Below, piece after piece: positions 1 to 64,000 of a DNA stretch of 64,000 nucleotides. The notes under the pieces were generated by a model. That model was not told the DNA's origin. It did not search any database and worked only from the letters and a program-made list of their open reading frames with translations. Location of the stretch: positions 64,001-128,000 of the forward strand of contig CAWJYV010000001.1 of assembly GCA_963847185.1 (NCBI GenBank), given 5' to 3'. The stretch's first letter is position 1, and each line of letters begins with the position of its first letter. This stretch comes from an uncultured Methanosarcinaceae archaeon. GTDB lineage: Archaea > Halobacteriota > Methanosarcinia > Methanosarcinales > Methanosarcinaceae. The translations under genes were made by a program, and so were the position numbers.

Positions 1-228
1 CTATTAATTAAATTCAGGTGAAACCATTATTTATTTTTTGGAGTCATTTCTGAGTACAAGCTGGTTTTTTAACTTCTTATATTTAAAGTGCCCTTTGTAT
101 TAGCAATCCTTACTCAGAATGTCTACATATCAGTTTCTTTTGATATCCACCCTACCGGTTTTTAATATTTAGATTATATCATTGTTTATATTAGCTTTTG
201 AAATTCAATCAATTAAAGAGGCTGGGAA

Positions 229-378
229 ATGAAAGAAGAAAATGAAATAGCACCGGAAGAGGGTTCTGAAAGCAACTCAAAAGATGACGATGAAGACCTT
301 CTGTACACTCATAAGCCTGAAAGTCGAGGTAGTACTATGCAGTGGAACTCTGCTTTTTGCAGAAAGCCTGGTCATTGA
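229..378 (+). CDS. small acidic protein (49 aa, MKEENEIAPEEG...QWNSAFCRKPGH), not in ORF track
   Basis: manual translation ATG229-TGA378; GAGG RBS-like upstream; co-directional with the CMD gene. Confidence 0.5.
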   Translation: MKEENEIAPEEGSESNSKDDDEDLLYTHKPESRGSTMQWNSAFCRKPGH

Positions 379-418
379 ATTTCACCATATATCTAGTTGT
401 TTTTAGGAGTTGATTTAA

Positions 419-769
419 ATGTCATTTTTGAACGAAATGATGCCTGAAACTGCTGAAGCTTTCGGACAAATGAGAAATTCCATTTTCAAAGATGGTTTCT
501 TGGATCTCAAAACTAAGGAACTGATCGCTATTGCATCCTCAGTACTTATGCGCTGCCAATTTTGTGTTGACACCCACTCACAAAGAGCAATTACAGCAGG
601 AGCCACAAAGGAAGAGATTGCAGAAGCAATTTCAGTTTCAATGTTTATTGCTGCTGGTTCACAGATAGGATGGACCAATATATATGAAGAAAGCATATAT
701 GATAAAATCTTTAAAAAGGATGCTAAAGAAGAAGGAGAAGAAGACTGTAATTGTTGTTGTAGTGACTGA
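419..769 (+). CDS. carboxymuconolactone decarboxylase/AhpD family protein
   Basis: KTKELIAIA..RCQFCVDTH motif; GGAG RBS; Cys-rich tail CNCCC. Confidence 0.9.
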   Translation: MSFLNEMMPETAEAFGQMRNSIFKDGFLDLKTKELIAIASSVLMRCQFCVDTHSQRAITAGATKEEIAEAISVSMFIAAGSQIGWTNIYEESIYDKIFKKDAKEEGEEDCNCCCSD

Positions 770-822
770 AAGCTAATTTTATTATTTTTAAATTTTCCTT
801 CACTTCTTATCTAATTTTTGTT

Positions 823-1290
823 TTAATTTTGCTCCTTTACTACAAATACAGAACTTTTTGAATGCCTTACTACCTTATCTGTTACGCTTCCAAGCAAAAA
901 TCTTTCTAATCCTCCTTTACCAAGAGTTCCCATTATTATCACATTTACTTTTTTCTGCTCTGCAAATTCTAAGATTGCATTAGCCGGATTACCTTCCATA
1001 ACCATACCTTCAAAGTCTATTCCCTTATTCTTTGCAACATCATTCGCATATTGAATAGCATTGGCTCCTTCTTGACGTAGAGTTTCCTCCATAACATCCC
1101 ATTTAGAACCGAGATAAATTGGTGTTTCCAACGTAGGCGGAATATATGCATTTTTGTCCAAAACATAAAGGGCATAGACTTTTGCACCCATTAATTTTGC
1201 AAGTTCCATTCCTTGAAGTACGGCATTTTGACTACACTTAGACCCATCTGTTGCGATTAAAATTGTTTGAAAATTATTGTTAAGAGTCAC
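823..1290 (-). CDS. universal stress protein (UspA family)
   Basis: ILIATDGS...IIMGTLGKGGLERFLLGSVTDKVVRHS. Confidence 0.95.
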   Translation of the reverse strand: MTLNNNFQTILIATDGSKCSQNAVLQGMELAKLMGAKVYALYVLDKNAYIPPTLETPIYLGSKWDVMEETLRQEGANAIQYANDVAKNKGIDFEGMVMEGNPANAILEFAEQKKVNVIIMGTLGKGGLERFLLGSVTDKVVRHSKSSVFVVKEQN

Positions 1291-1917
1291 TGATTTCCCC
1301 TCAATTCCAGAATAGTAGCAAATTACGTTGATTACAAATAAACACGGACAGAGTTATTACAGTATTATTTGAAATACAAACAAATAAGACTATGGTAACT
1401 ATTATGCGATTTTTTTGAGAATACAACTTTTAGTTCAACATAATTTTTTTGGTGACGTTTTAGACCAACAAATGCTTAGTGCATTTTGCAGCAAGTTATT
1501 GCCACCTAACAAGGTAAAATAGAACTATTTATGTTGCCTATGTAAGCCATTTTATGGTGTTTTTGTTAGTTATCTACGGGAAGGCAGTATTTATAGGGAA
1601 TCTATGATGCTGAAGAATCTTACTGAAGTCATGGATGGACCATCTATGGGCCGAGGTTTTTAAGGATTATCCTTTGTCTGAATTTAAAGGAATGAGAGAG
1701 ATCGCTATATTCCTAGATGGACTTACAAAGTGAGCTGAGAAAAAAATAATGTAAGTTCCTCAGATTGCCTGGAGCCTGATTTTTTAGACTCTTTAACTTA
1801 AAGTAAATTATTTATATGATAGGGTCTATTTGAATATATAATCATATCTTGATATTATGGAACCTTTTTCTTGTTTCTTAGCTAGAAAACGGAATTTAAA
1901 GAACATGGAGGATTAAA

Positions 1918-2553
1918 ATGAAACGAATGCATAGAATACAAGGTAAAGAAAGGATATCTTTTTCATTTTCTTTAGTTTCAATGAATTTTTTCGTGATTTT
2001 GGCTATTTTTTGTATCCTTTTCTTCAGCTCAGGTTGCACGGACACTAATAATAGTCTTGGAAGTGATACTAAGCCTGCTGAAGTCGCAAACAATGTTAAT
2101 AATGCTGAAAGTGATTCTGATATTACAAAAGTCACAAGTGATGTTACTGAGTCTGGCGACAAAGCAGAACTTGTTGAGGTTACGAATTTGAGTCAGATCG
2201 ATGAGGCTCTCAATAAAGGCCCTGTTGTGTTGAAGCTTGGATCTAAGGAATGCACTCCCTGTAAAGAGCAGGAGAAAGTGCTTTCAGAGCTTCTTCCTAT
2301 GTATCAGGACTTTGCATCATTTATGCTTATTGATGTCAATGAGTATCCTGAACTTGGAGAGGCATTCGACGTAATAAACATTCCTGACACCTGTGTTATT
2401 GTAGGTAAAGAGGATGGGAACTACATTTATGTAAAACCCGACGGTAGCAAAACCTCAGAGAGAATGTCTGCAAGGTTCATAGGTGTTACAGATAAAGAAA
2501 CCCTTTCAGAAACTCTTGATAAAGCTATTGAATCCTGGAAAACAAAGGAGTGA
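1918..2553 (+). CDS. lipoprotein-anchored thioredoxin-like protein
   Basis: hydrophobic stretch + SSGC lipobox; CTPC active site; IP cis-Pro motif. Confidence 0.85.
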   Translation: MKRMHRIQGKERISFSFSLVSMNFFVILAIFCILFFSSGCTDTNNSLGSDTKPAEVANNVNNAESDSDITKVTSDVTESGDKAELVEVTNLSQIDEALNKGPVVLKLGSKECTPCKEQEKVLSELLPMYQDFASFMLIDVNEYPELGEAFDVINIPDTCVIVGKEDGNYIYVKPDGSKTSERMSARFIGVTDKETLSETLDKAIESWKTKE

Positions 2554-2557
2554 ACCT

Positions 2558-3193
2558 ATGTTTTCTAATTTTTTACCTATTGCAGCTTTTTTTGCAGGGT
2601 TAGTCAGTGTGCTTTCTCCCTGTATCCTTCCCGTAATTCCTGCAGTTTTTGCTTACTCAACTAAAGAAGGAAAGTTTAGACCCCTTGCTATAGTTTTAGG
2701 TTTATCTCTTTCCTTTACTTCCATGGGAATCATTACTTCCCTCTTTGGATCAAAATTAACGCCTTATCTCGGTTACCTTAATATTTTTGCCGAAGTACTC
2801 TTGATAATTATGGGTATTGCACTTCTTTTTGACCTCAATATTTTCAATGTTTTTGGAAATTTCTCATTCCTTGCAAATCCTAAACGAGAGGGACTCTTCG
2901 GAGGATTTTTGCTTGGTCTTTCTCTTGGAGTTGTCTGGCTTCCATGTGTTGGTAAGGTACTTGGTGCAATTCTCACAATGGTTGCCATCTCAGGTAAAGT
3001 TATCTATGGAGCATCAATGCTTTTTATCTATTCTATAGGATTTTCTATTCCGATGCTTTTTGTCGCTTATTCTGCAAGCTTCTCTTCCTCAAAAATAAGA
3101 AGTGTTTCAAAATACGGACACCAGCTAAAAACAATTGCAGGTTCAATAATACTAGGGGTCGGTTTTTATATGATTTACAAAAATCATTTTTAA
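2558..3193 (+). CDS. ccdA: cytochrome c biogenesis/thiol-disulfide transporter CcdA
   Basis: SPCILPV and WLPCVG motifs, multiple TM segments; start moved to ATG2558 after GGAG. Confidence 0.9.
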   Translation: MFSNFLPIAAFFAGLVSVLSPCILPVIPAVFAYSTKEGKFRPLAIVLGLSLSFTSMGIITSLFGSKLTPYLGYLNIFAEVLLIIMGIALLFDLNIFNVFGNFSFLANPKREGLFGGFLLGLSLGVVWLPCVGKVLGAILTMVAISGKVIYGASMLFIYSIGFSIPMLFVAYSASFSSSKIRSVSKYGHQLKTIAGSIILGVGFYMIYKNHF

Positions 3194-3286
3194 AACTTCA
3201 ATACAAATTTTTTAGAAAAGTTAGAAACTTCCGTTTTGAATAATAAAACTAAAGAAAGGTAATAAGAGAAAAGCAACAAAAGTACT

Positions 3287-3691
3287 TCAAGTATCTCTTA
3301 TTACACGTATAATTTTTTCTATGTATTCGGGCTTTACATCCGAAGGAATTGTTTTTTTAATACCTAAATCAGTAATCATTATATGGATATCTGATTTCAA
3401 GCCTGCCTCATCTAGCTTTTTTGTTGCACAGCAATCAGTGCAGCCATCAATAACTAGAATTCGGAAGCCATCTGCGACTGCATCTTCTACAGAGGCAACT
3501 CCTTTGTGAGCCGCTGCAGCTCTGTACATATCCGGTCTTCTGAAGGCAAGAGCTGACGCTGCCTGCATCGTAAGTTTTCCGGTGTTTGAAAGACCTGAAC
3601 AAGCAAAAATAAGGGTTCTTCTTGTAGCTTTTTGTGCTTTATTCTCACTTTGAAGTAAAGGCTCTGAGTATCCTGTTTCTACTGATTCCAT
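3287..3691 (-). CDS. putative zinc-binding DGC domain protein
   Basis: FACSGLSNTG, IDGCTDCCA motifs. Confidence 0.85.
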   Translation of the reverse strand: MESVETGYSEPLLQSENKAQKATRRTLIFACSGLSNTGKLTMQAASALAFRRPDMYRAAAAHKGVASVEDAVADGFRILVIDGCTDCCATKKLDEAGLKSDIHIMITDLGIKKTIPSDVKPEYIEKIIRVIRDT

Positions 3692-3794
3692 GCCTAATTA
3701 CAACCTTCTAAGAAATTATTTTAAAAATGTTGAAATAGGTAATATAATAGTCTCTAAAGCATTGTCTAAGAAAGAATAGTTGTAGTGAAGAAAT

Positions 3795-4118
3795 TTAGAC
3801 AGCATTGAATTCTATACTGATGCTACCTGCTTTTTTTACCAGAGATTTTGCAAGGAAACCACTTTCCATTCTACAGAGGTTGAGTACTGCGCAGGGTACA
3901 AGGCAATTTGAAGAACAATTTGCTTCCTGTGCCCTATCAATCACATAATTGTTTTTGATGTCCAGAATTTCCATCATAGGAACTTCCATATGAGAGAACT
4001 TCTTTATCTTTTCACATGGGGTTTCTATGTCAACAATAATTTTATTTCCTTTTTTGCTTCCAGTTATCTTATGGACAAAGCCACAAATAGTGGAATTTAC
4101 AGTAAATTCAGTCAACAT
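3795..4118 (-). CDS. conserved Cys-containing hypothetical protein (DUF6951-like)
   Basis: STICGF...TPCE...CSSNCLVPC; GGTGA RBS before ATG4118. Confidence 0.65.
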   Translation of the reverse strand: MLTEFTVNSTICGFVHKITGSKKGNKIIVDIETPCEKIKKFSHMEVPMMEILDIKNNYVIDRAQEANCSSNCLVPCAVLNLCRMESGFLAKSLVKKAGSISIEFNAV

Positions 4119-4209
4119 GTCACCTTCGATGTTAATCATTTAAGTCTATTTTAAGTCATTATATGAAAGATAGCTTTAAGCGATATATATAAGTTAATTG
4201 AGTCCGAGA

Positions 4210-4593
4210 TTACTCGGACTGCAGTATCTCAAGGGTTTTTTCTAGAGCTTCTGAGATCTCACTGTCCTTGAGATTTTTATCTTTATTCTTTTTGATCCCC
4301 AGCTCAGAGATGATAATATGTTCATCTACTTTGAAACCTGCAAGTTCGAGAGTTTTGCTTGCACAGTTAACCGGGCACCCGTCAATAGCAACTATCCTGT
4401 CCGAACTTTCAGCGGACTTCATAAGTCCAGGGGCCCTAGCTCCTATTCCTACGGTACACATTAAATTCCCAATGTTTTGTTTTTCGAGTTCAATTGCGAT
4501 TATATTTGAGATCTGACCCACATTTGAAGCCCCAACACATGGGAAAATTGCCACATTTGCTGAACCGCATGCACATTTTGTCTCTTCTGTCAT
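4210..4593 (-). CDS. putative zinc-binding DGC domain protein
   Basis: FPCVGASNVG, IDGCPVNCA motifs. Confidence 0.9.
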   Translation of the reverse strand: MTEETKCACGSANVAIFPCVGASNVGQISNIIAIELEKQNIGNLMCTVGIGARAPGLMKSAESSDRIVAIDGCPVNCASKTLELAGFKVDEHIIISELGIKKNKDKNLKDSEISEALEKTLEILQSE

Positions 4594-4657
4594 TGTTTAT
4601 CCTCCTTTCTGAATTCTCATCTGGCTGTTAATCTTTTTGCTACAGACACGTCTTCTT

Positions 4658-4891
4658 TTAATGAGAAATCCATTTTTTGATTTCTTTTTCATCTGGAACT
4701 TTGCCTGCAAGTTTTACGTCTCCATCTATAACAACTGCAGGGGTAACCATAACGCCATAGCTCATTATTTTTTCAATATCCTCAACTTTAATTACCTCAG
4801 CCTCAACACCAGTTTGCTTGAGTACTTTTTCAATTGCTTCTTTTGTTTTCTTGCACTTGGAGCATCCTGTTCCGAGAACTTCTATTTTCAT
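4658..4891 (-). CDS. small thioredoxin-fold redox protein (MTH895/Thioredoxin_3 type)
   Basis: MKIEVLGTGCSKC...GVMVTPAVVIDG. Confidence 0.92.
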   Translation of the reverse strand: MKIEVLGTGCSKCKKTKEAIEKVLKQTGVEAEVIKVEDIEKIMSYGVMVTPAVVIDGDVKLAGKVPDEKEIKKWISH

Positions 4892-4986
4892 ATATTTTCC
4901 TCCATTTTCGTTAGCTGAATTATTTTCCTATTTTGCCTTTATTTATAAATTTTAAATTGCCAAATCTTAGGAAGGCAATGGCAGAT

Positions 4987-5958
4987 TTACAATATTATAT
5001 TGAATAAATATCCTGTAAAAATTATCGATACTGCTACAATTGAAACAAAGATTGCTATCAATTCTTTTTTCAGTACCTTTCTGAGGATAATCATCTCAGG
5101 AAGAGATACGGCTGTGACAGACATTAGAAAGGCCAAGGCAGTTCCGACTGGAAGCCCTTTTCCTATCAAGCTTTCTACAATGGGAATCATAGCCATAACG
5201 TTCGAGTAAAGGGGTACTCCAATAAGGACAGCAATCGGCACTGCAAGCAAATTATCCTTACCAGCATATTTTTCTAAAATGCCTTCAGGCGCATATCCAT
5301 GGAATATGCCTCCTATAGCGACTCCTATTATTACATAGAGCCATACTCTACCCACAATTTCCTTTACACTCTCAAAGGCAAACTCTACTCTTTCCTTAAC
5401 TGTGAGTTTTTGATCTTCTGTAGCTTGTTTTCCTACTTTCATTCTATATACAAAATCTTCTACATATCTTTCAAGCTTCAAATGTCCAATTATATAACCA
5501 CCCAAAACACCAAGCGCAACCCCTGATATAACATAAAGTACAGTAGCCTTAAGTCCGAGAGTTGCCCATAGAGCTGCTACAGCGGCCTCATTTACAAGAG
5601 GAGAAGTGATCAAAAAGGCAAAAGTGACTCCAAGAGGCACTCCAGCTTCCACAAACCCTATAAAGATTGGAACAGAAGAACACGAACAAAAAGGAGTTAC
5701 TGTCCCGATAAGAGATGCAAGAAAATAATATTTGATCCCTTGCTTGCTTCCAAGAACCTGCCTTGTTCTTTCGGGAGTGATATATGTCCTGAGGTAGGAA
5801 ACAAGAAAGATCATTACAGCTAGAAGAACGAAAATTTTCATTACATCATAAATAATAAAATTAACACTAGCTGCAAGGTGGGTACCGGGTTCGATACCTA
5901 ATACTTTATATGTCAGTTTGTCAGCAATCCATTGAAGAGGATAGAATACGTCAACCAT
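4987..5958 (-). CDS. ArsP/DUF318 family permease
   Basis: TPFCSCSSVP, TSPLVNE, SLPE motifs. Confidence 0.92.
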   Translation of the reverse strand: MVDVFYPLQWIADKLTYKVLGIEPGTHLAASVNFIIYDVMKIFVLLAVMIFLVSYLRTYITPERTRQVLGSKQGIKYYFLASLIGTVTPFCSCSSVPIFIGFVEAGVPLGVTFAFLITSPLVNEAAVAALWATLGLKATVLYVISGVALGVLGGYIIGHLKLERYVEDFVYRMKVGKQATEDQKLTVKERVEFAFESVKEIVGRVWLYVIIGVAIGGIFHGYAPEGILEKYAGKDNLLAVPIAVLIGVPLYSNVMAMIPIVESLIGKGLPVGTALAFLMSVTAVSLPEMIILRKVLKKELIAIFVSIVAVSIIFTGYLFNIIL

Positions 5959-6012
5959 TTTAGATCCTCCTTGATTATTAATTATTCTTTGCTAGCATTT
6001 CAATTTCCAAAT

Positions 6013-6032
6013 ATATCAATATACATTGATAT
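6013..6032. promoter_or_regulatory. 8-4-8 inverted repeat, putative ArsR operator of the permease operon
   Basis: ATATCAAT-atac-ATTGATAT, perfect; just downstream of a minus-strand TATA box at ~6042-6049. Confidence 0.65.
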
Positions 6033-6441
6033 TCATAGTACTATATAAAGATTTCCATAATGCCTGAATAGTATCAGTTTGATCTCAAAATATTTTTACT
6101 TACAACAAAAGAATTTCCGAGTATCCTTTCAAAATAAGTAGCAAATTCGCTGAATAGGTGAGAAGAACAAACGATGGAATAAAGAAAAAAGTCCCTAAAA
6201 ACTTGAAGTATATCTAAATTCACTATTTACAGAAAAAAGAGAACTTTCTTTTCATAAATAGTCAGTAAGTTGATGCAATAAGTACTCTGTTGATCGCTGA
6301 ATAACAAGAAAAACAAGAACAATTCGTTCCTTTTAAGGAGGAACTGTTGGTGTCTGGAATCCCTAATAAAAATCTCACCTACTTATAACTTTCAGCGAAT
6401 ATAAATATCAAATTTTATCTATATTGGTATACAAAATCTTA

Positions 6442-6738
6442 TTATTCAAGGGCTTCCAAAATTTTCTTAACTTTCTCATTTTGTATAGAATATAGCCTCT
6501 TTTTCCCTTCTTTCCTTACTTTAATTATCCCCCAGTCCTGCAACTTTGCAAGGTGCATTGAGGTATTGGATTGAGTTCTACCAATTATTTCTGGAATCTC
6601 ACAGGCGCATATTTCTCCTTTATTACCGTACTTATTTTCCTTGCATCCACTCTGAGATTCAATCAAAGCTTCAATAATTCTGTACCTCGTATCTTCGCTG
6701 AGAGCCTTGAAGAGCTGTATGTTTTCTTCATTAATCAT
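6442..6738 (-). CDS. ArsR/SmtB family regulator
   Basis: FKALSEDTRYRI...EICACEI...QSNTSMHLAKL. Confidence 0.92.
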   Translation of the reverse strand: MINEENIQLFKALSEDTRYRIIEALIESQSGCKENKYGNKGEICACEIPEIIGRTQSNTSMHLAKLQDWGIIKVRKEGKKRLYSIQNEKVKKILEALE

Positions 6739-6927
6739 ATCAACAATTATTGAATGTGTTAAACTATATATATCTTTCTAAGTCGAAATATCTGACCTGC
6801 ATTATTGAAGAGGGGAATGAAATCTTTCTGGCGTATGCACTCTTCTAACTTTTTAGGAACTAATTACTTGCTCCTGATTTATTCCATTTTAAAAGTAATT
6901 CTCCACAATTGGAAATCTTTATATTAA

Positions 6928-6947
6928 ACATCGACATATATCGATAT
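6928..6947. promoter_or_regulatory. 8-4-8 imperfect inverted repeat, putative ArsR operator
   Basis: ACATCGAC-atat-ATCGATAT immediately after TATA box TTTATATT (6918-6925). Confidence 0.55.
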
Positions 6948-6985
6948 GATCACATTATGAGATGTTGTAATAGAGGTATGCCTTA

Positions 6986-7291
6986 ATGAGCAAAATTGGT
7001 AAAAATTTACTTGGAAAGCTCTTTGGAAACGATAAAAATTGTTGCTGTTGTGGCCCTTCAATCGTTAGTGTCAAAAAGATCAAGGTTGCAGGCAAAGATA
7101 TGGATATTGCCGGATTAGATGAAGAATTTAAAAAGCATCTTGATGCAGGAAAAGCACCAGAGGATTTGGATGCTGAAGAGCTCGTGCAAAGCCTTTTGAA
7201 AATTAATGTGATTCCTGAAAGAGAGCTGGAAAATTTTAAAGCTGCAGTCTTAAAAGAATATGCAACATACTGGCATGAGAACAGACATTAG
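6986..7291 (+). CDS. hypothetical protein with N-terminal CCCC cluster
   Basis: ORF with GAGG RBS; NCCCCG. Confidence 0.75.
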   Translation: MSKIGKNLLGKLFGNDKNCCCCGPSIVSVKKIKVAGKDMDIAGLDEEFKKHLDAGKAPEDLDAEELVQSLLKINVIPERELENFKAAVLKEYATYWHENRH

Positions 7292-7359
7292 ATCATATCG
7301 ATATTTATAGATATAACATAAATCCACATCTTAAACATAAATTATTTGGAGTTTTGTAA

Positions 7360-7524
7360 TTGAACCTTAAGTGTGCAATATGTGGAAAAGAAGAATATTC
7401 TTTGTTTAGGGCTAACCACAAAGATCTAGGAAATGTAAAGCTCTGTGTAGATTGCTGGTCTAAGGAACAGAGCAAAAACAAGTTGCTTTCCTTAGAAGGT
7501 GGAAGCAACTGTTGCAGGCAATAA
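7360..7524 (+). CDS. small zinc-finger-like protein (54 aa), not in ORF track
   Basis: TTG start after GGAG; MNLKCAICGK...LCVDCWSKE...NCCRQ*. Confidence 0.75.
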   Translation: MNLKCAICGKEEYSLFRANHKDLGNVKLCVDCWSKEQSKNKLLSLEGGSNCCRQ

Positions 7525-7549
7525 CAATAAAAGATGAAGGAAGACTATT

Positions 7550-7936
7550 GTGACTGACAGAACTGGAGTAGAAATTGAAAGATTGAAGCGCTTCATCCCT
7601 GATAAAGACCAGTTTGAGCTAAGGGCACAAAGACTCAGTTATCTGGTGAGCGGGCTGAGTGAAAAGGTATTATCTTCAGAAGCCAAAATTTTTAAGGCTC
7701 TTGCAGATACCAATCGTCTTAAAATTATAAAACTACTAAAAGAAGGAGAACTTTGTGTCTGTGAACTAACGACCGCACTCTCTACTTCTCAATCAACTGT
7801 TTCTCACCACCTTTCTGTGCTGAAAAATGCGGGCTTAGTTAAGGAAAGAAAAGAAGGAAAATGGTCATATTTTCGCCTTTCTGAAGGGGCAGTCATTGAA
7901 ATCCTTAACCAGGCAAAATTGCTTATTGATGAATAA
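7550..7936 (+). CDS. arsR: ArsR family regulator (ELCVCEL type)
   Basis: FKALADTNRLKI..ELCVCEL..QSTVSHHL. Confidence 0.9.
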   Translation: MTDRTGVEIERLKRFIPDKDQFELRAQRLSYLVSGLSEKVLSSEAKIFKALADTNRLKIIKLLKEGELCVCELTTALSTSQSTVSHHLSVLKNAGLVKERKEGKWSYFRLSEGAVIEILNQAKLLIDE

Positions 7937-8174
7937 TTTTGATACAAATTCTTCCTTTTAAAAGATAAAGTTTTGGAAAAAATAACCTCTCAAAACAGCT
8001 TTTTCTGGAGATTGGGGTTGCAAATAGAATAATCGTAGCCATTCATGATTGCGTATAGCGGTAGCTTTCACTGATAATCTCATGGTTGCTGTTCTCTGTA
8101 ATTGCATTTGCAGATATAGCAGCAAACGAAGTGATCAAACATGTAAGGTTTTAAAAAATAGGAGAAGAGATAAA

Positions 8175-9074
8175 ATGTTTTGGAATAACTTAGTTGTGGC
8201 AGTCAATTACTTTATTGAAATCGCAGTCGAGCTTACTGTTTTATTCATAGGGATAACCTTTCTCGTGGGGCTGATTCAGGAGTACGTGTCGGACGAGACT
8301 ATAAAAAAAGCTCTGGGAGGGCAACACAAATTTATAGGAAGTATCCTTGGAGCGGGATTCGGTGCCTTAACTCCTTTCTGTTCCTGTTCAACTATACCGC
8401 TTCTTTTAGGAATGCTTAACGCTGGTGTGCCCTTCGCTGCAGCAATGGCATTTCTATTTTCCTCTCCTTTACTAAACCCGGTGATAATATCACTTTTCAT
8501 CATTCTGTTGGGCTGGAAGGTAGCCACGATCTACTTTGTCGTCACCTTCGTGGCTTCAATTACCATTAGCCTCTTGCTTGATGGACTAGGCTTTGTCCAT
8601 CAAGTCAAGTCAGCTGCAGTTATACGAAGTAGCTGCGATTGCCAGCAAGCAACGGATGCAAGATCTAGGGTACAAAGGGCTGCAAAATTTGCATTCAGCC
8701 TATTTCGCCAGCTTATACCTTATCTTCTCATAGGAGCGGGCATTGGCGCATTCATTCATGGATTCGTACCTACTGAAATTGTTTCCCGTCTCGCCGGACC
8801 TACCAATCCTCTGGCAGTTCCTGTGGCTGCAATTGTCGGTATTCCTCTCTATATCCGAGCAGAGACCATGATACCTATTGGGCTGGCACTTATTGAAAAA
8901 GGGATGAGTGTAGGAGCAGTCCTGGCATTAATAATCGGAGGTGCAGGAGCCAGTATACCCGAACTGGCGCTTCTTTCAGCTATATTCAAGAAGAGATTAC
9001 TAGCTGCTTTCGTAGTAACCATTTTCATAATTGCTATAGCTGCGGGATATCTTGCTAATCTGTTAGTGATATAA
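8175..9074 (+). CDS. ArsP/DUF318 family permease
   Basis: TPFCSCSTIP, SSPLLNP, GAGASIPE; probable start ATG8175. Confidence 0.9.
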   Translation: MFWNNLVVAVNYFIEIAVELTVLFIGITFLVGLIQEYVSDETIKKALGGQHKFIGSILGAGFGALTPFCSCSTIPLLLGMLNAGVPFAAAMAFLFSSPLLNPVIISLFIILLGWKVATIYFVVTFVASITISLLLDGLGFVHQVKSAAVIRSSCDCQQATDARSRVQRAAKFAFSLFRQLIPYLLIGAGIGAFIHGFVPTEIVSRLAGPTNPLAVPVAAIVGIPLYIRAETMIPIGLALIEKGMSVGAVLALIIGGAGASIPELALLSAIFKKRLLAAFVVTIFIIAIAAGYLANLLVI

Positions 9075-9422
9075 AATCAGTAAGAAAGATAAATGATGAT
9101 GCCAAGAAAGCAAAAACTTGGTATCATCTCCCAAATATCTGGAAGATCCAGTCTTTTATTTCATCTCTAACCAGCTGGAAGACCTTGAATCTGAATTATG
9201 GGTGCATAAAAAAAGAATCTTCTTTTTTTCCTGCAATTTCGTATTTGTTCTCATCTTGCTTTCATTGCACACAATATTAAATCAGGATTGTGATTCATAC
9301 TTTGAAAAGATAAAATTCGCAAAATATCAATATTAATAAGTTGCATCTACATGAAAAGACTGAAACACTTTCCTAGGCAACCTTTATTGCTTCTTTCGCA
9401 AATATGGAAGCCTCAGTTTTCA

Positions 9423-9704
9423 TTATCTTTTCGCCTTCTGCACCTCTTTTGTTACTCTCTTCATCATCTCTCCTACTAGATTTGCTTTATCACAGTGAGA
9501 AGCTTCTTTAGGCTTACAATTAAGGAGAATACTCATCAATCTGTCAGCTGTTCGATAATATTTCATGTCTTCAAGCCTGACCAGAAGTGCAGATAAATTT
9601 TCACTAAACTCTCTGCATTTTTCATGATTGCAAATAGCTTGTTCATGCAACTGGCAGACAGATTGAAGATTTTTTACTATTTCTTCTGGGATATTCTCGA
9701 CCAT
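9423..9704 (-). CDS. hypothetical Cys/His-containing protein
   Basis: clean ORF, protein-like composition. Confidence 0.65.
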   Translation of the reverse strand: MVENIPEEIVKNLQSVCQLHEQAICNHEKCREFSENLSALLVRLEDMKYYRTADRLMSILLNCKPKEASHCDKANLVGEMMKRVTKEVQKAKR

Positions 9705-9918
9705 AGTGATCGACTCGACTCAGTAATTCTCTTTAATGATGTTTTAAATTAGGGTCGTGGGTAGTTACTGAAATCAAGAGTCAAATTTCATTTAACGGCT
9801 GTTTAGTGTCATGACTCAACTACCTATTAGTTAAAAATGAGAAGGTAAAGTAGTATTTTAATTAAACATCAAAGATTTGAGTTAAAGAATGAAATTTTAA
9901 ACTTATAATCTAAGAACT

Positions 9919-10221
9919 TTAAAATGTGTATCCGCGCCCGCAGTTTTCCATAATGTCGTGAATAAGTGTTGCGTAAAAGTCATCAGGAACCGTAACTTTC
10001 TCTCCTGCCGTGATAGCTCTTGCTTCCAAATCTTCCTTGCACGCATAGACCTTGCACTCTGGCAGTCTTTCCTCTATCCCGGTAAGCAAGTGATAGACCC
10101 CATCTCCTGCAAGGTAAAGCCTAAAGTTTCCTGTACGAGATACAATTTTGAGACACAAATCAGATCTTGGATTAAGAGGAGGTTTTGTCAGCAAGAAAAC
10201 GTCCTTTTGTTCTTGTTTCAT
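9919..10221 (-). CDS. DsrH/TusB family sulfur relay protein
   Basis: LYLAGDGVY...EDLEAR; third gene of E-F-H triplet. Confidence 0.8.
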   Translation of the reverse strand: MKQEQKDVFLLTKPPLNPRSDLCLKIVSRTGNFRLYLAGDGVYHLLTGIEERLPECKVYACKEDLEARAITAGEKVTVPDDFYATLIHDIMENCGRGYTF

Positions 10222-10256
10222 ATTATCATCCTATTCATCCTACTCAGCAGTCAATA

Positions 10257-10601
10257 TTAAAGCAGGATAACGCATTCCGAGTTTTCCATAGCTTTGAAAA
10301 AATCTTCCTCATCTGTCAGTTCTAGAGTTTCGATGAGGATTTCCCCAAAAAGGCCTCTCTCAACAAGTGAAGGTTCATGCACAAGCACTTTTAACTCTCC
10401 ATATGCATAAAGAATATCCGCAAGGTTTGGTACTCCAAGTTTTCTGCTATCCTGGCCTGCAATTGCCAGATAAACTCCATCTCCATAAAGGCCAAGAATG
10501 GTATCCATCCTACTAAGACTTACGACAGCTGCATTTAATGCTCCAAAAGCTTTTTCACTGCCATATGGAGCTGTATCCAGCAGATAAAAAACTGATTTCA
10601 C
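10257..10601 (-). CDS. DsrF/TusC family protein
   Basis: TAPYGSE...GDGVY...SLVERG. Confidence 0.8.
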   Translation of the reverse strand: MKSVFYLLDTAPYGSEKAFGALNAAVVSLSRMDTILGLYGDGVYLAIAGQDSRKLGVPNLADILYAYGELKVLVHEPSLVERGLFGEILIETLELTDEEDFFKAMENSECVILL

Positions 10602-10625
10602 CGTTTAGACCTCATTTCTTTTGGT

Positions 10626-11021
10626 TTATCTTGACAATGAAATTACTTTATCACTCTTACTCAGCATTTCCGATAGCTCATAAAGGCTGGTAATTTTTAT
10701 TCCAGGAAAATAATCACTGCAGTTACTTCCTTCTATAATCTCTTCCCCTGGAAAGTACCCTCTTGCACCAGCACATCTTGCACATGCTCGAATTACAACT
10801 CCTTTTTCCGCAAGTTCGGAAAATAGTTGCCCTGCATTGGTAAAGAATGATGGATTCTGGCCTTTTTTGGGAATATGTACTGCATCCAAGTAAAGGAATA
10901 TGTTTACCTTATGTTGTTTGAGTGCAGCCTCAGCGAGTTTGTAAGCAATTTCAGCGTATTCGGAAATGTAAGGTCCATCAGTGAGCACTATTGTTAGCGT
11001 CTTCATAAATCCTCCAATCAA
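10626..11021 (-). CDS. DsrE/TusD family protein
   Basis: TDGPY...FLYLDAV...CARCAGARG. Confidence 0.85.
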   Translation of the reverse strand: MIGGFMKTLTIVLTDGPYISEYAEIAYKLAEAALKQHKVNIFLYLDAVHIPKKGQNPSFFTNAGQLFSELAEKGVVIRACARCAGARGYFPGEEIIEGSNCSDYFPGIKITSLYELSEMLSKSDKVISLSR

Positions 11022-11044
11022 AAGATACAGATAGTGATCGTAAC

Positions 11045-11871
11045 TCAGATATAGGCAGCCAAAAATTGCAAACGCTCCTGATTGATTGCATATTCTGGTT
11101 CTTTAAGGGGTGTACACCTGTCCAGAGAAGCCTGTCTGGCCATAAATTTTATAGCAAAGCTGTAACAACCCTGTTCACCGCATTTTCCACAATTGGTTTG
11201 GGGCAGGTGCTTATATATCTCTATTAGATCAACCTTTATCTTTTCTCTGGGAGCTGGAGCTTCCCCTTTTGCAATAGCCTCATTGATAATACTCTTCAGT
11301 CTTTCAAGCTCTTCTTTAGCTTCATTCTCATTTTCGACCATTCTGATGGAGACTTTCCCACTACCGTAAATAGTTGTGATGATTTCTCCTTTTTGAATTA
11401 TCAAGCTATCTTTTCTATCTGAGTAGTTACTTCTTGGAAAGAGGGGCTCCAGGAGTTTCAGGACTACACCCAAAGGTGGAGTCATATTTGCACTCACCCT
11501 GAATTTTGAGGAATCAGCTATACAGGGCAAAACCTGCCTGATCCTTGCAATCTCTATTGGTTTTGCCTGAGAAAAGTCTACAGTTTTTTCTTCACTTTTT
11601 TCGGTTTTATTCTTAAGGAAATTCTTGCCATATTCGCTTAGCTTTACGTTTCTTCTTCTAATTCAATCAGACTTGCCTGCTGCAAAATCTTGAGATGAAA
11701 ATCAAGCGTTGCTTTCCCGACTATTTCTTCTATTTCCCAGGTACTTCTATAGCCGTCTGCCAGGAAGTTAATTATTTTCCTTCGAGTACCATTGGCCATA
11801 GCAAAGTTTACCAGCTTTGTCTCTTTTGGATTCTCCGTCATTTTTAACACCTGGAAAGCTATTTCTGCCAT
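11045..11871 (-). pseudogene. ArsR-HTH + (Fe-S)-binding protein, split by a frameshift near 11645
   Basis: two ORFs that together align over the full length with paralog 12134-12940. Confidence 0.8.
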
Positions 11872-12133
11872 GAACCTCTTATGGCAGTATGCTGATTACA
11901 ACTCATTTTTCCGCAACCTCGCTGAAGAAAGCCTATGAAAATAAAAAAGAAAATATATGATCTTGATATTATTATGTCTGGATGTCATATATTCAAATAA
12001 TATCGTTTAAGTGCTTCTTTAGCGAGTTTACAGCCTAGTTTAACCTGTTAGAATCTATGATGAAGGAGCTGTCAGTAAAAAATATAGTCAAATTTTTTAA
12101 AGCTCTCCGGTTAAATGAATTTCATAAAACGGT

Positions 12134-12940
12134 TCAGATATATGCACACAGAACCTGCAGTTGCTCTAAATTGGTTGTATATTCCGGTTCTTTGAGAGAT
12201 GTGCATTTATCCAAAGTGACCTCTCCTCCCATGAGTTTTATAGCAAATGTATAGCAGCTCTGCTCACCGCACTTGCCACAGTTGGTCTGAGGAAGGTATT
12301 TGTAGATTTCCATAGGTTCGACCCTGACTTTTTCACGTGGGGCTGGGACAACTCCTTTTGCTATGGCTTCATTGATGGTATTCTTCAAGTTCTGGAGAGA
12401 TTCCTTGGCTTCACCTTCACTTTTTATCATTGTCATGGTTACTTTACCAGTACCATAAATAGTTGTAATAATATCTCCTTTTTGAATAATCAGGGCGCCT
12501 ATTTTGTCCGAATATTTGCCTCTGGGAAAGAGTGGCTCAAGCACCTTGAGGGTTCCACCCAGGGGAGGAGCTATGTTTGCAATTACTCTGAATTTTGAGG
12601 AATCAGCTATACAGGGCAATAGCTGCTTTACTTCAGTAATTTCTATTGGTTTTGCCTGAGAGAGATCTGCAGTTTTATCTGTACTTTTATCTTCTTTCTC
12701 TTTAAGGAAATTCTTACCATATTCGCTTAATTTCACAGTCCCTTCTTCAATCTCTATCAGACTTGCCTGTTGAAGAAGCTTGAGATGGAAATCAAGCATA
12801 GTCTTCCCTACTTCCCCTCCAATTTCTTCGGTACTTTTATCTCCTGTCGATAAAAAGTTCATTATCTTTCTTCGAGTAGCGTTGGACATAGCGTTGTTTA
12901 CAAGCTTTATCTCATTTGGATTTCCAGGCATCTTTAACAC
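12134..12940 (-). CDS. ArsR-like HTH fused to a C-terminal putative Fe-S domain
   Basis: NATRRKI..LDFHLKLLQQA HTH; LPQTNCGKCGEQSCYTFA...C. Confidence 0.85.
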   Translation of the reverse strand: MLKMPGNPNEIKLVNNAMSNATRRKIMNFLSTGDKSTEEIGGEVGKTMLDFHLKLLQQASLIEIEEGTVKLSEYGKNFLKEKEDKSTDKTADLSQAKPIEITEVKQLLPCIADSSKFRVIANIAPPLGGTLKVLEPLFPRGKYSDKIGALIIQKGDIITTIYGTGKVTMTMIKSEGEAKESLQNLKNTINEAIAKGVVPAPREKVRVEPMEIYKYLPQTNCGKCGEQSCYTFAIKLMGGEVTLDKCTSLKEPEYTTNLEQLQVLCAYI

Positions 12941-13340
12941 CTACAAGAATTACAAAATTTTAACTAATTCCTTAAATTATAATATCGAGAATTCTTCTTT
13001 TAAAAAAATGATTTGATTCTTTTTATTTATATGGATTCAATTCATAAATATTCACAAGCCAGATATCAAAAAAGATTGATATGAAATAAGAGGATAATTT
13101 CTCATTGTTCTTTTACAAATAAGCTATTCGATCATTATCTTGAAAATGATCAAGAGTGTCAACAGGCCTCGTAAAGAATAGTAGTTGAAAAAAAGCCTAA
13201 GTATGGATACTTTTTCTATTAAAAGACACTTTTTCACGAAATCCTATTTCTTCTAATTCCCCCAGAGCCTCTATACTCAACTAAAAAAAGCTTTCTTACC
13301 TATGTTATTATGAGTAGATCAGGCTTTACGGAGTATTCAA

Positions 13341-13760
13341 CCGCGCCAGCCTTCCACATCTACCAGAAACCTCTCCGATGACTCAGATCTGGGAATCGGT
13401 AAACATAATCAGAAGGCTATAAAAGAAGTGCTGATATAGAGTATTTACTCTTTTTAATTGCTTTGTGGAATCTTCTGGGATATATTGGTCCCATCTGGCT
13501 ACAAGCGATAGCCCTGACCATTGTACGTGGTTTCTAGGCATATGTGCGTGGAAATGAGGGTAGACGTACCGCGCCAGCCTTCCACAATTATCCCAGAAGC
13601 TTAAATAGCACTTTATTGGCATTAAAATCCCTGTAATTACAGGGCTTCCCGGAAGCAGGGAGATATAAATGCCTAGGAAGGGGCTAAACGAGGTTTGTAC
13701 GTGGGTAGAATTACTCCCAGGTATATGCACGTAGAAGGCTCGGGATAGGCCTGTAAAAAA
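13341..13760. repeat. dispersed repeat core unit A1 followed by module B1
   Basis: CCGCGCCAGCCTTCCACA at 13341 and 13569; homologous to copies at 17.5, 21.5, 24.9, 25.1, 32.0, 32.2, 33.5, 35.9, 61.3 and 63.9 kb. Confidence 0.9.
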
Positions 13761-13974
13761 TTAAATTGTCGGACAGCCTGTAAAAGACAGGGTACTCGTG
13801 ACCACACGGACTCCCGAAGTAATAAATGATTGATCAAGTTCAAAACACATTTTCAAATACTAGATGCCGTTAAATTCCTCTGTTATCAAAAATTATGTAG
13901 AAAAAGTCTTTTAATATTTTTTAGTGATCCATAGGACTTAGTCCCATTTTATGTAATTTAGTTCAGTACTTAGT

Positions 13975-14215
13975 AAGTTACTACTCATTTAAGTCATTAC
14001 TTAGTTAAATTACTTTAATCAAGTTACTACTCATTTAAGTCATTACTCAGTTAAATTACTTTAATCAAGTTACTACTCATTTAAGTCATTACTCAGTTAA
14101 ATTACTTTAATCAAGTTACTACTCATTTAAGTCATTACTTAGTTAAATTACTTTAATCAAGTTACTACTCATTTAAGTCATTACTCAGTTAAATTATTTT
14201 AATCAAGTTACTACT
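13975..14215. repeat. tandem repeat, 46-bp unit x5 plus a partial copy
   Basis: AAGTTACTACTCATTTAAGTCATTACT(C/T)AGTTAAATTACTTTAATC at 13975, 14021, 14067, 14113, 14159; partial at 14205. Confidence 0.97.
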
Positions 14216-14498
14216 TAGTTGAGTTACATCCCTCCTTTGTACGTCTTCTTCATACATTGGGGACTGAACCTATGGATCAATTATATAACTGTGATAAAAG
14301 GTATAAGTAGATAACGATGGGAAAAGGTAAATTGCTTCTTTCACAAGAGAAAAATCGACTCTAAAATCAAAAAATTTCAGGTCGGTAATTTATAAGATGC
14401 ATATTAGGATTACAGCCCCAAAATGGATTAATCAACTTTTTCTGGGAGTACCCCATATGAACATTTAAAGTTGACTCCTAACTAATTCATATCCTTTT

Positions 14499-14735
14499 AT
14501 AGCACTTTTTGCATTAAATATCTACTTACGGGCTTCTTGGAAGCAGGGAGATATAGATTGCCTATGAAGTGCATACGATGACTATACGCCTTTAGCGTGG
14601 TTACTGGATATACGCACAAGAAGGCTCTGGATAGTGCAAAAATAGATATGCTTGTTAGCTTCGTATATAAACCAGCTTCAATAATAGTGGCTTGTCCAGT
14701 TTATACTGGCTGGACAGGTTCGAAGGTTATTCAAT
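14499..14735. repeat. repeat modules B and E downstream of kinase 1
   Basis: ATAGCACTT...GGAAGCAGGGAGATATA..GCCT shared with 13606-13680 and 25341-25420. Confidence 0.75.
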
Positions 14736-14741
14736 TAATTG

Positions 14742-17168
14742 TTATGGGGCTGACGCCGATGCCGGATTATTTTTTTCTGTTACTGTGAACCTTATAGTGA
14801 ATTCCGTCCCATGATTCCTTTTCAGTTCAAGTTCACCATCTAACTGGTCTACAAGGGAAGTTACCAGCTGAAGCCCAAGGCTATCAAGATCTTCAATATC
14901 AAGACTTTTAGATATACCTATTCCATCATCTGAAACTGTAAGAATGAAACTGGTACTCTTACAGCCTTCGCTTTTGTTTTCTTCGTTTTCTTTTCTATGG
15001 AGTTTGATTCGGATTTCTCCTTTATCTCTGCCTGAAAATGCATGTTTAAGAGAATTTGAAACGAGTTCGTTAATGATTATGCCTAATGGAACTGCAGTGT
15101 CCATGTCAAAGAAGATGTTTTCTTCCAGATCCATGTTTAATCTGACATTGGTATTTCCGAGCCTATATGTCTGGAAAAGATTTTCAGCGAGTTCCTCAAT
15201 GTACGGCGAAAAGTTAAGTGTGTCGAGTCCTTCACTTTTGTGCAGTTCCTCATGGATAAGAGCCATGGATATCACTCTGTCCTGGCTTTCCCTAAAAGCT
15301 TCCATAACTTCTGAATTTATTATGAATTCTCTGTTGCCGAACTTTTCCGCCTGAAGGTCAAGAAGGGACGAGATAACCTGTAAGTTATTCTTGATCCGAT
15401 GGTGGATTTCCTTTTTACGGGCAATCTCGAGATTTGCCAGGGCTTCCTCCGCCTTGATACGCTCAGTAACATCTCTTACAACACCTGAGATAGCCACAAG
15501 CTTTCCAGTGATGTCAAATACAGGAGAAAGAGTAATTGAAACATTTATTATAGTGCCATCCTTTCTTAACCGTAAAGTCTCATATTGGTGGACTTTTTCT
15601 CCTTGTATAACTATTTCAGTTAATTTTTTTGTTTCTTCACGTAGATAAGATGGAGCTAGGATGGATACGCTCTTTCCAATGACTTCCTGTGCTGAATAAT
15701 CATAAACCTGCTCTGCAGCCTTGTTCCAGCTTGTAATAATACCGTCAAGAGACACAGTTATAATAGCATCACTCGACGATTCAACAGCATTCGCCAGTGT
15801 CTGAATTTTCTCTTCTGCTTTCTTATGCTCAGTAATATCCTGAATTATTCCCTTTAGTCGAATAGGAATATTTTCATCATTAAAAATAGTTTCAGATTGT
15901 ATATGGACTATACGTTCTTCCCCATTAGCCAAGATAATCCGATGATCAATGCTGAAAGGTTTTCCATTTAGAGCTTTCTTATGGGCATTATCCGCATAGT
16001 CTCTATCATCGGGGTGTACAGAACTTAAATATTCATTGTAAGGTGGTGCAAATTCTTGAGGACTACGTCCAAAAATACGATATAATTCATCAGACCAGTA
16101 TGCTTTATCATTTGCAATATCCCACTCCCAATTTCCAATATGAGCCATTTTTTGAGCCTCAGCAAGACCTTGCTCACTTTCCTTCAATGAGTTGTAAGCT
16201 TTCTCAAGCTGGGTTGTTCGTCCTTTAACTTTTTCTTCTAAATTGTCATATGCTTTTTTAAGGGCTTCCTCAGCCTGCCTCTGCTCGGTGATATCTATTT
16301 GCACGCCGTTCCAGATTGTTCGACCATCGGGCATCTGGCGCGGACGGGAGTGCAATCGCATCCAGCGTATCTGGCCGTTGGGCAGCTGCATAGGTAATTC
16401 CATATCAAGATCCGACAACTCGCGGGCGCTCTGAGCCTCGGCTTCGACAAGTCGTTCAAAATATGTCTGCGGAACTTGCCTGTACAGCGTGTCGGGATCA
16501 CGTAGTACGTCCTGAACACTGACACCGTTGAGTCGCTCGATGCCTGTGCTGATGTACAGGAACCGGACACTGCCGTCGGGCTCATAGACATACTGATAGA
16601 GTGCACTGTCCGGTAGGTTGTCGCCCAAAAGGCGCAGCCGTTCCTCACTATCTCGTAGAGCTTCTTCCGCCTGCTTGTACTTTGTCGTTTCACGCGATGA
16701 GAAGACTAAGCCAGTTACATTTCCAGAGCTATCCTTGACTGGAGTAAGGCTCCAGTCCCAATAGGTGACTCCTCTCTCAGGCTGATCAGCGAAGAAAAAA
16801 GGTTTGTCCTTGTAGAACACCCCTTCTCCAGTATCCCTGACTTTCCGGAAAATTGCTTCGTTCTCAGCATGAGGATATAAAGAGAAATGATTCTTGCCTG
16901 CCATTTCTTCAGGCTTCATCCTGCATGTTTCAGCGTAGGCAAGATTTACCCATAAAAAGTTGAACTGAGGATCAAGATAGGCAAACATAACGTCAGTAGT
17001 TTTCATGACGTTTTCAAGCAAGCTCCGCTCGCGGATAAGTGTCTCATCAGCACGTTTACATTCCAGATTCTCGGCACGCAAGTCTCGATTAGCCTTTTCC
17101 AATCCACCGATCCTTTTTCGCAACTGGATCTCTATTTCATCCTTATCCGAAGAGTTAAATAAAGTCAT
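14742..17168 (-). CDS. multi-PAS sensor histidine kinase (HisKA_2/HATPase)
   Basis: EIHHRIKNNLQ H-box, NELVSNSLKHAF, DDGIG, LGLQLV; four PAS; start ATG17168 by alignment with paralogs. Confidence 0.95.
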   Translation of the reverse strand: MTLFNSSDKDEIEIQLRKRIGGLEKANRDLRAENLECKRADETLIRERSLLENVMKTTDVMFAYLDPQFNFLWVNLAYAETCRMKPEEMAGKNHFSLYPHAENEAIFRKVRDTGEGVFYKDKPFFFADQPERGVTYWDWSLTPVKDSSGNVTGLVFSSRETTKYKQAEEALRDSEERLRLLGDNLPDSALYQYVYEPDGSVRFLYISTGIERLNGVSVQDVLRDPDTLYRQVPQTYFERLVEAEAQSARELSDLDMELPMQLPNGQIRWMRLHSRPRQMPDGRTIWNGVQIDITEQRQAEEALKKAYDNLEEKVKGRTTQLEKAYNSLKESEQGLAEAQKMAHIGNWEWDIANDKAYWSDELYRIFGRSPQEFAPPYNEYLSSVHPDDRDYADNAHKKALNGKPFSIDHRIILANGEERIVHIQSETIFNDENIPIRLKGIIQDITEHKKAEEKIQTLANAVESSSDAIITVSLDGIITSWNKAAEQVYDYSAQEVIGKSVSILAPSYLREETKKLTEIVIQGEKVHQYETLRLRKDGTIINVSITLSPVFDITGKLVAISGVVRDVTERIKAEEALANLEIARKKEIHHRIKNNLQVISSLLDLQAEKFGNREFIINSEVMEAFRESQDRVISMALIHEELHKSEGLDTLNFSPYIEELAENLFQTYRLGNTNVRLNMDLEENIFFDMDTAVPLGIIINELVSNSLKHAFSGRDKGEIRIKLHRKENEENKSEGCKSTSFILTVSDDGIGISKSLDIEDLDSLGLQLVTSLVDQLDGELELKRNHGTEFTIRFTVTEKNNPASASAP

Positions 17169-17474
17169 AATTCCCCAACGCTGTTTTAAAACAGGCACTA
17201 ATACTTTGTTAGACCCTCTTTTATTAGATACTATTAGTCTAATAGAATTTGACCTTAATATAATACTAAGCAGATCCCTAACAATGTCTTACTACAAATT
17301 AATTCTTCATTCAATATTCATAAAATTGTTCTATAATAAGATAGTACATACTAAGAAGCCATCTGGAAACTATTTCGAACTCTCCCTGAGCCTCTACACT
17401 CAATTAAAATAGCTACCATACTTCTTTTATCCTGAAAACTAGTACAGGCTTCGCAGATAAACCGACTGCACTAC

Positions 17475-17700
17475 CCTTCCAAATATCCCAGAAACCTCTC
17501 CGATAACTCAGATCTGAGTTATCGAGGAAACATAGTCGGAAGGCTATACAAAAGTGCTGATATAGAGTAATTATTTTACTCGTTTTTAATTACATTGTAG
17601 AGCTGTCCGGGATATATTTGTGGTCCATCTAGCTACGAGCGATAGCCCTGGCCTTTGTACGTGGCTTCTAGGTATATGTGCGTGGTTAGGTATGTGCGTA
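17475..17700. repeat. repeat core unit A2
   Basis: perfect palindrome CGATAACTCAGATCTGAGTTATCG 17501-17524 plus conserved flanks. Confidence 0.9.
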
Positions 17701-17898
17701 GAAGGGTTATTAATTGCCGTCTTCGTCTCGCAAAAAATGTCTCAAATTTTACGCAAAACAGTTAGTGTCAATAAAATAAAAATAATTTTACATATTTAGG
17801 AGTAGTTGAATAATTTAATGATAGCAAATAATTTAATTGTAAGAAATATTTTAATCCGTATATTATATATAAATTCATAATATATATGCAGAGTAGAT

Positions 17899-17985
17899 GA
17901 TTAAGAGTTAAGGGGTTATCTTTTAATCGTTTGGTTGTATCACGAAATTGGGAGCCAAATAAAAGGTGGCAATCGGCTCCCAATT
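17899..17985 (+). ncRNA. candidate two-hairpin sRNA, copy 1
   Basis: GATTAAGAG/CTTTTAATC stem, linker TTTGGTTGTATCAC, AATTGGGAGCC/GGCTCCCAATT stem; TATA at ~17863-17873; homolog at 33336. Confidence 0.5.
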
Positions 17986-18165
17986 AAACAAATTTAGTAG
18001 ATTTACTTGCTTGAGAACTTTCCTAGGCAGACAGATAGCCTTTTTGGAGTTCATGTACTTAATTTACTGCACATTTACAGGTTCAAGAGCAGTTCAAGCT
18101 CAAGATTAGGATCAGAATAAATAAGCTGCACAATAGAAAAGTATCAAATGCAGAGAGACAGAATA

Positions 18166-20889
18166 TTAATTCCCTTTTTCTTCTGCGCTGAAGCTTATAA
18201 TAAACTCAGTACCTTTATCTTTTTTTAGCTCTATTTCGCCGTCTAATTGATCTACCAAAATGTTTACAAGCTGCAGACCAAGGGTATCTGAGTCTTCTAA
18301 ATCGATGTTTTCGGGGATGCCAACTCCATTATCTGAAACAATTAAAGTATATTTTTTACCTTTTTCGAAAACTTTCCCTTTGATATCCAGCTCATTTCTA
18401 GCATCTTTGCTAAAGAGTTTAATTTGAATTTCTCCGGTTTCTCTGTTTGGAAATGCATATTTTAAGGAGTTAGAGACTAGCTCATTAACAATTATCCCTA
18501 ACGGGACTGCAGTATCCATATCAAAGAGGACATTCTCCTCAAGGTCCAGATTTAGGCTGATGTCAGTATTTCCAAATTTGTATGTCTGAAATAGACTCTC
18601 AACGAGTCTCTGCAGGTATAGAGAAAAATTCAGGGTGTCGTTTGTTCCTTCCTCTTCATGTAATTCCTCGTGAATCAAGGCAATTGATGTTACTCTGTCC
18701 TGGCTTTCCCTGAAGGCTTCCAGAACTTCTGAATTCATTATGAATTCTCTGTTGCCGAACTTTTCAGCCTGAAGATCTAAGAGAGAAGAAATAACCTGAA
18801 GGTTGTTTTTAATTCTGTGGTGGATTTCCTTTTTGCGAATTATTTCAATGCGCGCCAGATTTTCTTCCGCCTTTTTATGCTCGGTAATATCTTGAACTAT
18901 TCCTCTCATTCGAATAGGCTTATTCTTTTCATCAAAGATGACTCCACCTTGAGAATAGATTACACGCTCTTTTCCATCAGGTAAGATTATTCTATAATCA
19001 ATGCTATACGGCTTTCCTTTTAATGCTTCGTTAATGGCATGACTCACGTAATCTATATCTTCGGGATGTATATAACTTAAAAATATGTTGTGGTTTAACT
19101 CAATTTTGGGATCAAGCTCAAAAATACGATAAACTTCATCAGACCAGTATTCCTCATTAGTTATAATGTTCCAGTCATAACTTCCAATATGAGCCATTTT
19201 TTGAGCTTCAGAAAGACTTTTTTCGCTTTCCTTCAAAGAGTTGTAAGCTTTTTCAAGCTCTGATGTTCGCTCTTCAACTAGTTTTTCTAAATTATCATGT
19301 GCTTTTTTTAGAGCTTTTTCTGCCTTTTCAATTTCTGTAATATCACGGGCTGCAGCAAAGATCCCAAGAACCTTTCCAGACTCATCCTTATAAATTGAGG
19401 CATTATACAAAACAGGAGTTATATGTCCATCTTTATTCTGAATTTCAAGGGGATAGTCCCTTACCAATCCTTCCTGAAATGCGCGCTGGTAACCTTCTTT
19501 AGCTTTCTCAGGCTCAGTAAAATAGTCTGAAAAATCGGTACCTATGAGTTTGTCTCGAGAATAACCTGTCACTGTTTCGGTGGAGTTATTGACATCGGTT
19601 ATTTTTCCATCTGGTCCGATAGTCACAAGCGGGTCCAAACTGGCTTCAATCAAACTGCGATTATATATATTTGATAGCTTCACAGCTTCCTCTGCTTTCT
19701 TACGTTCTGTAATATCTATGAATGCAGAGACCGATCCTCGTAGATTTCCCTGCTCGTCATGTAAGGGTCTGGCATTGCCCAATACATGTCGTATATTGCC
19801 GTCAGCAGATACAATGTCTAGCTCGCAGTCATTTACCTCTCTACCTGCAGCTGCTATCTGCGACGGCATTTTTTCAGGCTTGATCTCCCTCCCGTCCTTG
19901 AATAACTTAAAAAACTCTGGTTTCTCTCCTTCAGGAGTTGACTTGGAAAAGTTTGTATCCACAGGAACACGTAGCCATTCATAGGAGATACGGTTACCAT
20001 TTATCTTAAGTGCCTGGGGATCGTGCGCTATAAACACAGCAACAGGCACAGCATCTAATACTGCTCCCAACTCCTCCGACCGAGCTCTCTCACGCCTTTC
20101 ACTATCCTGCAGTGTTTCTAAAAGGGCATTGCGGTCCACCAGTGACTGGGAAAGCTTGATATTGCTGTGGCTTAGCTGTGAGATCATATTTGCAAGTTTC
20201 ATGAAAAAAGACATGCTTGTTTCAACAGTTTCTCTGCTCAACCTTGGAACTTTTTCGAGCGCTGCTATGTATTCCTCTTCATTAAAGCCGTATTTTTTCG
20301 CCTGGGATCGGAAGAATTCATAGTCCAGAAACTCGTCGTCAAAAAAGAACTGTCCTGAGAAGATATTGCCGACATGTTGACTACCAGAGAAAACTGGAGT
20401 TACTACATCCCACATATTGTTCTTGCACTTGTATAACTTAAACTCTCCCAGAGGAACTCCTGCGGACAGCTTTGTATCGCTTTCTATGCAGTGCTTGCAG
20501 GTTCCGGGATGAAACCTATGGAACTTGGTGCAGATATCCTGCCATCCAACACCTATCAGAACATTGCCTTTGAGATCAAGTAAGGCCATGGTAATGTGAG
20601 CAAATTTATAAAAGTCATCCATGATGGACTGAACTGCCTGAACATCAATAATCTCTGCTAGCTCAAAGTTTTCTGCATTCATAGAATGTGAGAGGTGAGT
20701 TTCTAACTTCATCCCGAAAGATTGCTCATTCTGGCCCGATGCATCCTCAGCCCTTTTGCGTTTGGTGATATTCTGGTTCATTGCCATATTCTCGGCACGT
20801 AACTCTTTATTGGCTTTTTCCAGTTCAGCGATCCGTTTTTTCATTTGGATCTCCAGTTCATCCCTGCTCGGAAGGTTAGATGCAGTCAT
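18166..20889 (-). CDS. PocR + PAS sensor histidine kinase (HisKA_2)
   Basis: PocR GWQDICTKFHR..CKHC..YKCKNNMWD; PAS repeats; H-box. Confidence 0.95.
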   Translation of the reverse strand: MTASNLPSRDELEIQMKKRIAELEKANKELRAENMAMNQNITKRKRAEDASGQNEQSFGMKLETHLSHSMNAENFELAEIIDVQAVQSIMDDFYKFAHITMALLDLKGNVLIGVGWQDICTKFHRFHPGTCKHCIESDTKLSAGVPLGEFKLYKCKNNMWDVVTPVFSGSQHVGNIFSGQFFFDDEFLDYEFFRSQAKKYGFNEEEYIAALEKVPRLSRETVETSMSFFMKLANMISQLSHSNIKLSQSLVDRNALLETLQDSERRERARSEELGAVLDAVPVAVFIAHDPQALKINGNRISYEWLRVPVDTNFSKSTPEGEKPEFFKLFKDGREIKPEKMPSQIAAAGREVNDCELDIVSADGNIRHVLGNARPLHDEQGNLRGSVSAFIDITERKKAEEAVKLSNIYNRSLIEASLDPLVTIGPDGKITDVNNSTETVTGYSRDKLIGTDFSDYFTEPEKAKEGYQRAFQEGLVRDYPLEIQNKDGHITPVLYNASIYKDESGKVLGIFAAARDITEIEKAEKALKKAHDNLEKLVEERTSELEKAYNSLKESEKSLSEAQKMAHIGSYDWNIITNEEYWSDEVYRIFELDPKIELNHNIFLSYIHPEDIDYVSHAINEALKGKPYSIDYRIILPDGKERVIYSQGGVIFDEKNKPIRMRGIVQDITEHKKAEENLARIEIIRKKEIHHRIKNNLQVISSLLDLQAEKFGNREFIMNSEVLEAFRESQDRVTSIALIHEELHEEEGTNDTLNFSLYLQRLVESLFQTYKFGNTDISLNLDLEENVLFDMDTAVPLGIIVNELVSNSLKYAFPNRETGEIQIKLFSKDARNELDIKGKVFEKGKKYTLIVSDNGVGIPENIDLEDSDTLGLQLVNILVDQLDGEIELKKDKGTEFIISFSAEEKGN

Positions 20890-21392
20890 AATTCCCCAAT
20901 CCTACTTTTGAAAAGTAGGGCATTAATAATTATATTAAATCTCGTTTGTCTGAGCCTTTTTTCTAAAGGATTAGCGTAAATACGATCCTAGATAAATCAT
21001 AATTCCTAGCAATTATTACTTCTCCATCCAATCTTATTTATAAAATTACAATATATTTATTTTTAAACTTTTAGTATGAAAGTTATTTGAGAGAAGTTGT
21101 ATTTTATCTATCACAGATAAAAAGATCTAAAAAATTCAGAAAAGATCTAAAAAATTCAGATAGAAACTTATTTTTTGGCAAAAGAGGTGTTGAAAATTCC
21201 ACGTAGGAATCTCAATCATTAGGTATTTCTACAACTAAGCTAGCAAAATACCTTAATTATGTTTAAAAGACAATTTTTGCTTCTTAGATTGCGCAAGCCT
21301 CTTCACCCTCACCCCAACATCTAAAAATAATTCAAAAATCCAACAGATTAGTTAATCAATTATTTTAAGTAGTATCCTCTTTCAATCCATCT

Positions 21393-21690
21393 TTTTTCAG
21401 TCAAACACTCGAATCAGGTTAGTGCATAAGAGCTGCATCTTTAACATAACCTTTGAAACGTATAGGTTACTACAGAGATACCCTTCCATAATTATCCCAG
21501 AAACCTCTCCGTTAACTCAGATCTGAGTTATCGGTAAACATAGTCAGAAGGCTTTAAAGAAATGCTGACATAGAGTATTCATTTTACTCGTTTTAATTAC
21601 GTGGAGTCTTCAGGTATTGAATCCATTTGGCTGCGAGTGATAGCCTTGGACATTGTACGTGGTTTTTAGGGATGTATGCATTGTTAGATG
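21393..21690. repeat. repeat module C followed by core unit A3
   Basis: TTTTTTCAGTCAAACACTCGAATCAGGTTAGTGCATAA (also 40533, 63661); palindrome 21509-21534. Confidence 0.88.
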
Positions 21691-21730
21691 TGAAAAGTTA
21701 CAAAGAAGCTATGCTTGATTCTTAGCCTAG

Positions 21731-21830
21731 TGCTTCGATTCCAAAATAAATTCCTTATTTAATAGGAAATTCGTGATTAATGGGTAGATTCAAAAGTCAG
21801 GTTTTATGAACATACTTCGGAATCGCAGTA
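21731..21830. mobile_element. 100-bp MITE-like insertion with CTAG target duplication
   Basis: CTAG at 21727-21730 and 21831-21834; ends match 14/18 as inverted repeats; absent from the homologous module at ~36000. Confidence 0.7.
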
Positions 21831-21902
21831 CTAGTATATGCGCCAGCTTCAATAATACTGCTTCTGTGCCCGTTAAGTTGGCTGAAAAGTTTTTAAGCAT
21901 AT

Positions 21903-24475
21903 TCAACTGATTACTGAATTTGATGCCAGATTATCTTTTTCTGTTACTGTGAACCTTATAGTGAATTCCGTCCCATAATTCCTTTTCAGTTCAAGTTCAC
22001 CATCTAACTGGTCTACAAGGGAAGTTACCAGCTGAAGCCCAAGGCTATCAAGATCTTCAATGTCAAGGTGTTCAGGGATACCTATACCATTATCTGAAAC
22101 AGTCAGAGTAAAACTGGTACTCTTAAAGTCTCCTTTTCTTTTTGTCATTCTCCATTTTCTTCCCTATGGAGTTCGATTCTAATTTCTCCTTTACTTCTAC
22201 CGGGAAATGCATGTTTGAGGGAGTTAGAAACGAGTTCATTGACAATTATTCCTAAAGGAATTGCAGTGTCCATATCAAAGAATGCATTTTCCTTCAGATC
22301 CAGCTTTAAGTTAATATCTAGATTTCCGACTGCATAGGTCTGTAGAAGGTTCTTAACAAGTTCCTCAATATAGGGTGAGAAGTTCAAAGTTTCGAACCCT
22401 TCACCTTTATACAGTTCCTCATGTATCAGAGCCATGGATATAACTCTGTCCTGGCTTTCTCTGAAAGCTTTAAGGACTTCAAAATCCTGAATACACTCTC
22501 TATTATTGAATCTCTCAGCCGTAAGATCCAGGAGGGAAGATATAACCTGAAGATTGTTTTTTATCCTGTGATGAATTTCCTTCTGGCGAGCAATGTCTAT
22601 TTTTGCCAGAGTTTCTTCTGCCTTTCTTCTCTGCAGTGCCTGCGTCACAGCCGGCGCTATTGCTTCGAGATCCTCCTGCTGCTCAGAGCTATAGCCGCCT
22701 TCGCGGTTTGCTACCGCAATCGTGCCCACAGTTTTTCCGTCCTGGACAAGGGGGACGCCAAGGAACGACGTGATAGGCGGATGTCCGTGTGGAAGACCGA
22801 TACTATTTGGATGCAACTGCGGTTCATTGGTGAAGAAGCTTTTTCCTTTATCAATTACACAACCATACAGTCCATGCAGGATAAAATCTCCAGGTGGACG
22901 ACGATGCCCGGTTTTGTCATACATCAGACACTGACTCCATCCCATATCGCTTATTGCGATATCGTGAAGTAGCCCGTCAGCGCCTACTTCACCAACGAAT
23001 CCAATCTGGCTGCCGGTTACTTCAAGAACTACAGATAAACATTCATTCCCCAACTCTTCTTCTGTTTCGGCCCTTACCACACTGCCGAATATCAGGTTAA
23101 TTCCCTCAAGAATGTGGTTGTATCTGCGAATACGATGCTCTTCTTGCTTGCGCTCGGTAATGTCTCTGGCAATAGTTGAGACGGCCACAAGTTTTCCAGA
23201 GGAATTGAAAACTGGAGAAAGGGTTATTGAAACGTTTTTTAGTGCGCCATCTTTTTTTAGCCGTAAAGTTTCGTAGTACCTTACTTTCTCATTATTTTTA
23301 ATCTCCTCAATTAATTTCTTCATCTCTCCTTTTAAATTAGCCGGCTCAAGTATTGAAAAAGTTTTCCCAAGAATTTCTTCGGCCGAATAACCATAAACCT
23401 GCTCTGCTCCTTTATTCCAGCTGGTAATAATGCCTTCAAGAGATAAAGTTAAAATAGAATCATCTGATGACTCCACAACGTTTGCCAGGCGCTGAATTTT
23501 TTCTTCTGCTTTTTTACGCTCTGTAATATCCTGAACTATTCCTCTCGCTCGGACAGGAGTATGTTTTTCATCAAAAATAACTTCTCCCAGTGAATGGACT
23601 ATGCGCTCTTGACCGTCAGCTGAGATTATTCTGAAATCAATGCCATAGGGTTTTCCGCTTAATGCTTCTTTGACGGCATTATTCACATAGTCTCGATCAT
23701 CTGGATGCACATAATTCAAAAATGAATCGTAAGTTATACCGGATTCTAGAGGATCAAGTCCATAAATACGATAAACTTCATCAGACCAATATAATTTATT
23801 AGTCAATATATCCTGATCCCAATTTCCAAGATGAGCTATTTTTTGAGCTTCATTGAGTCTTATTTCATTCTCCACTAATGACTCATAAGCTTCTTCAAGC
23901 TCTATGGTACGTTCTTTAACTCTTTCCTCTAGATTGTCATGAGCTCTTTTTAGGGCTTCTTCTGCCCGCTTGCGTTCGGTTATGTCGCTGGCAGCACCAA
24001 ACCATTCAATGATTTCGCCATTCGCATCCATCAGCGGAACCGCACGCGAGGACGTCCATCCCAAGCTGCCGTCCGCTCTCCTGACCCGATGTTCCATTTC
24101 GAAAATGCTCTTCGTCCTAATGGCTTCATTGATGACGGCTGTCACTTGTGGCTGATCATCCGGGTGAATGTATTCTTGAAGCCAGTTACGGTTTGGCCTT
24201 TCAGTGTTGGCGAGAAAACCTCGGCTATGGAGCTGGCGCATCTCGCTCCAATCAGGGTTCATGCGATATAACACTTCAGAACTGGCCGTTACCAGAGCGC
24301 GAAAGCGCTCCTCACTCTCCCGTAGCGCCTCTTCGGCCTTCTTACACTTGGTAATGTCAAGGCTTAGTGCCATATTTTCAGCACGCAAATATTGATTATT
24401 TTTCTCCAACTCAGAGACCCTTTTTTGAATCCGGATCTCCCTTTCGTCCTTATCCGGCAGGTTAAAAACAGTCAT
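21903..24475 (-). CDS. PAS/GAF sensor histidine kinase (HisKA_2), frameshift near 22146 in HATPase domain
   Basis: ORFs 22145-24475 and 21903-22148 are consecutive parts of one kinase. Confidence 0.88.
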
Positions 24476-24889
24476 AATTCCCCAACCCTGCTTAAAAGTA
24501 GGGCATTAGTACTTCCCATTAAATTTCCTTATCTTATCCTGTTGTCTAATTGAATTGAAGTAAACATGATTCTAGGCAAATCCACAATGCAAGCAATTGA
24601 TAAATATTTATCTAATAATTTTTATGAAAATTGATCGTATATACTTTTTAAGAATTGAAATGAAGAAGTTATTTGGGAGAAGTAATACTCTATCTATTAC
24701 ATATAAAAAGTTCTAAAAAACTTAGATAGAAACTTTTTATTCATGCAAAAAAGCATTAAAGACTTCTTGTTTGAATTTTAATCATCGACTTTACTATAGC
24801 TTAATTTTATCAAATATTCGAGTATTGTGCATAAAAAAGGGAATATAAAAGGCAATTTTTGCTTATTTTGCAGTCACTTTTACATTCAA

Positions 24890-25530
24890 CCCTTCCAAAT
24901 ATCCCAGAAATCTCTCCGATGTGCCAGATCTGACACATCGGGGAAACATAGTTGTATAGCTATAAAAGAAGTGCTGATATAGAGTATTTACTTTCGTTAA
25001 TTGCTTTGCGGAGCTGTCCGGGATATATTTGGTCCATCCATATCAAGAGCGATAGCCCTAGCCTTTGTACGTGGCTTCTAGGTATATGTCTTCAGAATAG
25101 ATGCAACGCAGCATATCCCTAAAATCTCTCCGTTAACTCAGATCTGAGTTATCGGTAAACAGTATCATTTGGCTTTAAAATAAGTGCTGATATAGATTAT
25201 TTTCTCATTTTAATTGCGTTGCGAAGTTTCAGGGATGTATTTGTTAAGCTCAATCCTGAGCGATATCCCTGGCCTTTGTACGTGGCTTCTAGTCTGAGAT
25301 AGGCGGACCGCCCAGCCTTCCACATATCCCAGAAGCTTGCATAGCACTTTATTGAAATTAAAAATCTACGTACATGGCTTCCCCCGAAAAGCAGGGAGAT
25401 ATAAATGCCTTGGAAGGGGCTAAACGCTTGGATCGAGGCTTAGCGTGGCTTCCAGTAATAAGCATGTAGAAGACTCGAGATAGACTTGTCAAAAATAGCT
25501 ATATTTGTTAGCTTAGTATATGCGTCAGTA
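24890..25530. repeat. tandem repeat units A4-A5-B3
   Basis: palindromes at 24916-24941 and 25130-25155; B module from 25308. Confidence 0.88.
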
Positions 25531-25707
25531 CTTTTGATAAAGGGGAAGTCTGCCCCCATCTGAGACTTTCCTCTTAGAAAAAGAGGAAATTATAAAAGAG
25601 TCAATCTTAAGCTGAAAAAAAGATATAACGCTTGATATTATAATGCTGTCTTAATTTAGAGGTCCCGGAAATACAGCCGGATAAACATTTCAGGTGGGAA
25701 TAGAAGC

Positions 25708-26319
25708 ATGAAGGATATAGAAGATTTAATCCAAAAAGCTGTAGAACTGCAGAGTAACGGGCTTATTACCGCCCAGATTGCCGATGAACTCAACGTTTCA
25801 AGAGAAACTGTTACCTGGCTTTTAACCCGTTCAAAAAAAGAAGAAACAACCCCAGCTCCAAAAGATATTTCTGTAAACTGGAACAGTATAGGAAAAAGCG
25901 CTAAACGTCTCCACAGTATCTCGCTTGCACTCTGCGACATGGTGCTTGAGACCTTGGAAAAAATAAATGCTGAAGTAGACGTGGTTGTTGGCATTGCCGC
26001 CAATGGTATTCCCCTAGCAAGCATGATGGCATATGAACTGGGTGCAGATTTAGCGATTTATCATCGTAAGGGACATGATATCGTTCAGACAGATCGCAGA
26101 GGAACCATAAGCAGAAATTTTGGGTCCGTTGCCGGTAAAAACTGTGTTATCGTGGATGACGTTATTACCACAGGTTCAACCAGTATGGAAGTGATTGAGC
26201 AGCTAAGAGAAATGGATGCGAAACCAAGAGTTGTAGTGGTACTGGTCGACAAGAAAGGTGTAGATACAATATATAACGTTCCGATTCAATCTCTTGTAAG
26301 AATTGCACGTTTGGACTGA
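25708..26319 (+). CDS. gfcR: HTH + orotate phosphoribosyltransferase-like regulator (GfcR/PyrE-like)
   Basis: [19 protein letters not shown]; [16 protein letters not shown] motif. Confidence 0.8.
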
Positions 26320-26387
26320 AAATATCTAGAGCTCGTTACGAAATAACTTAGACAACATATGATTATTTTGGAAAAAAATAAGCGTAT

Positions 26388-26505
26388 TAGGACTTACACA
26401 CTTGAGTTTCAAGATCAAAAGCGATAGAAATTACTGCTAAAGCCAAGTTTTATACAGTTGAAGGTTTAACGCAGTTGATTATTTAGTTCAACTGTATAAA
26501 CCCTA
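26388..26505. mobile_element. MITE-like element with TAGGACTTAC-type ends
   Basis: TAGGACTTACACACTTG ... CAACTGTATAAACCCTA imperfect inverted ends. Confidence 0.5.
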
Positions 26506-26641
26506 TTAATTCTCTTTTTCTGCGCTGAAGCTTACAATAAATTAAGTCCCATTATCCCTTTATAAACAAAGTCTGCTTTTCTCATTACTTTATTGGAGAA
26601 ATTTCTCGTTTTCTTATATTATATAAAAAATGAGTTTTGTT

Positions 26642-27749
26642 TTATACAGATTGCTCCTCAGGGATTGATTCGTACAGTTTTCTCCTCTCAGGTGGCATGG
26701 ACTCGATATATTTTTTTGCTTCTTCCGGAGATACGACTCTGCGGGTTCCGTCAGGTTCCTGTATGACCACTCCACTTTCTATGAGCATTCTGTATCTTGC
26801 TTTTCGAACTTCCTTGTCAGGGTGACAGACGAAATGGCAGTTGGAACAGGTATATTCCATCCTGGACCCTGGAATCAGGCATATGAAAAACCCACCTTCG
26901 AACTTTGGCCTGCCGAGATACGCTTCTATGGTACCGGGCAACGCAGCAGTGAAATCCTCATCTTTTTCGGGGATTTTAAAGCGTGCCGGAGACCAGGTGG
27001 ACCATTTTCCGGAGGAATTTAGACCTGTAAGTCCCCCGCAGACAAGGAAGCAGCGGCTATTGCTTCTTCGCTTCCCGTAGCTAAACTCTTTTCCTCCAAG
27101 GGTTACAGTGACCTTCTCAACCGGGTCCACATATCCAGACGAACATACTGAAAGGCAGAGCTTGCATTCGTCACAGTAGTTTTCTTCTTCTGGCAAGGGG
27201 TCTGTCGGGATGAGTTCTGCGTCCGTAACGACCGAGGCCAGGACAATAGCGGATCCATATTCTTTTGTAATAATATTCCCTGAATATCCAAAATGCCCTA
27301 TCCCGGAGCGTACTGCTAGGTACCTGTGGGAAATAGGGGGATGCATATCCAGCAGCCAATTTTCCGTATCTTGCCTGTACACGAAATTTGCAGACTGAGG
27401 GACAGCTTTGTATCCATACTGTTGCAAGAACCCTGCCATCTCAAGGGCGATCCCGTTGGCAAGGGTAGTGGTCCGCACCTTATTAGTTTCGAGAGATTGA
27501 TGATCTTCTTTTCTAAAATAAGGGTCGATCAGGTTCTGGTCAAAAGCCAAGTGCAAAACAGACAGCAGATTTTGCCTCTGGCAACACATAGGTCAGATCG
27601 GCAGAAGGAGGGCCACCTGAAAGGGTTTCAGTTGTTGCAATACCCACCTTGAAGGCCCCTAGGGTCAACGCCATCTCTTTGAGGGCTTTGGTCAGTTCTA
27701 TTATTTTTGATTCTTCGGTTGGTTCTTCCATTTTCGATTCCTCAGGCAA
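26642..27749 (-). CDS. QueG/reductive-dehalogenase-like Fe-S protein, frameshift near 27546
   Basis: SHRYLAVRSGIGHFGYSG, CDECKLCLSVC, CSNCHFVC; N-terminus in ORF 27540-27749. Confidence 0.8.
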
Positions 27750-28030
27750 ATTAAAAATGTATCAAGTTTCAACGTAAATTATATAAGGTAACTGATATAT
27801 ATTTAATCTGCATTACAATGTACCAATTCTCTAAAAGTATATTTTGATAACCTTTTGGATTAATTTTCGTATGATACTCCGATTTGTAGGCTGTCTCAAA
27901 CTGACTCAATTCTACATTGCGACAGAAGTTATGAAACATGTTGCGTACACTCTATCTCTTCTGTATGGGATAATCTTAATAGGCACTTTCGGAGCCGTCT
28001 GGGTATATGTATGTGGAGATAAGGGATGTC

Positions 28031-28095
28031 CATTCCGGTTTTGCATATTACTGATTGCAAAAGTTACAGTAGATAATCACTTTTCGGATAGGCTC
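28031..28095. mobile_element. right part of MITE, same family as 28861-28993
   Basis: TCCGGTTTTGCA...CACTTTTCGGATAGGCTCT shared with 28930-28993. Confidence 0.6.
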
Positions 28096-28305
28096 TTAGT
28101 CCATGCAAGTGCCAAAAAACAGCTAAAGAAAATACGATTTGAAAATTGACGGTTGTAGCTAATAATTTCCAGCTCTGCCATTAAATTCTTGAAAGCAATA
28201 ACAAATTTCATTAGTATATTTTATCTATTAAAATATATATAATTAATAAGAGGAAGACACCCTGGGATAGGTAAAAATTAACAATATAACAAAAGAGAAA
28301 AAGAA

Positions 28306-28839
28306 TTGAAAGGGATGGGAAATATGGGGACTTCGAAAGTTATAACAGAGTTTAAAGAGTTCATTTCTTTTCTTCAAACTTTATGGGGCATCCTTGCAGG
28401 AGTGTCCGTTCTGTTTCCTCTTTCCAATGCTTTAATGAAGATAATTCCTTTGGGAGAATCGCCTGAAGAAGGTGTTTTGAAGTATTTCTCTCCCGAGCAG
28501 GTTACCGTTGTAACCATGCTGATTTGCTTGTTTGTAATGTTCCATATATTTAGCAAACGCCGCCTCATGAAAGCGGAATGGGAAAAGGATCAAGAGAGAC
28601 AACTGCAACAAAAATCGGTTAATTCCTTTTTCTTGGGAATTTTAGCCCTCCTTGTATATTTTTCTATTATCCACTTGAACTTTTACGGCCTCTTTGGCTG
28701 GGAAAGCGATGATCCTATTTTTGTATTTGTTGACATCTTTTTTTTAATATTCTACAGTGCATTCTTCGGATTGGTAACGAGGGCGTTTGTGCTTCTGGGA
28801 ATGATAGAATTTTTGTCAGAACAAATGGAAAGTCAATGA
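28306..28839 (+). CDS. hypothetical membrane protein
   Basis: about four hydrophobic segments. Confidence 0.75.
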   Translation: MKGMGNMGTSKVITEFKEFISFLQTLWGILAGVSVLFPLSNALMKIIPLGESPEEGVLKYFSPEQVTVVTMLICLFVMFHIFSKRRLMKAEWEKDQERQLQQKSVNSFFLGILALLVYFSIIHLNFYGLFGWESDDPIFVFVDIFFLIFYSAFFGLVTRAFVLLGMIEFLSEQMESQ

Positions 28840-28860
28840 GTAATTAGTTACATAAAGCTT

Positions 28861-28993
28861 AGAGACTATATGAAAAGTCAGTAATGAGTGTTGAAGAGTT
28901 ACAATAGGTCTATAATATTTTAGCATCCGCTCCGGTTTTGCACATTGCATATTGTAAAAGTTATAGCAAGTAACCACTTTTCGGATAGGCTCT
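28861..28993. mobile_element. 133-bp MITE
   Basis: AGAGACTATATGAAAAGT ... ACTTTTCGGATAGGCTCT inverted ends (15/18). Confidence 0.7.
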
Positions 28994-29137
28994 AAAAGAA
29001 TGGTCGCTTATATCATGAACAAAGAAGTTCCTGCCTGAGCAAGGTAGAATAGAACATGTATCTAAACACGTTACTGGAGACTAAATCATAGAAAGGTATT
29101 GCTTCTTTCACGATCTAATCTCCGGTTAAATTCTATT

Positions 29138-31528
29138 TTATTTTCTTCTATATAGAGATGTTACAAACAGACAAGCTATCCCATAAGTTATTTCAAACCC
29201 AAAAGTGCTCATGATCTTCTTCTCAGAAGTGCTTGTATTTTCTCTACTCTCCTCAGTCTGTTCCATATTTCCTACTGTACGCCCATTGTCTCTTTTAATA
29301 TCTGCTTCAGGCTTTATTTCAGTAACCGAGTCCTTTTCTATTCCCTCACCTGTTATTGCAAATGGAGAGAATCCCGGAGCTTCTGCTTTGAAATATAGGT
29401 ATTTGTCATCTTCTCCTGAAAGGGTGGTTGGAAGTTCATTCCATTTCTTTTCATTGTACCTGTTCAGGACAATTGAACTCTGGTCAATACCTCTATCTTT
29501 TACCCAGGACTTTTCAACTCTGAAATTTATGACTGCATTTTCGAGATTGTCCTCGTCACTTCCATAACCACCGTTTCCAATCCAGATATTGAGATAGTTA
29601 TATACCTCTCCATCGGGTGTCTCCAGAGTAAGCGTGGACTTGTTTTTAAGCATTTCAACAATAGTTGTTGTCTTACCAACAGTTTTCTTGGAGTCAAAGT
29701 TCAAGGATACAATAGAAGTTGCATTCTTTGTAAAATCAAACTTCACATTCTTTCCACTTGTAATGAAGACCTGACAGAGTTCCTTTACTTTAACATTCTT
29801 TGCAGGCTCGGGAGACCCACCACCAGTTCCACCACCTCCGCCACTGCCACTGTGACTGCCACCACTACTTTCACCGCTTGAACTTCCCTCTAATACAGTA
29901 ATTGTCGTGGATTTTGTAGAGGTTCCGTTTTCATTTGTTGCAATAAGGTTGACATTATAGGATCCTGGATCTGTGAACACATAAACAGGAGCTTTATCAG
30001 CGGAATCAATCTGCCAGTCATTATTGAAGTCCCAGCCCCTTCCGGTCAAGTTTTGCGAAAGGTCTGTAAATTGAACAACAAGAGGAGCATAACCTCTGGT
30101 GATATTGGTTCTGAAATCAGGCACAGGGAGACCTGGTTGTTCTAAAACAGTTATTACGACAACTTTAAAATCTGAACCATTTGCATTCTTTACACTAAGC
30201 GTCACATTGTAATTTCCTGGAGAAGTATAAATGTGCTTTGGGGATTCCTCATTTGAATAAGCTCCGTCTCCAAAATCCCATTGCCATGTTCTAGGATTGT
30301 TTATACTTGTATCATTAAATTGAACTGCTAATGGAACCTTCCCAAAAGTAACGTTGTTTGTGAAACTTGCAATTGGTGGATTATTTTTTGATGAAATTCG
30401 AACTTCCCATCCTCTAGTTGATAAATTATTTGCATGTTCCGTTCCTATAATTGATGGTGCAGCGTTTCCAGTTAAATCTAAAAACCCAGCACTGGTTTTA
30501 TAAGAATCTAGTGTTTGGAGTATCCCATCTACTGCTTCTTGATTTAATAAATTAAGACTAGCATTTAAGTAAAGTAAACCAGGATCACTGGAAATATCTA
30601 AACTTATGAGGTTATTATTTTGAATTTCCACAACAGCATTTCTACCTACGGGAAAACAACCAGATAAAAGAGCTTCATTATAATGATTATTGGCTGAAAG
30701 AACGCTTTTTAAATTTGTTGAAGTTAGGTGCAGAGTGCCGCTTTGATTATCATTCCAGTTATAAAAATCTCTCAAAAGTGGAAACTGACTGAATGGGAAT
30801 GTGCTTGTTATCTGCGGATTATCTCTGACACATATATGCCATATATTAGCCCCTGTAGAACCCCAATTTATAGTATATGTTGAGCTTCTCTGAGATGCTC
30901 CACGAAGATCAGCCAGAGAAGGAGCTTCTGATAGATCAAGATAAGAAATATTGGATTGTTCGATGCAAAGCCTGTTCAGAGATGGAACATTACGGAGCCT
31001 GATAGTAGCCAATGATCTGCAAGAAAAACACTCAATAGTATGCAGTGCAGTGAAATTACTGAAATCCAACTCAGTTATTGGATTATAGTTTGAAGCCCAT
31101 ACCTGGAGGTATGGTGCAACATTTTCTAAACCGCCAACAGCTATCACATTCTGTTCTGCTAAATTTGCTATTGTACTAGAACTTGGAGACACTCCACCAT
31201 CTGAACCGTCATAGCCTATATTGATTTTAGTTACTGCACTCCACGGAGTTACTACCAAAGTGTTTTCTCTTGTCGCCTTTGAACCGAAATTTACAATAGG
31301 AGACGCGGAATTAGATGTGGAACCATCACCAAATACCCATTGAATTGTAGGATTACCTGTGACTGTAATAACAGGTGAAAATGATGAACCAGTAGTCACA
31401 AATGTAATATTTGCAGATGGCGCTGCACCTGCCACACTCACCAGCATTACAAGTGCCAGCAATGTTGTTCCTAAAATTTTTAAAAAATTATGTTCTCTAT
31501 GTGTTTTATCATTTTCTATTCCTTTCAT
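29138..31528 (-). CDS. cell-surface protein: signal peptide, LRR-like region, PKD domains, PGF-pre-PGF domain
   Basis: WDFGDG PKD motifs, Gly/Ser linker, APGFSPFAITG, C-terminal TM + RRK. Confidence 0.9.
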   Translation of the reverse strand: MKGIENDKTHREHNFLKILGTTLLALVMLVSVAGAAPSANITFVTTGSSFSPVITVTGNPTIQWVFGDGSTSNSASPIVNFGSKATRENTLVVTPWSAVTKINIGYDGSDGGVSPSSSTIANLAEQNVIAVGGLENVAPYLQVWASNYNPITELDFSNFTALHTIECFSCRSLATIRLRNVPSLNRLCIEQSNISYLDLSEAPSLADLRGASQRSSTYTINWGSTGANIWHICVRDNPQITSTFPFSQFPLLRDFYNWNDNQSGTLHLTSTNLKSVLSANNHYNEALLSGCFPVGRNAVVEIQNNNLISLDISSDPGLLYLNASLNLLNQEAVDGILQTLDSYKTSAGFLDLTGNAAPSIIGTEHANNLSTRGWEVRISSKNNPPIASFTNNVTFGKVPLAVQFNDTSINNPRTWQWDFGDGAYSNEESPKHIYTSPGNYNVTLSVKNANGSDFKVVVITVLEQPGLPVPDFRTNITRGYAPLVVQFTDLSQNLTGRGWDFNNDWQIDSADKAPVYVFTDPGSYNVNLIATNENGTSTKSTTITVLEGSSSGESSGGSHSGSGGGGGTGGGSPEPAKNVKVKELCQVFITSGKNVKFDFTKNATSIVSLNFDSKKTVGKTTTIVEMLKNKSTLTLETPDGEVYNYLNIWIGNGGYGSDEDNLENAVINFRVEKSWVKDRGIDQSSIVLNRYNEKKWNELPTTLSGEDDKYLYFKAEAPGFSPFAITGEGIEKDSVTEIKPEADIKRDNGRTVGNMEQTEESRENTSTSEKKIMSTFGFEITYGIACLFVTSLYRRK

Positions 31529-31838
31529 GTTTAAACCCCAGAATTTAGATTTCTATATAAGTCAAAAGCAGACAAATTAAAATTAAATAATAGGGTCTGG
31601 ATTATGAACTAGATAAAAAAATATATACTATATATCCATCCAAACTATTTAATATCTTTTTGATCCTTCTATTCAGTCTTAGATTGCTGACTTACCGACT
31701 GACTTTAGAATCTCCTAAAAAGGTGCTGGCTTTAGACTCGACTGGTCAGCCTTAGCTCATGGTCACTTTTACAGGTAATCTCAAACCTAAAAGTCGTTTT
31801 TAAAGCCAACCATTAATATCCTCGTATTCTTTAATTAG

Positions 31839-32355
31839 TAGGCAAACTCCTCATTTATCCTAAAAAAGCGTAAACGTTCAAAACTAATTAAGGTATATAA
31901 CCTATGAGTAACGAAGAGGTTATTATATCCCTGCGACAGAAGAAGAGAATCTTAACATCGATGTTCTATATCTGGAACTTCGATGAAAACATAGTCGGAG
32001 GGTTATGGAATAAGTGCTGGCACAGTGATTAAAGTATTCATTTTAATATGTTGTGGAGCCGTCCGGGATATATTTGGTCCATCTGGCTACAAGCGACATC
32101 TCTGGCCATTGTACGTGGCTTCTAAGAATATGTGCGTGGAGGATTCGGGATAGATGTACTGCACTATCTTCCACAATTATCCCAGAAACCTCTCCGATAA
32201 CTCAGATCTGAGTCATCGGGGAAAAGTAGTCGGAAGGCTATAAAAGAAGTGCTGGTATAGAGTATTTACTCTTTTTAATTGAGTTGTAGAACTTTCCGGG
32301 AATATATTTGGTCCATTTGGCTACGAGCGACAGCCTTGGCCTTTGTACGTGGATT
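31839..32355. repeat. repeat module D followed by tandem core units A6-A7
   Basis: TAGGCAAA..CTCATTTATCC.TAAAAAAGCG (also 61110); palindromes 31956-31985 and 32194-32219. Confidence 0.85.
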
Positions 32356-32502
32356 CTCAGCCAAAGTACGGACCACGATTATCATATAAAAATAAACATT
32401 TTAAAAAGATTTATAAAGTATTATTAACTTTAAAGAGTAATTATAAAAGCATTGTTTAAGCTGACAACTTGTCTATAAAACTAGAAATATCAAGGGGTTA
32501 TC

Positions 32503-32901
32503 ATGAAAGACTTAGAAATAAAAATATTGGACGAAGCAGATTATATTTTTATTGAAACATTAAGGAATCTCGGGATGTCAAGAAATGTTGCTACAACCAT
32601 GGCATATCTTATGAATGTGGATGAAGCTTCATCCCGTGAAATTGAAATAAGTACTGGATTAAGGCAGCCCGAAGTAAGTATTGCAATAAGGTTAATGTGC
32701 AACCAATCCTGGGTTAGTACTCGCTCGGAAAAAAAACCTAGTAAAGGACGGCCGACAAAGATTTATTCTCTTGCAGCTCCGGTTGACGAGGCCATAAGTT
32801 ATTACGAAGACAAGATTTACAAAGAATCTCAGGCAACCATCTCAGCAATCAAGAAGCTGAAAGTGATGAGCAAACAATTGTCTCTTACTTCCTCAAAGTG
32901 A
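32503..32901 (+). CDS. winged-helix transcriptional regulator (COG4738-like)
   Basis: SREIEISTGLRQPEVSIA...KGRPTKIYSL. Confidence 0.85.
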   Translation: MKDLEIKILDEADYIFIETLRNLGMSRNVATTMAYLMNVDEASSREIEISTGLRQPEVSIAIRLMCNQSWVSTRSEKKPSKGRPTKIYSLAAPVDEAISYYEDKIYKESQATISAIKKLKVMSKQLSLTSSK

Positions 32902-33335
32902 AGGATTTCAAATGGGGTTAGCTCCATAATGGCTGACCATTGAGAAAGATATGTAAAAAAGACAGCAAAAAGAGTTACATAAGAAGAAGCATAGGATCAC
33001 TGCATTTATTCACTGTATCCCCCATACAGTCTTCGACCATTAAGCTCCCCCAAGCATATTGGTTCGAAGAAGGATCAGCAATCCCAGGCGATTCTTTCAT
33101 TATGGTAGATGATTCCCCAGTTATTTCCCAACTCCAGCATATAATAATTGGATAAATTATTTAAAATAAATTATATCAAAAATTGCATTTAAACGAAAAA
33201 AAGTCCCATTTACTTTATTTTAAAGATATTAAAATTTTCAGAAAAATATAATTTTTCAATTATATTGAAATTGTGGATCAGAAACAATCTTTCGTATCGG
33301 TTATGATATATATCCCTGATACATTATAAATGTAC

Positions 33336-33417
33336 AGATTAAGAGAATAGGGTTTCCTCTTAATCTTTGGGTTGGATCGCAGGTAGGGATTTGAGAATAG
33401 GGACTCAAAACTCTACC
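33336..33417 (+). ncRNA. candidate two-hairpin sRNA, copy 2
   Basis: AGATTAAGAG/CTCTTAATCT perfect stem and a second stem, both with AATAGGG loops; TATA-like at 33306-33313. Confidence 0.6.
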
Positions 33418-33440
33418 ATCTACTTCTAAGCTGATTTAAA

Positions 33441-33605
33441 TTATTCATTTTACTCGTTCTAATTGCTTTGTGGAATTTTCAGGGATATATTTGGTCCATC
33501 TGACTATAAGCGATAACCTTGGACATTGTACGTGGCTTTTAAGTATGTGTGCGTAGGAACGAGGGATAGATGTACCGCGCCAGCTTTCTATATATTCCAG
33601 AAGTC
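33441..33605. repeat. repeat unit A8 (3' half plus junction into the start of a next unit)
   Basis: TTGTGGAA..GGGATATATTTGGTCCAT...TTGTACGTGG...GATAGATGTACCGCGCCAGC. Confidence 0.85.
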
Positions 33606-33784
33606 TAGCCTAAGTGTTATGGAATAAGTAACTGAAAAACGTAAGCTTAAGAATCTCTCTACATTATCCCCAAATACGGGTGAAATACTCGTTTTTCACA
33701 TTTGCTCAACGGACCTCTACTATCTAAAACAGTAAACCAGAAAAAATTGTAATAAAAATTTAAAAGAGATAAAAGGAGAACAAT

Positions 33785-34066
33785 TTAAAGTTTGAGTTCC
33801 ATAGCCATTTTTTGGAAAACCTTTCCTTTGTTAGTTGTAATAAAAAGCCCGTTTTCGTGCTTGATGAGTTCTTTTTCGTTCAACATTTCCAGATATTTCT
33901 GAGTAATATTAGAGTTTAGATTTGCCTCATATAAAATATGAGTTTTCTTCGCCCCGTTCATTGCTATTTTTAAAATATCTATGGCGATATCAGTCCTGCT
34001 TCTTCTTTTAATACTAACTCTCCTCCCCACAGTAGATTGAAAAAAATAACTATAGATGTTCAACAT
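33785..34066 (-). CDS. winged HTH protein (HTH_45/COG3432-like)
   Basis: RRSRTDIAIDIL...KTHILYEANLN...ITTNKG. Confidence 0.85.
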   Translation of the reverse strand: MLNIYSYFFQSTVGRRVSIKRRSRTDIAIDILKIAMNGAKKTHILYEANLNSNITQKYLEMLNEKELIKHENGLFITTNKGKVFQKMAMELKL

Positions 34067-34267
34067 TAATCGCTAAAGACTCTAATTCCTGCAGATTCTG
34101 CAATACCTGGATCAGTAACAACCACATTCTTTTTTTGCAGTTGTTGTTTTACCGAAGATGCATGTACAGGATTTAAGCTGGAGGTCAGATAACAAAAGAT
34201 GAAACATCCTCCTCTACAATCTAATCTCCAGTAAAGTGCTTAACGACATGTTTTATCCTGCTCGAAC

Positions 34268-34687
34268 TCAGGCAGGAGCTTCTTTGTTCATGATATAAGC
34301 GACCATTCCAGGGTTAAGTTTGCTTTCCCTTGAGACCTTTGCCTCAATCTCCTCAGCAGGTTTTCCTTCTATTTTCATCTCCTTTATTCTTTCAATCACT
34401 GAAGACGGAACGGTATAATATTCGTTTAGATCTTTTCTGTGACCCCATACATCCCCTTCGATAAGCTGAATTCTCTGCATCTGAAGGAACATTTCTATGG
34501 ATTTTGAAACCGTTGCCATGTAAGATTTCGGTAACTGAATAACCTCTATCTTCGGGCAGGTCTCAACTAACCCGAAAATGTCCTTATTTGAAGGTCTGAA
34601 GGCTAAGTGAATGATACGCTCATTAGGATTTAATGTAAAGATTTCCTCTCTTGAACTGACTACTCGGATTTTCATACTTTTCCCCAC
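34268..34687 (-). CDS. DUF1699 family protein
   Basis: MKIRVVSSREEI..HLAFRPSNKD..GDVWGHRKD. Confidence 0.9.
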   Translation of the reverse strand: MGKSMKIRVVSSREEIFTLNPNERIIHLAFRPSNKDIFGLVETCPKIEVIQLPKSYMATVSKSIEMFLQMQRIQLIEGDVWGHRKDLNEYYTVPSSVIERIKEMKIEGKPAEEIEAKVSRESKLNPGMVAYIMNKEAPA

Positions 34688-35355
34688 TTTTAAGTTCTTT
34701 CTTGACTGTAATGTGATATAATGTGCATATACTGATTATAAATAATCATCTCATTGAACTAACATTATTTCAATAGTATTCTGGAGATGCTGATTATACA
34801 AAATTTCCTAAATTGATCTAAAAAAGCCAAAAAAGAAATGAAAATCGATTTTAGAATGTCATTTTTCCATTTTTGCTTCACTTTTGCTCTATTTCATGCT
34901 ATGATTTTTTCAGAATCTGTCTAATTATTTTCATCTTCGATACCTTTCAGTTTCAGACTTTAATAAGAATTTACCGTTCAAGTAAAATAAATTAGTTTGT
35001 GGGAGTCAGGTACTGAAAGTCAAAAACAAAAGTATTTGTCTCAAACTTTGGAAAGCAAAGCAAAATTAGTAGCTATTCAGCCTACTTAAAATCAGTTTAA
35101 TGATACTGACTTCGGTGTAATTGATAACTGTAATTGCTAATCAATGAACAAAGAAAAACGTTTTTTTATTTATTTCATAGTATCAAAACGGCACAGATAT
35201 ATACTGCAGGTGCATATATTTTGAAAGTGTTTATAAGTTATCATCCATTTTAAAGATAGTATAAAAGCGTTCTTTAAGGGTCTAAATAAATAATTGTCAT
35301 GATATTTCTAAGTTGACAAGTGTACCTGCTAAACTACAAGTATGAAGGGGTTATC

Positions 35356-35754
35356 ATGAAAGACTATGAAATAAAAATTTTGGACGAAAACGATCATGTT
35401 TATATTGAAGCATTAAGGAATCTTGGGATGTCTAGAAATGTTGCTACAACCATGGCATATCTTGTGAATGTAGACAAAGCTTCGTCCCGTGAAATCGAAA
35501 TCAGTACCGGGTTAAGACAACCCGAAATAAGCCTTGCCATAAGGCTAATGCACAACCAATCCTGGATCAGTGTACGTTCAGAAAAAAAGCCTGGTAAAGG
35601 ACGCCCAACAAAGATTTATTCTCTTGAGGTTGTGGTTGATGAAATCATAAGTTATTATGAAAACAAGATTTACAAAGAATCTCGGGCAACCATCTCAGCA
35701 ATCAACAAGCTGAAAGTGATGAGCAAAAATATGCCCTTTACTCCCTCGAAGTAA
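35356..35754 (+). CDS. winged-helix regulator, close paralog of 32503-32901
   Basis: highly similar sequence, same RBS context and same 3' flank. Confidence 0.85.
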   Translation: MKDYEIKILDENDHVYIEALRNLGMSRNVATTMAYLVNVDKASSREIEISTGLRQPEISLAIRLMHNQSWISVRSEKKPGKGRPTKIYSLEVVVDEIISYYENKIYKESRATISAINKLKVMSKNMPFTPSK

Positions 35755-35867
35755 GGATTTAAAACAGGGTTAGATCCATAATGGTTGACAATCTTTTTTG
35801 GGGATTCACTATTATGGAAAATTAAATTTCTCCGGAATTCTCATTTAACTTTTCTATCTGCTCATCC

Positions 35868-36087
35868 TTAATGTGGAGCCTTCGGGTATATTTGGTCCAT
35901 TTGGCTATAAGCGATAGCCCTGGACATTGTACGTGGCTTCTAGGCATACGTGCGTGGGTAGGGGGTTGAAAATTACAAAAAGAAGCTATGCTTGTTTTCG
36001 CCTTAGCCTCGTATACGCTCTGGCTTCGATAATAAGTGGCTTCTAGCCACATTATGCTGACTGAACGACTTACAAGCATTATTAAAC
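35868..36087. repeat. repeat unit A9 (3' half) plus module E
   Basis: GGTCCATTTGGCTATAAGCGATAGCCCTGGACATTGTACGTGGCTTCTAGG. Confidence 0.85.
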
Positions 36088-39000
36088 TCAATATTGTAGA
36101 GCTGATGCCAGATTATCTTTTTCTGTTACTGTGAATTTTATAGTGAATTCCGTCCCCTTGTTCCTTTTCAGTTCAAGTTCACCATCTAATTGATCTACAA
36201 GGGAAGTTACTAGCTGAAGCCCAAGACTATCAATCTCTTCAATATCAAGGTTTTCAGGAATACCGACACCATTGTCTAAAACGGTCAGGGTAAAACTGGT
36301 ACTTTTACAGCCATTGCTTTTGCATTCGCCTTTTTCTTCTCTACGGAGTTTGATTCGGATTTCTCCTTTATCCATGTCAGGAAATGCATACTTGAGGGAG
36401 TTTGAAACTAGTTCGTTGATGATTATCCCTAATGGAATAGCAGCATCCATGTCTAAAAAAAGGTTCTCTTCTAGATCCAGATTTAAGCTGATATTTGCAT
36501 TTCCAAGCCTATATGTCTGGAAAAGATTTTCAGCTAGTTCCTCAATGTATGGCGAAAAGTTAAGTGTATCGAGTCCTTCACTTTTGTGTAGTTCCTCATG
36601 AATCAGAGCCATGGATATTACTCTGTCCTGGCTTTCCCTAAAAGCTTCAATAACTTTAGGATTATCGAACTTTTCAGCCTGAAGGTCAAGAAGGGATGAG
36701 ATGATTTGAAGGTTATTTTTAATCCTGTGGTGAATTTCTCTTTTGCGTGCAATTTCTATATTTGTCAGAGCTTTTTCTGCTTTTTTCCTCTCAGTAACGT
36801 CGAGAACAAAGGCTATGCCTTCATTGTGCACCCGATCGAAGGCAGCTATTCCAACAATGACAGGTACACGTGAACCATCTTTGCGAATGTATTCCTTTTC
36901 TTTTGGTTCTTTTACACCAATAGTTTTCATCTCAGCAATGGCTCTCTCGTCTAAGAATCGTTGCTCAGGCGGAGTCATCTTGTTCCAATTAACCTTCCCT
37001 TCCTGCAAGTCCTCACGCGTGTAACCTATAATCTCCAGTAACTTGTCGTTGGCATCGGTGATTAAACCATCAAGATTAAAGTAAAATACGCCGAACATAT
37101 CTGATTCGTAAAAGTGGCGAAGGCGTGTCTCGCTCTCACGCAGTGCTTTTTCTGCCTTGATACGCTCAGTAATATCTCTTACAATACCTGAGATAGCTAC
37201 AAGCTTTCCTGTAATGTCAAAGATCGGAGAAAAAGTTATTGAAACATTTATATGAGTACCGTCCTTTCTTAAACGTATAGTCTCATATTGGTGGATTTTT
37301 TCTACTTGTAGAACCCTTTCAGTTAATTTTTTTGTTTCGTCACGTAGATGGAATGGAGCCAGAAAGGATACGCTCTTTCCCAAAACTTCTTCAGCTAAAT
37401 AACCATAAACCTGCTCTGCAGCCTTGTTCCAGCTTGTAATAATACAATCAAGAGACAAGGTTATAATAGCATCATTCGACGATTCTATAGCATCTGCTAA
37501 TATCCTTATTTTCTCTTCTGTTCTTTTGCGCTCAGTTATGTCCTGGGTTATTCCCCTCACTCTAATAGGGATATTTTTCCCATCAAAAATAATTTCGGGT
37601 TTTGTATGGACTGAGCGCTCTTCCCCATTAGCTAAAATAATCCTATAATCAATGCCATAGAAATTCCCTTTTAATCCTTTTTTAACGGCGTTATCAAAGT
37701 AGTCTCGATCATCAGGGTGTATATAATTTAAAAGTTCATTAAGACCGGGGGCTGGTTCGTGAGGATCACGTCCGAAAATATGATACATTTCCTCAGACCA
37801 GTATGCTTTATCAGTTGCAATATTCCATTCCCAATTTCCAATATGAGCCATTTTTGAGCTTCAGCAAGACTTTTTTCACTTTCTTTCAACGAGTCATATG
37901 ACTTCTTCAAGTTCTAACTGTACGCTCTTTGACTAGTTTTTCCAAATTGTCACGTGCTTTTTTTAGAGCTTCTTCTGCCTGTCTGCGCTCGGTGATGTCC
38001 CGCGCCGCTCCTATCAGTCCTATGATGTTGCCCTGTCCATCATAGTACGGTGCTTTTACGGTCTGGAGGATGCGCCATCCATGTGATGTAAATATTCTCT
38101 CCTCTAAGGTTGTCCCTTTTCCGGTCTCTATGACTCGTTTGTCATCCTCCGCTAGCTTCTTGGCTATCTCAGGAGGGTGAAAATCGGCAACGGTTTTATT
38201 GAGTACCTCTTCAGGGGATTTGCCCATAAGCCTATAGTAAGCTGGGTTTGCCAGGATCATCCGGGCTTCTCTATCCTTGACGAAGATGGCGTCCGAGACG
38301 TTCTCCATGATGTCTCGGAGGAAGGCCTCACTCTTCCGGACCTCGTTCTCGATGCGACGCAGCTTCATAATCTTGTGAAGCTCATTAGCCACCAATTGGA
38401 GCTGCATGATATCGCGGTCGTTCGTACTCATCCACCTTGTTGCCCACACCGAAGATGATCCTCACCTTGTCGTTTTCGGTGACCGGCACGCTCATGAACC
38501 GCTTCACTGTAGCGTGTCCGGGCGGCAGTCCTTTTTGGTTCGGTGAGGAAGGAAAGTCGTTGTAGACCACCGGCCGCTTTAGCCGGACGCAATCGACCCA
38601 GTTACCTGCCTTTTCAATAGGGTAGTGCCCTTCGTTCCCTGCCAGTGCATGACCTCAATGCTTCCTGGTTCCAGGTGGTGAGGATGATCTCTTTCTCGTC
38701 CTCGGAGACGAGGTGGAAGAAGCCGATCGTGCTATCGGTTATCTTGACGGCTTGATTGAGTGCGAAATCGTAGAGTTCGCGGTCTGATAGGTTCGATGAT
38801 CGGGTATAGAGCTCGTATAAGCCGGTCGCTCGCGCCAGTTCGTTACTGAGCTGGTGCTCCGCCTGCCTGCGCTCGGTTATATCCTGGGTTATACCAAAAC
38901 CGCTTACGACAGCTCCATCTTTGTCAAACTCAAGATATGCTTTTTCACGTACCCACTTGATCTTACCGTCTACGATAATGCGGTGCTCGATGTCGTATGG

Positions 39001-40003
39001 TTCTCCATCTAACCCTGCTTTCCATTCTTTGTCAACATATTCCCTGTCATCCGGATGAACTGTTGAAAGAAAAGTCTCGTAGGTTAAAGGAGTACCTTTT
39101 GGGATTCCGAAGATACGATGATTTTCATCGGACCATGTTAATTCGTTTTTATGCACATCCAGACGCCAACTTCCTATATTTCCTACAGCCTGAGCCCGGT
39201 CGAAATCTTCACTTTTTTTCTCTAGCTTATCCACCAGAGCATCTCGTACCTCCAGCGACTGGGCTAATTTAATGTTACTATGGCTTAGCTGTGAGATCAT
39301 GTTAGCAAGTTTCATGAAGAAGGACATGCTCGTTTCAACAGTATCTCTGCTCAGCCGTGGAACTTTTTCCAGAGCTGCTATGTATTCCTCTTCATTAAAA
39401 TCATATTTTCTGGCCTGGGATCGGAAAAGCTCATAGTCCATAGGCTCGTCGTCAAAAAAGAACTGTCCTGAAAAGATATTGCCGACATGTTGGTTACCAG
39501 AGAAAATTGGAGTTACTATATCCCACATGTTGTTTTTGCACTTGTATAACTTAAACTCTCCCAGAGGAACGCCTGCGGACAGCTTTGTATCACTTTCCAC
39601 ACAGTGCTTGCAGGTTTCGGGGTGAACCCTATGGAACTTGGTGCAGATATCCTGCCATCCAACACCTATCAGAACATTGCCTTTGAGATCAAGTAAGGCC
39701 ATGGTAATGTGAGCAAATTTATAAAAGTCACTCATGAGGGACTGGACTGCCTGAACATCGATAATATCAGCCAGCTCAAGGTTTTCTACCCTCCTAGAAA
39801 GTGGGAGATCATTTTCCAACTTCAACCTGACGCGTTGCTCACTCTGGCTAAGCGCCTCGTTTGCCTTCTTACATTTGGTGATATCCCGGTTTAGTGCCAT
39901 ATTTTCGACATGTAAAGTCTTGATTGGCTTTTTCCAACTCAGCGATCCGTTCCCACATCTGGATCTCTATTTCATCCTTATTCGGAAGGTTAGAAGCACC
40001 CAT
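36088..40003 (-). pseudogene. PocR/PAS/GAF histidine kinase broken by several frameshifts (~37850, ~37910, ~38425, ~38640, ~39905)
   Basis: ORFs 38614-39900, 38385-38570, 37907-38449, 37728-37910 and 36088-37851 are consecutive domains; ATG40003 has the same leader as the paralogs. Confidence 0.85.
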
Positions 40004-40532
40004 AATTCCCCAACCCTGCTTTAAAGCAGGGTGTTAATATTCTCTCGTTAAATCTCTTTAGTCTGAAATTTTTGTCTAACAGGACTGGTACAAATATGAT
40101 TCCCGAAAAATCCCCAATAATAACAATAATATTATATTTCCTGAATTATCCATATAGGTTCAGTCTTCCTAGCAACTGCCAATTCATCATTCAACCTTAT
40201 TTATATAATTTACTGTATTTTTATTTTTAAAATTTTGGCATGAGAGTTATTTGCAAGAAGGAATATTTTATCTATGATATAAAAAGACTTGAAAAATTCA
40301 GACAGAATTTATATTTAGGAAAAAAGTCTTGGAGACTTAACTATCAGGTTTTGCTACGACTCAATTTAGCCAAATGCTCGAGTATCATGTATAAATAGAA
40401 GGAAGTATAAAAAGCGACTTTTACTTCTTGTGTACCAGCCTCTTAATATCCACCCTCACATAAAAAATTCCCTTATAAACCCGATCCACAACATCCTCAT
40501 CTTCTTGTATTAGTAGCTACTTTTAAGCCTAG

Positions 40533-40622
40533 TTTTTTCAGTCAAACACTCGAATCAGGTTAGTGCATAAAAGCCTGATCTTTAGCATAACCTTTGAAGC
40601 ATACAAGGTTATTACAGATAGT
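40533..40622. repeat. repeat module C
   Basis: near-identical to 21393-21478 and 63661-63750. Confidence 0.85.
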
Positions 40623-41097
40623 ATTCTCTACCTATATTGCCTTCTGCAAGATTCAAAACAAATGGTGAGCTTAACTCATCCGAAAATAACAATACATAAT
40701 ATGGAACAGCACCATTATTCTAGTGAAAAATCGCATCATCACCCTTTATATACGAGCCGAAAGAAATAATAAATTGTCTTTCTGGGTTATAAGATTGCCA
40801 TAAAATTACCAAACATAAACCACCTTACGGGAAAACACCTCGATGATACCATACATCCCGTAAGCTTTCTTCAAGGCTGTCATTAATTCTTGGGGACAGC
40901 CAATTCTGCTTTTTAAAAATTAGTTTTTATGCCCACACCCTTTGTTATGATAGAAAGAGTTTAAACAATAGGTCCGGGATAATTAGAATTCAGCCTTTAG
41001 TTTTGGATGGATAATTAGCAAGGAAGTCAATTTACGAAGGCTGGCGCTTATTAGCGTAGCTTCTAGATAGGTCTACGAGGCGTAGATTAGAAAAAGA

Positions 41098-41310
41098 TTA
41101 GTCGTTGTCATTCTTCACCCATAGTATTTCTCTACTACTCAACGCCTGCACACGCTGCACTTTCCCTGAAGCTTCAAGCTCCGTTAGATTTTTGACTGTT
41201 GTTTTGTTTATGCAACCAAACTTCTGTGAGAGCCAGTGCGGATGCACCAGCTCACCTTCTGGCATAGCCGCCAAGAAGTCGTTGGGGTAGAACTGTTGTT
41301 TAGCGACCAT
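41098..41310 (-). CDS. small hypothetical, possible wHTH
   Basis: QKFGCINKTTVKNLTELEASGKV HTH-like; GAGG RBS. Confidence 0.5.
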   Translation of the reverse strand: MVAKQQFYPNDFLAAMPEGELVHPHWLSQKFGCINKTTVKNLTELEASGKVQRVQALSSREILWVKNDND

Positions 41311-41908
41311 GATTATTCCTCTTCTTCCTCAATTTCTTCTTCATTTTCCTCTACTTCTTCATCTACAATAATAGTTTGTCTCAGTTTCATCGTAACACCA
41401 ATGCTATAAAAATCGATCAAAAAATATCTAATGTTGCAAAACAAATAATATAATATTTTTGAGTATAAGTGCGTTATTTTTTTTGTACAATTATTTTTTC
41501 ATGACTTATCAATGATAAATTATATGGTGGCGAATCCGACAAACATAAATAAACTTTGCTTGATATTTTCATTTGACTAAAGTTCACTCATTTTCTTCAA
41601 AATAATAAATAAACAATATAGAACATTTAAGCTACTATTTAAATTTTTTTATACAAGTTATTGAATAAATGCTTGAATCAATAGTATTAGGGACCTAAAA
41701 AGAAGACTCGAAATTAAAGTATATTTGTGCTTTATTCTTCGAAAGAACATTTTAATTTCCTATTAAAAAATACACTTCATTTTTGCCTAGAAACTATTTT
41801 TACTTTGCTAAAAATCGTGAAACTTAGTGAGGAGGACATACAACCCTCCTCTGGAGATAAACTATGAAATCTCCATATATTAGGGATATAATACTTGATT
41901 TCTTATAG

Positions 41909-42268
41909 TTGTTTATCATATATCGTGTTATGGGGAAGGATAGAGCAACAATTTTGTTTAAGGTATACATGAACGAAGAAACACCAAACGAAATTGATCT
42001 AAGAATATCTAAATTAAAAAAAGTTTCATCTAAATCAAATAAAAAGTTTTTAACTCTGCCTGGTTCAAATGCTATTGAATACAGCAGTAATATAAAGGGG
42101 TTCATAATACGCAGGTTAGGACGAATTGTATCAATTTCAAATGATGATATGAATTCTCTTATCAAAATGACAGACGATGACATGGAATCTTATATTATGA
42201 AAAGATTCCAAGGAGAGGAAAGAAAACAGGAAATTTTAAAAGAGTTCGTAAAAATAGTAATTGATTGA
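41909..42268 (+). CDS. hypothetical protein
   Basis: ORF only; start uncertain. Confidence 0.45.
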   Translation: MFIIYRVMGKDRATILFKVYMNEETPNEIDLRISKLKKVSSKSNKKFLTLPGSNAIEYSSNIKGFIIRRLGRIVSISNDDMNSLIKMTDDDMESYIMKRFQGEERKQEILKEFVKIVID

Positions 42269-42490
42269 AAGGTGACATCATGAATTGTATTGATATTGTT
42301 TGCCCAAGAGGATACGAATCAAATGTATGTTGATTCTCACCAATTGATTTTTTCTTTTCTTTGTATCTTTTTCCAACCATATAAGCTCTCTGATCATTTG
42401 TAACGTTTCTTTTCGACAACTGATTTTAATCGTCCATATAATGACATAAGAACAAGAATTGGAATCTTTTTTCTTTTGTTGTAAATTCAA
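42195..42490 (-). pseudogene. relic of a ParB-associated mobile-element protein
   Basis: SKRNVTNDQRAYMVGKRYKEKK resembles the RRNL..QR.Y..G..Y helix of plasmid/phage ParB-like proteins. Confidence 0.4.
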
Positions 42491-43136
42491 CTCTCAATTT
42501 TCTGAATATTTTCCTGATTTTCTAGGTTTATATGGAATACACGGATAGTATGTAATTATAAACACAAAAATAACGCTTAAGTCGAATAAAATTTAAATTC
42601 GTAGTTTTTTATTCAAATTATATGCAAAATCAGGGAAAATACTCAATTTTAGAGTATGTGTTCTAAACTCGACCATACAAAAGACTATAGGAATATACTT
42701 GTTTACATCGATGAGTAGGATAGTAAACACGAAAAAATACTATGAAACACATAGGCACTTTTCTCAAGGTCTAATGATATCGAAAAAAGGCAGTAGATTT
42801 TGATTATATAAAACTATTATTATAAGTTATTAAAAAACAAAATTTTTAAAAAGTGTAAGACAAATGTAACCACCGTGCAACAAACTGGGTATTTTTGCCC
42901 AACGCCCAATAAAGTAAAATAAGCAATGAATATTATAGAAATTCCTTTTAATTAATCAAACAATCGTTAGCAAGGTAAGTTACATCAAAAGCGCAAGTAA
43001 AATTTTTAATTTTCGATTTTAGTCAAAAAAAGACTATTAACCTTAACTTTAAAATAATTCAAGTACATATGAAGCTGAAAGAACTTTAGAGGCAAAACAC
43101 AATTGTTTTCCCAATAATTTACTAGATCAATTTTAT

Positions 43137-44778
43137 CTTGACTTTGTCACATTTCCTTTTCACGTCTACCGTGAAGTATAATTTTATTCCTATATATTTG
43201 AGATCGTGAAACAAATAACAAGTGACTTTATCAAGTCAAACACTATCTCTGTAGAAAAATACATTTCTGAAACGAATCTTGAATTCTATTTTCAAACTAA
43301 AACTCGTTGTGTCGCTTCAACGTGTATTGATTACCTTAATGGTTTGATGCTTCTTCCATATCGGAAAAATTTGAGAAAAATGGCAATTTATTGTTGTAAA
43401 TGCTCTAACAACCAATCACTCAGCCATTTCCTCTCAACTTCTCCTTGGCTTTCTGCAGATCTCCTCAAATCTGTTCGAACAAAAGCCATTCAAACTATAG
43501 GCAAAAATGGTGTTCTTATACTTGACGAATCAAGCATAAAAAAATCTGGAAATAGTTCTGTTGGAGTTTCTCATCAGTATTGTGGCAACCTTGGAAAAAA
43601 GGACAATTGTCAGGTTGGTGTATTCCTTGCTTATTTTAAAAAGAAGAGAAGAATGTTGATTGATGAGAGATTATATCTCCCACAAAAATGGATTGATGAT
43701 AAGGTACGTTGTTTAAAGGCTAAAGTTCCTCTTGAAGAGATTAAATTCCGAACCAAGCATGAGCTTGGTCTTGAAATGATTGATAATGCAATAGAAGAAG
43801 GTATTCCTTTTTCCTATGTTACAATGGATGGATTCTACGGTGAAAATCCGGAGTTGTTGACAGAACTTGAAATTAGAGGTTTAACTTTTGTTGCAGACAT
43901 AGCTGTCGATACTCTTGTTTATATTGAGGAACCAGTTGCTGAGATACCTGCGAAAAAGGGAATAAGAGGAAGAAAACCCACTATCCCCAAGGTTTTGAAT
44001 ACATTATCAACAAGAGTAGATTCTCTTTCCAATTCAGTTGAGGGATGGGAACTTATCAATGTTAGAAAAACGGAAAGAGGGTATAAAAAAGTCTATTTTA
44101 AGGCTATAAAAGTTTGGAGACGTCAGAATAAATTACCTTGTGAGAAGCCGGTATGGCTTCTTATAAGTAAAGATTCAGAATCAAATGAAATTAAATATTC
44201 ACTATGTAACGCCTCTGAAGATACATCATTCGATAAACTTGCAAAAATGCAGAGTTCAAGGTATTGGATTGAGAGAGCATTTCAAGATGCGAAAGGAGAC
44301 TGTGGAATGGCAGAATACATGGTGAGAAATTGGAATGCGTGGCACCATCATATGGCATTAGTAATGCTTGCAATGCTTATTTTACTCTCCTATCAGAAAA
44401 AATTCAACAAAATGTATAAGATGTCAATTCCTGGAGTTTTATGGATACTGAAGTACCATAATCCATTGAAAAGAATCGATGCTCGGGAAATTGCAGGAAT
44501 CTTAAATCAAGATAATGAGTTGAGAAGGAAAGCAAGGGTTAGCAGATTAAGAAGTTCATAATAATTTTCTGATTGGAATAAATGGATTCGTGTTCCGACG
44601 ACTGGTAAGTATACAATTTTGACAGGAAAAATTTATGACAGTAGAAATAATGGAGATAGTGATCAAGAAAAAAATAGAAGAAACAAGAATAGGAAAGGGA
44701 AAAGATTAAAGATACAGCAAATTTGAATGGAAATAAGTTGTGATGATTGTAAAAATGAGTTAATTTGACAAAGTCAAG
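43137..44778 (+). mobile_element. IS701 family element
   Basis: TIR CTTGACTTTGTCA(C/A)ATT 16/17; TTAT duplication at 43133-43136 and 44779-44782. Confidence 0.9.
43206..44561 (+). CDS. IS701 family transposase
   Basis: ILDESSIKKSGNSSVGVSHQYCGNLGKKDNCQVGV; RYWIERAFQDAK. Confidence 0.93.
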   Translation: MKQITSDFIKSNTISVEKYISETNLEFYFQTKTRCVASTCIDYLNGLMLLPYRKNLRKMAIYCCKCSNNQSLSHFLSTSPWLSADLLKSVRTKAIQTIGKNGVLILDESSIKKSGNSSVGVSHQYCGNLGKKDNCQVGVFLAYFKKKRRMLIDERLYLPQKWIDDKVRCLKAKVPLEEIKFRTKHELGLEMIDNAIEEGIPFSYVTMDGFYGENPELLTELEIRGLTFVADIAVDTLVYIEEPVAEIPAKKGIRGRKPTIPKVLNTLSTRVDSLSNSVEGWELINVRKTERGYKKVYFKAIKVWRRQNKLPCEKPVWLLISKDSESNEIKYSLCNASEDTSFDKLAKMQSSRYWIERAFQDAKGDCGMAEYMVRNWNAWHHHMALVMLAMLILLSYQKKFNKMYKMSIPGVLWILKYHNPLKRIDAREIAGILNQDNELRRKARVSRLRSS

Positions 44779-44962
44779 TTATAAAACAACTTTCTTATTT
44801 TACCTTTTCGCGGCGTTGGGCAAAAATACCCAAGTTAAAGGCTGAAAACGCTTATTCTTAGGACACTGAAAGCTACCTTGTGGCAAAGGAGCAGAAGCGT
44901 AAAAACATAGCAAAAATCGTTAAGGCAGAAAAAGTCAAAGGTATAATTAGAAGATAAGGAGT

Positions 44963-45736
44963 ATGACAATGGAAGAAATAACAATCCACGAATTTGATTT
45001 TGCCCTCATCAATGAATTTTTCACAGAGCTTGAACGGCAGGGACCCGGCAGCCCCGAAGAAACCATCAAAGCATTAGGTTTTATCGGAAATCTTTCAAAC
45101 AAAACAAAAATTGCCGATTTAGGCTGTGGCACAGGCTTTCAAACAATGGTTCTGGCACAAAATACAGAAGCAACCATCACCGCCCTCGACCTTTACGCCG
45201 GCTCGATTGATAAACTTAACGCAACAGCCGGAAAACTTGGTTTGCAGAATAGGGTAAAAGGTATTGTCGGTTCAATGGATAATTTGCCGTTTCAGAATGA
45301 CGAATTTGATCTTATATGGTCTGAGGGAGCTATTGCCAATATAGGTTTTGAAAAAGGCTTGAATCACTGGAAAGGCTTCCTCAAAAAAGATGGTTATATT
45401 GCCGTAACATATGAGTCATGGTTTACCGATGAACGCCCCGCTGAAATTGAGAAGTGGTGGTTGGATGCAGTTCCTGAAATTGGCACAATAGGGTATAATA
45501 TTTCCATCATGCAAAAAACAGGTTATATTCCTGTTGCCGCATTTACGCTGCCTGAAAATTGTTGGATAGACAATTATTTTATTCCGCAAAAAGCAAGGCA
45601 AGAGGAATTCTTGAAAAAACATGCGGGAAATAAAACCGTTGAGGATATGATTGCATTTATGAGGCGTGAGGCAGACTTGTATTCAAAATACAAACAGTAT
45701 TATGGATATGTATTTTATATTGGGAAAAAGATGTAA
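44963..45736 (+). CDS. class I SAM-dependent methyltransferase
   Basis: [24 protein letters not shown]. Confidence 0.93.
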
Positions 45737-46212
45737 AATAATAATATTCAAATAAATTCAAGAAAAAACATTTGTCAATTGCGATTAAGCTATATCTGTT
45801 TTCTTAAAAACAGAATGAAAAAAGTTAAGTTTTTTTGTCTAGTTTTTCAGAAGGTACTAGATGGATTTGATATCCTTTTATATTAAGTCCTTCAATTTTA
45901 CTTTCAGGATTTCTTTTATCAAGGTATAAATGTCCCCAGCATTTAGAACTATATTTCGTCGTGAACATGCCACCCGACGACAAGATGTACTTTTTATATG
46001 GAAGATTGCTGTTAAAAATCTTTCTTCCCACTTCAGCAGCTGAATCTAATAATTTTGAATCCGTGTTTTTTTATATATGTTTCATTGTATGTTAATTTGA
46101 TGTGTTTGCCTTACTCCCTGATTGTGCTTATTCAAATACGAACGTTTTAGCGTACAACGTTCGGATTAAAATATCCTGAAAAATTAGATTTAATAACTCT
46201 ATTTTATAATTA

Positions 46213-46226
46213 TTTGCAACGGAACC
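46213..46226. mobile_element. solo IS6-type terminal repeat
   Basis: TTTGCAACGGAACC is the exact reverse complement of the IS6 end at 51313-51326. Confidence 0.65.
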
Positions 46227-46238
46227 GAAGAAGTTAAT

Positions 46239-46360
46239 GTTCATGTCCACAGACCTTCTGCAGTAAATTTGATTTAAATCTTCTGACATCGTCCAGTGGA
46301 AATATGGAATTCCTTGGGAGTTTCATTGAGTGCTATTGCAGAAGGTCTGTGGACATGAAC
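46239..46360. mobile_element. 122-bp element with 24-bp perfect inverted repeats (MITE-like)
   Basis: GTTCATGTCCACAGACCTTCTGCA 46239-46262 / TGCAGAAGGTCTGTGGACATGAAC 46337-46360. Confidence 0.75.
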
Positions 46361-46384
46361 CCTAGCTCTACCCCTTATAGAAGG

Positions 46385-47674
46385 TTATTGGCTAGAGCGT
46401 AATCCGTTAATGATTTCTTCTAGAAGGAGGAGGGCACCCGAAACTCCCAGATATGTCTTAGGGAGAAAGTGGATGTATCCCTCTTCAGGAATGGTTATTT
46501 CAATGCCTGTTTTGCAACATTCCTTTGCTTTTAAAAGTTGCAGAGTAGGACCATCTGCAAAGGCAATGTCCACCGATTCAAGGGTAAGATCTTTATCCCA
46601 TGCTTCAAAAAAACCATTTTCTTCTAGAAATATTCTGAGATTTTCTGCTGCTTTAGGATCGCTTCCAGGAAGTAGTTTTACTGCAAGAGGAGCCATTCCC
46701 AAGTAAGAATAAAGCCAGTGTATAAGGGAATAGGCAAGGGAACTTTCAGCCCTGACTGAAAAACTGGCTCCTTTGGGAAGCCCTGAGAAAGAATGGAAAC
46801 GCGAAATCTGTTGATAACTTACCTTTCTGGCTTTATGGACTTCTGCGAGGGCAGGTGCAGGGTTGATATCCAGAACAGCTGCAACTTCCCTCAGCAGGCT
46901 TTCAATCGCATCAAACCCAAGGGGAGCCCCAAAAGGAGAAAACACAGCTGGGATCCCAAAATGTTCTTTATACCATTCTGCAATCCTTCTTCCGTATTCG
47001 GGGAAAATAACGATATTACAGGCTGCTTCGCCTGACTTCCGGATTTCGTTGAGGGAAGTTCCGGCAAGGAAAACGGTTCCTACCTCCAGGTTAAGAAAAG
47101 CCAGAAGCCGCTTCATTTCTGTAACTGAGCCTTCCCAGTGTTTATTGAGCAGGGAAAGCCCAATCAGATTCACTTTTTTTGAAGAGCCTATATTATGGGA
47201 GGCCTGAAGATTCAGGTGCTTGAGCAGGGTAAGGGCAGTATTTTCAAAGCCAGTTGCTGCGGGAAGGGAAAAACCTGTATTTTCTATCACAAAACAGCGG
47301 TCCTGCATCCTTACTTTTTTAATTACACCTTCCAGGTCGTCTCCCAAAAGGCTTGCTCCTGGGGAATTAATCACCACAAGTAAGCCTTTTTCCTTTGCTG
47401 CTATTGTTGTAAGTGCTCTCTCAAATTTTTCAAGGGAACCTTGAATGTAGTCTTCCCCATCCAAGCAGGTGCAGGGAACTCTAGGCTGCCCGACATAGAA
47501 CTCATCCTGGAATGCCAGGGGGTCATGTGAACTTTCTCTGGGAAATTGTCTGTCTGAGAGAAAACCATGGTATAACTTGCATCCTGTAGGCCCGTTCAGG
47601 AGCACAGCCGCATCTCTGATCCCTTCTACCGCCATGATAGAACCTGTAAAAGAATCAGGAGAAAAAATCAACAT
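46385..47674 (-). CDS. nitrogenase component 1-like oxidoreductase, beta/K-like subunit
   Basis: [21 protein letters not shown]; overlaps the stop of the upstream gene. Confidence 0.88.
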
Positions 47675-50004
47675 TCATCACCACCGTCATACTTCCATCC
47701 TTCCACAGCTGGAAGCCGTAGAAGTGTACTCCAGCGTTTTGCAAGCTCAAGCCCACTAAGGAACCCCACCCGTGGGGAAAAGGGGATGGTATCGTAATGC
47801 ACTCCATCTTCAGGGACCGAAAGTGCATAATTCGAAAGGACAAAGTCTGGCTTGAAAATCTTAATATCCCTTTCTCTTTTTTCATCAGTATAGTTCCTCT
47901 CTATTGGGAAATTTTCGTGAGACTGGAGGTTGAGGTTTTTCCTCTCAAAAAAAGAGACTGGAATTCCAACTTTGATAATTTCCATTCCTAGATCTTGGAT
48001 GGTGTCCAGCACCCATCCGCTGTTCTCTGTGTAGTTCACCAAAAGTACGCGCTTACCTGAGAGATAAGGAGCATATTTTTCAATCCCTAATCTATACATC
48101 TTTTCCTGTTCCTGCAGCAGGGGTGTGAAATCTTTTCCAGGGAGCAGACGTGCTACTAGGGCTTTCACCCAGAGAGAACTTTCCTGGAAACCCACAGGAA
48201 ATGGAAGCTCAAAAAACTCAACCCCGAAACGCTCAGAAAGGTATGCTTGCATGTTTCGGGTATCTGGGTCATCATAGGCTAACAAGTTGATTTCCGCTTT
48301 TTTAAAAGAACGAAGGGAAAGAGTGTCTGTCCTTTTTAAAAACCTGCAATTGACCTTGTAACCCAACCTTTTGAGGAGCTTCTCAACAGTATGGAAGTGT
48401 TCTTCGTCCCTCAGGGAAACACTCCTTTCTCCAATAATATTGACCAGACCTTTTTCAGGCTTTACAGAAGGATCAATCAGGTCAGCAACTTTTTTGTAGC
48501 CCTCAAGCAATCCAGTCGAAAAGTCTCCTGTAATAACTCCTTCTACAGGAATGGGGATAACTCTTGCTCCGGGAAAACGGACTTTCGCTCTTGAGGTTGC
48601 CTTTTTTATGTCGTCGCCTATAATCCCTGTGGGGCAGGTGTTCACCACAAAAACAGTTCGCCAGCCAGCTGAAAGGGCTTCTTCGATTTTCCTCTCAAGC
48701 TTTTCAAATCCCCCGAAAATTGCTTCCTCTTCGTTTATATCTGTGGGTAAGAGGCTAGAGATCTGCCTTTCATCGTTAGTCTGTATATTTATTCTTCCTC
48801 CCCTTAAAAATGAGCCTACAAGGGCATCGGTTATAAAATGAGTGCAGCTTCTTGGCCCGTGTAGAACGGTAGCAGCATCGTTAACCTGAAAAGTCGCAGT
48901 TACAGCCCCTGAAAAAGCGCAACCATAAAGAAGCGGTCTAGAAGTAAATACTATTGGAGATGGCGTAGACACTTTTTTGGAAGTTCCCGTGAAAATTTCT
49001 ACAGGTTGTATTTCGGGAATCACTTTACAGCTATTTTCAGAACTTGCTTCGGGTATCTTCATGTGGATTTTCGTGGAAGATCCGTTTTCTTGTCTGATAG
49101 GAACAGATTCAGCATATTGCCTTTTTTCGGATACAGAACCTATTTCAAATGACTTTATATCGGGTCGTTCACGCCTTCCAAGCACCAAGGCTTCAAGCTC
49201 AAGGTCACTTAGGGGGTTGGCAAGGTAGAGCAGGCTCCGATTCTTTTCCAGGGTTTCAACATATCTTGCTAACTCCCTGAAAACATTTGCAGGGACAGAA
49301 GAAGGGAAGGCTTCAGCCAGGGTTTTTCCGGCTTTTTCAGCCCTAGAAAATACTTCATCCCTGGGAAGGGAGGCTACTACAGGCAGCCCTACTGCCTGAG
49401 CAAAGGCATAAACTCTTTTCTCTTCAGCGAAAAGTCCGCGTCTGTTGAAGATGATGCCTGCAACTCTGGGGGCTGTGTCCTCGAAATTCTGGATTCCCCG
49501 GAGGATATTATTGGCTGCGTATAGGGCCATATATTCCCCTGAAGTCACCAGAAAAACCGCATCAGCATATTCTTTCCTGAGGGGAAGTGCAAACCCTCCA
49601 CAGACTACGTCCCCAAGAACATCATAGAGAACGACGTCGAAAGAGGAAGCTCTAAGCCCTAGGCGTTTTAAGACCTCAAAGCTACTCAGTATTCCCCTAC
49701 CTGCACATCCTATTCCGGGTTTTGGACCTCCGACTTCTATGCAGGCAATGCCTCCATAGCCTTCAAAGACCACGGCTTCAAGATGCTGCGCTTCCTGAGG
49801 ATTTTTGCGCATATAGTCCAACACTGTGGGGATATCGGCCCCTCCAAGGAGCAGACGAGTAGAATCGTGTTTTGGGTCGCAGCCGACCTGCAACACCCTT
49901 TTTTTCAAATCAGCAAGGGCAGCCGAGAGATTTGCAGCAATGGTTGACTTCCCTATGCCTCCTTTCCCATAAAGAGCAATTTGGATTATGTTTTTTTCCC
50001 CCAT
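47668..50004 (-). CDS. NifH-like Fe protein fused to nitrogenase component 1 alpha/D-like domain
   Basis: [37 protein letters not shown]; then [24 protein letters not shown]. Confidence 0.93.
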
Positions 50005-50053
50005 GGTTTACTGAATTATCTAGGATGGATATTCCTGAATCATTTGCTAAATT

Positions 50054-50491
50054 TTAGTACTTTCCCATAATCTTTACAATTCCCCTGTGCATACCATGAA
50101 TGCTTAACCCATTACCGAGATACATCATTGGGCAGTATCCAGTTATACACTTAAATCCCTGTTTTTGGCAGGCTTCCACGGATTTTTCAGTATCAGTTCT
50201 CCAGTGAAGCCATACTTTTTTTATGCCTTTTCCTTTAAGAATAGGAATTAAATCGCCTGGTTCGGTATTTGTGACTCCAATAACCACATGATCTACGTCT
50301 ACGGGAATTTCAGCCAGGTCTGTAAGTGAATCTCGATCAGGTTTTTGGGAAAGGTCTACAAGATATACTTTTTTACCTCTGCTTTTGAGTTCAGAGGCTG
50401 TCCATTTCATAGCCGGCTTTGTGTGATCAGTGATTATTGCAAAAGTTTGTGCATCCCAGAACTTTTCTCTATCCATGCTAGAGGAGTCCAT
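50054..50491 (-). CDS. CoA-binding (YccU-like) protein
   Basis: Rossmann-like; KKVWLHWRT..GYCPMMY; start ATG50491 after GGTGA. Confidence 0.75.
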   Translation of the reverse strand: MDSSSMDREKFWDAQTFAIITDHTKPAMKWTASELKSRGKKVYLVDLSQKPDRDSLTDLAEIPVDVDHVVIGVTNTEPGDLIPILKGKGIKKVWLHWRTDTEKSVEACQKQGFKCITGYCPMMYLGNGLSIHGMHRGIVKIMGKY

Positions 50492-50513
50492 ATTGAGTTC
50501 ACCTTTACTTTGA

Positions 50514-50918
50514 TCAAAGCAATTTCTGTCCTGCATTTGGACCAGGAGCACATTGAAAGACGTTGGAAATCTGAACTTCTATAAGAGTCTTTGCAGGAAG
50601 TCCGGGTTTTGCTGTATGCACAATTGACTTCATTTTTTCAAACTTTTCTCCCGATTCGATAACAATTGCTTTACCTTTTATTTGAAAGCAGCCACCTGTA
50701 TCAGGACCCCAAACGTAAATTGCAACATTAGGATTTTCTTTTAAGTTTGCTAAGGATTTACTCATGAAATTATCCACAATCCAGATTGTATCATCATCGA
50801 TAAGTTGGCAGAACCCTATAGGTACTACATTTGGAATTCCATCCTTTGAGGCTGTAGCTACAGGAAAAATCTTAACCTTTGAAAATGCAGTTTTCGTCTC
50901 TTCATCTAATTTTACCAT
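50514..50918 (-). CDS. pyridoxamine 5'-phosphate oxidase family (FMN/F420-binding split barrel)
   Basis: VATASKDGIPNVVP...NLKENPNVA...FQIKGKA. Confidence 0.9.
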   Translation of the reverse strand: MVKLDEETKTAFSKVKIFPVATASKDGIPNVVPIGFCQLIDDDTIWIVDNFMSKSLANLKENPNVAIYVWGPDTGGCFQIKGKAIVIESGEKFEKMKSIVHTAKPGLPAKTLIEVQISNVFQCAPGPNAGQKLL

Positions 50919-51190
50919 AATATCACAACCATCAATTATCAACATCTTAAAGATCTGGTTCGTAATTTATAAGCAAGTCTTAACGGTGTATATTTATATA
51001 CCTATGCGTCATAATTATGTACCAATTTTATATTGTACAGAAAAATGACCTTGGGATAGTTTTCTATGATAGCATTAAACCGTTAACAGTCAAATAAGCG
51101 ACCTGAATTAAAGCAACATTTTGTCGAAATAACATTTAATTGCATCAAATTAACAATCGGTTTTCTAGTAATTTTAGAGGGTAAGCAAAA

Positions 51191-51312
51191 GTGGAGACAA
51201 AGAGTGAAAACACTGAGGATTATTACAGAGAAGAACTGCACGCTATTAAAGAAGAGATTATATCTCTGAGAAACGAATTTTCACAATTTTTACAAAAGGC
51301 AAACCAACAGCA
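51191..51312 (+). pseudogene. 5' fragment of a gene (probably a regulator) truncated by IS6
   Basis: coiled-coil-like ORF with GAGG RBS runs into the IS6 TIR at 51313. Confidence 0.5.
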
Positions 51313-51860
51313 GGTTCCGTTGCAAAAAATCATGATATTGAAGCAAAAATTTAGTTTCACAACAAAGAACATAAAGAAACAGAATATCTCAAATAACATC
51401 CAGATTTAGGCAGCTATTTCGAATAACTGGTTTATAAAATTGACTTCAGCACGGACACATTGATTTAAAGTATCAACCTGTCCTTTTTTATCATATGCAT
51501 GATTTCAATTCCTTTTATAGTTTTAATAGCCGTAGAAAAAGACTGGAAACCTAACATTGGACACACTATCCGTTTTATAGATCTATGATCCTGTTCAACA
51601 ATGTTATTTAAATACTTAATTTGTCGAAGATTTACATTTTGAGGTAACATTCTATTATTTTTCAGTTCATTTATAGCAGGTGGATAAGCTGGATTTTTAT
51701 CAACTGTTATTACTCTTGGGATTTGATTGTGCTTTGAACCCAAAGCTTTCTTAAGGAATCTCTTTGCAGCTTTTTTACTTCGTTTTGCACTTAACATGAA
51801 ATCGATTGTATTACCATTTGAGTCAACTGCTCTGTAAAGATATTTCCATTCACCTTTTAC
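51313..51860 (-). mobile_element. IS6 family element, 3' half with truncated transposase
   Basis: TIR GGTTCCGTTGCAAA; KGEWKYLYRAVDS..TDK..NNIVEQDHR. Confidence 0.9.
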
Positions 51861-52575
51861 TGCTATGGGAGCGCGGAGGGTCACGAATGCCCAGACTTTT
51901 AAGTCTGGGATGAAGTGAACCCTCGCAGGTTTTTCGACATTCACCTTAAAAATCTAAAATCGTCACTTTTTTCAATATAAAGTTTTTTGACACCATAGCC
52001 ACAGGCGGTTGCAGCCACCTATGGCTAGGATGTGATAAGCATTGGAATTGCGTAGTTTTAGCCACGGCTATGGTCAGATCACCTACCACCTCGTATTGGC
52101 GCCTAAGTACAGATTCAAAATATTCTATAACAATAGAGTTAAAAAGGATTGCGAATCGATCTTCAAAAACATTTGTACTGAGAAAGGCTATAGAATACAT
52201 GCCATGGAAATAGTAGAAGACCATGTGCACTTGTTTCTGGAATTCCATCCCAGCACCTCACTATCCAAGGTAATTCAACACCTAAAAGGAGGAAGTTCTT
52301 ACAGATTATTTAAGCTTCATCCTGAACTAAGGGAAAAATACTGGGGTGGAAGTCTATGTCAAGTGGCAAGTTCTATAGATCAATTGGGAATGTAACTGCT
52401 GACACAATCAAGCATTATATTAACTATTCACAAGGAAAACCAAAAAAAGAGATTATAACGAATAGAATAAAGAAATCTGGACAATTGAAACTAAGCGATT
52501 TCTAACTTCCTCAAAAATCGGCGGACGGCCCGAAGCATACCCTACCTTTTAAGGTAGGGTGGCCGTCTGCAATTT
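51861..52575 (+). mobile_element. tnpA: IS200/IS605 family element, tnpA only, frameshifted near 52358
   Basis: YHLVLAPKYR, DHVHL HUH motif; subterminal hairpins 51890-51909 and 52539-52560; abuts the IS6 transposase. Confidence 0.9.
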
Positions 52576-52665
52576 GATTTCTTATTTTACAAAAGATGAT
52601 AACTATAATATATTCATTTTATATGTTATTATGTTTAATAGTAATATAGTAAATGGAGCAGATAA

Positions 52666-53958
52666 ATGTCATCAAGAAGAATGTATCTCCCAATTATGGC
52701 AATGGTTCTTTTTTTGATTTTCACATCCACCAGTGCATTAGCAGCAACGCCAGTATTCACGGAATCTCGCATCACAACTAACATTTCTAATTCGCAGTTC
52801 CCTGCTATATATGGAGATAATATAGTATGGCAAGACGATAGAAATGGAAATTGGGATATTTATATCTTAAATATGAAAAGTAAAGTCCAGATTCATACAA
52901 CGAATAAAGTAGAACAAGAAAACTCCGCGATTTATGGTGATAGAGTAGTTTGGCAAGATAAACGATATAATGGAGATTATATTTATCCAGATCCTGATGT
53001 TCTTAGTTCATATCTTGAGGGTTATGATATAGTACTCGAGAATCTAACAACAAAAACACAAACTCGAGTCACTCATACAAACTCAGCAGCGAATCCGGAC
53101 ATCTATAAAGATTGGGTCGTATATAGAAACCAGGCATATAGCGAGAGAGAAAATTGGGGGGAAATTTATGCATACAACATAAAGACAAAGAGGACAGTAA
53201 CAATAAATAATTCTTGGTATTCCGAAAATCCCGCAATATATGAAGATAGAGTGGCGTATCAAAGTGGCGGTGAAGGATTGCCAGATATATATTGTTACAA
53301 CCTAACAACTAATAAAAACATACAGGTTACTAATACCAAATCAGCAACAGAACCTGCAATATATGGTGACAATATCGTTTATATAGATTATTATACATAC
53401 CCAGTTATGGCTGATAATAATTGGTTAACGTATGATGCAGTATATATGTATGATATTTCTACTAAAACTACAAAAATGATAACTAATTCTACAGGATATA
53501 TCGAGAAAGTTAGAATATATGGAAATCTTATAGTTTGGGACGAATACCGTGATGGTAGCAAGGATATATACATATATGATATTTCCACCAAACAACAATG
53601 GCATACCACAAATAAATCTGACCAATCAGACCCAGCGATTTTTGAAACTAAAGTAGTCTGGCGAGATTCCCGAAACGGAAATGATGATATTTATATGGGT
53701 GCCTTTATATATCCCCCTGTAGCAGGATTCTCCGCAAGACCAGTAGATGGAAGATCACCGCTTACCGTTAGGTTTACCGATAAAAGTTCAGGGAGCCCTA
53801 CATCATGGAGCTGGAACTTTGGAGATGGTAAAAGCTCAACGTCACAAAATTCAACACATACATACAACAAGAAAGGAAAGTATGATGTAAGTTTAACGGT
53901 GAAAAATGTAGCTGGATATAACATCAAAAAAGTTAAAAGTTATATTATTGCCCGATGA
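52666..53958 (+). CDS. cell-surface beta-propeller repeat + PKD protein
   Basis: signal peptide; PAIYGDNIVWQDDRNGNWDIY repeats; WNFGDG. Confidence 0.92.
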   Translation: MSSRRMYLPIMAMVLFLIFTSTSALAATPVFTESRITTNISNSQFPAIYGDNIVWQDDRNGNWDIYILNMKSKVQIHTTNKVEQENSAIYGDRVVWQDKRYNGDYIYPDPDVLSSYLEGYDIVLENLTTKTQTRVTHTNSAANPDIYKDWVVYRNQAYSERENWGEIYAYNIKTKRTVTINNSWYSENPAIYEDRVAYQSGGEGLPDIYCYNLTTNKNIQVTNTKSATEPAIYGDNIVYIDYYTYPVMADNNWLTYDAVYMYDISTKTTKMITNSTGYIEKVRIYGNLIVWDEYRDGSKDIYIYDISTKQQWHTTNKSDQSDPAIFETKVVWRDSRNGNDDIYMGAFIYPPVAGFSARPVDGRSPLTVRFTDKSSGSPTSWSWNFGDGKSSTSQNSTHTYNKKGKYDVSLTVKNVAGYNIKKVKSYIIAR

Positions 53959-54048
53959 GATTTACTTTAATCTCTGAGTCTTACAACTCAGAGCCTGAAG
54001 GAAACAAAAATTTCATCCCTCTCAGGCTTGAATTTAAATTATGACTAT

Positions 54049-54114
54049 GAACCTATCCGAAAAATAGAGCTACTAACTTAGCTTTAGAGATTTACTAATT
54101 TTTTGGAAGGCTCT
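54049..54114. mobile_element. short MITE-like relic related to the 28861 family
   Basis: GAACCTATCCGAAAAA ... TTTTTGGAAGGCTCT. Confidence 0.45.
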
Positions 54115-54223
54115 AAGTCACTAAACTCCACGAATAGGCTATTTGGAATCGAAATTTAATCCCATTAATACTTTCATCTAACTTCCTTTAACCTTATTAT
54201 CTTTTTTAATTGAATATTACTTG

Positions 54224-55334
54224 ATGCTCGCACTCAATCCTCATTCAAACAGCCCAGAAAGGCAGATTGTTCTCCATGTAGACATGGATTCGTTTTTTTG
54301 CATCAGTTGAAGTCAGAGAACATCCTGAACTTAAAGGTCTACCTGTTGTAGTGGGCTCAGACCCGAAGGAAGGGAAAGGTAGAGGAGTGGTTAGCACTTG
54401 TTCATATGAAGCAAGGAAATACGGGATACACTCGGCAATGCCAGTTTCGCAGGCTTATAAACTTTGTCCAGATGCTGCCTTTGTGCCTGTGAACATGAAA
54501 CTCTATGCACAGGTTTCAGCGAACTGTAATGGAAATAATAAAGGGTTTTGCTGAAAAATTCCAGCAATATAGTGTGGACGAAGCCTTTCTAGTGCCAGGA
54601 CCTGAGATAAAGAATTTTGAAGAAGCTGCCATTATTGCACTGAGGATAAAGGATGAGATCCAGAAACAAGAAAGAATAACCTGTTCTGTAGGAGTGGAAC
54701 CGAATAAGCTTGTTGCAAAGGTAGCTTCAAAGTTTGAGAAACCTGATGGTCTCACAGTTATTAGACCTGACAGATGTCAAGATTTTCTATTTCCCTTAAA
54801 TGTTTCAAAGATTCCGGGTATTGGTGAAAAAACAACAGAGGCCCTTAAATTGATGGGAATAACTCAAGTTGAAGAGCTTGCTAATTGCGATATCCAGAGG
54901 CTTTCTGAAAGGTTCGGGAAAATGGGGCTCTGGATGAAGCAGGTGGCATATGGTCTGGATTTCAGTGAAGTAAAGGAATGGGAAGAAGCTGTAAAGTCAA
55001 TAAGCAGGAGTGGAACGTTTGATGAAGATACAAACGATCCTGTAAAAATTGCAGGCTTTCTGGAATTGCTTGCTGAGAGCGTACATAGAGCTCTCATAAG
55101 AGATGGATTTCTTTTCAAAGTCGTAACCCTTAAAGGTCCGCTTCGAAGACTTTTCCACATATACACGCTCAAAGACTGTTTCTGTCTGGACTTCTGATAT
55201 TTTCGTGATTAAAAGGGTCGCCATGCAACTGCTTTCTGAGTTTATTGGAAAACAAAAAATTAGACTAGTAGGTGTAGGAGTTTCAAGACTTAGGGAAAGA
55301 GACGAGAGACAGACGCTTGATTACGGATTTTTAA
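54224..55334 (+). pseudogene. dinB: DNA polymerase IV (DinB/Dbh), multiple frameshifts
   Basis: [31 protein letters not shown], in different frames. Confidence 0.9.
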
Positions 55335-55459
55335 AGTATTTTTCGAGATTATTCAAGTCCAGCATGCTCTGGATGGATATTTAGCAGGGTAAGTAAATTT
55401 CGGTACTTCATTTGTATTTAGTTGATATTATATAGTAGGAAAAATATCATATTCTCCTA

Positions 55460-57645
55460 ATGGGAAAAAGAGGAGCAAAGCCAAAGTTCACTGACGTTTC
55501 TTGTCCTAATCCGGATTGTAAACTTTATGGTGTTACTGGAAAAGAAAACATCATAGGCAATGGTACCTATCAAATCAAGAATAAGCGAGTTCGAAAATAT
55601 ATCTGCCGCAAATGCGGCAGAGTATTCAATGATCGAACAGGTACTTTTTTTGAGAATGTTCGCAAAGACGAATCTGACATTAAACTAGCCCTTAAAATGG
55701 CTATTAAAGGAATGTCAATACAAGCTATTTCTTATGTATTGGAAGTTCAACCTGCCACAGTAAGTAACTGGTTGTTTCGCGCAGCGAAACAATGTGAGAA
55801 GGTAAATGAAGACTTGATGAAGGATCTTAATATTTCCAAAGTTGAGATGGATGAACTATGGGTAATAATTGAAAAAAAGTTGCTCCAAGAACAGAAGTTG
55901 AAGATGATGGAGCATGGATGTGGGTGAGCTTTGCACCTGAGTCCAGATTAATAATTGATTTTGTACTGGGACCAAGAAAACAGTATGTGGCAGACGAATT
56001 TGTAAATATTACAGATAAACATCTTTCAACTTTAAAACCTCTTTTTGTTACAGATGGATTCTATGCTGAAGCTCTTTTGAAAAAATATGGTGATTTGGTA
56101 GAGTTTTCTAAAAATGGGAAGAGAGGAAGACCCAGAAAACTAGCAATAGTACCTAATGAAAATCTGAAATATGCTCAGGTTATCAAAAACAAACTGGGAA
56201 AGAAGCTTCAGAAAATTGAAAAAAGAGTAATCTTTGGTCAAAATATAGATCAAAGTGAAATTTCAACAAGTTTGCTTGAAAGACAAAATCTAACATTTAG
56301 ACAGGATAACAATAGAGTTTCAAGGAAGACAATAGGGTTTTCAAAGAAAATTGAGGGATTGTACAACCAAATGAGACTTTATTGCACTCATTTTAACTTT
56401 TGTAGAGACCATAGAGGATTAAAAAAGAAAAAGAAAATGGAGTTTTGGGAAAGAAAACACCAGCAGAAAAATATGGGATTACTAAAAATATAGTTCCTGA
56501 CTCAACAAATTACACTTTTTATTTGTGGATTGAATGTTTCCATCCATTTCTTTGCAAATGATAATGAGTTTTTCACTTTCATAAATTCATTTTTGATAAT
56601 CTTTTTTAAATGTTCTTTTGATTGAATAAATCTAACAGATACTTCTCTCTTAATCGTTTTCCATACAAATTCTACAGGATTTAGATCTGGTGAATAAGGA
56701 GGAAGAAACACAAGTGTTATATTTAATTCTCTTGCTTTCCTTACCGTTTTATCAGCATGATGTGACCTCGAATTATCCAGAACAAGAATTATTCTTTTCC
56801 CTAAATTCTGTTCCACAATTTTCTCAAGGAATTCACATACATTTTCTGCTTTTGAACTTTCCATAAAATCGATGAGATTTCTACCATTAATCGAATAGAA
56901 TGCAAACGCATTTGCTTTTATATAATCTGTATTTTTTGTTATCAAAGGCTTTTTAAATGACCATAATCGTTGCGTATTTGCTTTTGTTTGTGGTGAGGAT
57001 TCATCCAAAAAACCTATAAGATATTGATCATCTGGACCAATATATGCTGGAATTGCTTCTATTAACTTTTTTTAAAATTTCCTCAGCATTTTTAGGTCTT
57101 CTGTAGTCAAGAGTATATGGTTTTGAATGATACATGTTAAAACTATGCAGTATAACTCCTACTTGTTTCTGTGAATACTCTACCCCATATTTTTCCTTTA
57201 TTAACTCCAAAGCTTCTCTTGTAGTCCAATGATCTTTTTTTTCCAGCAAGATTCTTAACTCTTTTATTTGATCATCGGTAAGCTTGGATTTTCTCCCCCC
57301 ACCAAAATTTGGTATTAAGGCGGCATAGCCGCCTTTATTCCAGGCATCTTGCCAGTAATATCCTGTTTTCTTAGTAACTCCAACTTTAGTAGCGGCTTCT
57401 TCTACTGAATCCCCTAAAAATCTAAATTTTACAAAATAGAGCCTTTTAAGCACTCTTGAATTGGTTTCATGTTTGATTAAAACGTTGATTTCATCAAGAA
57501 CTAATTTTTGATCAATTGGAATGCGTTCTTTCCCCACCATATAAGTAGATAGGTGTTAATACGTGTAATAAGTTACGTTGAAGATTATAAATGGACATTA
57601 ACAGATTTGTTAAATTATAGGAATAGAAAAATATCAACTAATTAA
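55460..57645 (+). mobile_element. IS1 family transposase (two ORFs), C-terminus interrupted by IS630
   Basis: CPNPDC..CRKC Zn finger, EMDELW, LERQNLTFRQ; frame resumes as KWTLTDLL at 57590. Confidence 0.85.
56491..57587 (-). mobile_element. IS630 family element (two ORFs, slippery A-run) inserted at TA
   Basis: LDNSRSH, LPPYSPDLNPVE; TA at 56489-56490 and 57588-57589; removal restores the IS1 frame. Confidence 0.92.
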
Positions 57646-57654
57646 TGAGGCAGC

Positions 57655-58080
57655 GTCAATATTTTTGAATGATTTTATTGACGTTGAGTCTTCTCTCGTC
57701 TTTTTCCAACGATATTCTGTTGGGTTCCTATCTGGAGTAGCTGGAGGGAAAAATAGTATTTGCAACCAATGCTTATTATTTTGATAAAATTCCTTTGCCT
57801 TTGTCGATCTATTCCATGTAGCTCTGTCCGTAGAAGAAATATCTTTATCCCTATATCTCTCTTAAAATCGAGTACTGATTTTAAGTAAGATTCTGTATTC
57901 TGTTTAACTCCTAAATCATACCAATAATTTGGAATAATCGATTGAGTTTCTGATCATGTAAAATAGTTCTGAAACTCTCATTGATTGGGAAATAAAATTG
58001 GTTTTGGGACGAGCTCTTCTTTTACTTTATTCCAAGCTTTACCACTCCAAAATCAAGCCCATAAAACTCTCTACTATCCT
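57655..58080 (-). pseudogene. degraded second IS630-type transposase
   Basis: manual translation gives DRATW..WLQILFFPPATPDRNPTEYRWK. Confidence 0.6.
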
Positions 58081-58486
58081 CTTAGCCAAGCTTTTCTTCA
58101 AATCTGGATTAATTTTTATTCACTCATACACAAAAGTTCGTCACCGATCATGTACGTGTTGACTGGATAGTTTATACTACATTTATTTTTTATACTGTTC
58201 TTATGGAAGGGATGGAAGGGATTTGAATTAAACTTAACATATAAGGTAAGAAAAAAATATTTTTTAATTTTTTTGTATTATACGTATAATTATTGCTTCA
58301 AATCTCTTCCATTACCCCCATAAATTTCGGGACAAGTGAAACAATAAGCCAATAACATCTTTTGCGCTACTCCGGATACAAGTACTTCACCATTATCCCG
58401 AAAACCTGTTACTGATCATGTATGTAACGTGCAGATGGCTTATTGTAGCTTTATAACATTCCAGTGTGAATTTTCGAATAATTTTG

Positions 58487-59016
58487 TTATACAAAGCCAA
58501 ATAAGATAACTAGCGTCCAAATAGTCGATGGTAAGAAAAAGCTTAGAAATACTGCTATCATGGATTTTCTCATACTTACATTATGCACGATCATACCACC
58601 TACAGTAAGAAGATACATCTCGTAAATTACAGCGACTGAGACAACATAAGGAACTGTTAAAAATACCAGTGCAGCACTTGCATATGACGCAAATCTTACG
58701 GTGCCTTCATAACTTCCAGTTCCTCCAAGCGCCCTATAAAGGAGGTTAGCGATTAGAGATAGGATAAGAAAAGAGACGAATACTAAAAGAAGTCCTACTC
58801 CCAAAATCAAAGAAATAGCCTTTAAGTCAGAAAAGCTGAATTTAGAATCGTCCATTGTTAACATGCTGAAGGAGACGAACATAGATAAAAGCCAGGATAT
58901 GATATAGCTGATTGCTGCAAAAGTTAGTGGATCAGAATATCCTCAGTCGTTGGCATTTTCATGAAAAATTCAGCTGGTTTCAGCATACCCTCTTTCCAAG
59001 TTTTGATGTAGTCCAT
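58487..59016 (-). pseudogene. Yip1 family membrane protein, frameshifted near 58945
   Basis: MDYIKTWK..KPAEFF; LGGTGSYEGTVR..Y. Confidence 0.7.
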
Positions 59017-59327
59017 CTTTATTAGAAATTGAGTTGATACTAATTAAATTTATGGAGGCAGTTCTTGGATTGAATCATGATGCAGAGTAGGGACTTTATG
59101 GCCCTAAAGCTTCTACTTATTCCTTGTTTTGAATGAAATTTAATGCTTACATCGGTCTTTGTGAGTATTTCAAGCAACCTTCATAGTCACTTTGTATGTT
59201 TTCTGGATATAAATCACTCCACTATTATCCCGAGAACCTGTTACAAGCAATGTTACGTATCGTATGAAGGGCTTACAACCATACTACCTTAATACGGAAA
59301 ATAAAATTGCGTAAAATCTTTTGTTAT

Positions 59328-59528
59328 TTACATGAGACCTATTCTAAGATAGCTCAATATGATAATTAAAAGTGCTCTGAATACACCTCCAATTGCTGCA
59401 GCTAAGACTAGAGCTCCAAAAATAGTATTCATAGCAAGCTGAGTACCGTTTTTAAAAATTACATATAATACAACGGCTATTATAATTGCCAGAAATAGCG
59501 TTGAGATTTCTATAACTGCAAATACCAT
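59328..59528 (-). CDS. small membrane protein (BofA-like, possibly with internal deletion)
   Basis: hydrophobic; NTIFG..AIGG. Confidence 0.5.
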   Translation of the reverse strand: MVFAVIEISTLFLAIIIAVVLYVIFKNGTQLAMNTIFGALVLAAAIGGVFRALLIIILSYLRIGLM

Positions 59529-60308
59529 ATCTCTACTTAGAGATTCAATTCATTTATAACTATCATTGTTCGTGAAATGCCCTTAACAGCCTTCGCTAAT
59601 TATTTTGTATATTCCTTGGATATAATTTATTCACTCATACACAAAAGCTTGTTACCGATCATGTACGTATTGTAAGGATATCTTACAACTATCCTACCTT
59701 TATACAGGATAAGCAAAGATGGATATCAAATTTTTAAAAACCTTTTTTCTCTTTTTTTGTCCCAATTAACGGTAAATAGACACATAAGGAATGAAATAAA
59801 TATAATTTATAATAGGACGAAAAATAGTTTCAGGCAAAAAAGTGTGTACGGGCTTGACACTAAACCATCAACAATAAAAATAATTGACGAAAGTCGTGGT
59901 CAACTTATTGTTGAAAAGTATAGTAAGGTGGTTTAAATGGTCAAGCAAATTTCAAAAGAAGAAGTACTAAAAGAAATTTATGAATAAATGGTTAAACTCG
60001 AATCGAAAATTGCAAAATGGAATCCTAAGACTGACAGTTTGCAATTGATTGGAGAATGGATGGAGAGGGAAGAGGAATTAATTTGCTATCAATTCGAAGA
60101 AGTTGAAGCTATTAGTAGGTGTAAAGGGATGGAACCTATATCCCGATCTCTTTTTTTGCGTATGCTAGGCTTTTGTGTCTCTTTTATTGATCTTTATCTA
60201 TAGAAAAAATCCGTAATCAAAGTTGCCTATCAAAGGGCTATTTTTGAGCCTTGACTCCACTAATTATTTTGAAAATGCTTTTATTGATAGGTTTTGTATA
60301 CATAGCTC

Positions 60309-60986
60309 ATGGATATTGAACATTATTTTCTTCCAGGCGACGGATGCAAAGTTCCAGCGATTCTCATTAAGCCTGTAAAGCCAATGGGTGCAGCTGTCAT
60401 TGTGCATGGATATGGGGGGAATAAAGAAGAACAGCTGGGACTTGGATTGCGAGTGGCAGAGGCAGGTCTTATAGCTTGCGTAATAGACCTTCGCGGCCAC
60501 GGGGAGCACTCTCTCCTGTTGGACAGGGATATCGGTGCAGATTTGGATGCAGCAATACGTTTCTGTCGCTTGTTTGGGAAGGTTGTAGCAATAGGTCATT
60601 CTTTTGGTGGTCATTTGGCTCTATTAAGCAATGCAGATTATCGTATCGCAATCTCGCCATCTATTAAAAGGCCACTAAGTGAACTTACGCAAAAGGCGCT
60701 CAAAAAAAGGTGTAGTTACCGTGTGCGGCCTTCGGACTTTGAAGTTGTACGTATAATACATGAGGGACTTCCAACCTGGGATCCTACAAACGACAATGGA
60801 AATACACTGATCCTCTTTGCAGAGTGGGATCTCCCTGAAATATCATCAGGCTGCAATGAACTAAAAAATGGAGGGGCGCACGTAGTTCAAGTACCAAAGT
60901 CAACACATAATAATATCTTTCTTGTGGAACAGACATTTGAGGATGTCCGGAACTATATTCTGGAACGGTATGGTAATGGGAACTGA
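60309..60986 (+). CDS. alpha/beta hydrolase
   Basis: HGYGG, DLRGHGE, GHSFGG. Confidence 0.92.
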   Translation: MDIEHYFLPGDGCKVPAILIKPVKPMGAAVIVHGYGGNKEEQLGLGLRVAEAGLIACVIDLRGHGEHSLLLDRDIGADLDAAIRFCRLFGKVVAIGHSFGGHLALLSNADYRIAISPSIKRPLSELTQKALKKRCSYRVRPSDFEVVRIIHEGLPTWDPTNDNGNTLILFAEWDLPEISSGCNELKNGGAHVVQVPKSTHNNIFLVEQTFEDVRNYILERYGNGN

Positions 60987-61109
60987 CCATTATACTGGAG
61001 ATATTTGTAGGTAATCCAGTTAATACCCCCAACCCAAGCCATACATTCTCAACCTCACATCCAAACATTGTTTAAAAGCCAACTAACAAAATCCTCATTT
61101 TCTTTATTT

Positions 61110-61490
61110 GTAGGCAAATTCTTCATTTATCCCTAAAAAAGCGAAAGGTCAAAACTAATTAAGGCATATACCATCTGAGTAACGAAGAGGATATACCCTA
61201 CCGCAGCATGAGAAAACCTTTCACGCCTGGTGTTCAAATTCCCATTCTTATCCCAGGCAGTAGCCTTGCACTTTAATTATTAAGTATGTACTTTTAGGAT
61301 AGACTTACCGCGCCAGCCTTCCATATTATCCCAGAGGCCTGATCCGTACGCACTCGTTTTAATCGATTTGTGGAACCTTCCGGGATATATTTTGGTCCAT
61401 TTAGCTACGGGCGATAGCCTTGGCCATTGTACATGGATTAGGTATATTTTAGGTATGTGGAGTATATGTCTTCAAGGATAGACATGCAAA
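61110..61490. repeat. module D plus core unit A10 (central palindrome missing)
   Basis: CCGCGCCAGCCTTCCATATTATCCCAGA at 61308, then TGTGGAA.CTTCCGGGATAT..GGTCCAT..GCGATAGCC. Confidence 0.82.
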
Positions 61491-61609
61491 AATAGCTGCG
61501 CCAAGAAGAGCAAACGATATCTTTATCCCTCTAAAATTATAATATTTCTTTTAGTTTACTATTGATAAAGGACTAAAATTTCGTAGTAAAGGAAAAGGGA
61601 TTATGGTAT

Positions 61610-61790
61610 ATCTGACCTTAAAGGACCTGACCTTGAAAAGGTTAACCTTAGAAGCTAACCTTAAAGGAGCTCATCATTTATCACTTGACCAGCTTTCGAA
61701 AGTGAAAATACTTATGATATAAAATTAGACGAAGAGCTCTTCATACCACTAAAAAGAAATACCTAGCCCTTTTTGAAGTACCTGAGTGCG
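61610..61790 (+). pseudogene. pentapeptide-repeat protein C-terminal relic
   Basis: encodes LKGAHHLSLDQLSKVK, as in 62790-63146 but in opposite orientation. Confidence 0.7.
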
Positions 61791-62008
61791 ATGGATGACC
61801 GAATATTATCAAAAAATTCCAGTGTAGCATAGATTTCAGCCGTTCCCGATGATGGGGAAGAAATCACGATTTTCCATGAAAAACTTGGGTATCCTTATGA
61901 AAACTTTCCATATTTCATACATGTGTCAATGGCTCATGAGGGTTTGAAGCGGCTATATTTTTCTGAAAGAATAAAATAAAATTAAAATTGAAGTGACACA
62001 ATTATTCA

Positions 62009-62398
62009 TTAATCAAAATATTTTTCGAAACTTTCACACATATTAAGCACGTCGCTCATGCATTCATCAGATAGTTTTTTATACCTTTCCACATCGGCTG
62101 TATGTATAGGTTCACCTGCCAATGTTTTCATCTTAGCGACTATAGATAAAAGATCATCAGTTACCCGTTTAGGCAATATATCACGAACCTCAACAGCGAC
62201 CTCTATAAAAATTCTAGCATGCCTTCTGAACATTTCCTCAAAAACACTGTACCCATCATACTCACCACGAGTCTTCCAATCGAAGTAAAATTTCAAAAGA
62301 GCTTTTTTTACCACAGATTTCGCAATTCTAAACTGCTCTTCTTTGTCATTTCGAGCATCTAGCAACCGATCAATCTCAGAATATACAATACCCCACAT
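62009..62398 (-). CDS. hypothetical protein
   Basis: clean ORF with protein-like composition. Confidence 0.7.
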   Translation of the reverse strand: MWGIVYSEIDRLLDARNDKEEQFRIAKSVVKKALLKFYFDWKTRGEYDGYSVFEEMFRRHARIFIEVAVEVRDILPKRVTDDLLSIVAKMKTLAGEPIHTADVERYKKLSDECMSDVLNMCESFEKYFD

Positions 62399-62789
62399 AA
62401 CAATGGCTATAGCACTAATTCATTAAATACTTGCATGATGCGTTAAATACTTTTAATTAAGTAGATGATTTGTAACAGATGGTGTAACCAATGTCTTTTT
62501 ATTTATTCAGCAGATAATTAGAACTATCGAAGCTATACACTTTGACTTTCATAAAGGCTTCAAAAATTTTACATCCTTGAACTTTTCTGCTTGAGATTAA
62601 GAAGAAATGAATAACCTGAAGGTTTTTTACTTGGTGATGGTAAAATCTAGAAGCTAAACAAGAACATTACAACCAAATGGGCTTATATTCAAACCTTGAT
62701 TTTTGATCTAGAGGATAGCAGGATAAACATTAAGCTGCTTCCAGAGAATAAAGGAAATAAAAAGCAACAATGAAAATTTGTAATGTTCG

Positions 62790-63146
62790 TTATTCATCAG
62801 ATTTTTCAAAAAGAGCAGGATACTTCTTTTTTAATGGCGTATATAGCTCTTCGTCTAATTTTGTATCATGAAGTGTTTTCACTTTTGAAAGCTGGTCAAG
62901 TGATAAATGATGAGCTCCTTTAAGATCAGCCCTTTCAAGATTAGCCCCTTCAAGATTAGTCTCTTCAAGATTAGTCTCTTCAAGATTAGTCTCTTCAAGA
63001 TTAGCTCCTTGAAAATTAGCCTCTATAAGGTATGCCCCTTCAAGGTTAGCTTCTATAAGGTCAGCTCCCTGAAGGTTAGCTCCTTGAAGTTCTTTTCTCT
63101 CTGGAATAGCCATATACAATTGTTGTCTTTGAACTAAAAAAAGCAT
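62790..63146 (-). CDS. pentapeptide-repeat protein (short or fragment)
   Basis: ANLEG/TNLEE repeats, encoded by a 15-bp tandem repeat. Confidence 0.8.
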   Translation of the reverse strand: MLFLVQRQQLYMAIPERKELQGANLQGADLIEANLEGAYLIEANFQGANLEETNLEETNLEETNLEGANLERADLKGAHHLSLDQLSKVKTLHDTKLDEELYTPLKKKYPALFEKSDE

Positions 63147-63490
63147 TACTCTACTAGGAAGATATCTTCTGCTGTTAAGGATTTATTTTTAAAAATTGCA
63201 TATATATTCTGGATCTATAAAGCCTGCAGAAAAGGACAGCAACTTTTATCCCTATAGATTGCTGTTTCTCCAGTTTTAGGCTTATTTCCTATAATTGGTA
63301 CCACTTTTGAAGAAAAACTCTTCTGACCTAGGAGAATAGCAGGTTAAAAATCAAGCTGTTATTCTCATGGATCAAATAATTAATATAGACAGCTTGCTTT
63401 TTGGTCCTTCATTTAGCTTTTATATCTGGGCATCCTCGTGTGCATCTGGCTCTTTGACCGTCAAGGCTTTCTTGTCTCTTTCACACCTTA

Positions 63491-64000
63491 CCCAGGGCCT
63501 CTGTACTCAATTAAAAACAGCTACCTTACCTCTTCTTCCGAAAATAGCGCAGGCAGCTCGACAACGCCATCTACACACCATCCTCACACCTAAAAATCCA
63601 TAAAAAAGCCAACCAACAACATTATCAACTAATTATTTAAGTAACCACTTTCAATCCATCTTTTTTCAGTCAAACAATCGAATCAGGTTAGTGCATAAAA
63701 GCCGGATCTTTAACATAACCTTTGAAGCATACAAGGTTATTACAGATAGTATTTCAAAGCCTTTTAAAAAATTATTTCATAAAAGATAATCAAAGCTGCG
63801 CTGATGCATCCTGCTGCAAGCAATGGAGTATATTCGCGCCATCCTTTCACATATCCCAAAAGCCCTGGTTCATAAGTGCTCGTTTTAATTGCTTTGTTGA
63901 GCCGTTAGGATATATTGGTCCATTTGGCTATGAGCTATAGCCCTAGACATTGTACGTAGTTTCGAGGTACGTGTGGGTGTTTAGGTATGTAGCTACAAAA
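63491..64000. repeat. modules F and C plus core unit A11 (runs off the window end)
   Basis: module C at 63661; GGATATATTGGTCCATTTGGCTATGAGCTATAGCCCTAGACATTGTACGT. Confidence 0.82.

What the first reader, a model, noticed from the sequence alone, without database searches (positions are those of the whole stretch)
13341..64000. Co-oriented ~230-bp structured intergenic repeat family (about 11 copies) with covarying stems
Seen: a core unit (CCGCGCCAGCCTTCCACAATTATCCCAGAAACCTCT-palindrome-AAACATAGTCGGAAGGCT...TGTGGA..TTC(C/T)GGGATAT..GGTCCAT.TGGCTAC.AGCGATAGCC.TGG.C.TTGTACGTGG.TTCTAGG) at ~13341, 17475, 21481, 24890, 25114, 31945, 32168, 33441, 35868, 61308 and 63835, always in the same orientation. 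The central stem shows compensatory changes: CCGAT-AACT-CAGATCTG-AGTT-ATCG (17500), CCGAT-GTGC-CAGATCTG-ACAC-ATCGG (24916), CATCGAT-GTTC..GAAC-TTCGATG (31956). Further pairings are AGCCTTCC/GGAAGGCT, ATATCCCAGA/TC(C/T)GGGATAT (crossing the first, so pseudoknot-like; the common variant is G-U on the minus strand) and a GTCCA..GGCTA/TAGCC..TGG(A/C)C hairpin. Indels between copies argue against protein coding, and I saw no TIR or target duplication. Inference: an uncharacterised structured ncRNA or non-autonomous mobile/recombination element that separates accessory gene blocks.
Basis: partly seen in the sequence, partly recalled or inferred. Interest (0 to 1): 0.85.

Follow-up and report, generated by a model that had tools for sequence, protein, structure and literature searches.

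The report
Mosaic intergenic repeat family in Methanosarcina
A non-coding, modular repeat sits between genes in a group of Methanosarcina genomes, always pointing the same way within a region; only one of its proposed stems behaves like a real hairpin, so it looks like a DNA-level repeat at which gene blocks get reshuffled, not like one large folded RNA.

Summary
The repeat family is real. nhmmer finds 11 copies of its ~100-nt core in the window, all on the + strand, and 55 more in 22 loci from about 8 other Methanosarcina/Methanosarcinales genomes. Seven window copies are full ~210-230-nt units and four are partial. The element is a mosaic of modules (A, B, C, D-E, F, G) that recombine. Only the central palindrome (B) shows compensatory change (0 of 500 shuffles). 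The other three proposed pairings, including the pseudoknot, are no better than shuffles, and RNAalifold predicts only B on either strand. The best-conserved part is an unstructured, strand-specific core with GT[AG]CGT[AG]G motifs spaced 21 nt apart. Copies lie in every kind of intergenic context. There are no terminal inverted repeats at the boundaries, no target duplications, no Rfam match and no associated transposase. Homology between related genomes breaks at the elements. My reading is a BIME/BOX-like mosaic intergenic repeat that acts as a recombination junction for gene blocks. Its biochemical function is unknown.

The parts
13341..13565 (+). Full unit: module A (head, ends at the 10-mer joint), B (palindrome, degenerate here), C, and D-E (core)
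   Evidence: nhmmer 13344-13565, profile positions 2-225, 222 bits; sequence read
13566..13760 (+). Second A head (TATCCCAGAA at 13589-13598) joined to an F module. F has its own palindrome, a diverged core copy (TTGTACGTGG at 13695) and a second ACGT-type motif.
   Evidence: homologous to 25307-25496 and to L003, L005, L007, L021 and L002
14499..14660 (+). F-like module followed by a G-like terminal module, just downstream of the 3' end of kinase gene 14742-17198(-)
   Evidence: matches 13605-13744 and L007 2844-3061
17469..17700 (+). Full unit A-B-C-D-E, with a perfect 24-nt palindrome at 17501-17524 and three GT[AG]CGT[AG]G motifs at 17657, 17678 and 17694
   Evidence: single-sequence folds
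21477..21735 (+). Full unit A-B-C-D-E followed by terminal module G
24887..25530 (+). Head-to-tail array: unit (24887-25099, palindrome arms changed on both sides), unit (25102-25311), then A+F (25312-25530)
31929..32383 (+). Head-to-tail array of two units (31929-32154 with a longer variant palindrome; 32162-32383), immediately upstream of an MreA-family gene
33430..33605 (+). Partial unit: 3' part of C, then D-E, then an A head, lying between convergent genes
35869..35998 (+). Core-only copy (D-E) followed by terminal module G, 90-125 nt from the stop of kinase gene 36088-37851(-)
61308..61447 (+). Short form: A head joined through a ~20-nt linker to D, with no palindrome and a diverged core end
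63834..63990 (+). Short form A-linker-D-E near the window end

Best explanation
This is a clade-restricted, non-coding, modular intergenic repeat family that works at the DNA level.

ANATOMY. The constant part is a ~100-nt core (D-E). Its last ~50 nt are conserved in sequence but not in structure. That stretch carries two or three same-strand GT[AG]CGT[AG]G motifs spaced 21 nt apart, about two helical turns. I read it as a binding platform for a sequence-specific DNA-binding protein (inferred). Optional modules are attached in several combinations: an A head ending in TATCCCAGAA; a 24-30-bp palindrome B whose arms covary; C; F; and a terminal G that looks like a hairpin plus a T/A run.

SPREAD. 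New copies arise by local duplication, seen as head-to-tail arrays and as co-duplication with sensor-kinase paralogues. They are also reshuffled by recombination between copies.

CONSEQUENCES. Recombination between direct repeats, or between a chromosomal copy and an excised circle carrying one copy, keeps orientation. Copies within a region therefore stay co-oriented. Each neighbouring gene family keeps a fixed orientation relative to the repeat. Gene blocks bounded by repeats turn up in new contexts.

SHOWN: the family, its modularity, local co-orientation, the single covarying hairpin, the breaks of homology at the elements, and the lack of coding, TIR/TSD and Rfam identity.

INFERRED: protein binding at the core, homologous recombination as the shuffling mechanism, and any regulatory or terminator role.
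For: FAMILY AND RANGE. There are 66 core copies: 11 in the window and 55 in 22 loci from about 8 genomes.

CO-ORIENTATION. All copies share one strand in each of 23 sources. Thirteen sources hold more than one copy, and summed (n-1) over them is 43.

INDEPENDENCE FROM GENES. Co-oriented coding sequence is 56.6 kb against 53.9 kb anti-oriented. The 53 arrays fall in all four intergenic contexts: 12 convergent, 9 tandem-co, 9 divergent, 6 tandem-anti and 17 at contig ends.

MODULARITY. Of the 66 cores, A lies upstream of 28 and B of 16; A lies downstream of 22 and G of 13. The A-end 10-mer is followed by four or five alternative modules.

CORE CONSERVED IN SEQUENCE, NOT STRUCTURE. See the nearly invariant columns. 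RNAalifold predicts 0 pairs on 50 copies. The hairpin test gives 76.9% paired against 76.7% in shuffles.

MOTIF. GT[AG]CGT[AG]G occurs 84 times on the element strand and once on the other strand in 207 kb. Of 25 neighbouring motif pairs, 21 are 21 nt apart.

HAIRPIN B. 87.2% of cells are paired against 77.5% in shuffles (0/500). There are 22 double-change cells against 7.5 (0/500), and 5 of 11 pairs change on both sides.

RECOMBINATION JUNCTIONS. In L011 vs L018, a ~95% identical flank ends inside the element and the upstream modules differ. In L002 vs L017, a 94-97% identical block (the DUF488 ORF plus ~95 nt upstream) ends at the repeat edges, while the repeats themselves are 40-75% identical. 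The MreA block and the F/tandem-repeat block are adjacent in L005/L007 but 18 kb apart in the window.

FIXED GENE-REPEAT ORIENTATION. Kinases are anti-oriented in 7 of 7 cases. MreA genes are co-oriented in 4 of 4 and DUF488 genes in 3 of 3.

AGE. Within-genome identity is 73.6% and between-genome identity 73.0%. The copy upstream of MreA is 85.6% identical between the window and L005, and its flank is 87.2% identical.
Against: No binding protein has been identified, and there is no expression or biochemical data. Protein binding at the core rests only on conservation and the 21-nt spacing.

Homologous recombination alone does not explain why a 50-nt core stays above 90% conserved at most positions across species. 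Some function must be selected, and I cannot name it.

The covarying palindrome suggests a single-stranded stage (RNA or ssDNA), which a purely double-stranded DNA model does not need.

The recurrent joint next to TATCCCAGAA could point to a site-specific enzyme and not to general recombination.

Sampling is biased. All loci were fetched with one exact pattern of the core, so copy numbers, clustering and taxonomic range are lower bounds. The L002/L017 comparison may be between paralogous places.
Confidence: 0.45

Rival explanations
1. Non-autonomous mobile element moved in trans through a single-stranded DNA stage, in the style of HUH/Y1 systems (REP-RAYT, or IS200/IS605-derived palindrome elements). 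The hairpin is the recognition structure, insertion is strand-specific with respect to replication, and neither inverted terminal repeats nor target duplications are made.
For: A covarying hairpin whose palindromy runs through the apex and shows no strand preference: 6 G-T against 9 A-C mismatches. No boundary TIR and no TSD in 19 of 19 units. Strict local co-orientation that does not follow gene direction. In some copies homology starts exactly at the 10-mer next to the hairpin (L004, L011).
Against: Only 16 of 66 cores have the hairpin module, so it cannot be what moves the core. None of the 148 neighbouring ORFs scanned matched a Y1 transposase or TnpB family. The left boundaries are ragged. 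Orthologous copies are retained between species with ordinary divergence, and there is no sign of a recent burst within a genome. A replichore test was not possible: the five loci of one chromosome amount to three independent regions, which would fit any partition.
Confidence: 0.15
2. A multi-copy small-RNA gene or cis-acting RNA leader/trailer. The unit, or its B-C part, is transcribed; the hairpin and the conserved single-stranded core act in RNA (sRNA seed, stabiliser or processing site).
For: The hairpin covaries, and RNAalifold scores it better on the minus strand, where the common variant gives G-U pairs (-10.76 against -4.11 kcal/mol). Single-copy folds are more stable than shuffles: z = -3.5 on + and -5.1 on -. 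By eye there are TATA-like AT-rich boxes, and a short hairpin followed by a T run at the C/D joint. That reading is mine; it was not tested by any tool.
Against: No consensus structure beyond the hairpin appears on either strand. Three of the four proposed helices show no covariation. There is no Rfam match even at permissive thresholds. Mismatches in the hairpin give no clear strand call. Copies are truncated and recombined at many points, which is unusual for a functional RNA gene. I held no transcript data.
Confidence: 0.15
3. Recombination sites of a dedicated cassette system, analogous to an integron. Co-oriented sites bound single-gene cassettes that an unknown site-specific recombinase excises and inserts at the TATCCCAGAA joint.
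For: Co-oriented sites separate many single-gene intervals. Each gene family keeps a fixed orientation relative to the site. The same DUF488 and MreA cassettes appear in different contexts. A recurrent joint is followed by alternative modules. Copies cluster on one chromosome at 832-888 kb and 1024-1032 kb.
Against: The joint is not precise. Left edges fall at 0, about 8-12 or about 30 nt from the 10-mer, and in L002 the break lies inside it. Sequence is conserved and structure is not, the opposite of attC sites as I recall them. The dyad A-C pairing is unsupported. Only one generic tyrosine recombinase was found, in L017, among 148 ORFs. The main text of the archaeal integron paper PMC9668308 does not mention Methanosarcina (passages only, supplements not seen).
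Confidence: 0.1
4. Passive non-coding flanks carried along by segmental duplication of neighbouring genes, chiefly the PAS/HisKA_2 sensor kinases, with no function of their own.
For: Four kinase paralogues in the window share gene and flank homology (repeat families D1-D7 and D14). The G module and core lie next to the 3' ends of three of them. Kinases in L015 and L021 show the same arrangement.
Against: Between the kinase 5' homology and the repeat lie 140-335 nt that are not homologous among the paralogues. Most copies lie next to unrelated genes (catalase, subtilase, MscS channels, GNAT, DUF488, MreA, PKD protein, pentapeptide protein) in about 8 other genomes. Head-to-tail arrays contain no gene. 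The core is far better conserved than neutral flanks would be.
Confidence: 0.07
5. Polar protein-binding sites tied to chromosome replication or segregation, for example a fork-barrier or orienting array. Strand-specific 21-nt-spaced motifs point one way on one side of a switch point and the other way on the other side.
For: Extreme strand specificity of the motif, 84 to 1. Orientation does not follow gene direction. On chromosome OW818660.1 copies are + at 832-888 kb and - at 1024-1032 kb and 2184-2192 kb.
Against: Three independent regions on a circle fit any two-arm partition, so one search is no test. GC skew in the window follows gene direction and marks no switch. Copy number varies from 1 to at least 10 exact-pattern matches per genome, which is odd for a core chromosomal function. 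No such system is known in archaea (recalled).
Confidence: 0.05

Closest known systems
REP/BIME mosaic elements of enterobacteria (recalled; no tool comparison possible)
   Same: Extragenic and non-coding. A palindromic unit is combined with other short conserved motifs in several mosaic arrangements. Copies often lie just past gene 3' ends or between convergent genes, with tens to hundreds per genome. These elements are thought to bind proteins and to promote rearrangements.
   Different: No sequence relationship is known. Here the palindrome is optional (16 of 66 cores) and the constant part is an unstructured core. Copies are co-oriented within a region rather than alternating. No RAYT-type gene was seen among 148 neighbouring ORFs. 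The host is an archaeon.
BOX elements of Streptococcus pneumoniae (modular A-B-C intergenic repeats; recalled)
   Same: Built of modules with a variable number and choice of internal modules. Intergenic, non-coding, with no transposase of their own.
   Different: BOX elements are described as folding into stable structures along their whole length. Here only one hairpin has support. There is no sequence similarity.
attC sites / Vibrio cholerae repeats of chromosomal integrons, and archaeal clusters of attC sites (PMC9668308, passages read; the remainder recalled)
   Same: Co-oriented ~100-200-nt sites between single-gene cassettes, clustered in one chromosomal region, with cassettes found in different contexts.
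   Different: Sequence is conserved and fold is not. The dyad symmetry across the site is not supported. The joint is ragged. No integron integrase was seen. Genes occur in both orientations relative to the site.
MITEs and palindrome-associated elements derived from IS200/IS605-type insertion sequences in haloarchaea (recalled)
   Same: Short, non-autonomous archaeal intergenic repeats with a palindrome. The IS200/IS605-derived kind also lacks TIRs and target duplications.
   Different: A 13-16-nt inverted repeat exists inside the unit, but conserved sequence continues beyond it and 19 of 19 units lack target duplications. The IS ends in the window are unrelated. No TnpA or TnpB gene was found nearby.

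Membership tests
Any Rfam RNA family | Match to a family covariance model at its gathering score | tested here: not met
   0 matches in the whole window. 0 matches on repeat copies in 5 loci holding 28 cores; the only hit there is an unrelated CRISPR repeat. At E up to 10 only scattered noise at 13-18 bits.
   Met for the central palindrome only (0/500 shuffles for percentage paired, double-change cells and covariation score). Not met for AGCCTTCC/GGAAGGCT or ATATCCCAGA/TCCGGGATAT (229/500) or for the GTCCA..GGCTA hairpin (168/500). RNAalifold predicts only the palindrome.
MITE | Terminal inverted repeats at the element boundaries | tested here: not met
   A 13-16-nt inverted pair exists, but conserved sequence continues to the left of it in all 19 units examined.
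MITE | Target-site duplication flanking each copy | tested here: not met
   0 of 19 units show a duplication.
MITE | Ends shared with an autonomous insertion sequence | tested here: inconclusive
   The inverted repeats of the IS copies in the window are unrelated. nhmmer finds no repeat match inside IS regions. Whole genomes and ISfinder could not be searched.
REP/BIME with RAYT | Palindromic unit in mosaic combination with other conserved motifs | tested here: met
   Palindrome B combined with modules A, C, D-E, F and G in several arrangements.
REP/BIME with RAYT | Cognate Y1/HUH transposase gene flanked by the repeats | tested here: inconclusive
   None among 148 ORFs of the window and 22 loci.
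IS200/IS605-derived palindrome element | Similar subterminal hairpins at both ends, and a TnpA/TnpB relative | tested here: not met
   Only one supported hairpin, present in 16 of 66 cores. The second candidate hairpin shows no covariation. No TnpA/TnpB family hit.
IS200/IS605-derived palindrome element | Orientation tied to the direction of replication | not testable with these tools
   Only five 8-kb pieces of one complete chromosome were available, with no origin map.
Integron attC array | Co-oriented sites separating gene cassettes | tested here: met
   All copies co-oriented in 23 of 23 sources, with many single-gene intervals between copies.
Integron attC array | Site defined by an imperfect dyad fold with conserved end boxes, the fold being conserved more than the sequence | tested here: not met
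   Outer A-C pairing 63% paired and no better than shuffles. Sequence is highly conserved. No attC model was on hand, so the end boxes were not tested.
Integron attC array | Integron-type tyrosine recombinase next to the array | tested here: inconclusive
   One Phage_integrase-family ORF (L017 865-2130) among 148 ORFs and none in the window. Arrays without an integrase are known.
CRISPR array | Short repeats at regular ~60-75-nt spacing with unique spacers | tested here: not met
   Start-to-start spacings are 211-28023 nt, with genes in between.
Flanks of segmental gene duplications | Homology continuous from the repeat into one paralogous gene family | tested here: not met
   Holds in part for the 3' flanks of three kinase paralogues. 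The 5' side is interrupted by 140-335 non-homologous nt. Most copies adjoin unrelated genes.

The most novel reading that the evidence does not exclude
The repeats are the recombination sites of an undescribed archaeal gene-cassette platform. Co-oriented ~100-230-nt sites carry a protein-bound core with 21-nt-spaced motifs, a joint at TATCCCAGAA and an optional covarying hairpin. At these sites a dedicated, still unknown recombinase or single-strand transposase excises and inserts single-gene cassettes such as MreA regulators, DUF488 genes and sensor kinases. This would be a functional analogue of integrons that has arisen independently in Methanosarcina.
Probability: 0.1. Interest if true: 0.85.

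Novelty: new variant of a known kind. Interest (0 to 1): 0.5.

Why it matters
Interspersed mosaic repeats are well studied in bacteria, where they shape transcript stability, nucleoid protein binding and genome rearrangement. Very little comparable is described for methanogens. Methanosarcina genomes are unusually large, with long intergenic regions and many paralogous sensor and regulator genes.

A conserved, oriented repeat at the borders of such genes would give a concrete handle on how these accessory regions are built and reshuffled. The 50-nt core with 21-nt-spaced motifs is a ready-made bait for finding the protein that recognises it.

On the practical side, the family explains contig breaks and mis-assemblies in Methanosarcina MAGs, since several of the loci are short contigs that end in a copy. 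It should also be masked before intergenic regions are searched for sRNAs or promoters.

Tried and rejected
1. Protein coding. One frame through the core is open in the consensus, but 1-3-nt indels among copies break it and the variable positions are not synonymous. This is by eye on the alignment. The only ORF overlapping a copy (13383-13730, minus) has no Pfam match.

2. Promoter or 5' leader of the minus-strand genes. Rejected as a general role, because copies lie in all four intergenic contexts, including 12 convergent ones.

3. MITE bounded by the D/A inverted 10-mer. No target duplication, and the left boundary is not at the inverted repeat.

4. A second inverted pair between the short linker and the A head. 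Seen by eye only, mostly due to a self-complementary ACGT-type motif, and not found by the repeat finder.

5. tRNA-derived element or att site. No tRNA or tmRNA in the window.

6. Plasmid or virus origin. No blastn match in the plasmid or phage collections.

7. Helices C-D and the short hairpin at the C/D joint. The per-copy letters show no compensation.

8. GC skew as a replication marker. It follows gene direction only.

9. Association with the MreA-family regulator as the binding partner. The gene is flanked by copies in 4 of 4 cases, but so are unrelated genes. Left as a lead only.

10. An F-module census with a loose pattern gave mostly false hits. Only about 9-10 true F copies, all co-oriented with the core, are usable.

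11. Literature. Searches (listings only) returned no paper describing such a repeat in Methanosarcina. Subscription journals, ISfinder, Repbase and Dfam were not searchable.

Full report

Yes. The 10-nt 3' core TTGTACGTGG (at most one mismatch) occurs 12 times in the window, all on the + strand and never on the minus strand. An 18-nt motif of the family was found 5 times against 0.03 expected from shuffles. The repeat finder reports the family independently (families D8, D10, D11 and D16).

A profile built from seven window copies finds 11 copies of the core module, starting at 13452, 17584, 21592, 24996, 25208, 32041, 32273, 33460, 35872, 61358 and 63884, all on +. Seven are full units of about 210-230 nt. 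Copies 61308 and 63835 join the head directly to the core. Copies 33430 and 35869 are core-only. A further diverged relative (module F) follows the arrays at 13566-13760 and 25312-25530 and stands alone at 14499-14660.

2. DISTRIBUTION

One exact-pattern scan of 185,579 species genomes returned 22 stretches from about 8 genomes, all Methanosarcina or Methanosarcinales: sp. Ant1, sp. Z-7115, MSAR-AD2, chromosome OW818660.1 and several MAGs.

The loci hold many more copies than the exact matches: 55 cores in about 143 kb. No locus is the window itself. The closest is 84-93% identical in unique stretches.

The scan used one strict pattern, so absence from other Methanosarcina species is not shown. 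There is no match in the plasmid and phage collections and none in Rfam at gathering or permissive thresholds. Three literature searches (listings only) gave no description of such a repeat in Methanosarcina.

3. ANATOMY

The element is a mosaic.
- Module A is a head that ends in TATCCCAGAA (for example 13589-13598).
- B is a 24-30-bp palindrome (for example 17501-17524).
- C is an A-rich stretch ending in a short hairpin and a T run.
- D-E is the ~100-nt core.
- G is a terminal module seen mostly next to gene 3' ends.
- F is an alternative body that also starts after A.

Of the 66 cores, 28 have A upstream, 34 do not and 4 are at contig ends. Sixteen have B. Downstream, 22 have another A and 13 have G. 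The A-end 10-mer occurs 55 times on the element strand. It is followed by four or five alternative continuations, while its left side is ragged. Head-to-tail arrays of two or more units are common.

4. STRUCTURE TESTS

On 50 core copies RNAalifold predicts no pair at all.

On 20 longer copies the central palindrome does show compensation. It is 87.2% paired against 77.5% (0/500). There are 22 cells changed on both sides against 7.5 (0/500). Five of 11 pairs change on both sides, and slid controls are at 26-40%.

The two other pairings, including the crossing one that would make a pseudoknot, are 72.7% paired against 72.5% (229/500). RNAalifold on both strands predicts the palindrome only: -4.11 kcal/mol on + and -10.76 on -, the latter helped by G-U pairs.

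Mismatches in the stem are 6 G-T and 9 A-C on the + strand, which gives no clear strand call. The palindromy runs through the apex. A loop does not need that, so it hints at symmetry on the DNA level.

The shuffle control ignores relatedness, so the support rests on perhaps three or four independent arm variants. Single-copy folds are more stable than shuffles (z = -3.5 and -5.1), largely because of the palindrome.

5. THE CORE

The best-conserved stretch of the family is about 50 nt at the end of D and in E (nearly invariant columns). It is conserved as sequence, not as fold.

It carries GT[AG]CGT[AG]G motifs: 84 on the element strand and one on the other strand in 207 kb. Of 25 neighbouring pairs, 21 are exactly 21 nt apart (window positions). 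Some copies have three motifs, or a 21-nt internal duplication.

I infer that this is a binding platform for a sequence-specific DNA-binding protein. No tool result shows binding.

6. CONTEXT

Pfam scans of 148 ORFs (26 + 89 + 33) show ordinary and diverse neighbours: PAS/HisKA_2 sensor kinases, a PKD-domain protein, catalase, a subtilase, MscS channels, GNAT enzymes, DUF488 and pentapeptide proteins. IS transposases of several families lie nearby but not adjacent. One tyrosine recombinase was found (L017). No Y1 transposase or TnpB was found.

The small gene flanked by copies at 32503-32901, with its paralogue at 35320-35754, belongs to the MreA family of regulators (NCBIfam, 147 and 140 bits, cut-off 100).

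The 53 arrays lie in all intergenic contexts: 12 convergent, 9 + 6 tandem, 9 divergent and the rest at contig ends. Coding sequence is co-oriented and anti-oriented in equal measure (56.6 kb against 53.9 kb). This excludes a general role as promoter or leader of a neighbouring gene.

All copies in each of the 23 sources point the same way. Each gene family keeps its own orientation relative to the repeat: kinases anti in 7 of 7 cases, MreA co in 4 of 4 and DUF488 co in 3 of 3.

7. EVIDENCE FOR RESHUFFLING

L011 and L018 share a ~95% identical flank that stops inside the element. The upstream modules and flanks are unrelated.

L002 and L017 share a 94-97% identical block made of the DUF488 ORF and ~95 nt upstream. 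It ends at the repeat edges, and the repeats on either side are only 40-75% identical and of different subtypes. These two places may be paralogous.

The MreA block and the F/46-bp-tandem-repeat block are adjacent in L005/L007 but 18 kb apart and in the other order in the window.

Copies from different genomes interleave in a tree. Mean identity is the same within and between genomes (73.6% against 73.0%), so the family is old and is not homogenised within a genome. The copy upstream of MreA has diverged about as much as its flank (85.6% against 87.2%).

Part of the window's copies did travel with duplications of the kinase genes: shared 3' flanks run up to module G. On the 5' side, however, 140-335 non-homologous nt separate gene homology from the repeat.

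8. MOBILE-ELEMENT TESTS

Conserved sequence continues to the left of it, and none of 19 units has a target duplication. IS ends in the window are unrelated. There is no tRNA in the window.

9. VERDICT

The interpretation as one ~230-nt structured RNA with several covarying stems and a pseudoknot is not supported.

What is there is a previously uncatalogued mosaic intergenic repeat. As far as my searches reach, it has no match. It resembles bacterial BIME or BOX elements in kind (recalled comparison) and shares with integron arrays the co-oriented, cassette-bounding layout. It fails the testable defining features of MITEs, attC sites, IS200/IS605 derivatives, CRISPR and Rfam families.

The most likely account (0.45) is a protein-bound DNA repeat that spreads by duplication and serves as a substrate for recombination between copies. 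That would explain the co-orientation, the arrays, the mosaicism and the moving gene blocks.

The rivals are ssDNA-type transposition, an RNA gene, a dedicated cassette recombinase, passive flanks and a replication-linked polar site. They remain open at the levels stated above and can be separated by the census, transcript and pull-down experiments listed under next steps.

Noticed in passing
window 13975-14215: A 46-bp tandem repeat, 5.2 copies, 97% matches, in a ~1-kb gene-free stretch between the repeat array and kinase gene 14742-17198. The same tandem repeat and its flanks are conserved in L005 7276-8000 / L007 1-282 at 85-95% identity.
   Followed up: partly
window 36088-39900 (-) and 21903-24475 (-): Sensor-kinase genes that look broken. 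Three consecutive ORFs (PocR+PAS, 428 aa; PAS, 180 aa; PAS-HisKA_2-HATPase, 587 aa) together mirror the 907-aa kinase at 18166-20889. The 776-aa kinase at 22145-24475 lacks its HATPase domain, which sits in a separate 81-aa ORF at 21903-22148.
   Followed up: no
window 32503-32901, 35320-35754, 33785-34066, 34268-34687: A cluster of small DNA-binding protein genes among the repeats: two MreA-family regulator paralogues (84% identical DNA; family D19), an Sso10a-family chromatin protein and a DUF1699 protein.
   Followed up: partly
window 43131-44784; 51465-52248; 55460-57540: A patch rich in insertion sequences: a DDE_5 transposase gene with 23-nt inverted ends (87% complementary), an IS240-type fragment, an IS1-like pair of ORFs and an IS630-type (HTH + DDE_3) element. 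Next to them is a truncated Y-family DNA polymerase ORF at 54505-55197.
   Followed up: no
window 46385-50004 (-): A 778-aa ORF that fuses a NifH-like ATPase domain to a nitrogenase-component-1-like domain, followed by a 429-aa component-1-like ORF. The fusion is unusual and was not examined.
   Followed up: no
window 58100-58165 and 59610-59675: A separate ~60-nt direct repeat pair sharing a long stretch that ends in TGTACGT. It does not belong to the family studied here.
   Followed up: no
window 21309-21484, 40450-40625, 63578-63753: Another repeated intergenic module (family D17). It abuts the repeat at 21477, lies ~80 nt from the one at 63834, and at 40625 continues into unrelated sequence. 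Further shared modules follow the core in the loci ('H'). The intergenic DNA of this clade seems to be built from many such blocks.
   Followed up: partly
L005 1577-1613 (-): A single match to the Rfam CRISPR-DR7 repeat model above its gathering score (48.8 bits against 37), with no array called around it.
   Followed up: no
window 62790-63146 (-): A pentapeptide-repeat protein gene whose 15-nt period shows up as a DNA tandem repeat. This is ordinary.
   Followed up: no

Follow-up and report, generated by a model that had tools for sequence, protein, structure and literature searches.

A NifH-NifD/E-like fusion and its NifK/N-like partner in a Methanosarcinaceae archaeon: a nitrogenase-like, presumably ATP-driven reductase with a possible corrinoid or tetrapyrrole substrate

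What might a nitrogenase-like protein do in which a NifH-like and a NifD/E-like domain are joined in one chain? This question is raised by a four-gene cluster of an uncultured Methanosarcinaceae archaeon, located on the minus strand between positions 46385 and 50918 of the window (the whole stretch of DNA analyzed, 64,000 nucleotides in length).

Composition and expression of the cluster

ORF calls confirmed the four genes, which encode, in this order, a PNPOx-like protein, a CoA_binding_2 protein, a NifH-NifD/E-like fusion and a NifK/N-like (K-like) subunit. The organization of the locus is provided in Table 1. In the Pfam searches, residues 8-274 of the fusion (P0001) matched Fer4_NifH (PF00142; E 1.8e-89) and residues 362-762 matched Oxidored_nitro (PF00148; E 2.8e-74), as did the K-like protein P0002 (E 3.1e-41). 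The PNPOx-like P0004 and the CoA-binding P0003 scored 84.5 and 27.9 bits against PNPOx_N (PF01243) and CoA_binding_2 (PF13380), the cut-offs of which are 28.1 and 22.8, respectively. The fusion and K-like genes share 7 nt at the 3' end of the former, and the intergenic gaps of the cluster measure 22 and 49 nt.

Table 1. Features of the fusion locus and its flanks (positions counted from the first nucleotide of the window).
Feature	Position	Strand	Basis
PNPOx-like split-barrel (flavin-type) protein, 134 aa, first gene of the cluster	50514..50918	-	PF01243
CoA_binding_2 (YccU-like) protein, 145 aa	50054..50491	-	PF13380
Fusion protein P0001, 778 aa	47668-50004	-	Fer4_NifH + Oxidored_nitro (Pfam)
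NifH-like ATPase domain of the fusion, residues 1-275	49180..50004	-	PF00142
H-D linker of the fusion, ~77 residues	48949..49179	-	Alignment of homologues
NifD/E-like domain of the fusion, residues 353-778 + stop	47668..48948	-	PF00148, NifE alignment
NifK/N-like subunit P0002, 429 aa	46385-47674	-	Oxidored_nitro (Pfam)
AT-rich region 5' of the cluster with TATA-like TATATAAATATA	50919..51060	-	Read directly
IS240-type DDE transposase fragment, upstream flank	51465..51944	-	PF13610 E 9.4e-41
DDE_5 transposase, downstream flank	43206..44561	+	PF13546 E 1.2e-50

A whole-genome search with PF00148 matched only the fusion and the K-like subunit on the contig of the window. As stated in the initial annotation, the window has no nifB, nifE or nifN; nifHDKEN and nifB are present in the genome, but on one or more other contigs. 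The same genome carries a cfbCD-like pair on contig C8 and a decayed nif-like remnant on contig C4. No tRNA genes or Rfam families were found within the window.

The flavin- and CoA-binding proteins had initially been regarded as partners of the nitrogenase-like enzyme. This did not prove to be general: a PNPOx homologue lies near the fusion in just 3 of 20 family loci (L106, L108 and L109, each masked by a longer ORF on the opposite strand), and the CoA-binding gene adjoins the fusion in this species only (genomes G000 and G098). In the genome of a relative (G132), a stand-alone copy of the pair with 92% DNA identity is not followed by a fusion gene, its CoA-binding orthologue (95%) lying directly after the PNPOx gene. 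The two genes are a separately mobile module. By comparison with G132, the most likely start of the PNPOx-like gene is ATG 50918 and that of the CoA-binding gene is ATG 50491, which is preceded by AAGGTGA. Two PNPOx-like paralogues were also found in the genome, on C10 (83%) and C2 (51%). The module probably supplies the promoter of the cluster in this species, while a functional role of the module itself is possible without being required.

Upstream of the cluster the G+C content falls to 0.31 (50919-51464), and the region with the TATA-like TATATAAATATA is a possible archaeal promoter. A scan for bacterial-type promoters and terminators, which is not applicable to archaea, gave 16 in comparison with 11.1 expected from shuffles, that is, not above expectation. 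RNA-library contigs from two studies matched parts of all four genes with 95-100% identity and spanned both gap junctions; some stretches, such as 47545-47903 across the fusion/K junction, had no contig and are uninformative either way. Co-transcription of the cluster is plausible, it being noted that these are metatranscriptome libraries, possibly with DNA, from which a single transcript is not demonstrable.

Ligand pattern and place among nitrogenase-like proteins

The NifH motifs of the fusion had been described as intact, and the alignment of fused homologues agrees with this: the P-loop GKGGIGKST and the NifH-type cluster cysteines C100 and C135 are invariant in 15/15 sequences, and the switch regions are present. 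The best NCBIfam match of this domain was CfbC (321.9 bits, cut-off 402), followed by nifH (312 bits), both under their cut-offs. The linker to the D domain (alignment columns ~290-400) is weakly conserved and variable in length.

In the D domain, the three N-terminal cysteines C362 (GCAF), C387 (GPRSC) and C457 (NTCP), reported in the initial annotation as kept, were invariant in two alignments (15/15 and 19/19) and aligned onto the three cysteines of NifE in HMMER alignments to NifE structures. The FeMoco-ligand position had been read as AEINLLAY, and it is indeed occupied by Tyr577, which the same alignments place on the cysteine of NifE AEVNMMVC (the alpha-Cys275, or FeMoco/L-cluster, position). 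This site is variable across the fused family, and two close Methanosarcina orthologues have a cysteine there (2/19 sequences of one alignment, 1/15 of the other). For the K-like subunit, the finding that GPTGC alone is retained was upheld, C32 being its sole conserved ligand cysteine (19/19), while PDSF and NSPG stand at the two remaining ligand positions. C32 is located at the betaC95/NifN-C44 position, as named in the accessible part of PMC3464626.

This 3+1 arrangement had been compared with BchY/BchZ, and it matched the annotated BchY/BchZ pair of Roseobacter ponti in our alignment; it must be added that it is also common to NifEN (PMC3464626). Given this pattern, a single bridging [4Fe-4S] cluster is predicted, with neither P-cluster nor FeMoco. 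Since both the P-cluster and a FeMoco/L-cluster site are missing, N2 is not expected to be the substrate. The initial view of an ATP-driven reductase that does not fix nitrogen is therefore supported by the incomplete P-cluster set, by scores below all cut-offs and by a position outside the Nif clade, and we regard the protein as a nitrogenase-like, presumably ATP-driven enzyme of this kind.

The scores against all NCBIfam equivalogs were far below the cut-offs. In comparison with NifDK, VnfDK and AnfDK, the D domain has three and the K-like subunit just one (C32) of the six P-cluster cysteines, and Tyr577 replaces the FeMoco ligand; nifD scored 82.3 bits (cut-off 653.6), and vnfK and anfK at most 35 bits (cut-offs >850). 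NifEN shares the set of [4Fe-4S] ligands, three in E and one in N, and the D domain resembles it most closely in both sequence and fold (nifE, 104.8 bits with a cut-off of 505.1; PDB match, 82.8 bits; AF2 model with pLDDT 81.5, nearest folds NifE and NifD). NifEN differs in its L-cluster cysteine, in the nifN score (24 bits vs 327), in its own NifE and NifN clades and in that the genes studied here lie outside any nif cluster.

COR (BchX-BchYZ) and DPOR (BchL-BchNB) likewise combine an ATP-dependent NifH-like donor and a D/K-type pair that is bridged by one [4Fe-4S] cluster. The cysteines of BchY (three) and BchZ (one) occupy positions equal to those of the fusion and the K-like subunit in R. 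ponti, while DPOR has an aspartate (Asp36) at the position of C32. BchB was the nearest fold of the K-like AF2 model (pLDDT 87; TM 0.80-0.83), followed by MarK (TM 0.80), and MarK (top, 64.8 bits) and BchB were also its best PDB sequence matches. Nevertheless, BchB (79.2 vs 490), BchZ (40.6 vs 529) and BchN (37-48 vs 324-420) scored below their cut-offs, COR and DPOR form separate clades on long branches, H is fused to D here and the host is not a phototroph. CfbCD is a methanogen system with a simple [4Fe-4S] cluster that reduces a tetrapyrrole, and the covalent H-D tether of the fusion is akin to the persistent CfbC-CfbD complex reported in the accessible text of a 2026 review (PMC13474568). 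However, CfbD forms a homodimer with no K partner and its first cysteine is missing, whereas here the genes for the fusion and for a K-like subunit overlap, and the CfbD model gave the fusion only 30.2 bits (cut-off 268.4). MarHDK (Group IV-C) differs in its P-cluster and Cys270 ligands and in that no radical SAM gene occurs in the present cluster; MarD scored 61 bits here and 306 for a true orthologue (L086).

Group VI proteins of Elusimicrobia, compared by description only, are alike in their ligand features (at most 4/6 P-cluster cysteines, no FeMoco ligands, no link to NifB) and in that a tetrapyrrole role was proposed for them (Meheust et al., 10.1101/765248). They differ in their radical SAM neighbours and in that no fusion was described. 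Group VI NifH homologues were reported in 14 Myxococcales genomes (10.1101/765248), and H-H-D triple fusions of the present family come from Myxococcota/Polyangiaceae; these are compatible with one H2 dimer per D/K half.

The locus belongs to the NifH-NifD/E fusion family, as one ORF covers H and D/E, an N/K-like gene lies directly downstream and the family HMMs separate its members (at least 268 bits for D and 241 for K) from every other D-like (at most 183) and K-like protein (at most 165). Its own scores were 615 and 663 bits, the HMMs including this sequence. In a tree of 100 rows, the family formed its own clade (98 for D, 97 for K), with this locus inside both and the short unfused NifEN-like pairs of Methanomicrobiales as sister group. 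It fell outside the Nif, Mar-like, DPOR/COR (BchNB/YZ) and CfbD clades, the phylogenetic comparison that had initially been suggested. In the H-domain tree, all fused H domains but one (14/15, the single L034 protein contributing two) formed one clade, with support of only 86 SH-aLRT; the exception, from Bathyarchaeia (L050), lay elsewhere, and no deep placement was drawn.

The fusion has been mentioned before. Dos Santos et al. (2012; PMC3464626) noted an H-D/E fusion and, in the part of the article accessible, filtered it out of their tree ('data not shown'), Borrel et al. (2014; PMC4153887) referred to a 'fused nifH/nifE' and a survey of archaeal fusions of 2024 lists it as cluster 443 (PMC11237513). 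The architecture, with H fused to D/E and then an N/K-like gene, and the hosts (Methanosarcinales, Methanomicrobiales, Methanomassiliicoccales, Firmicutes and Deltaproteobacteria) are the same, while the PNPOx-CoA module 5' of the fusion is special to this species. No assigned function, ligand analysis or context analysis of the family was found in print. The supplement of PMC13753814 gave no match for Methanosarcina, Methanolobus or Methanospirillum, so that no published Group IV letter could be assigned to the family.

Gene neighbourhoods and candidate substrates

FecCD, Peripla_BP_2, CbiZ, CbiK, CobN or DUF1638 were found in the flanks of 19/32 fused loci and of 5/68 non-fused NifH loci, with context HMMs built from Methanosarcinaceae proteins, flanks of unequal length and about five lineages among the 19 positive loci, related genomes not being independent. 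In Methanolobus/Methanococcoides-like genomes the genes are arranged as CbiZ, binding protein, FecCD, ABC ATPase, fusion, K-like, CbiK and CobN, and in four loci the pair is flanked by DUF1638, a family genetically linked to B12 reactivation (10.1101/192971, in the part available). Such corrinoid-type neighbours were not seen in the window itself and are absent from 6/8 other Methanosarcina-type loci (L099, L100, L102, L103/L104, L105 and L107), and Firmicute loci have other neighbours, namely an ECF transporter, a DAO oxidoreductase and PALP plus aminotransferase genes. The commonest neighbours are FecCD/Peripla_BP_2 importers (12/32). Since siderophores and haem are further cargoes of this importer type, corrinoids are not singled out by the context.

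According to the accessible part of PMC13474568, the relatives with one [4Fe-4S] cluster and no complex cofactor (DPOR, COR and CfbCD) all reduce tetrapyrroles. As the best of the readings considered, though at somewhat less than even odds, we propose that the fusion and the K-like subunit use ATP to drive the reduction of a corrinoid or another tetrapyrrole; it speaks against this that the D domain is closest in sequence to NifE, which serves as a scaffold rather than a reductase. The quaternary structure, cluster type, ATP coupling and substrate that we infer are as follows. The enzyme would have two components, with the NifH-like ATPase and electron donor tethered to the D/E-like subunit by a flexible linker. 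Two H domains would dimerize around a [4Fe-4S] cluster held by C100 and C135, take up ATP and dock onto the D/K pair, delivering one low-potential electron per cycle to the single bridging [4Fe-4S] cluster, with C362, C387 and C457 of D and C32 of K as its putative ligands. From there, electrons would most likely pass to a corrinoid or another tetrapyrrole bound between D and K, either for reduction of a ring double bond, as in DPOR, COR and CfbCD, or for reduction at the metal, from Co(II) to Co(I).

A more specific and more doubtful proposal is that methanogens and other anaerobes use this reaction as a hitherto unrecognized ATP-driven step in salvaging or remodelling corrinoids/tetrapyrroles. 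The enzyme may then be a cob(II)inamide/cobamide reductase making Co(I) for adenosylation after import, or a ring or demetallating reductase, the imported tetrapyrroles being re-metallated by the neighbouring chelatases CbiK and CobN.

Among the alternatives, it seems unlikely but deserves consideration, in view of the wider cargo of the FecCD/Peripla_BP_2 importers and of the varied neighbourhoods in Methanosarcina and Firmicutes, that the enzyme reduces some other metal chelate or small compound taken up by the cell, such as a ferric siderophore or haem used to obtain iron anaerobically, or else a substrate unrelated to tetrapyrroles. CbiZ, CbiK, CobN and DUF1638 point, however, to corrinoid/tetrapyrrole chemistry and not to siderophores, and haem, being itself a tetrapyrrole, would belong to the main proposal.

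It is improbable that the D/K pair is a NifEN-like scaffold or maturase, assembling or carrying a metal cluster or cofactor with the fused NifH as ATP-dependent insertase, a function that could be coupled to metal import through the neighbouring ABC transporters. The NifE matches of the D domain, the 3+1 pattern equal to that of NifEN and the chelatase genes next to the fusion in relatives would agree with it, as would the coupling of metal transport and cofactor assembly suggested for transporter-linked nif-like genes in the accessible part of Dos Santos et al. (2012; PMC3464626). Against it stand the family-wide variability of the Tyr577 position in place of the L-cluster cysteine, the low nifE score, a D domain outside the NifE/NifD clade and the location of nifB and nifHDKEN on another contig, with no nif gene in the window.

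Still less probable is that the enzyme reduces C-S bonds of organosulfur compounds, in the manner of the methylthio-alkane/isethionate reductases, and acts in sulfur acquisition. MarK is the best PDB sequence match of the K-like subunit and among its top folds, and one of the 32 fused loci (L030) adjoins the PALP and aminotransferase genes. Mar and most Group IV systems have, in the accessible parts of PMC13474568 and PMC11423573, the P-cluster cysteines, the Cys270/275 ligand and a NifB-like radical SAM gene, but all three are absent here, the MarD score is low and the fused family lies outside the Mar-like clade. Finally, IS elements on both sides, a patchy distribution (9/19 other genomes of the genus carry the cluster), a relative (L115) with the fusion gene split into four ORFs and the decayed nif-like genes on C4 might suggest a silent remnant kept by chance after IS-mediated rearrangement, but this is very improbable given the intact fusion and K-like ORFs with all family-invariant residues, a 99.5% identical copy of these 5 kb in a second genome (G098) and the RNA-library contigs of both studies.

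Significance of the fused family

Methanogens and anaerobes of gut and sediment commonly carry the fused family. The 2026 review (PMC13474568) names uncharacterized nitrogenase-like clades and the lack of hosts for them that are amenable to genetics as the main open problem, and the words 'fused' and 'fusion' are absent from its accessible text. The family is present in records bearing the names Methanosarcina barkeri and M. acetivorans. Both are organisms with good genetics. Gene context suggests a concrete class of candidate substrates for this family. If the proposal is true, an ATP-dependent redox step would be added to corrinoid/tetrapyrrole metabolism, and insight would be gained into the working of a tethered Fe protein, including natural H-H-D single chains. 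Should the salvage reading also be true, the enzyme would be the fourth tetrapyrrole-reducing relative of nitrogenase and the first tied to B12 metabolism.

Four-gene cluster and ligand residues

The cluster consists of four tightly spaced ORFs on the minus strand, between positions 46385 and 50945 of the window (see table). The K-like gene (P0002) overlaps that of the NifH-NifD/E-like fusion protein (P0001) by 7 nt. The starts of the PNPOx-like and CoA-binding genes were set by comparison with the orthologous module in a relative, and the revised gaps are 22 nt (PNPOx-like/CoA-binding) and 49 nt (CoA-binding/fusion). Given the four ORFs, their domain matches and these revised starts, the coordinates and domain calls of the initial annotation are correct, and its four-gene observation was confirmed as a whole.

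Features of the cluster and of its surroundings in the window
Feature	Position	Strand	Description
Fusion P0001	47668-50004	-	778 aa; Fer4_NifH, residues 8-274, E 1.8e-89
Fusion P0001 (same ORF), D-like match	47668-50004	-	Oxidored_nitro, residues 362-762, E 2.8e-74
K-like P0002	46385-47674	-	429 aa; Oxidored_nitro, E 3.1e-41
CoA_binding_2 protein	upstream of fusion; start ATG 50491	-	145 aa; 27.9 bits (cut-off 22.8)
PNPOx_N protein	upstream of fusion; start ATG 50918	-	134 aa; 84.5 bits
186-bp indel	51127-51312		upstream of cluster; adjoins IS240-type element
DinB/IMS-type polymerase ORF	54505-55197		230 aa
Transposase genes/fragments	51465-51944; 55918-56493; 56502-57008; 57028-57540		in the DinB-like ORF stretch
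Sensor genes	36088-39900		downstream of cluster: PocR-PAS protein, PAS protein, multi-PAS HisKA_2 histidine kinase

The NifH motifs, initially described as intact, are so: the P-loop and the cluster cysteines C100 and C135 are retained, and the alignment shows them invariant in 15/15 diverse fused homologues (NifH and D/E domains in one ORF, with an N/K-like gene directly downstream). The three cysteines reported for the D-like part, C362 (GCAF), C387 (GPRSC) and C457 (NTCP), are also present, invariant in 15/15 and 19/19 sequences of two alignments, and fall on the three NifE cysteines of solved NifEN structures in the HMMER alignment. In that alignment Tyr577 (AEINLLAY) falls on the cysteine of NifE AEVNMMVC, which corresponds to alpha-Cys275, a FeMoco ligand, in agreement with the first reading. 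Across the fused family this position holds Y, H, S, F, K, Q, N, D or E, and Cys was found only in 2/19 and 1/15 sequences, all of them close Methanosarcina relatives. The sole ligand cysteine of the K-like protein is, as had been noted, that of GPTGC (C32, invariant in 19/19), and the remaining two P-cluster positions read PDSF and NSPG. C32 aligns with the BchZ cysteine, with the non-Cys ligand position of BchB, and with one of the three cysteines of NifK and NifN. An additional K-like cysteine, C68 (RVPCT; window positions 47471-47473), lies outside the canonical ligand positions and is present in 16/19 K-like proteins, with Ser in the other three.

With three cysteines in the D-like part and the single C32 in the K-like protein, the ligand pattern is therefore 3+1, and the alignment agrees with its earlier assignment to the BchY/BchZ type; in place of full P-cluster and FeMoco ligands, 3+1 Cys and Tyr577 were found. 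NifEN has the same 3+1 pattern as this pair, and a passage of Dos Santos et al. (PMC3464626) names betaC95/betaC44, the position at which C32 lies. On grounds of homology, the pattern of the fusion/K-like pair predicts a single [4Fe-4S] cluster bridging D and K, and the absence of both a P-cluster and a FeMoco/L-cluster site.

Relationships and distribution of the fused family

All NCBIfam models scored far under their cut-offs with the pair: CfbC 321.9 bits (cut-off 402), nifH 312 (394), nifE 104.8 (505), nifD 82 (654), CfbD 30 (268), BchB 79 (490) and BchZ 41 (529). Compared with solved structures, the D domain gave 82.8 bits with NifE and 61 bits with MarD (methylthio-alkane reductase, Mar), versus 306 bits on MarD for a true orthologue (Ruminiclostridium hungatei, L086), and the K-like protein gave 64.8 bits with MarK and 38 bits with BchB. 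The nearest folds to the AlphaFold2 models (pLDDT 81.5 for the D domain and 87.0 for the K-like protein) were NifE and NifD for the former (TM about 0.65), and BchB (TM 0.80-0.83) and MarK (0.80) for the latter. With HMMs of the fused family, D members scored at least 268 bits and every other D-like protein compared at most 183, while K members scored at least 241 and others at most 165, so the family is cleanly set apart.

A quick maximum-likelihood tree was built with 100 component-1 subunits, including NifD, NifK, NifE, NifN and CfbD of the window's own genome (G000), one orthologue of MarDK, numerous nif-like pairs without fusion, and the BchN, BchB, BchY and BchZ proteins annotated on a Roseobacter ponti plasmid; its deep order is unsafe because of the long Bch and CfbD branches. 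The D domains of the fusions grouped together (SH-aLRT 98), as did their K partners (97), and the sister of each clade was made up of short unfused NifEN-like pairs of Methanomicrobiales. Both clades were separate from the clade of NifD/E and Mar-like proteins and from BchN/Y, BchB/Z and CfbD; the phylogeny proposed as a check in the initial annotation thus gives the fused family clades of its own. In the H-domain tree, 14/15 fused H domains, including both from a single protein at L034, grouped in one clade with weak support (86), and the Bathyarchaeia H domain (L050) was placed elsewhere. By sequence criteria the fusion/K-like pair is not within any CHARACTERISED family, and the core of the first interpretation, that it would be an ATP-driven reductase and not a nitrogenase, is supported by the 3+1 Cys, Tyr577, the sub-cut-off scores and the separate clade.

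Fusions of this form are common: the complete fusion protein as query gave 2205 proteins at E ≤0.001 among 8000 candidates scored, and almost all of the best 120 matches listed had both domains (NifH and D/E). The sources named among the matches listed were Methanosarcina, Methanolobus, Methanococcoides, Methanoculleus, Methanospirillum, Methanoregula, Methanolacinia, Methanomassiliicoccales and Chloroflexota; K-like partners were further found in Desulfobacteraceae, Syntrophomonadaceae, Treponema, Eubacterium and Planctomycetota. The K-like gene was present in 23/120 other genomes of the window genome's family and in 9/19 others of its genus, and the gene is therefore accessory. In one relative (G075, L115:7013-9194) the fusion gene lies in four ORFs (154, 91, 241 and 269 aa) beside an intact K-like gene, and reads as a decaying copy. 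In addition, G000 has a third nif-like system (C9:23830-26492 and C9:32781-33566; L006, L008, L013, L121), whose K-like protein (449 aa) and NifH group with a Methanoculleus palmolei set, the D protein of which scores 250 bits on MarD; the D-like gene of the G000 system lies in two separate ORFs (320 and 287 aa) and may be broken.

Upstream genes and history of the locus

At 80 other-species loci, tblastn gave no match to the PNPOx-like or the CoA-binding gene. Among 20 loci of the same taxonomic family, the CoA-binding gene was near the fusion in none, and a strong PNPOx homologue in three (L106, L108, L109), there upstream of 1-3 DUF1638 genes followed by the fusion; almost every genome of the genus has a member of the PNPOx family (40/41, with or without the fusion). 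G132, a related genome (81% complete), has the two genes in direct succession, PNPOx first (91% identical) and CoA-binding second (95%), beside an ArsR-like gene and with no fusion after them. DNA similarity of G132 to the window covers exactly 50022-50927 (92%), and the rest of the locus is syntenic with two other same-genus genomes, its two flanks being formed by a PocR-PAS gene and a DinB-like polymerase gene. By the stand-alone module, the limits of similarity and this synteny, the cluster is a mosaic, the native region upstream of the fusion-K pair having given way to a mobile PNPOx-CoA module. The flavin- and CoA-binding partners of the initial annotation are thus a species-specific mosaic and no conserved feature, their association with the fusion not being maintained among relatives.

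The mosaic cluster sits in an IS-rich stretch, and the same 5 kb occurs in G098 at 99.5% identity. The 186-bp stretch of the indel is missing in the G098 contig, which is otherwise 98-99.5% identical. The DinB/IMS-type ORF has no N-terminal part in comparison with its 396-aa orthologue at L103 and is probably truncated, and the PocR-PAS gene is the downstream neighbour of the fusion pair also in L103 and L104. Paralogues of both upstream genes occur in G000. The PNPOx-like one (83%; C10:526022-531590, L119) lies in a run of PNPOx, small Cys-rich ORF, DUF1638 and CHASE4-PAS histidine kinase, which mirrors the order PNPOx, DUF1638, fusion, K and kinase of L106, L108 and L109, minus the fusion pair. 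The CoA-binding one (59%; C4:90023-92432, L011, L120) lies beside a flavodoxin-like/4Fe-4S protein and adjoins, on the opposite strand, the decayed remains of an Oxidored_nitro sequence, which contain five stop codons.

Neighbourhoods in relatives and candidate substrate

Methanolobus/Methanococcoides-like genomes carry the conserved run CbiZ, Peripla_BP_2, FecCD, ABC ATPase, fusion, K-like, CbiK and CobN, close to ChlI/ChlD-like genes of the AAA+ and VWA types. In Thermoplasmatota (L023, L025, L031, L032) and in a Bathyarchaeia MAG (L050), the pair has FecCD-type importers or CobN as immediate neighbours, in varied order and orientation; a BtuFCD-CbiZ cobinamide salvage locus, possibly a different one, is described from this MAG series by its authors (PMC11697101). 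In four Methanosarcina-type loci the pair is flanked by DUF1638, for which one report gives a genetic link to B12 reactivation (10.1101/192971). One or more of FecCD, Peripla_BP_2, CbiZ, CbiK, CobN or DUF1638 was present in the fetched flanks of 19/32 fused loci, representing about five lineages, and of 5/68 other NifH-containing loci, as counted with HMMs built from neighbours in one family and over flanks of differing length. Corrinoid-type neighbours were seen neither in the window itself nor in 6/8 other Methanosarcina-type loci. Some unfused non-Nif, non-Mar nif-like sets also lie beside CobN/ChlID (L084, Dialister succinatiphilus) or FecCD (L041, L057, L058, L095), and therefore the link of simple nif-like reductases with such transporters or chelatases may extend beyond fused proteins.

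Homology suggests that a pair of H domains would dimerise around a [4Fe-4S] cluster, bind ATP and dock on the D/K pair, handing over low-potential electrons one at a time to the 3+1 [4Fe-4S] cluster; the electrons would then pass to a substrate held between D and K. The H-D linker (about 77 residues, variable in length and poorly conserved in the alignment) would leave room for such docking. Myxococcota have natural single chains of the H-H-D type (1080-1106 aa), and the two H domains of the L034 chain are each other's closest kin; this speaks for one H2 dimer per D/K half. These natural 'tethered Fe-protein dimers' include L034:2627-5884 (Myxococcota MAG), P0058, P0078, P0065 and others, with cluster members named Polyangiaceae.

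The characterised relatives with a simple [4Fe-4S] cluster and no complex cofactor, DPOR (BchL-BchNB), COR (BchX-BchYZ) and CfbCD (the tetrapyrrole reductase of methanogens), are all presented in a 2026 review as reducing tetrapyrrole rings (PMC13474568), and the neighbourhoods of the relatives point to corrinoid/tetrapyrrole uptake, trimming and metal insertion. On both grounds we tentatively favour a corrinoid or tetrapyrrole as substrate, with the ring or the cobalt centre as reduction site. The FecCD-type importers would also suit another imported chelate or small molecule, a rather unlikely substrate. A NifEN-like scaffold would share the 3+1 pattern and is improbable with Tyr577 at the FeMoco-ligand position; an organosulfur reductase, suggested by the MarK-like fold, is very improbable at the MarD score obtained. 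A silent remnant is scarcely credible beside the invariant ligands and the metatranscriptome contigs of four libraries (two studies), which match parts of all four genes at 95-100%. Single contigs span the PNPOx/CoA junction (50414-50915, 50404-50729) and the CoA/fusion junction (49765-50064, 49826-50221); this fits co-transcription of the cluster but is no proof of it, since libraries of this kind may contain DNA and a contig does not establish a single transcript.

A NifH-NifD/E fusion is mentioned by Dos Santos et al. (PMC3464626), listed as 'fused nifH/nifE' in a 2014 Methanomassiliicoccales paper (PMC4153887), and entered as cluster 443 in a 2024 survey of archaeal fusions (PMC11237513). 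Group VI of Meheust et al. (10.1101/765248), for which no more than four ligand Cys, a lack of NifB, a suggested role with tetrapyrroles and homologues in 14 Myxococcales genomes are reported, may by this description be equal to the fused family or adjoin it. The text of the 2026 review, which names uncharacterised nitrogenase-like clades as the main challenge of the field, does not contain the words 'fused' and 'fusion' (PMC13474568), and full-text literature searches found no function assigned to the fused family. The family has been noticed in print, yet is uncharacterised; what is new here is the invariance of its ligands, its separate clade, its corrinoid-type context, the H-H-D forms and the mosaic origin of the four-gene operon.
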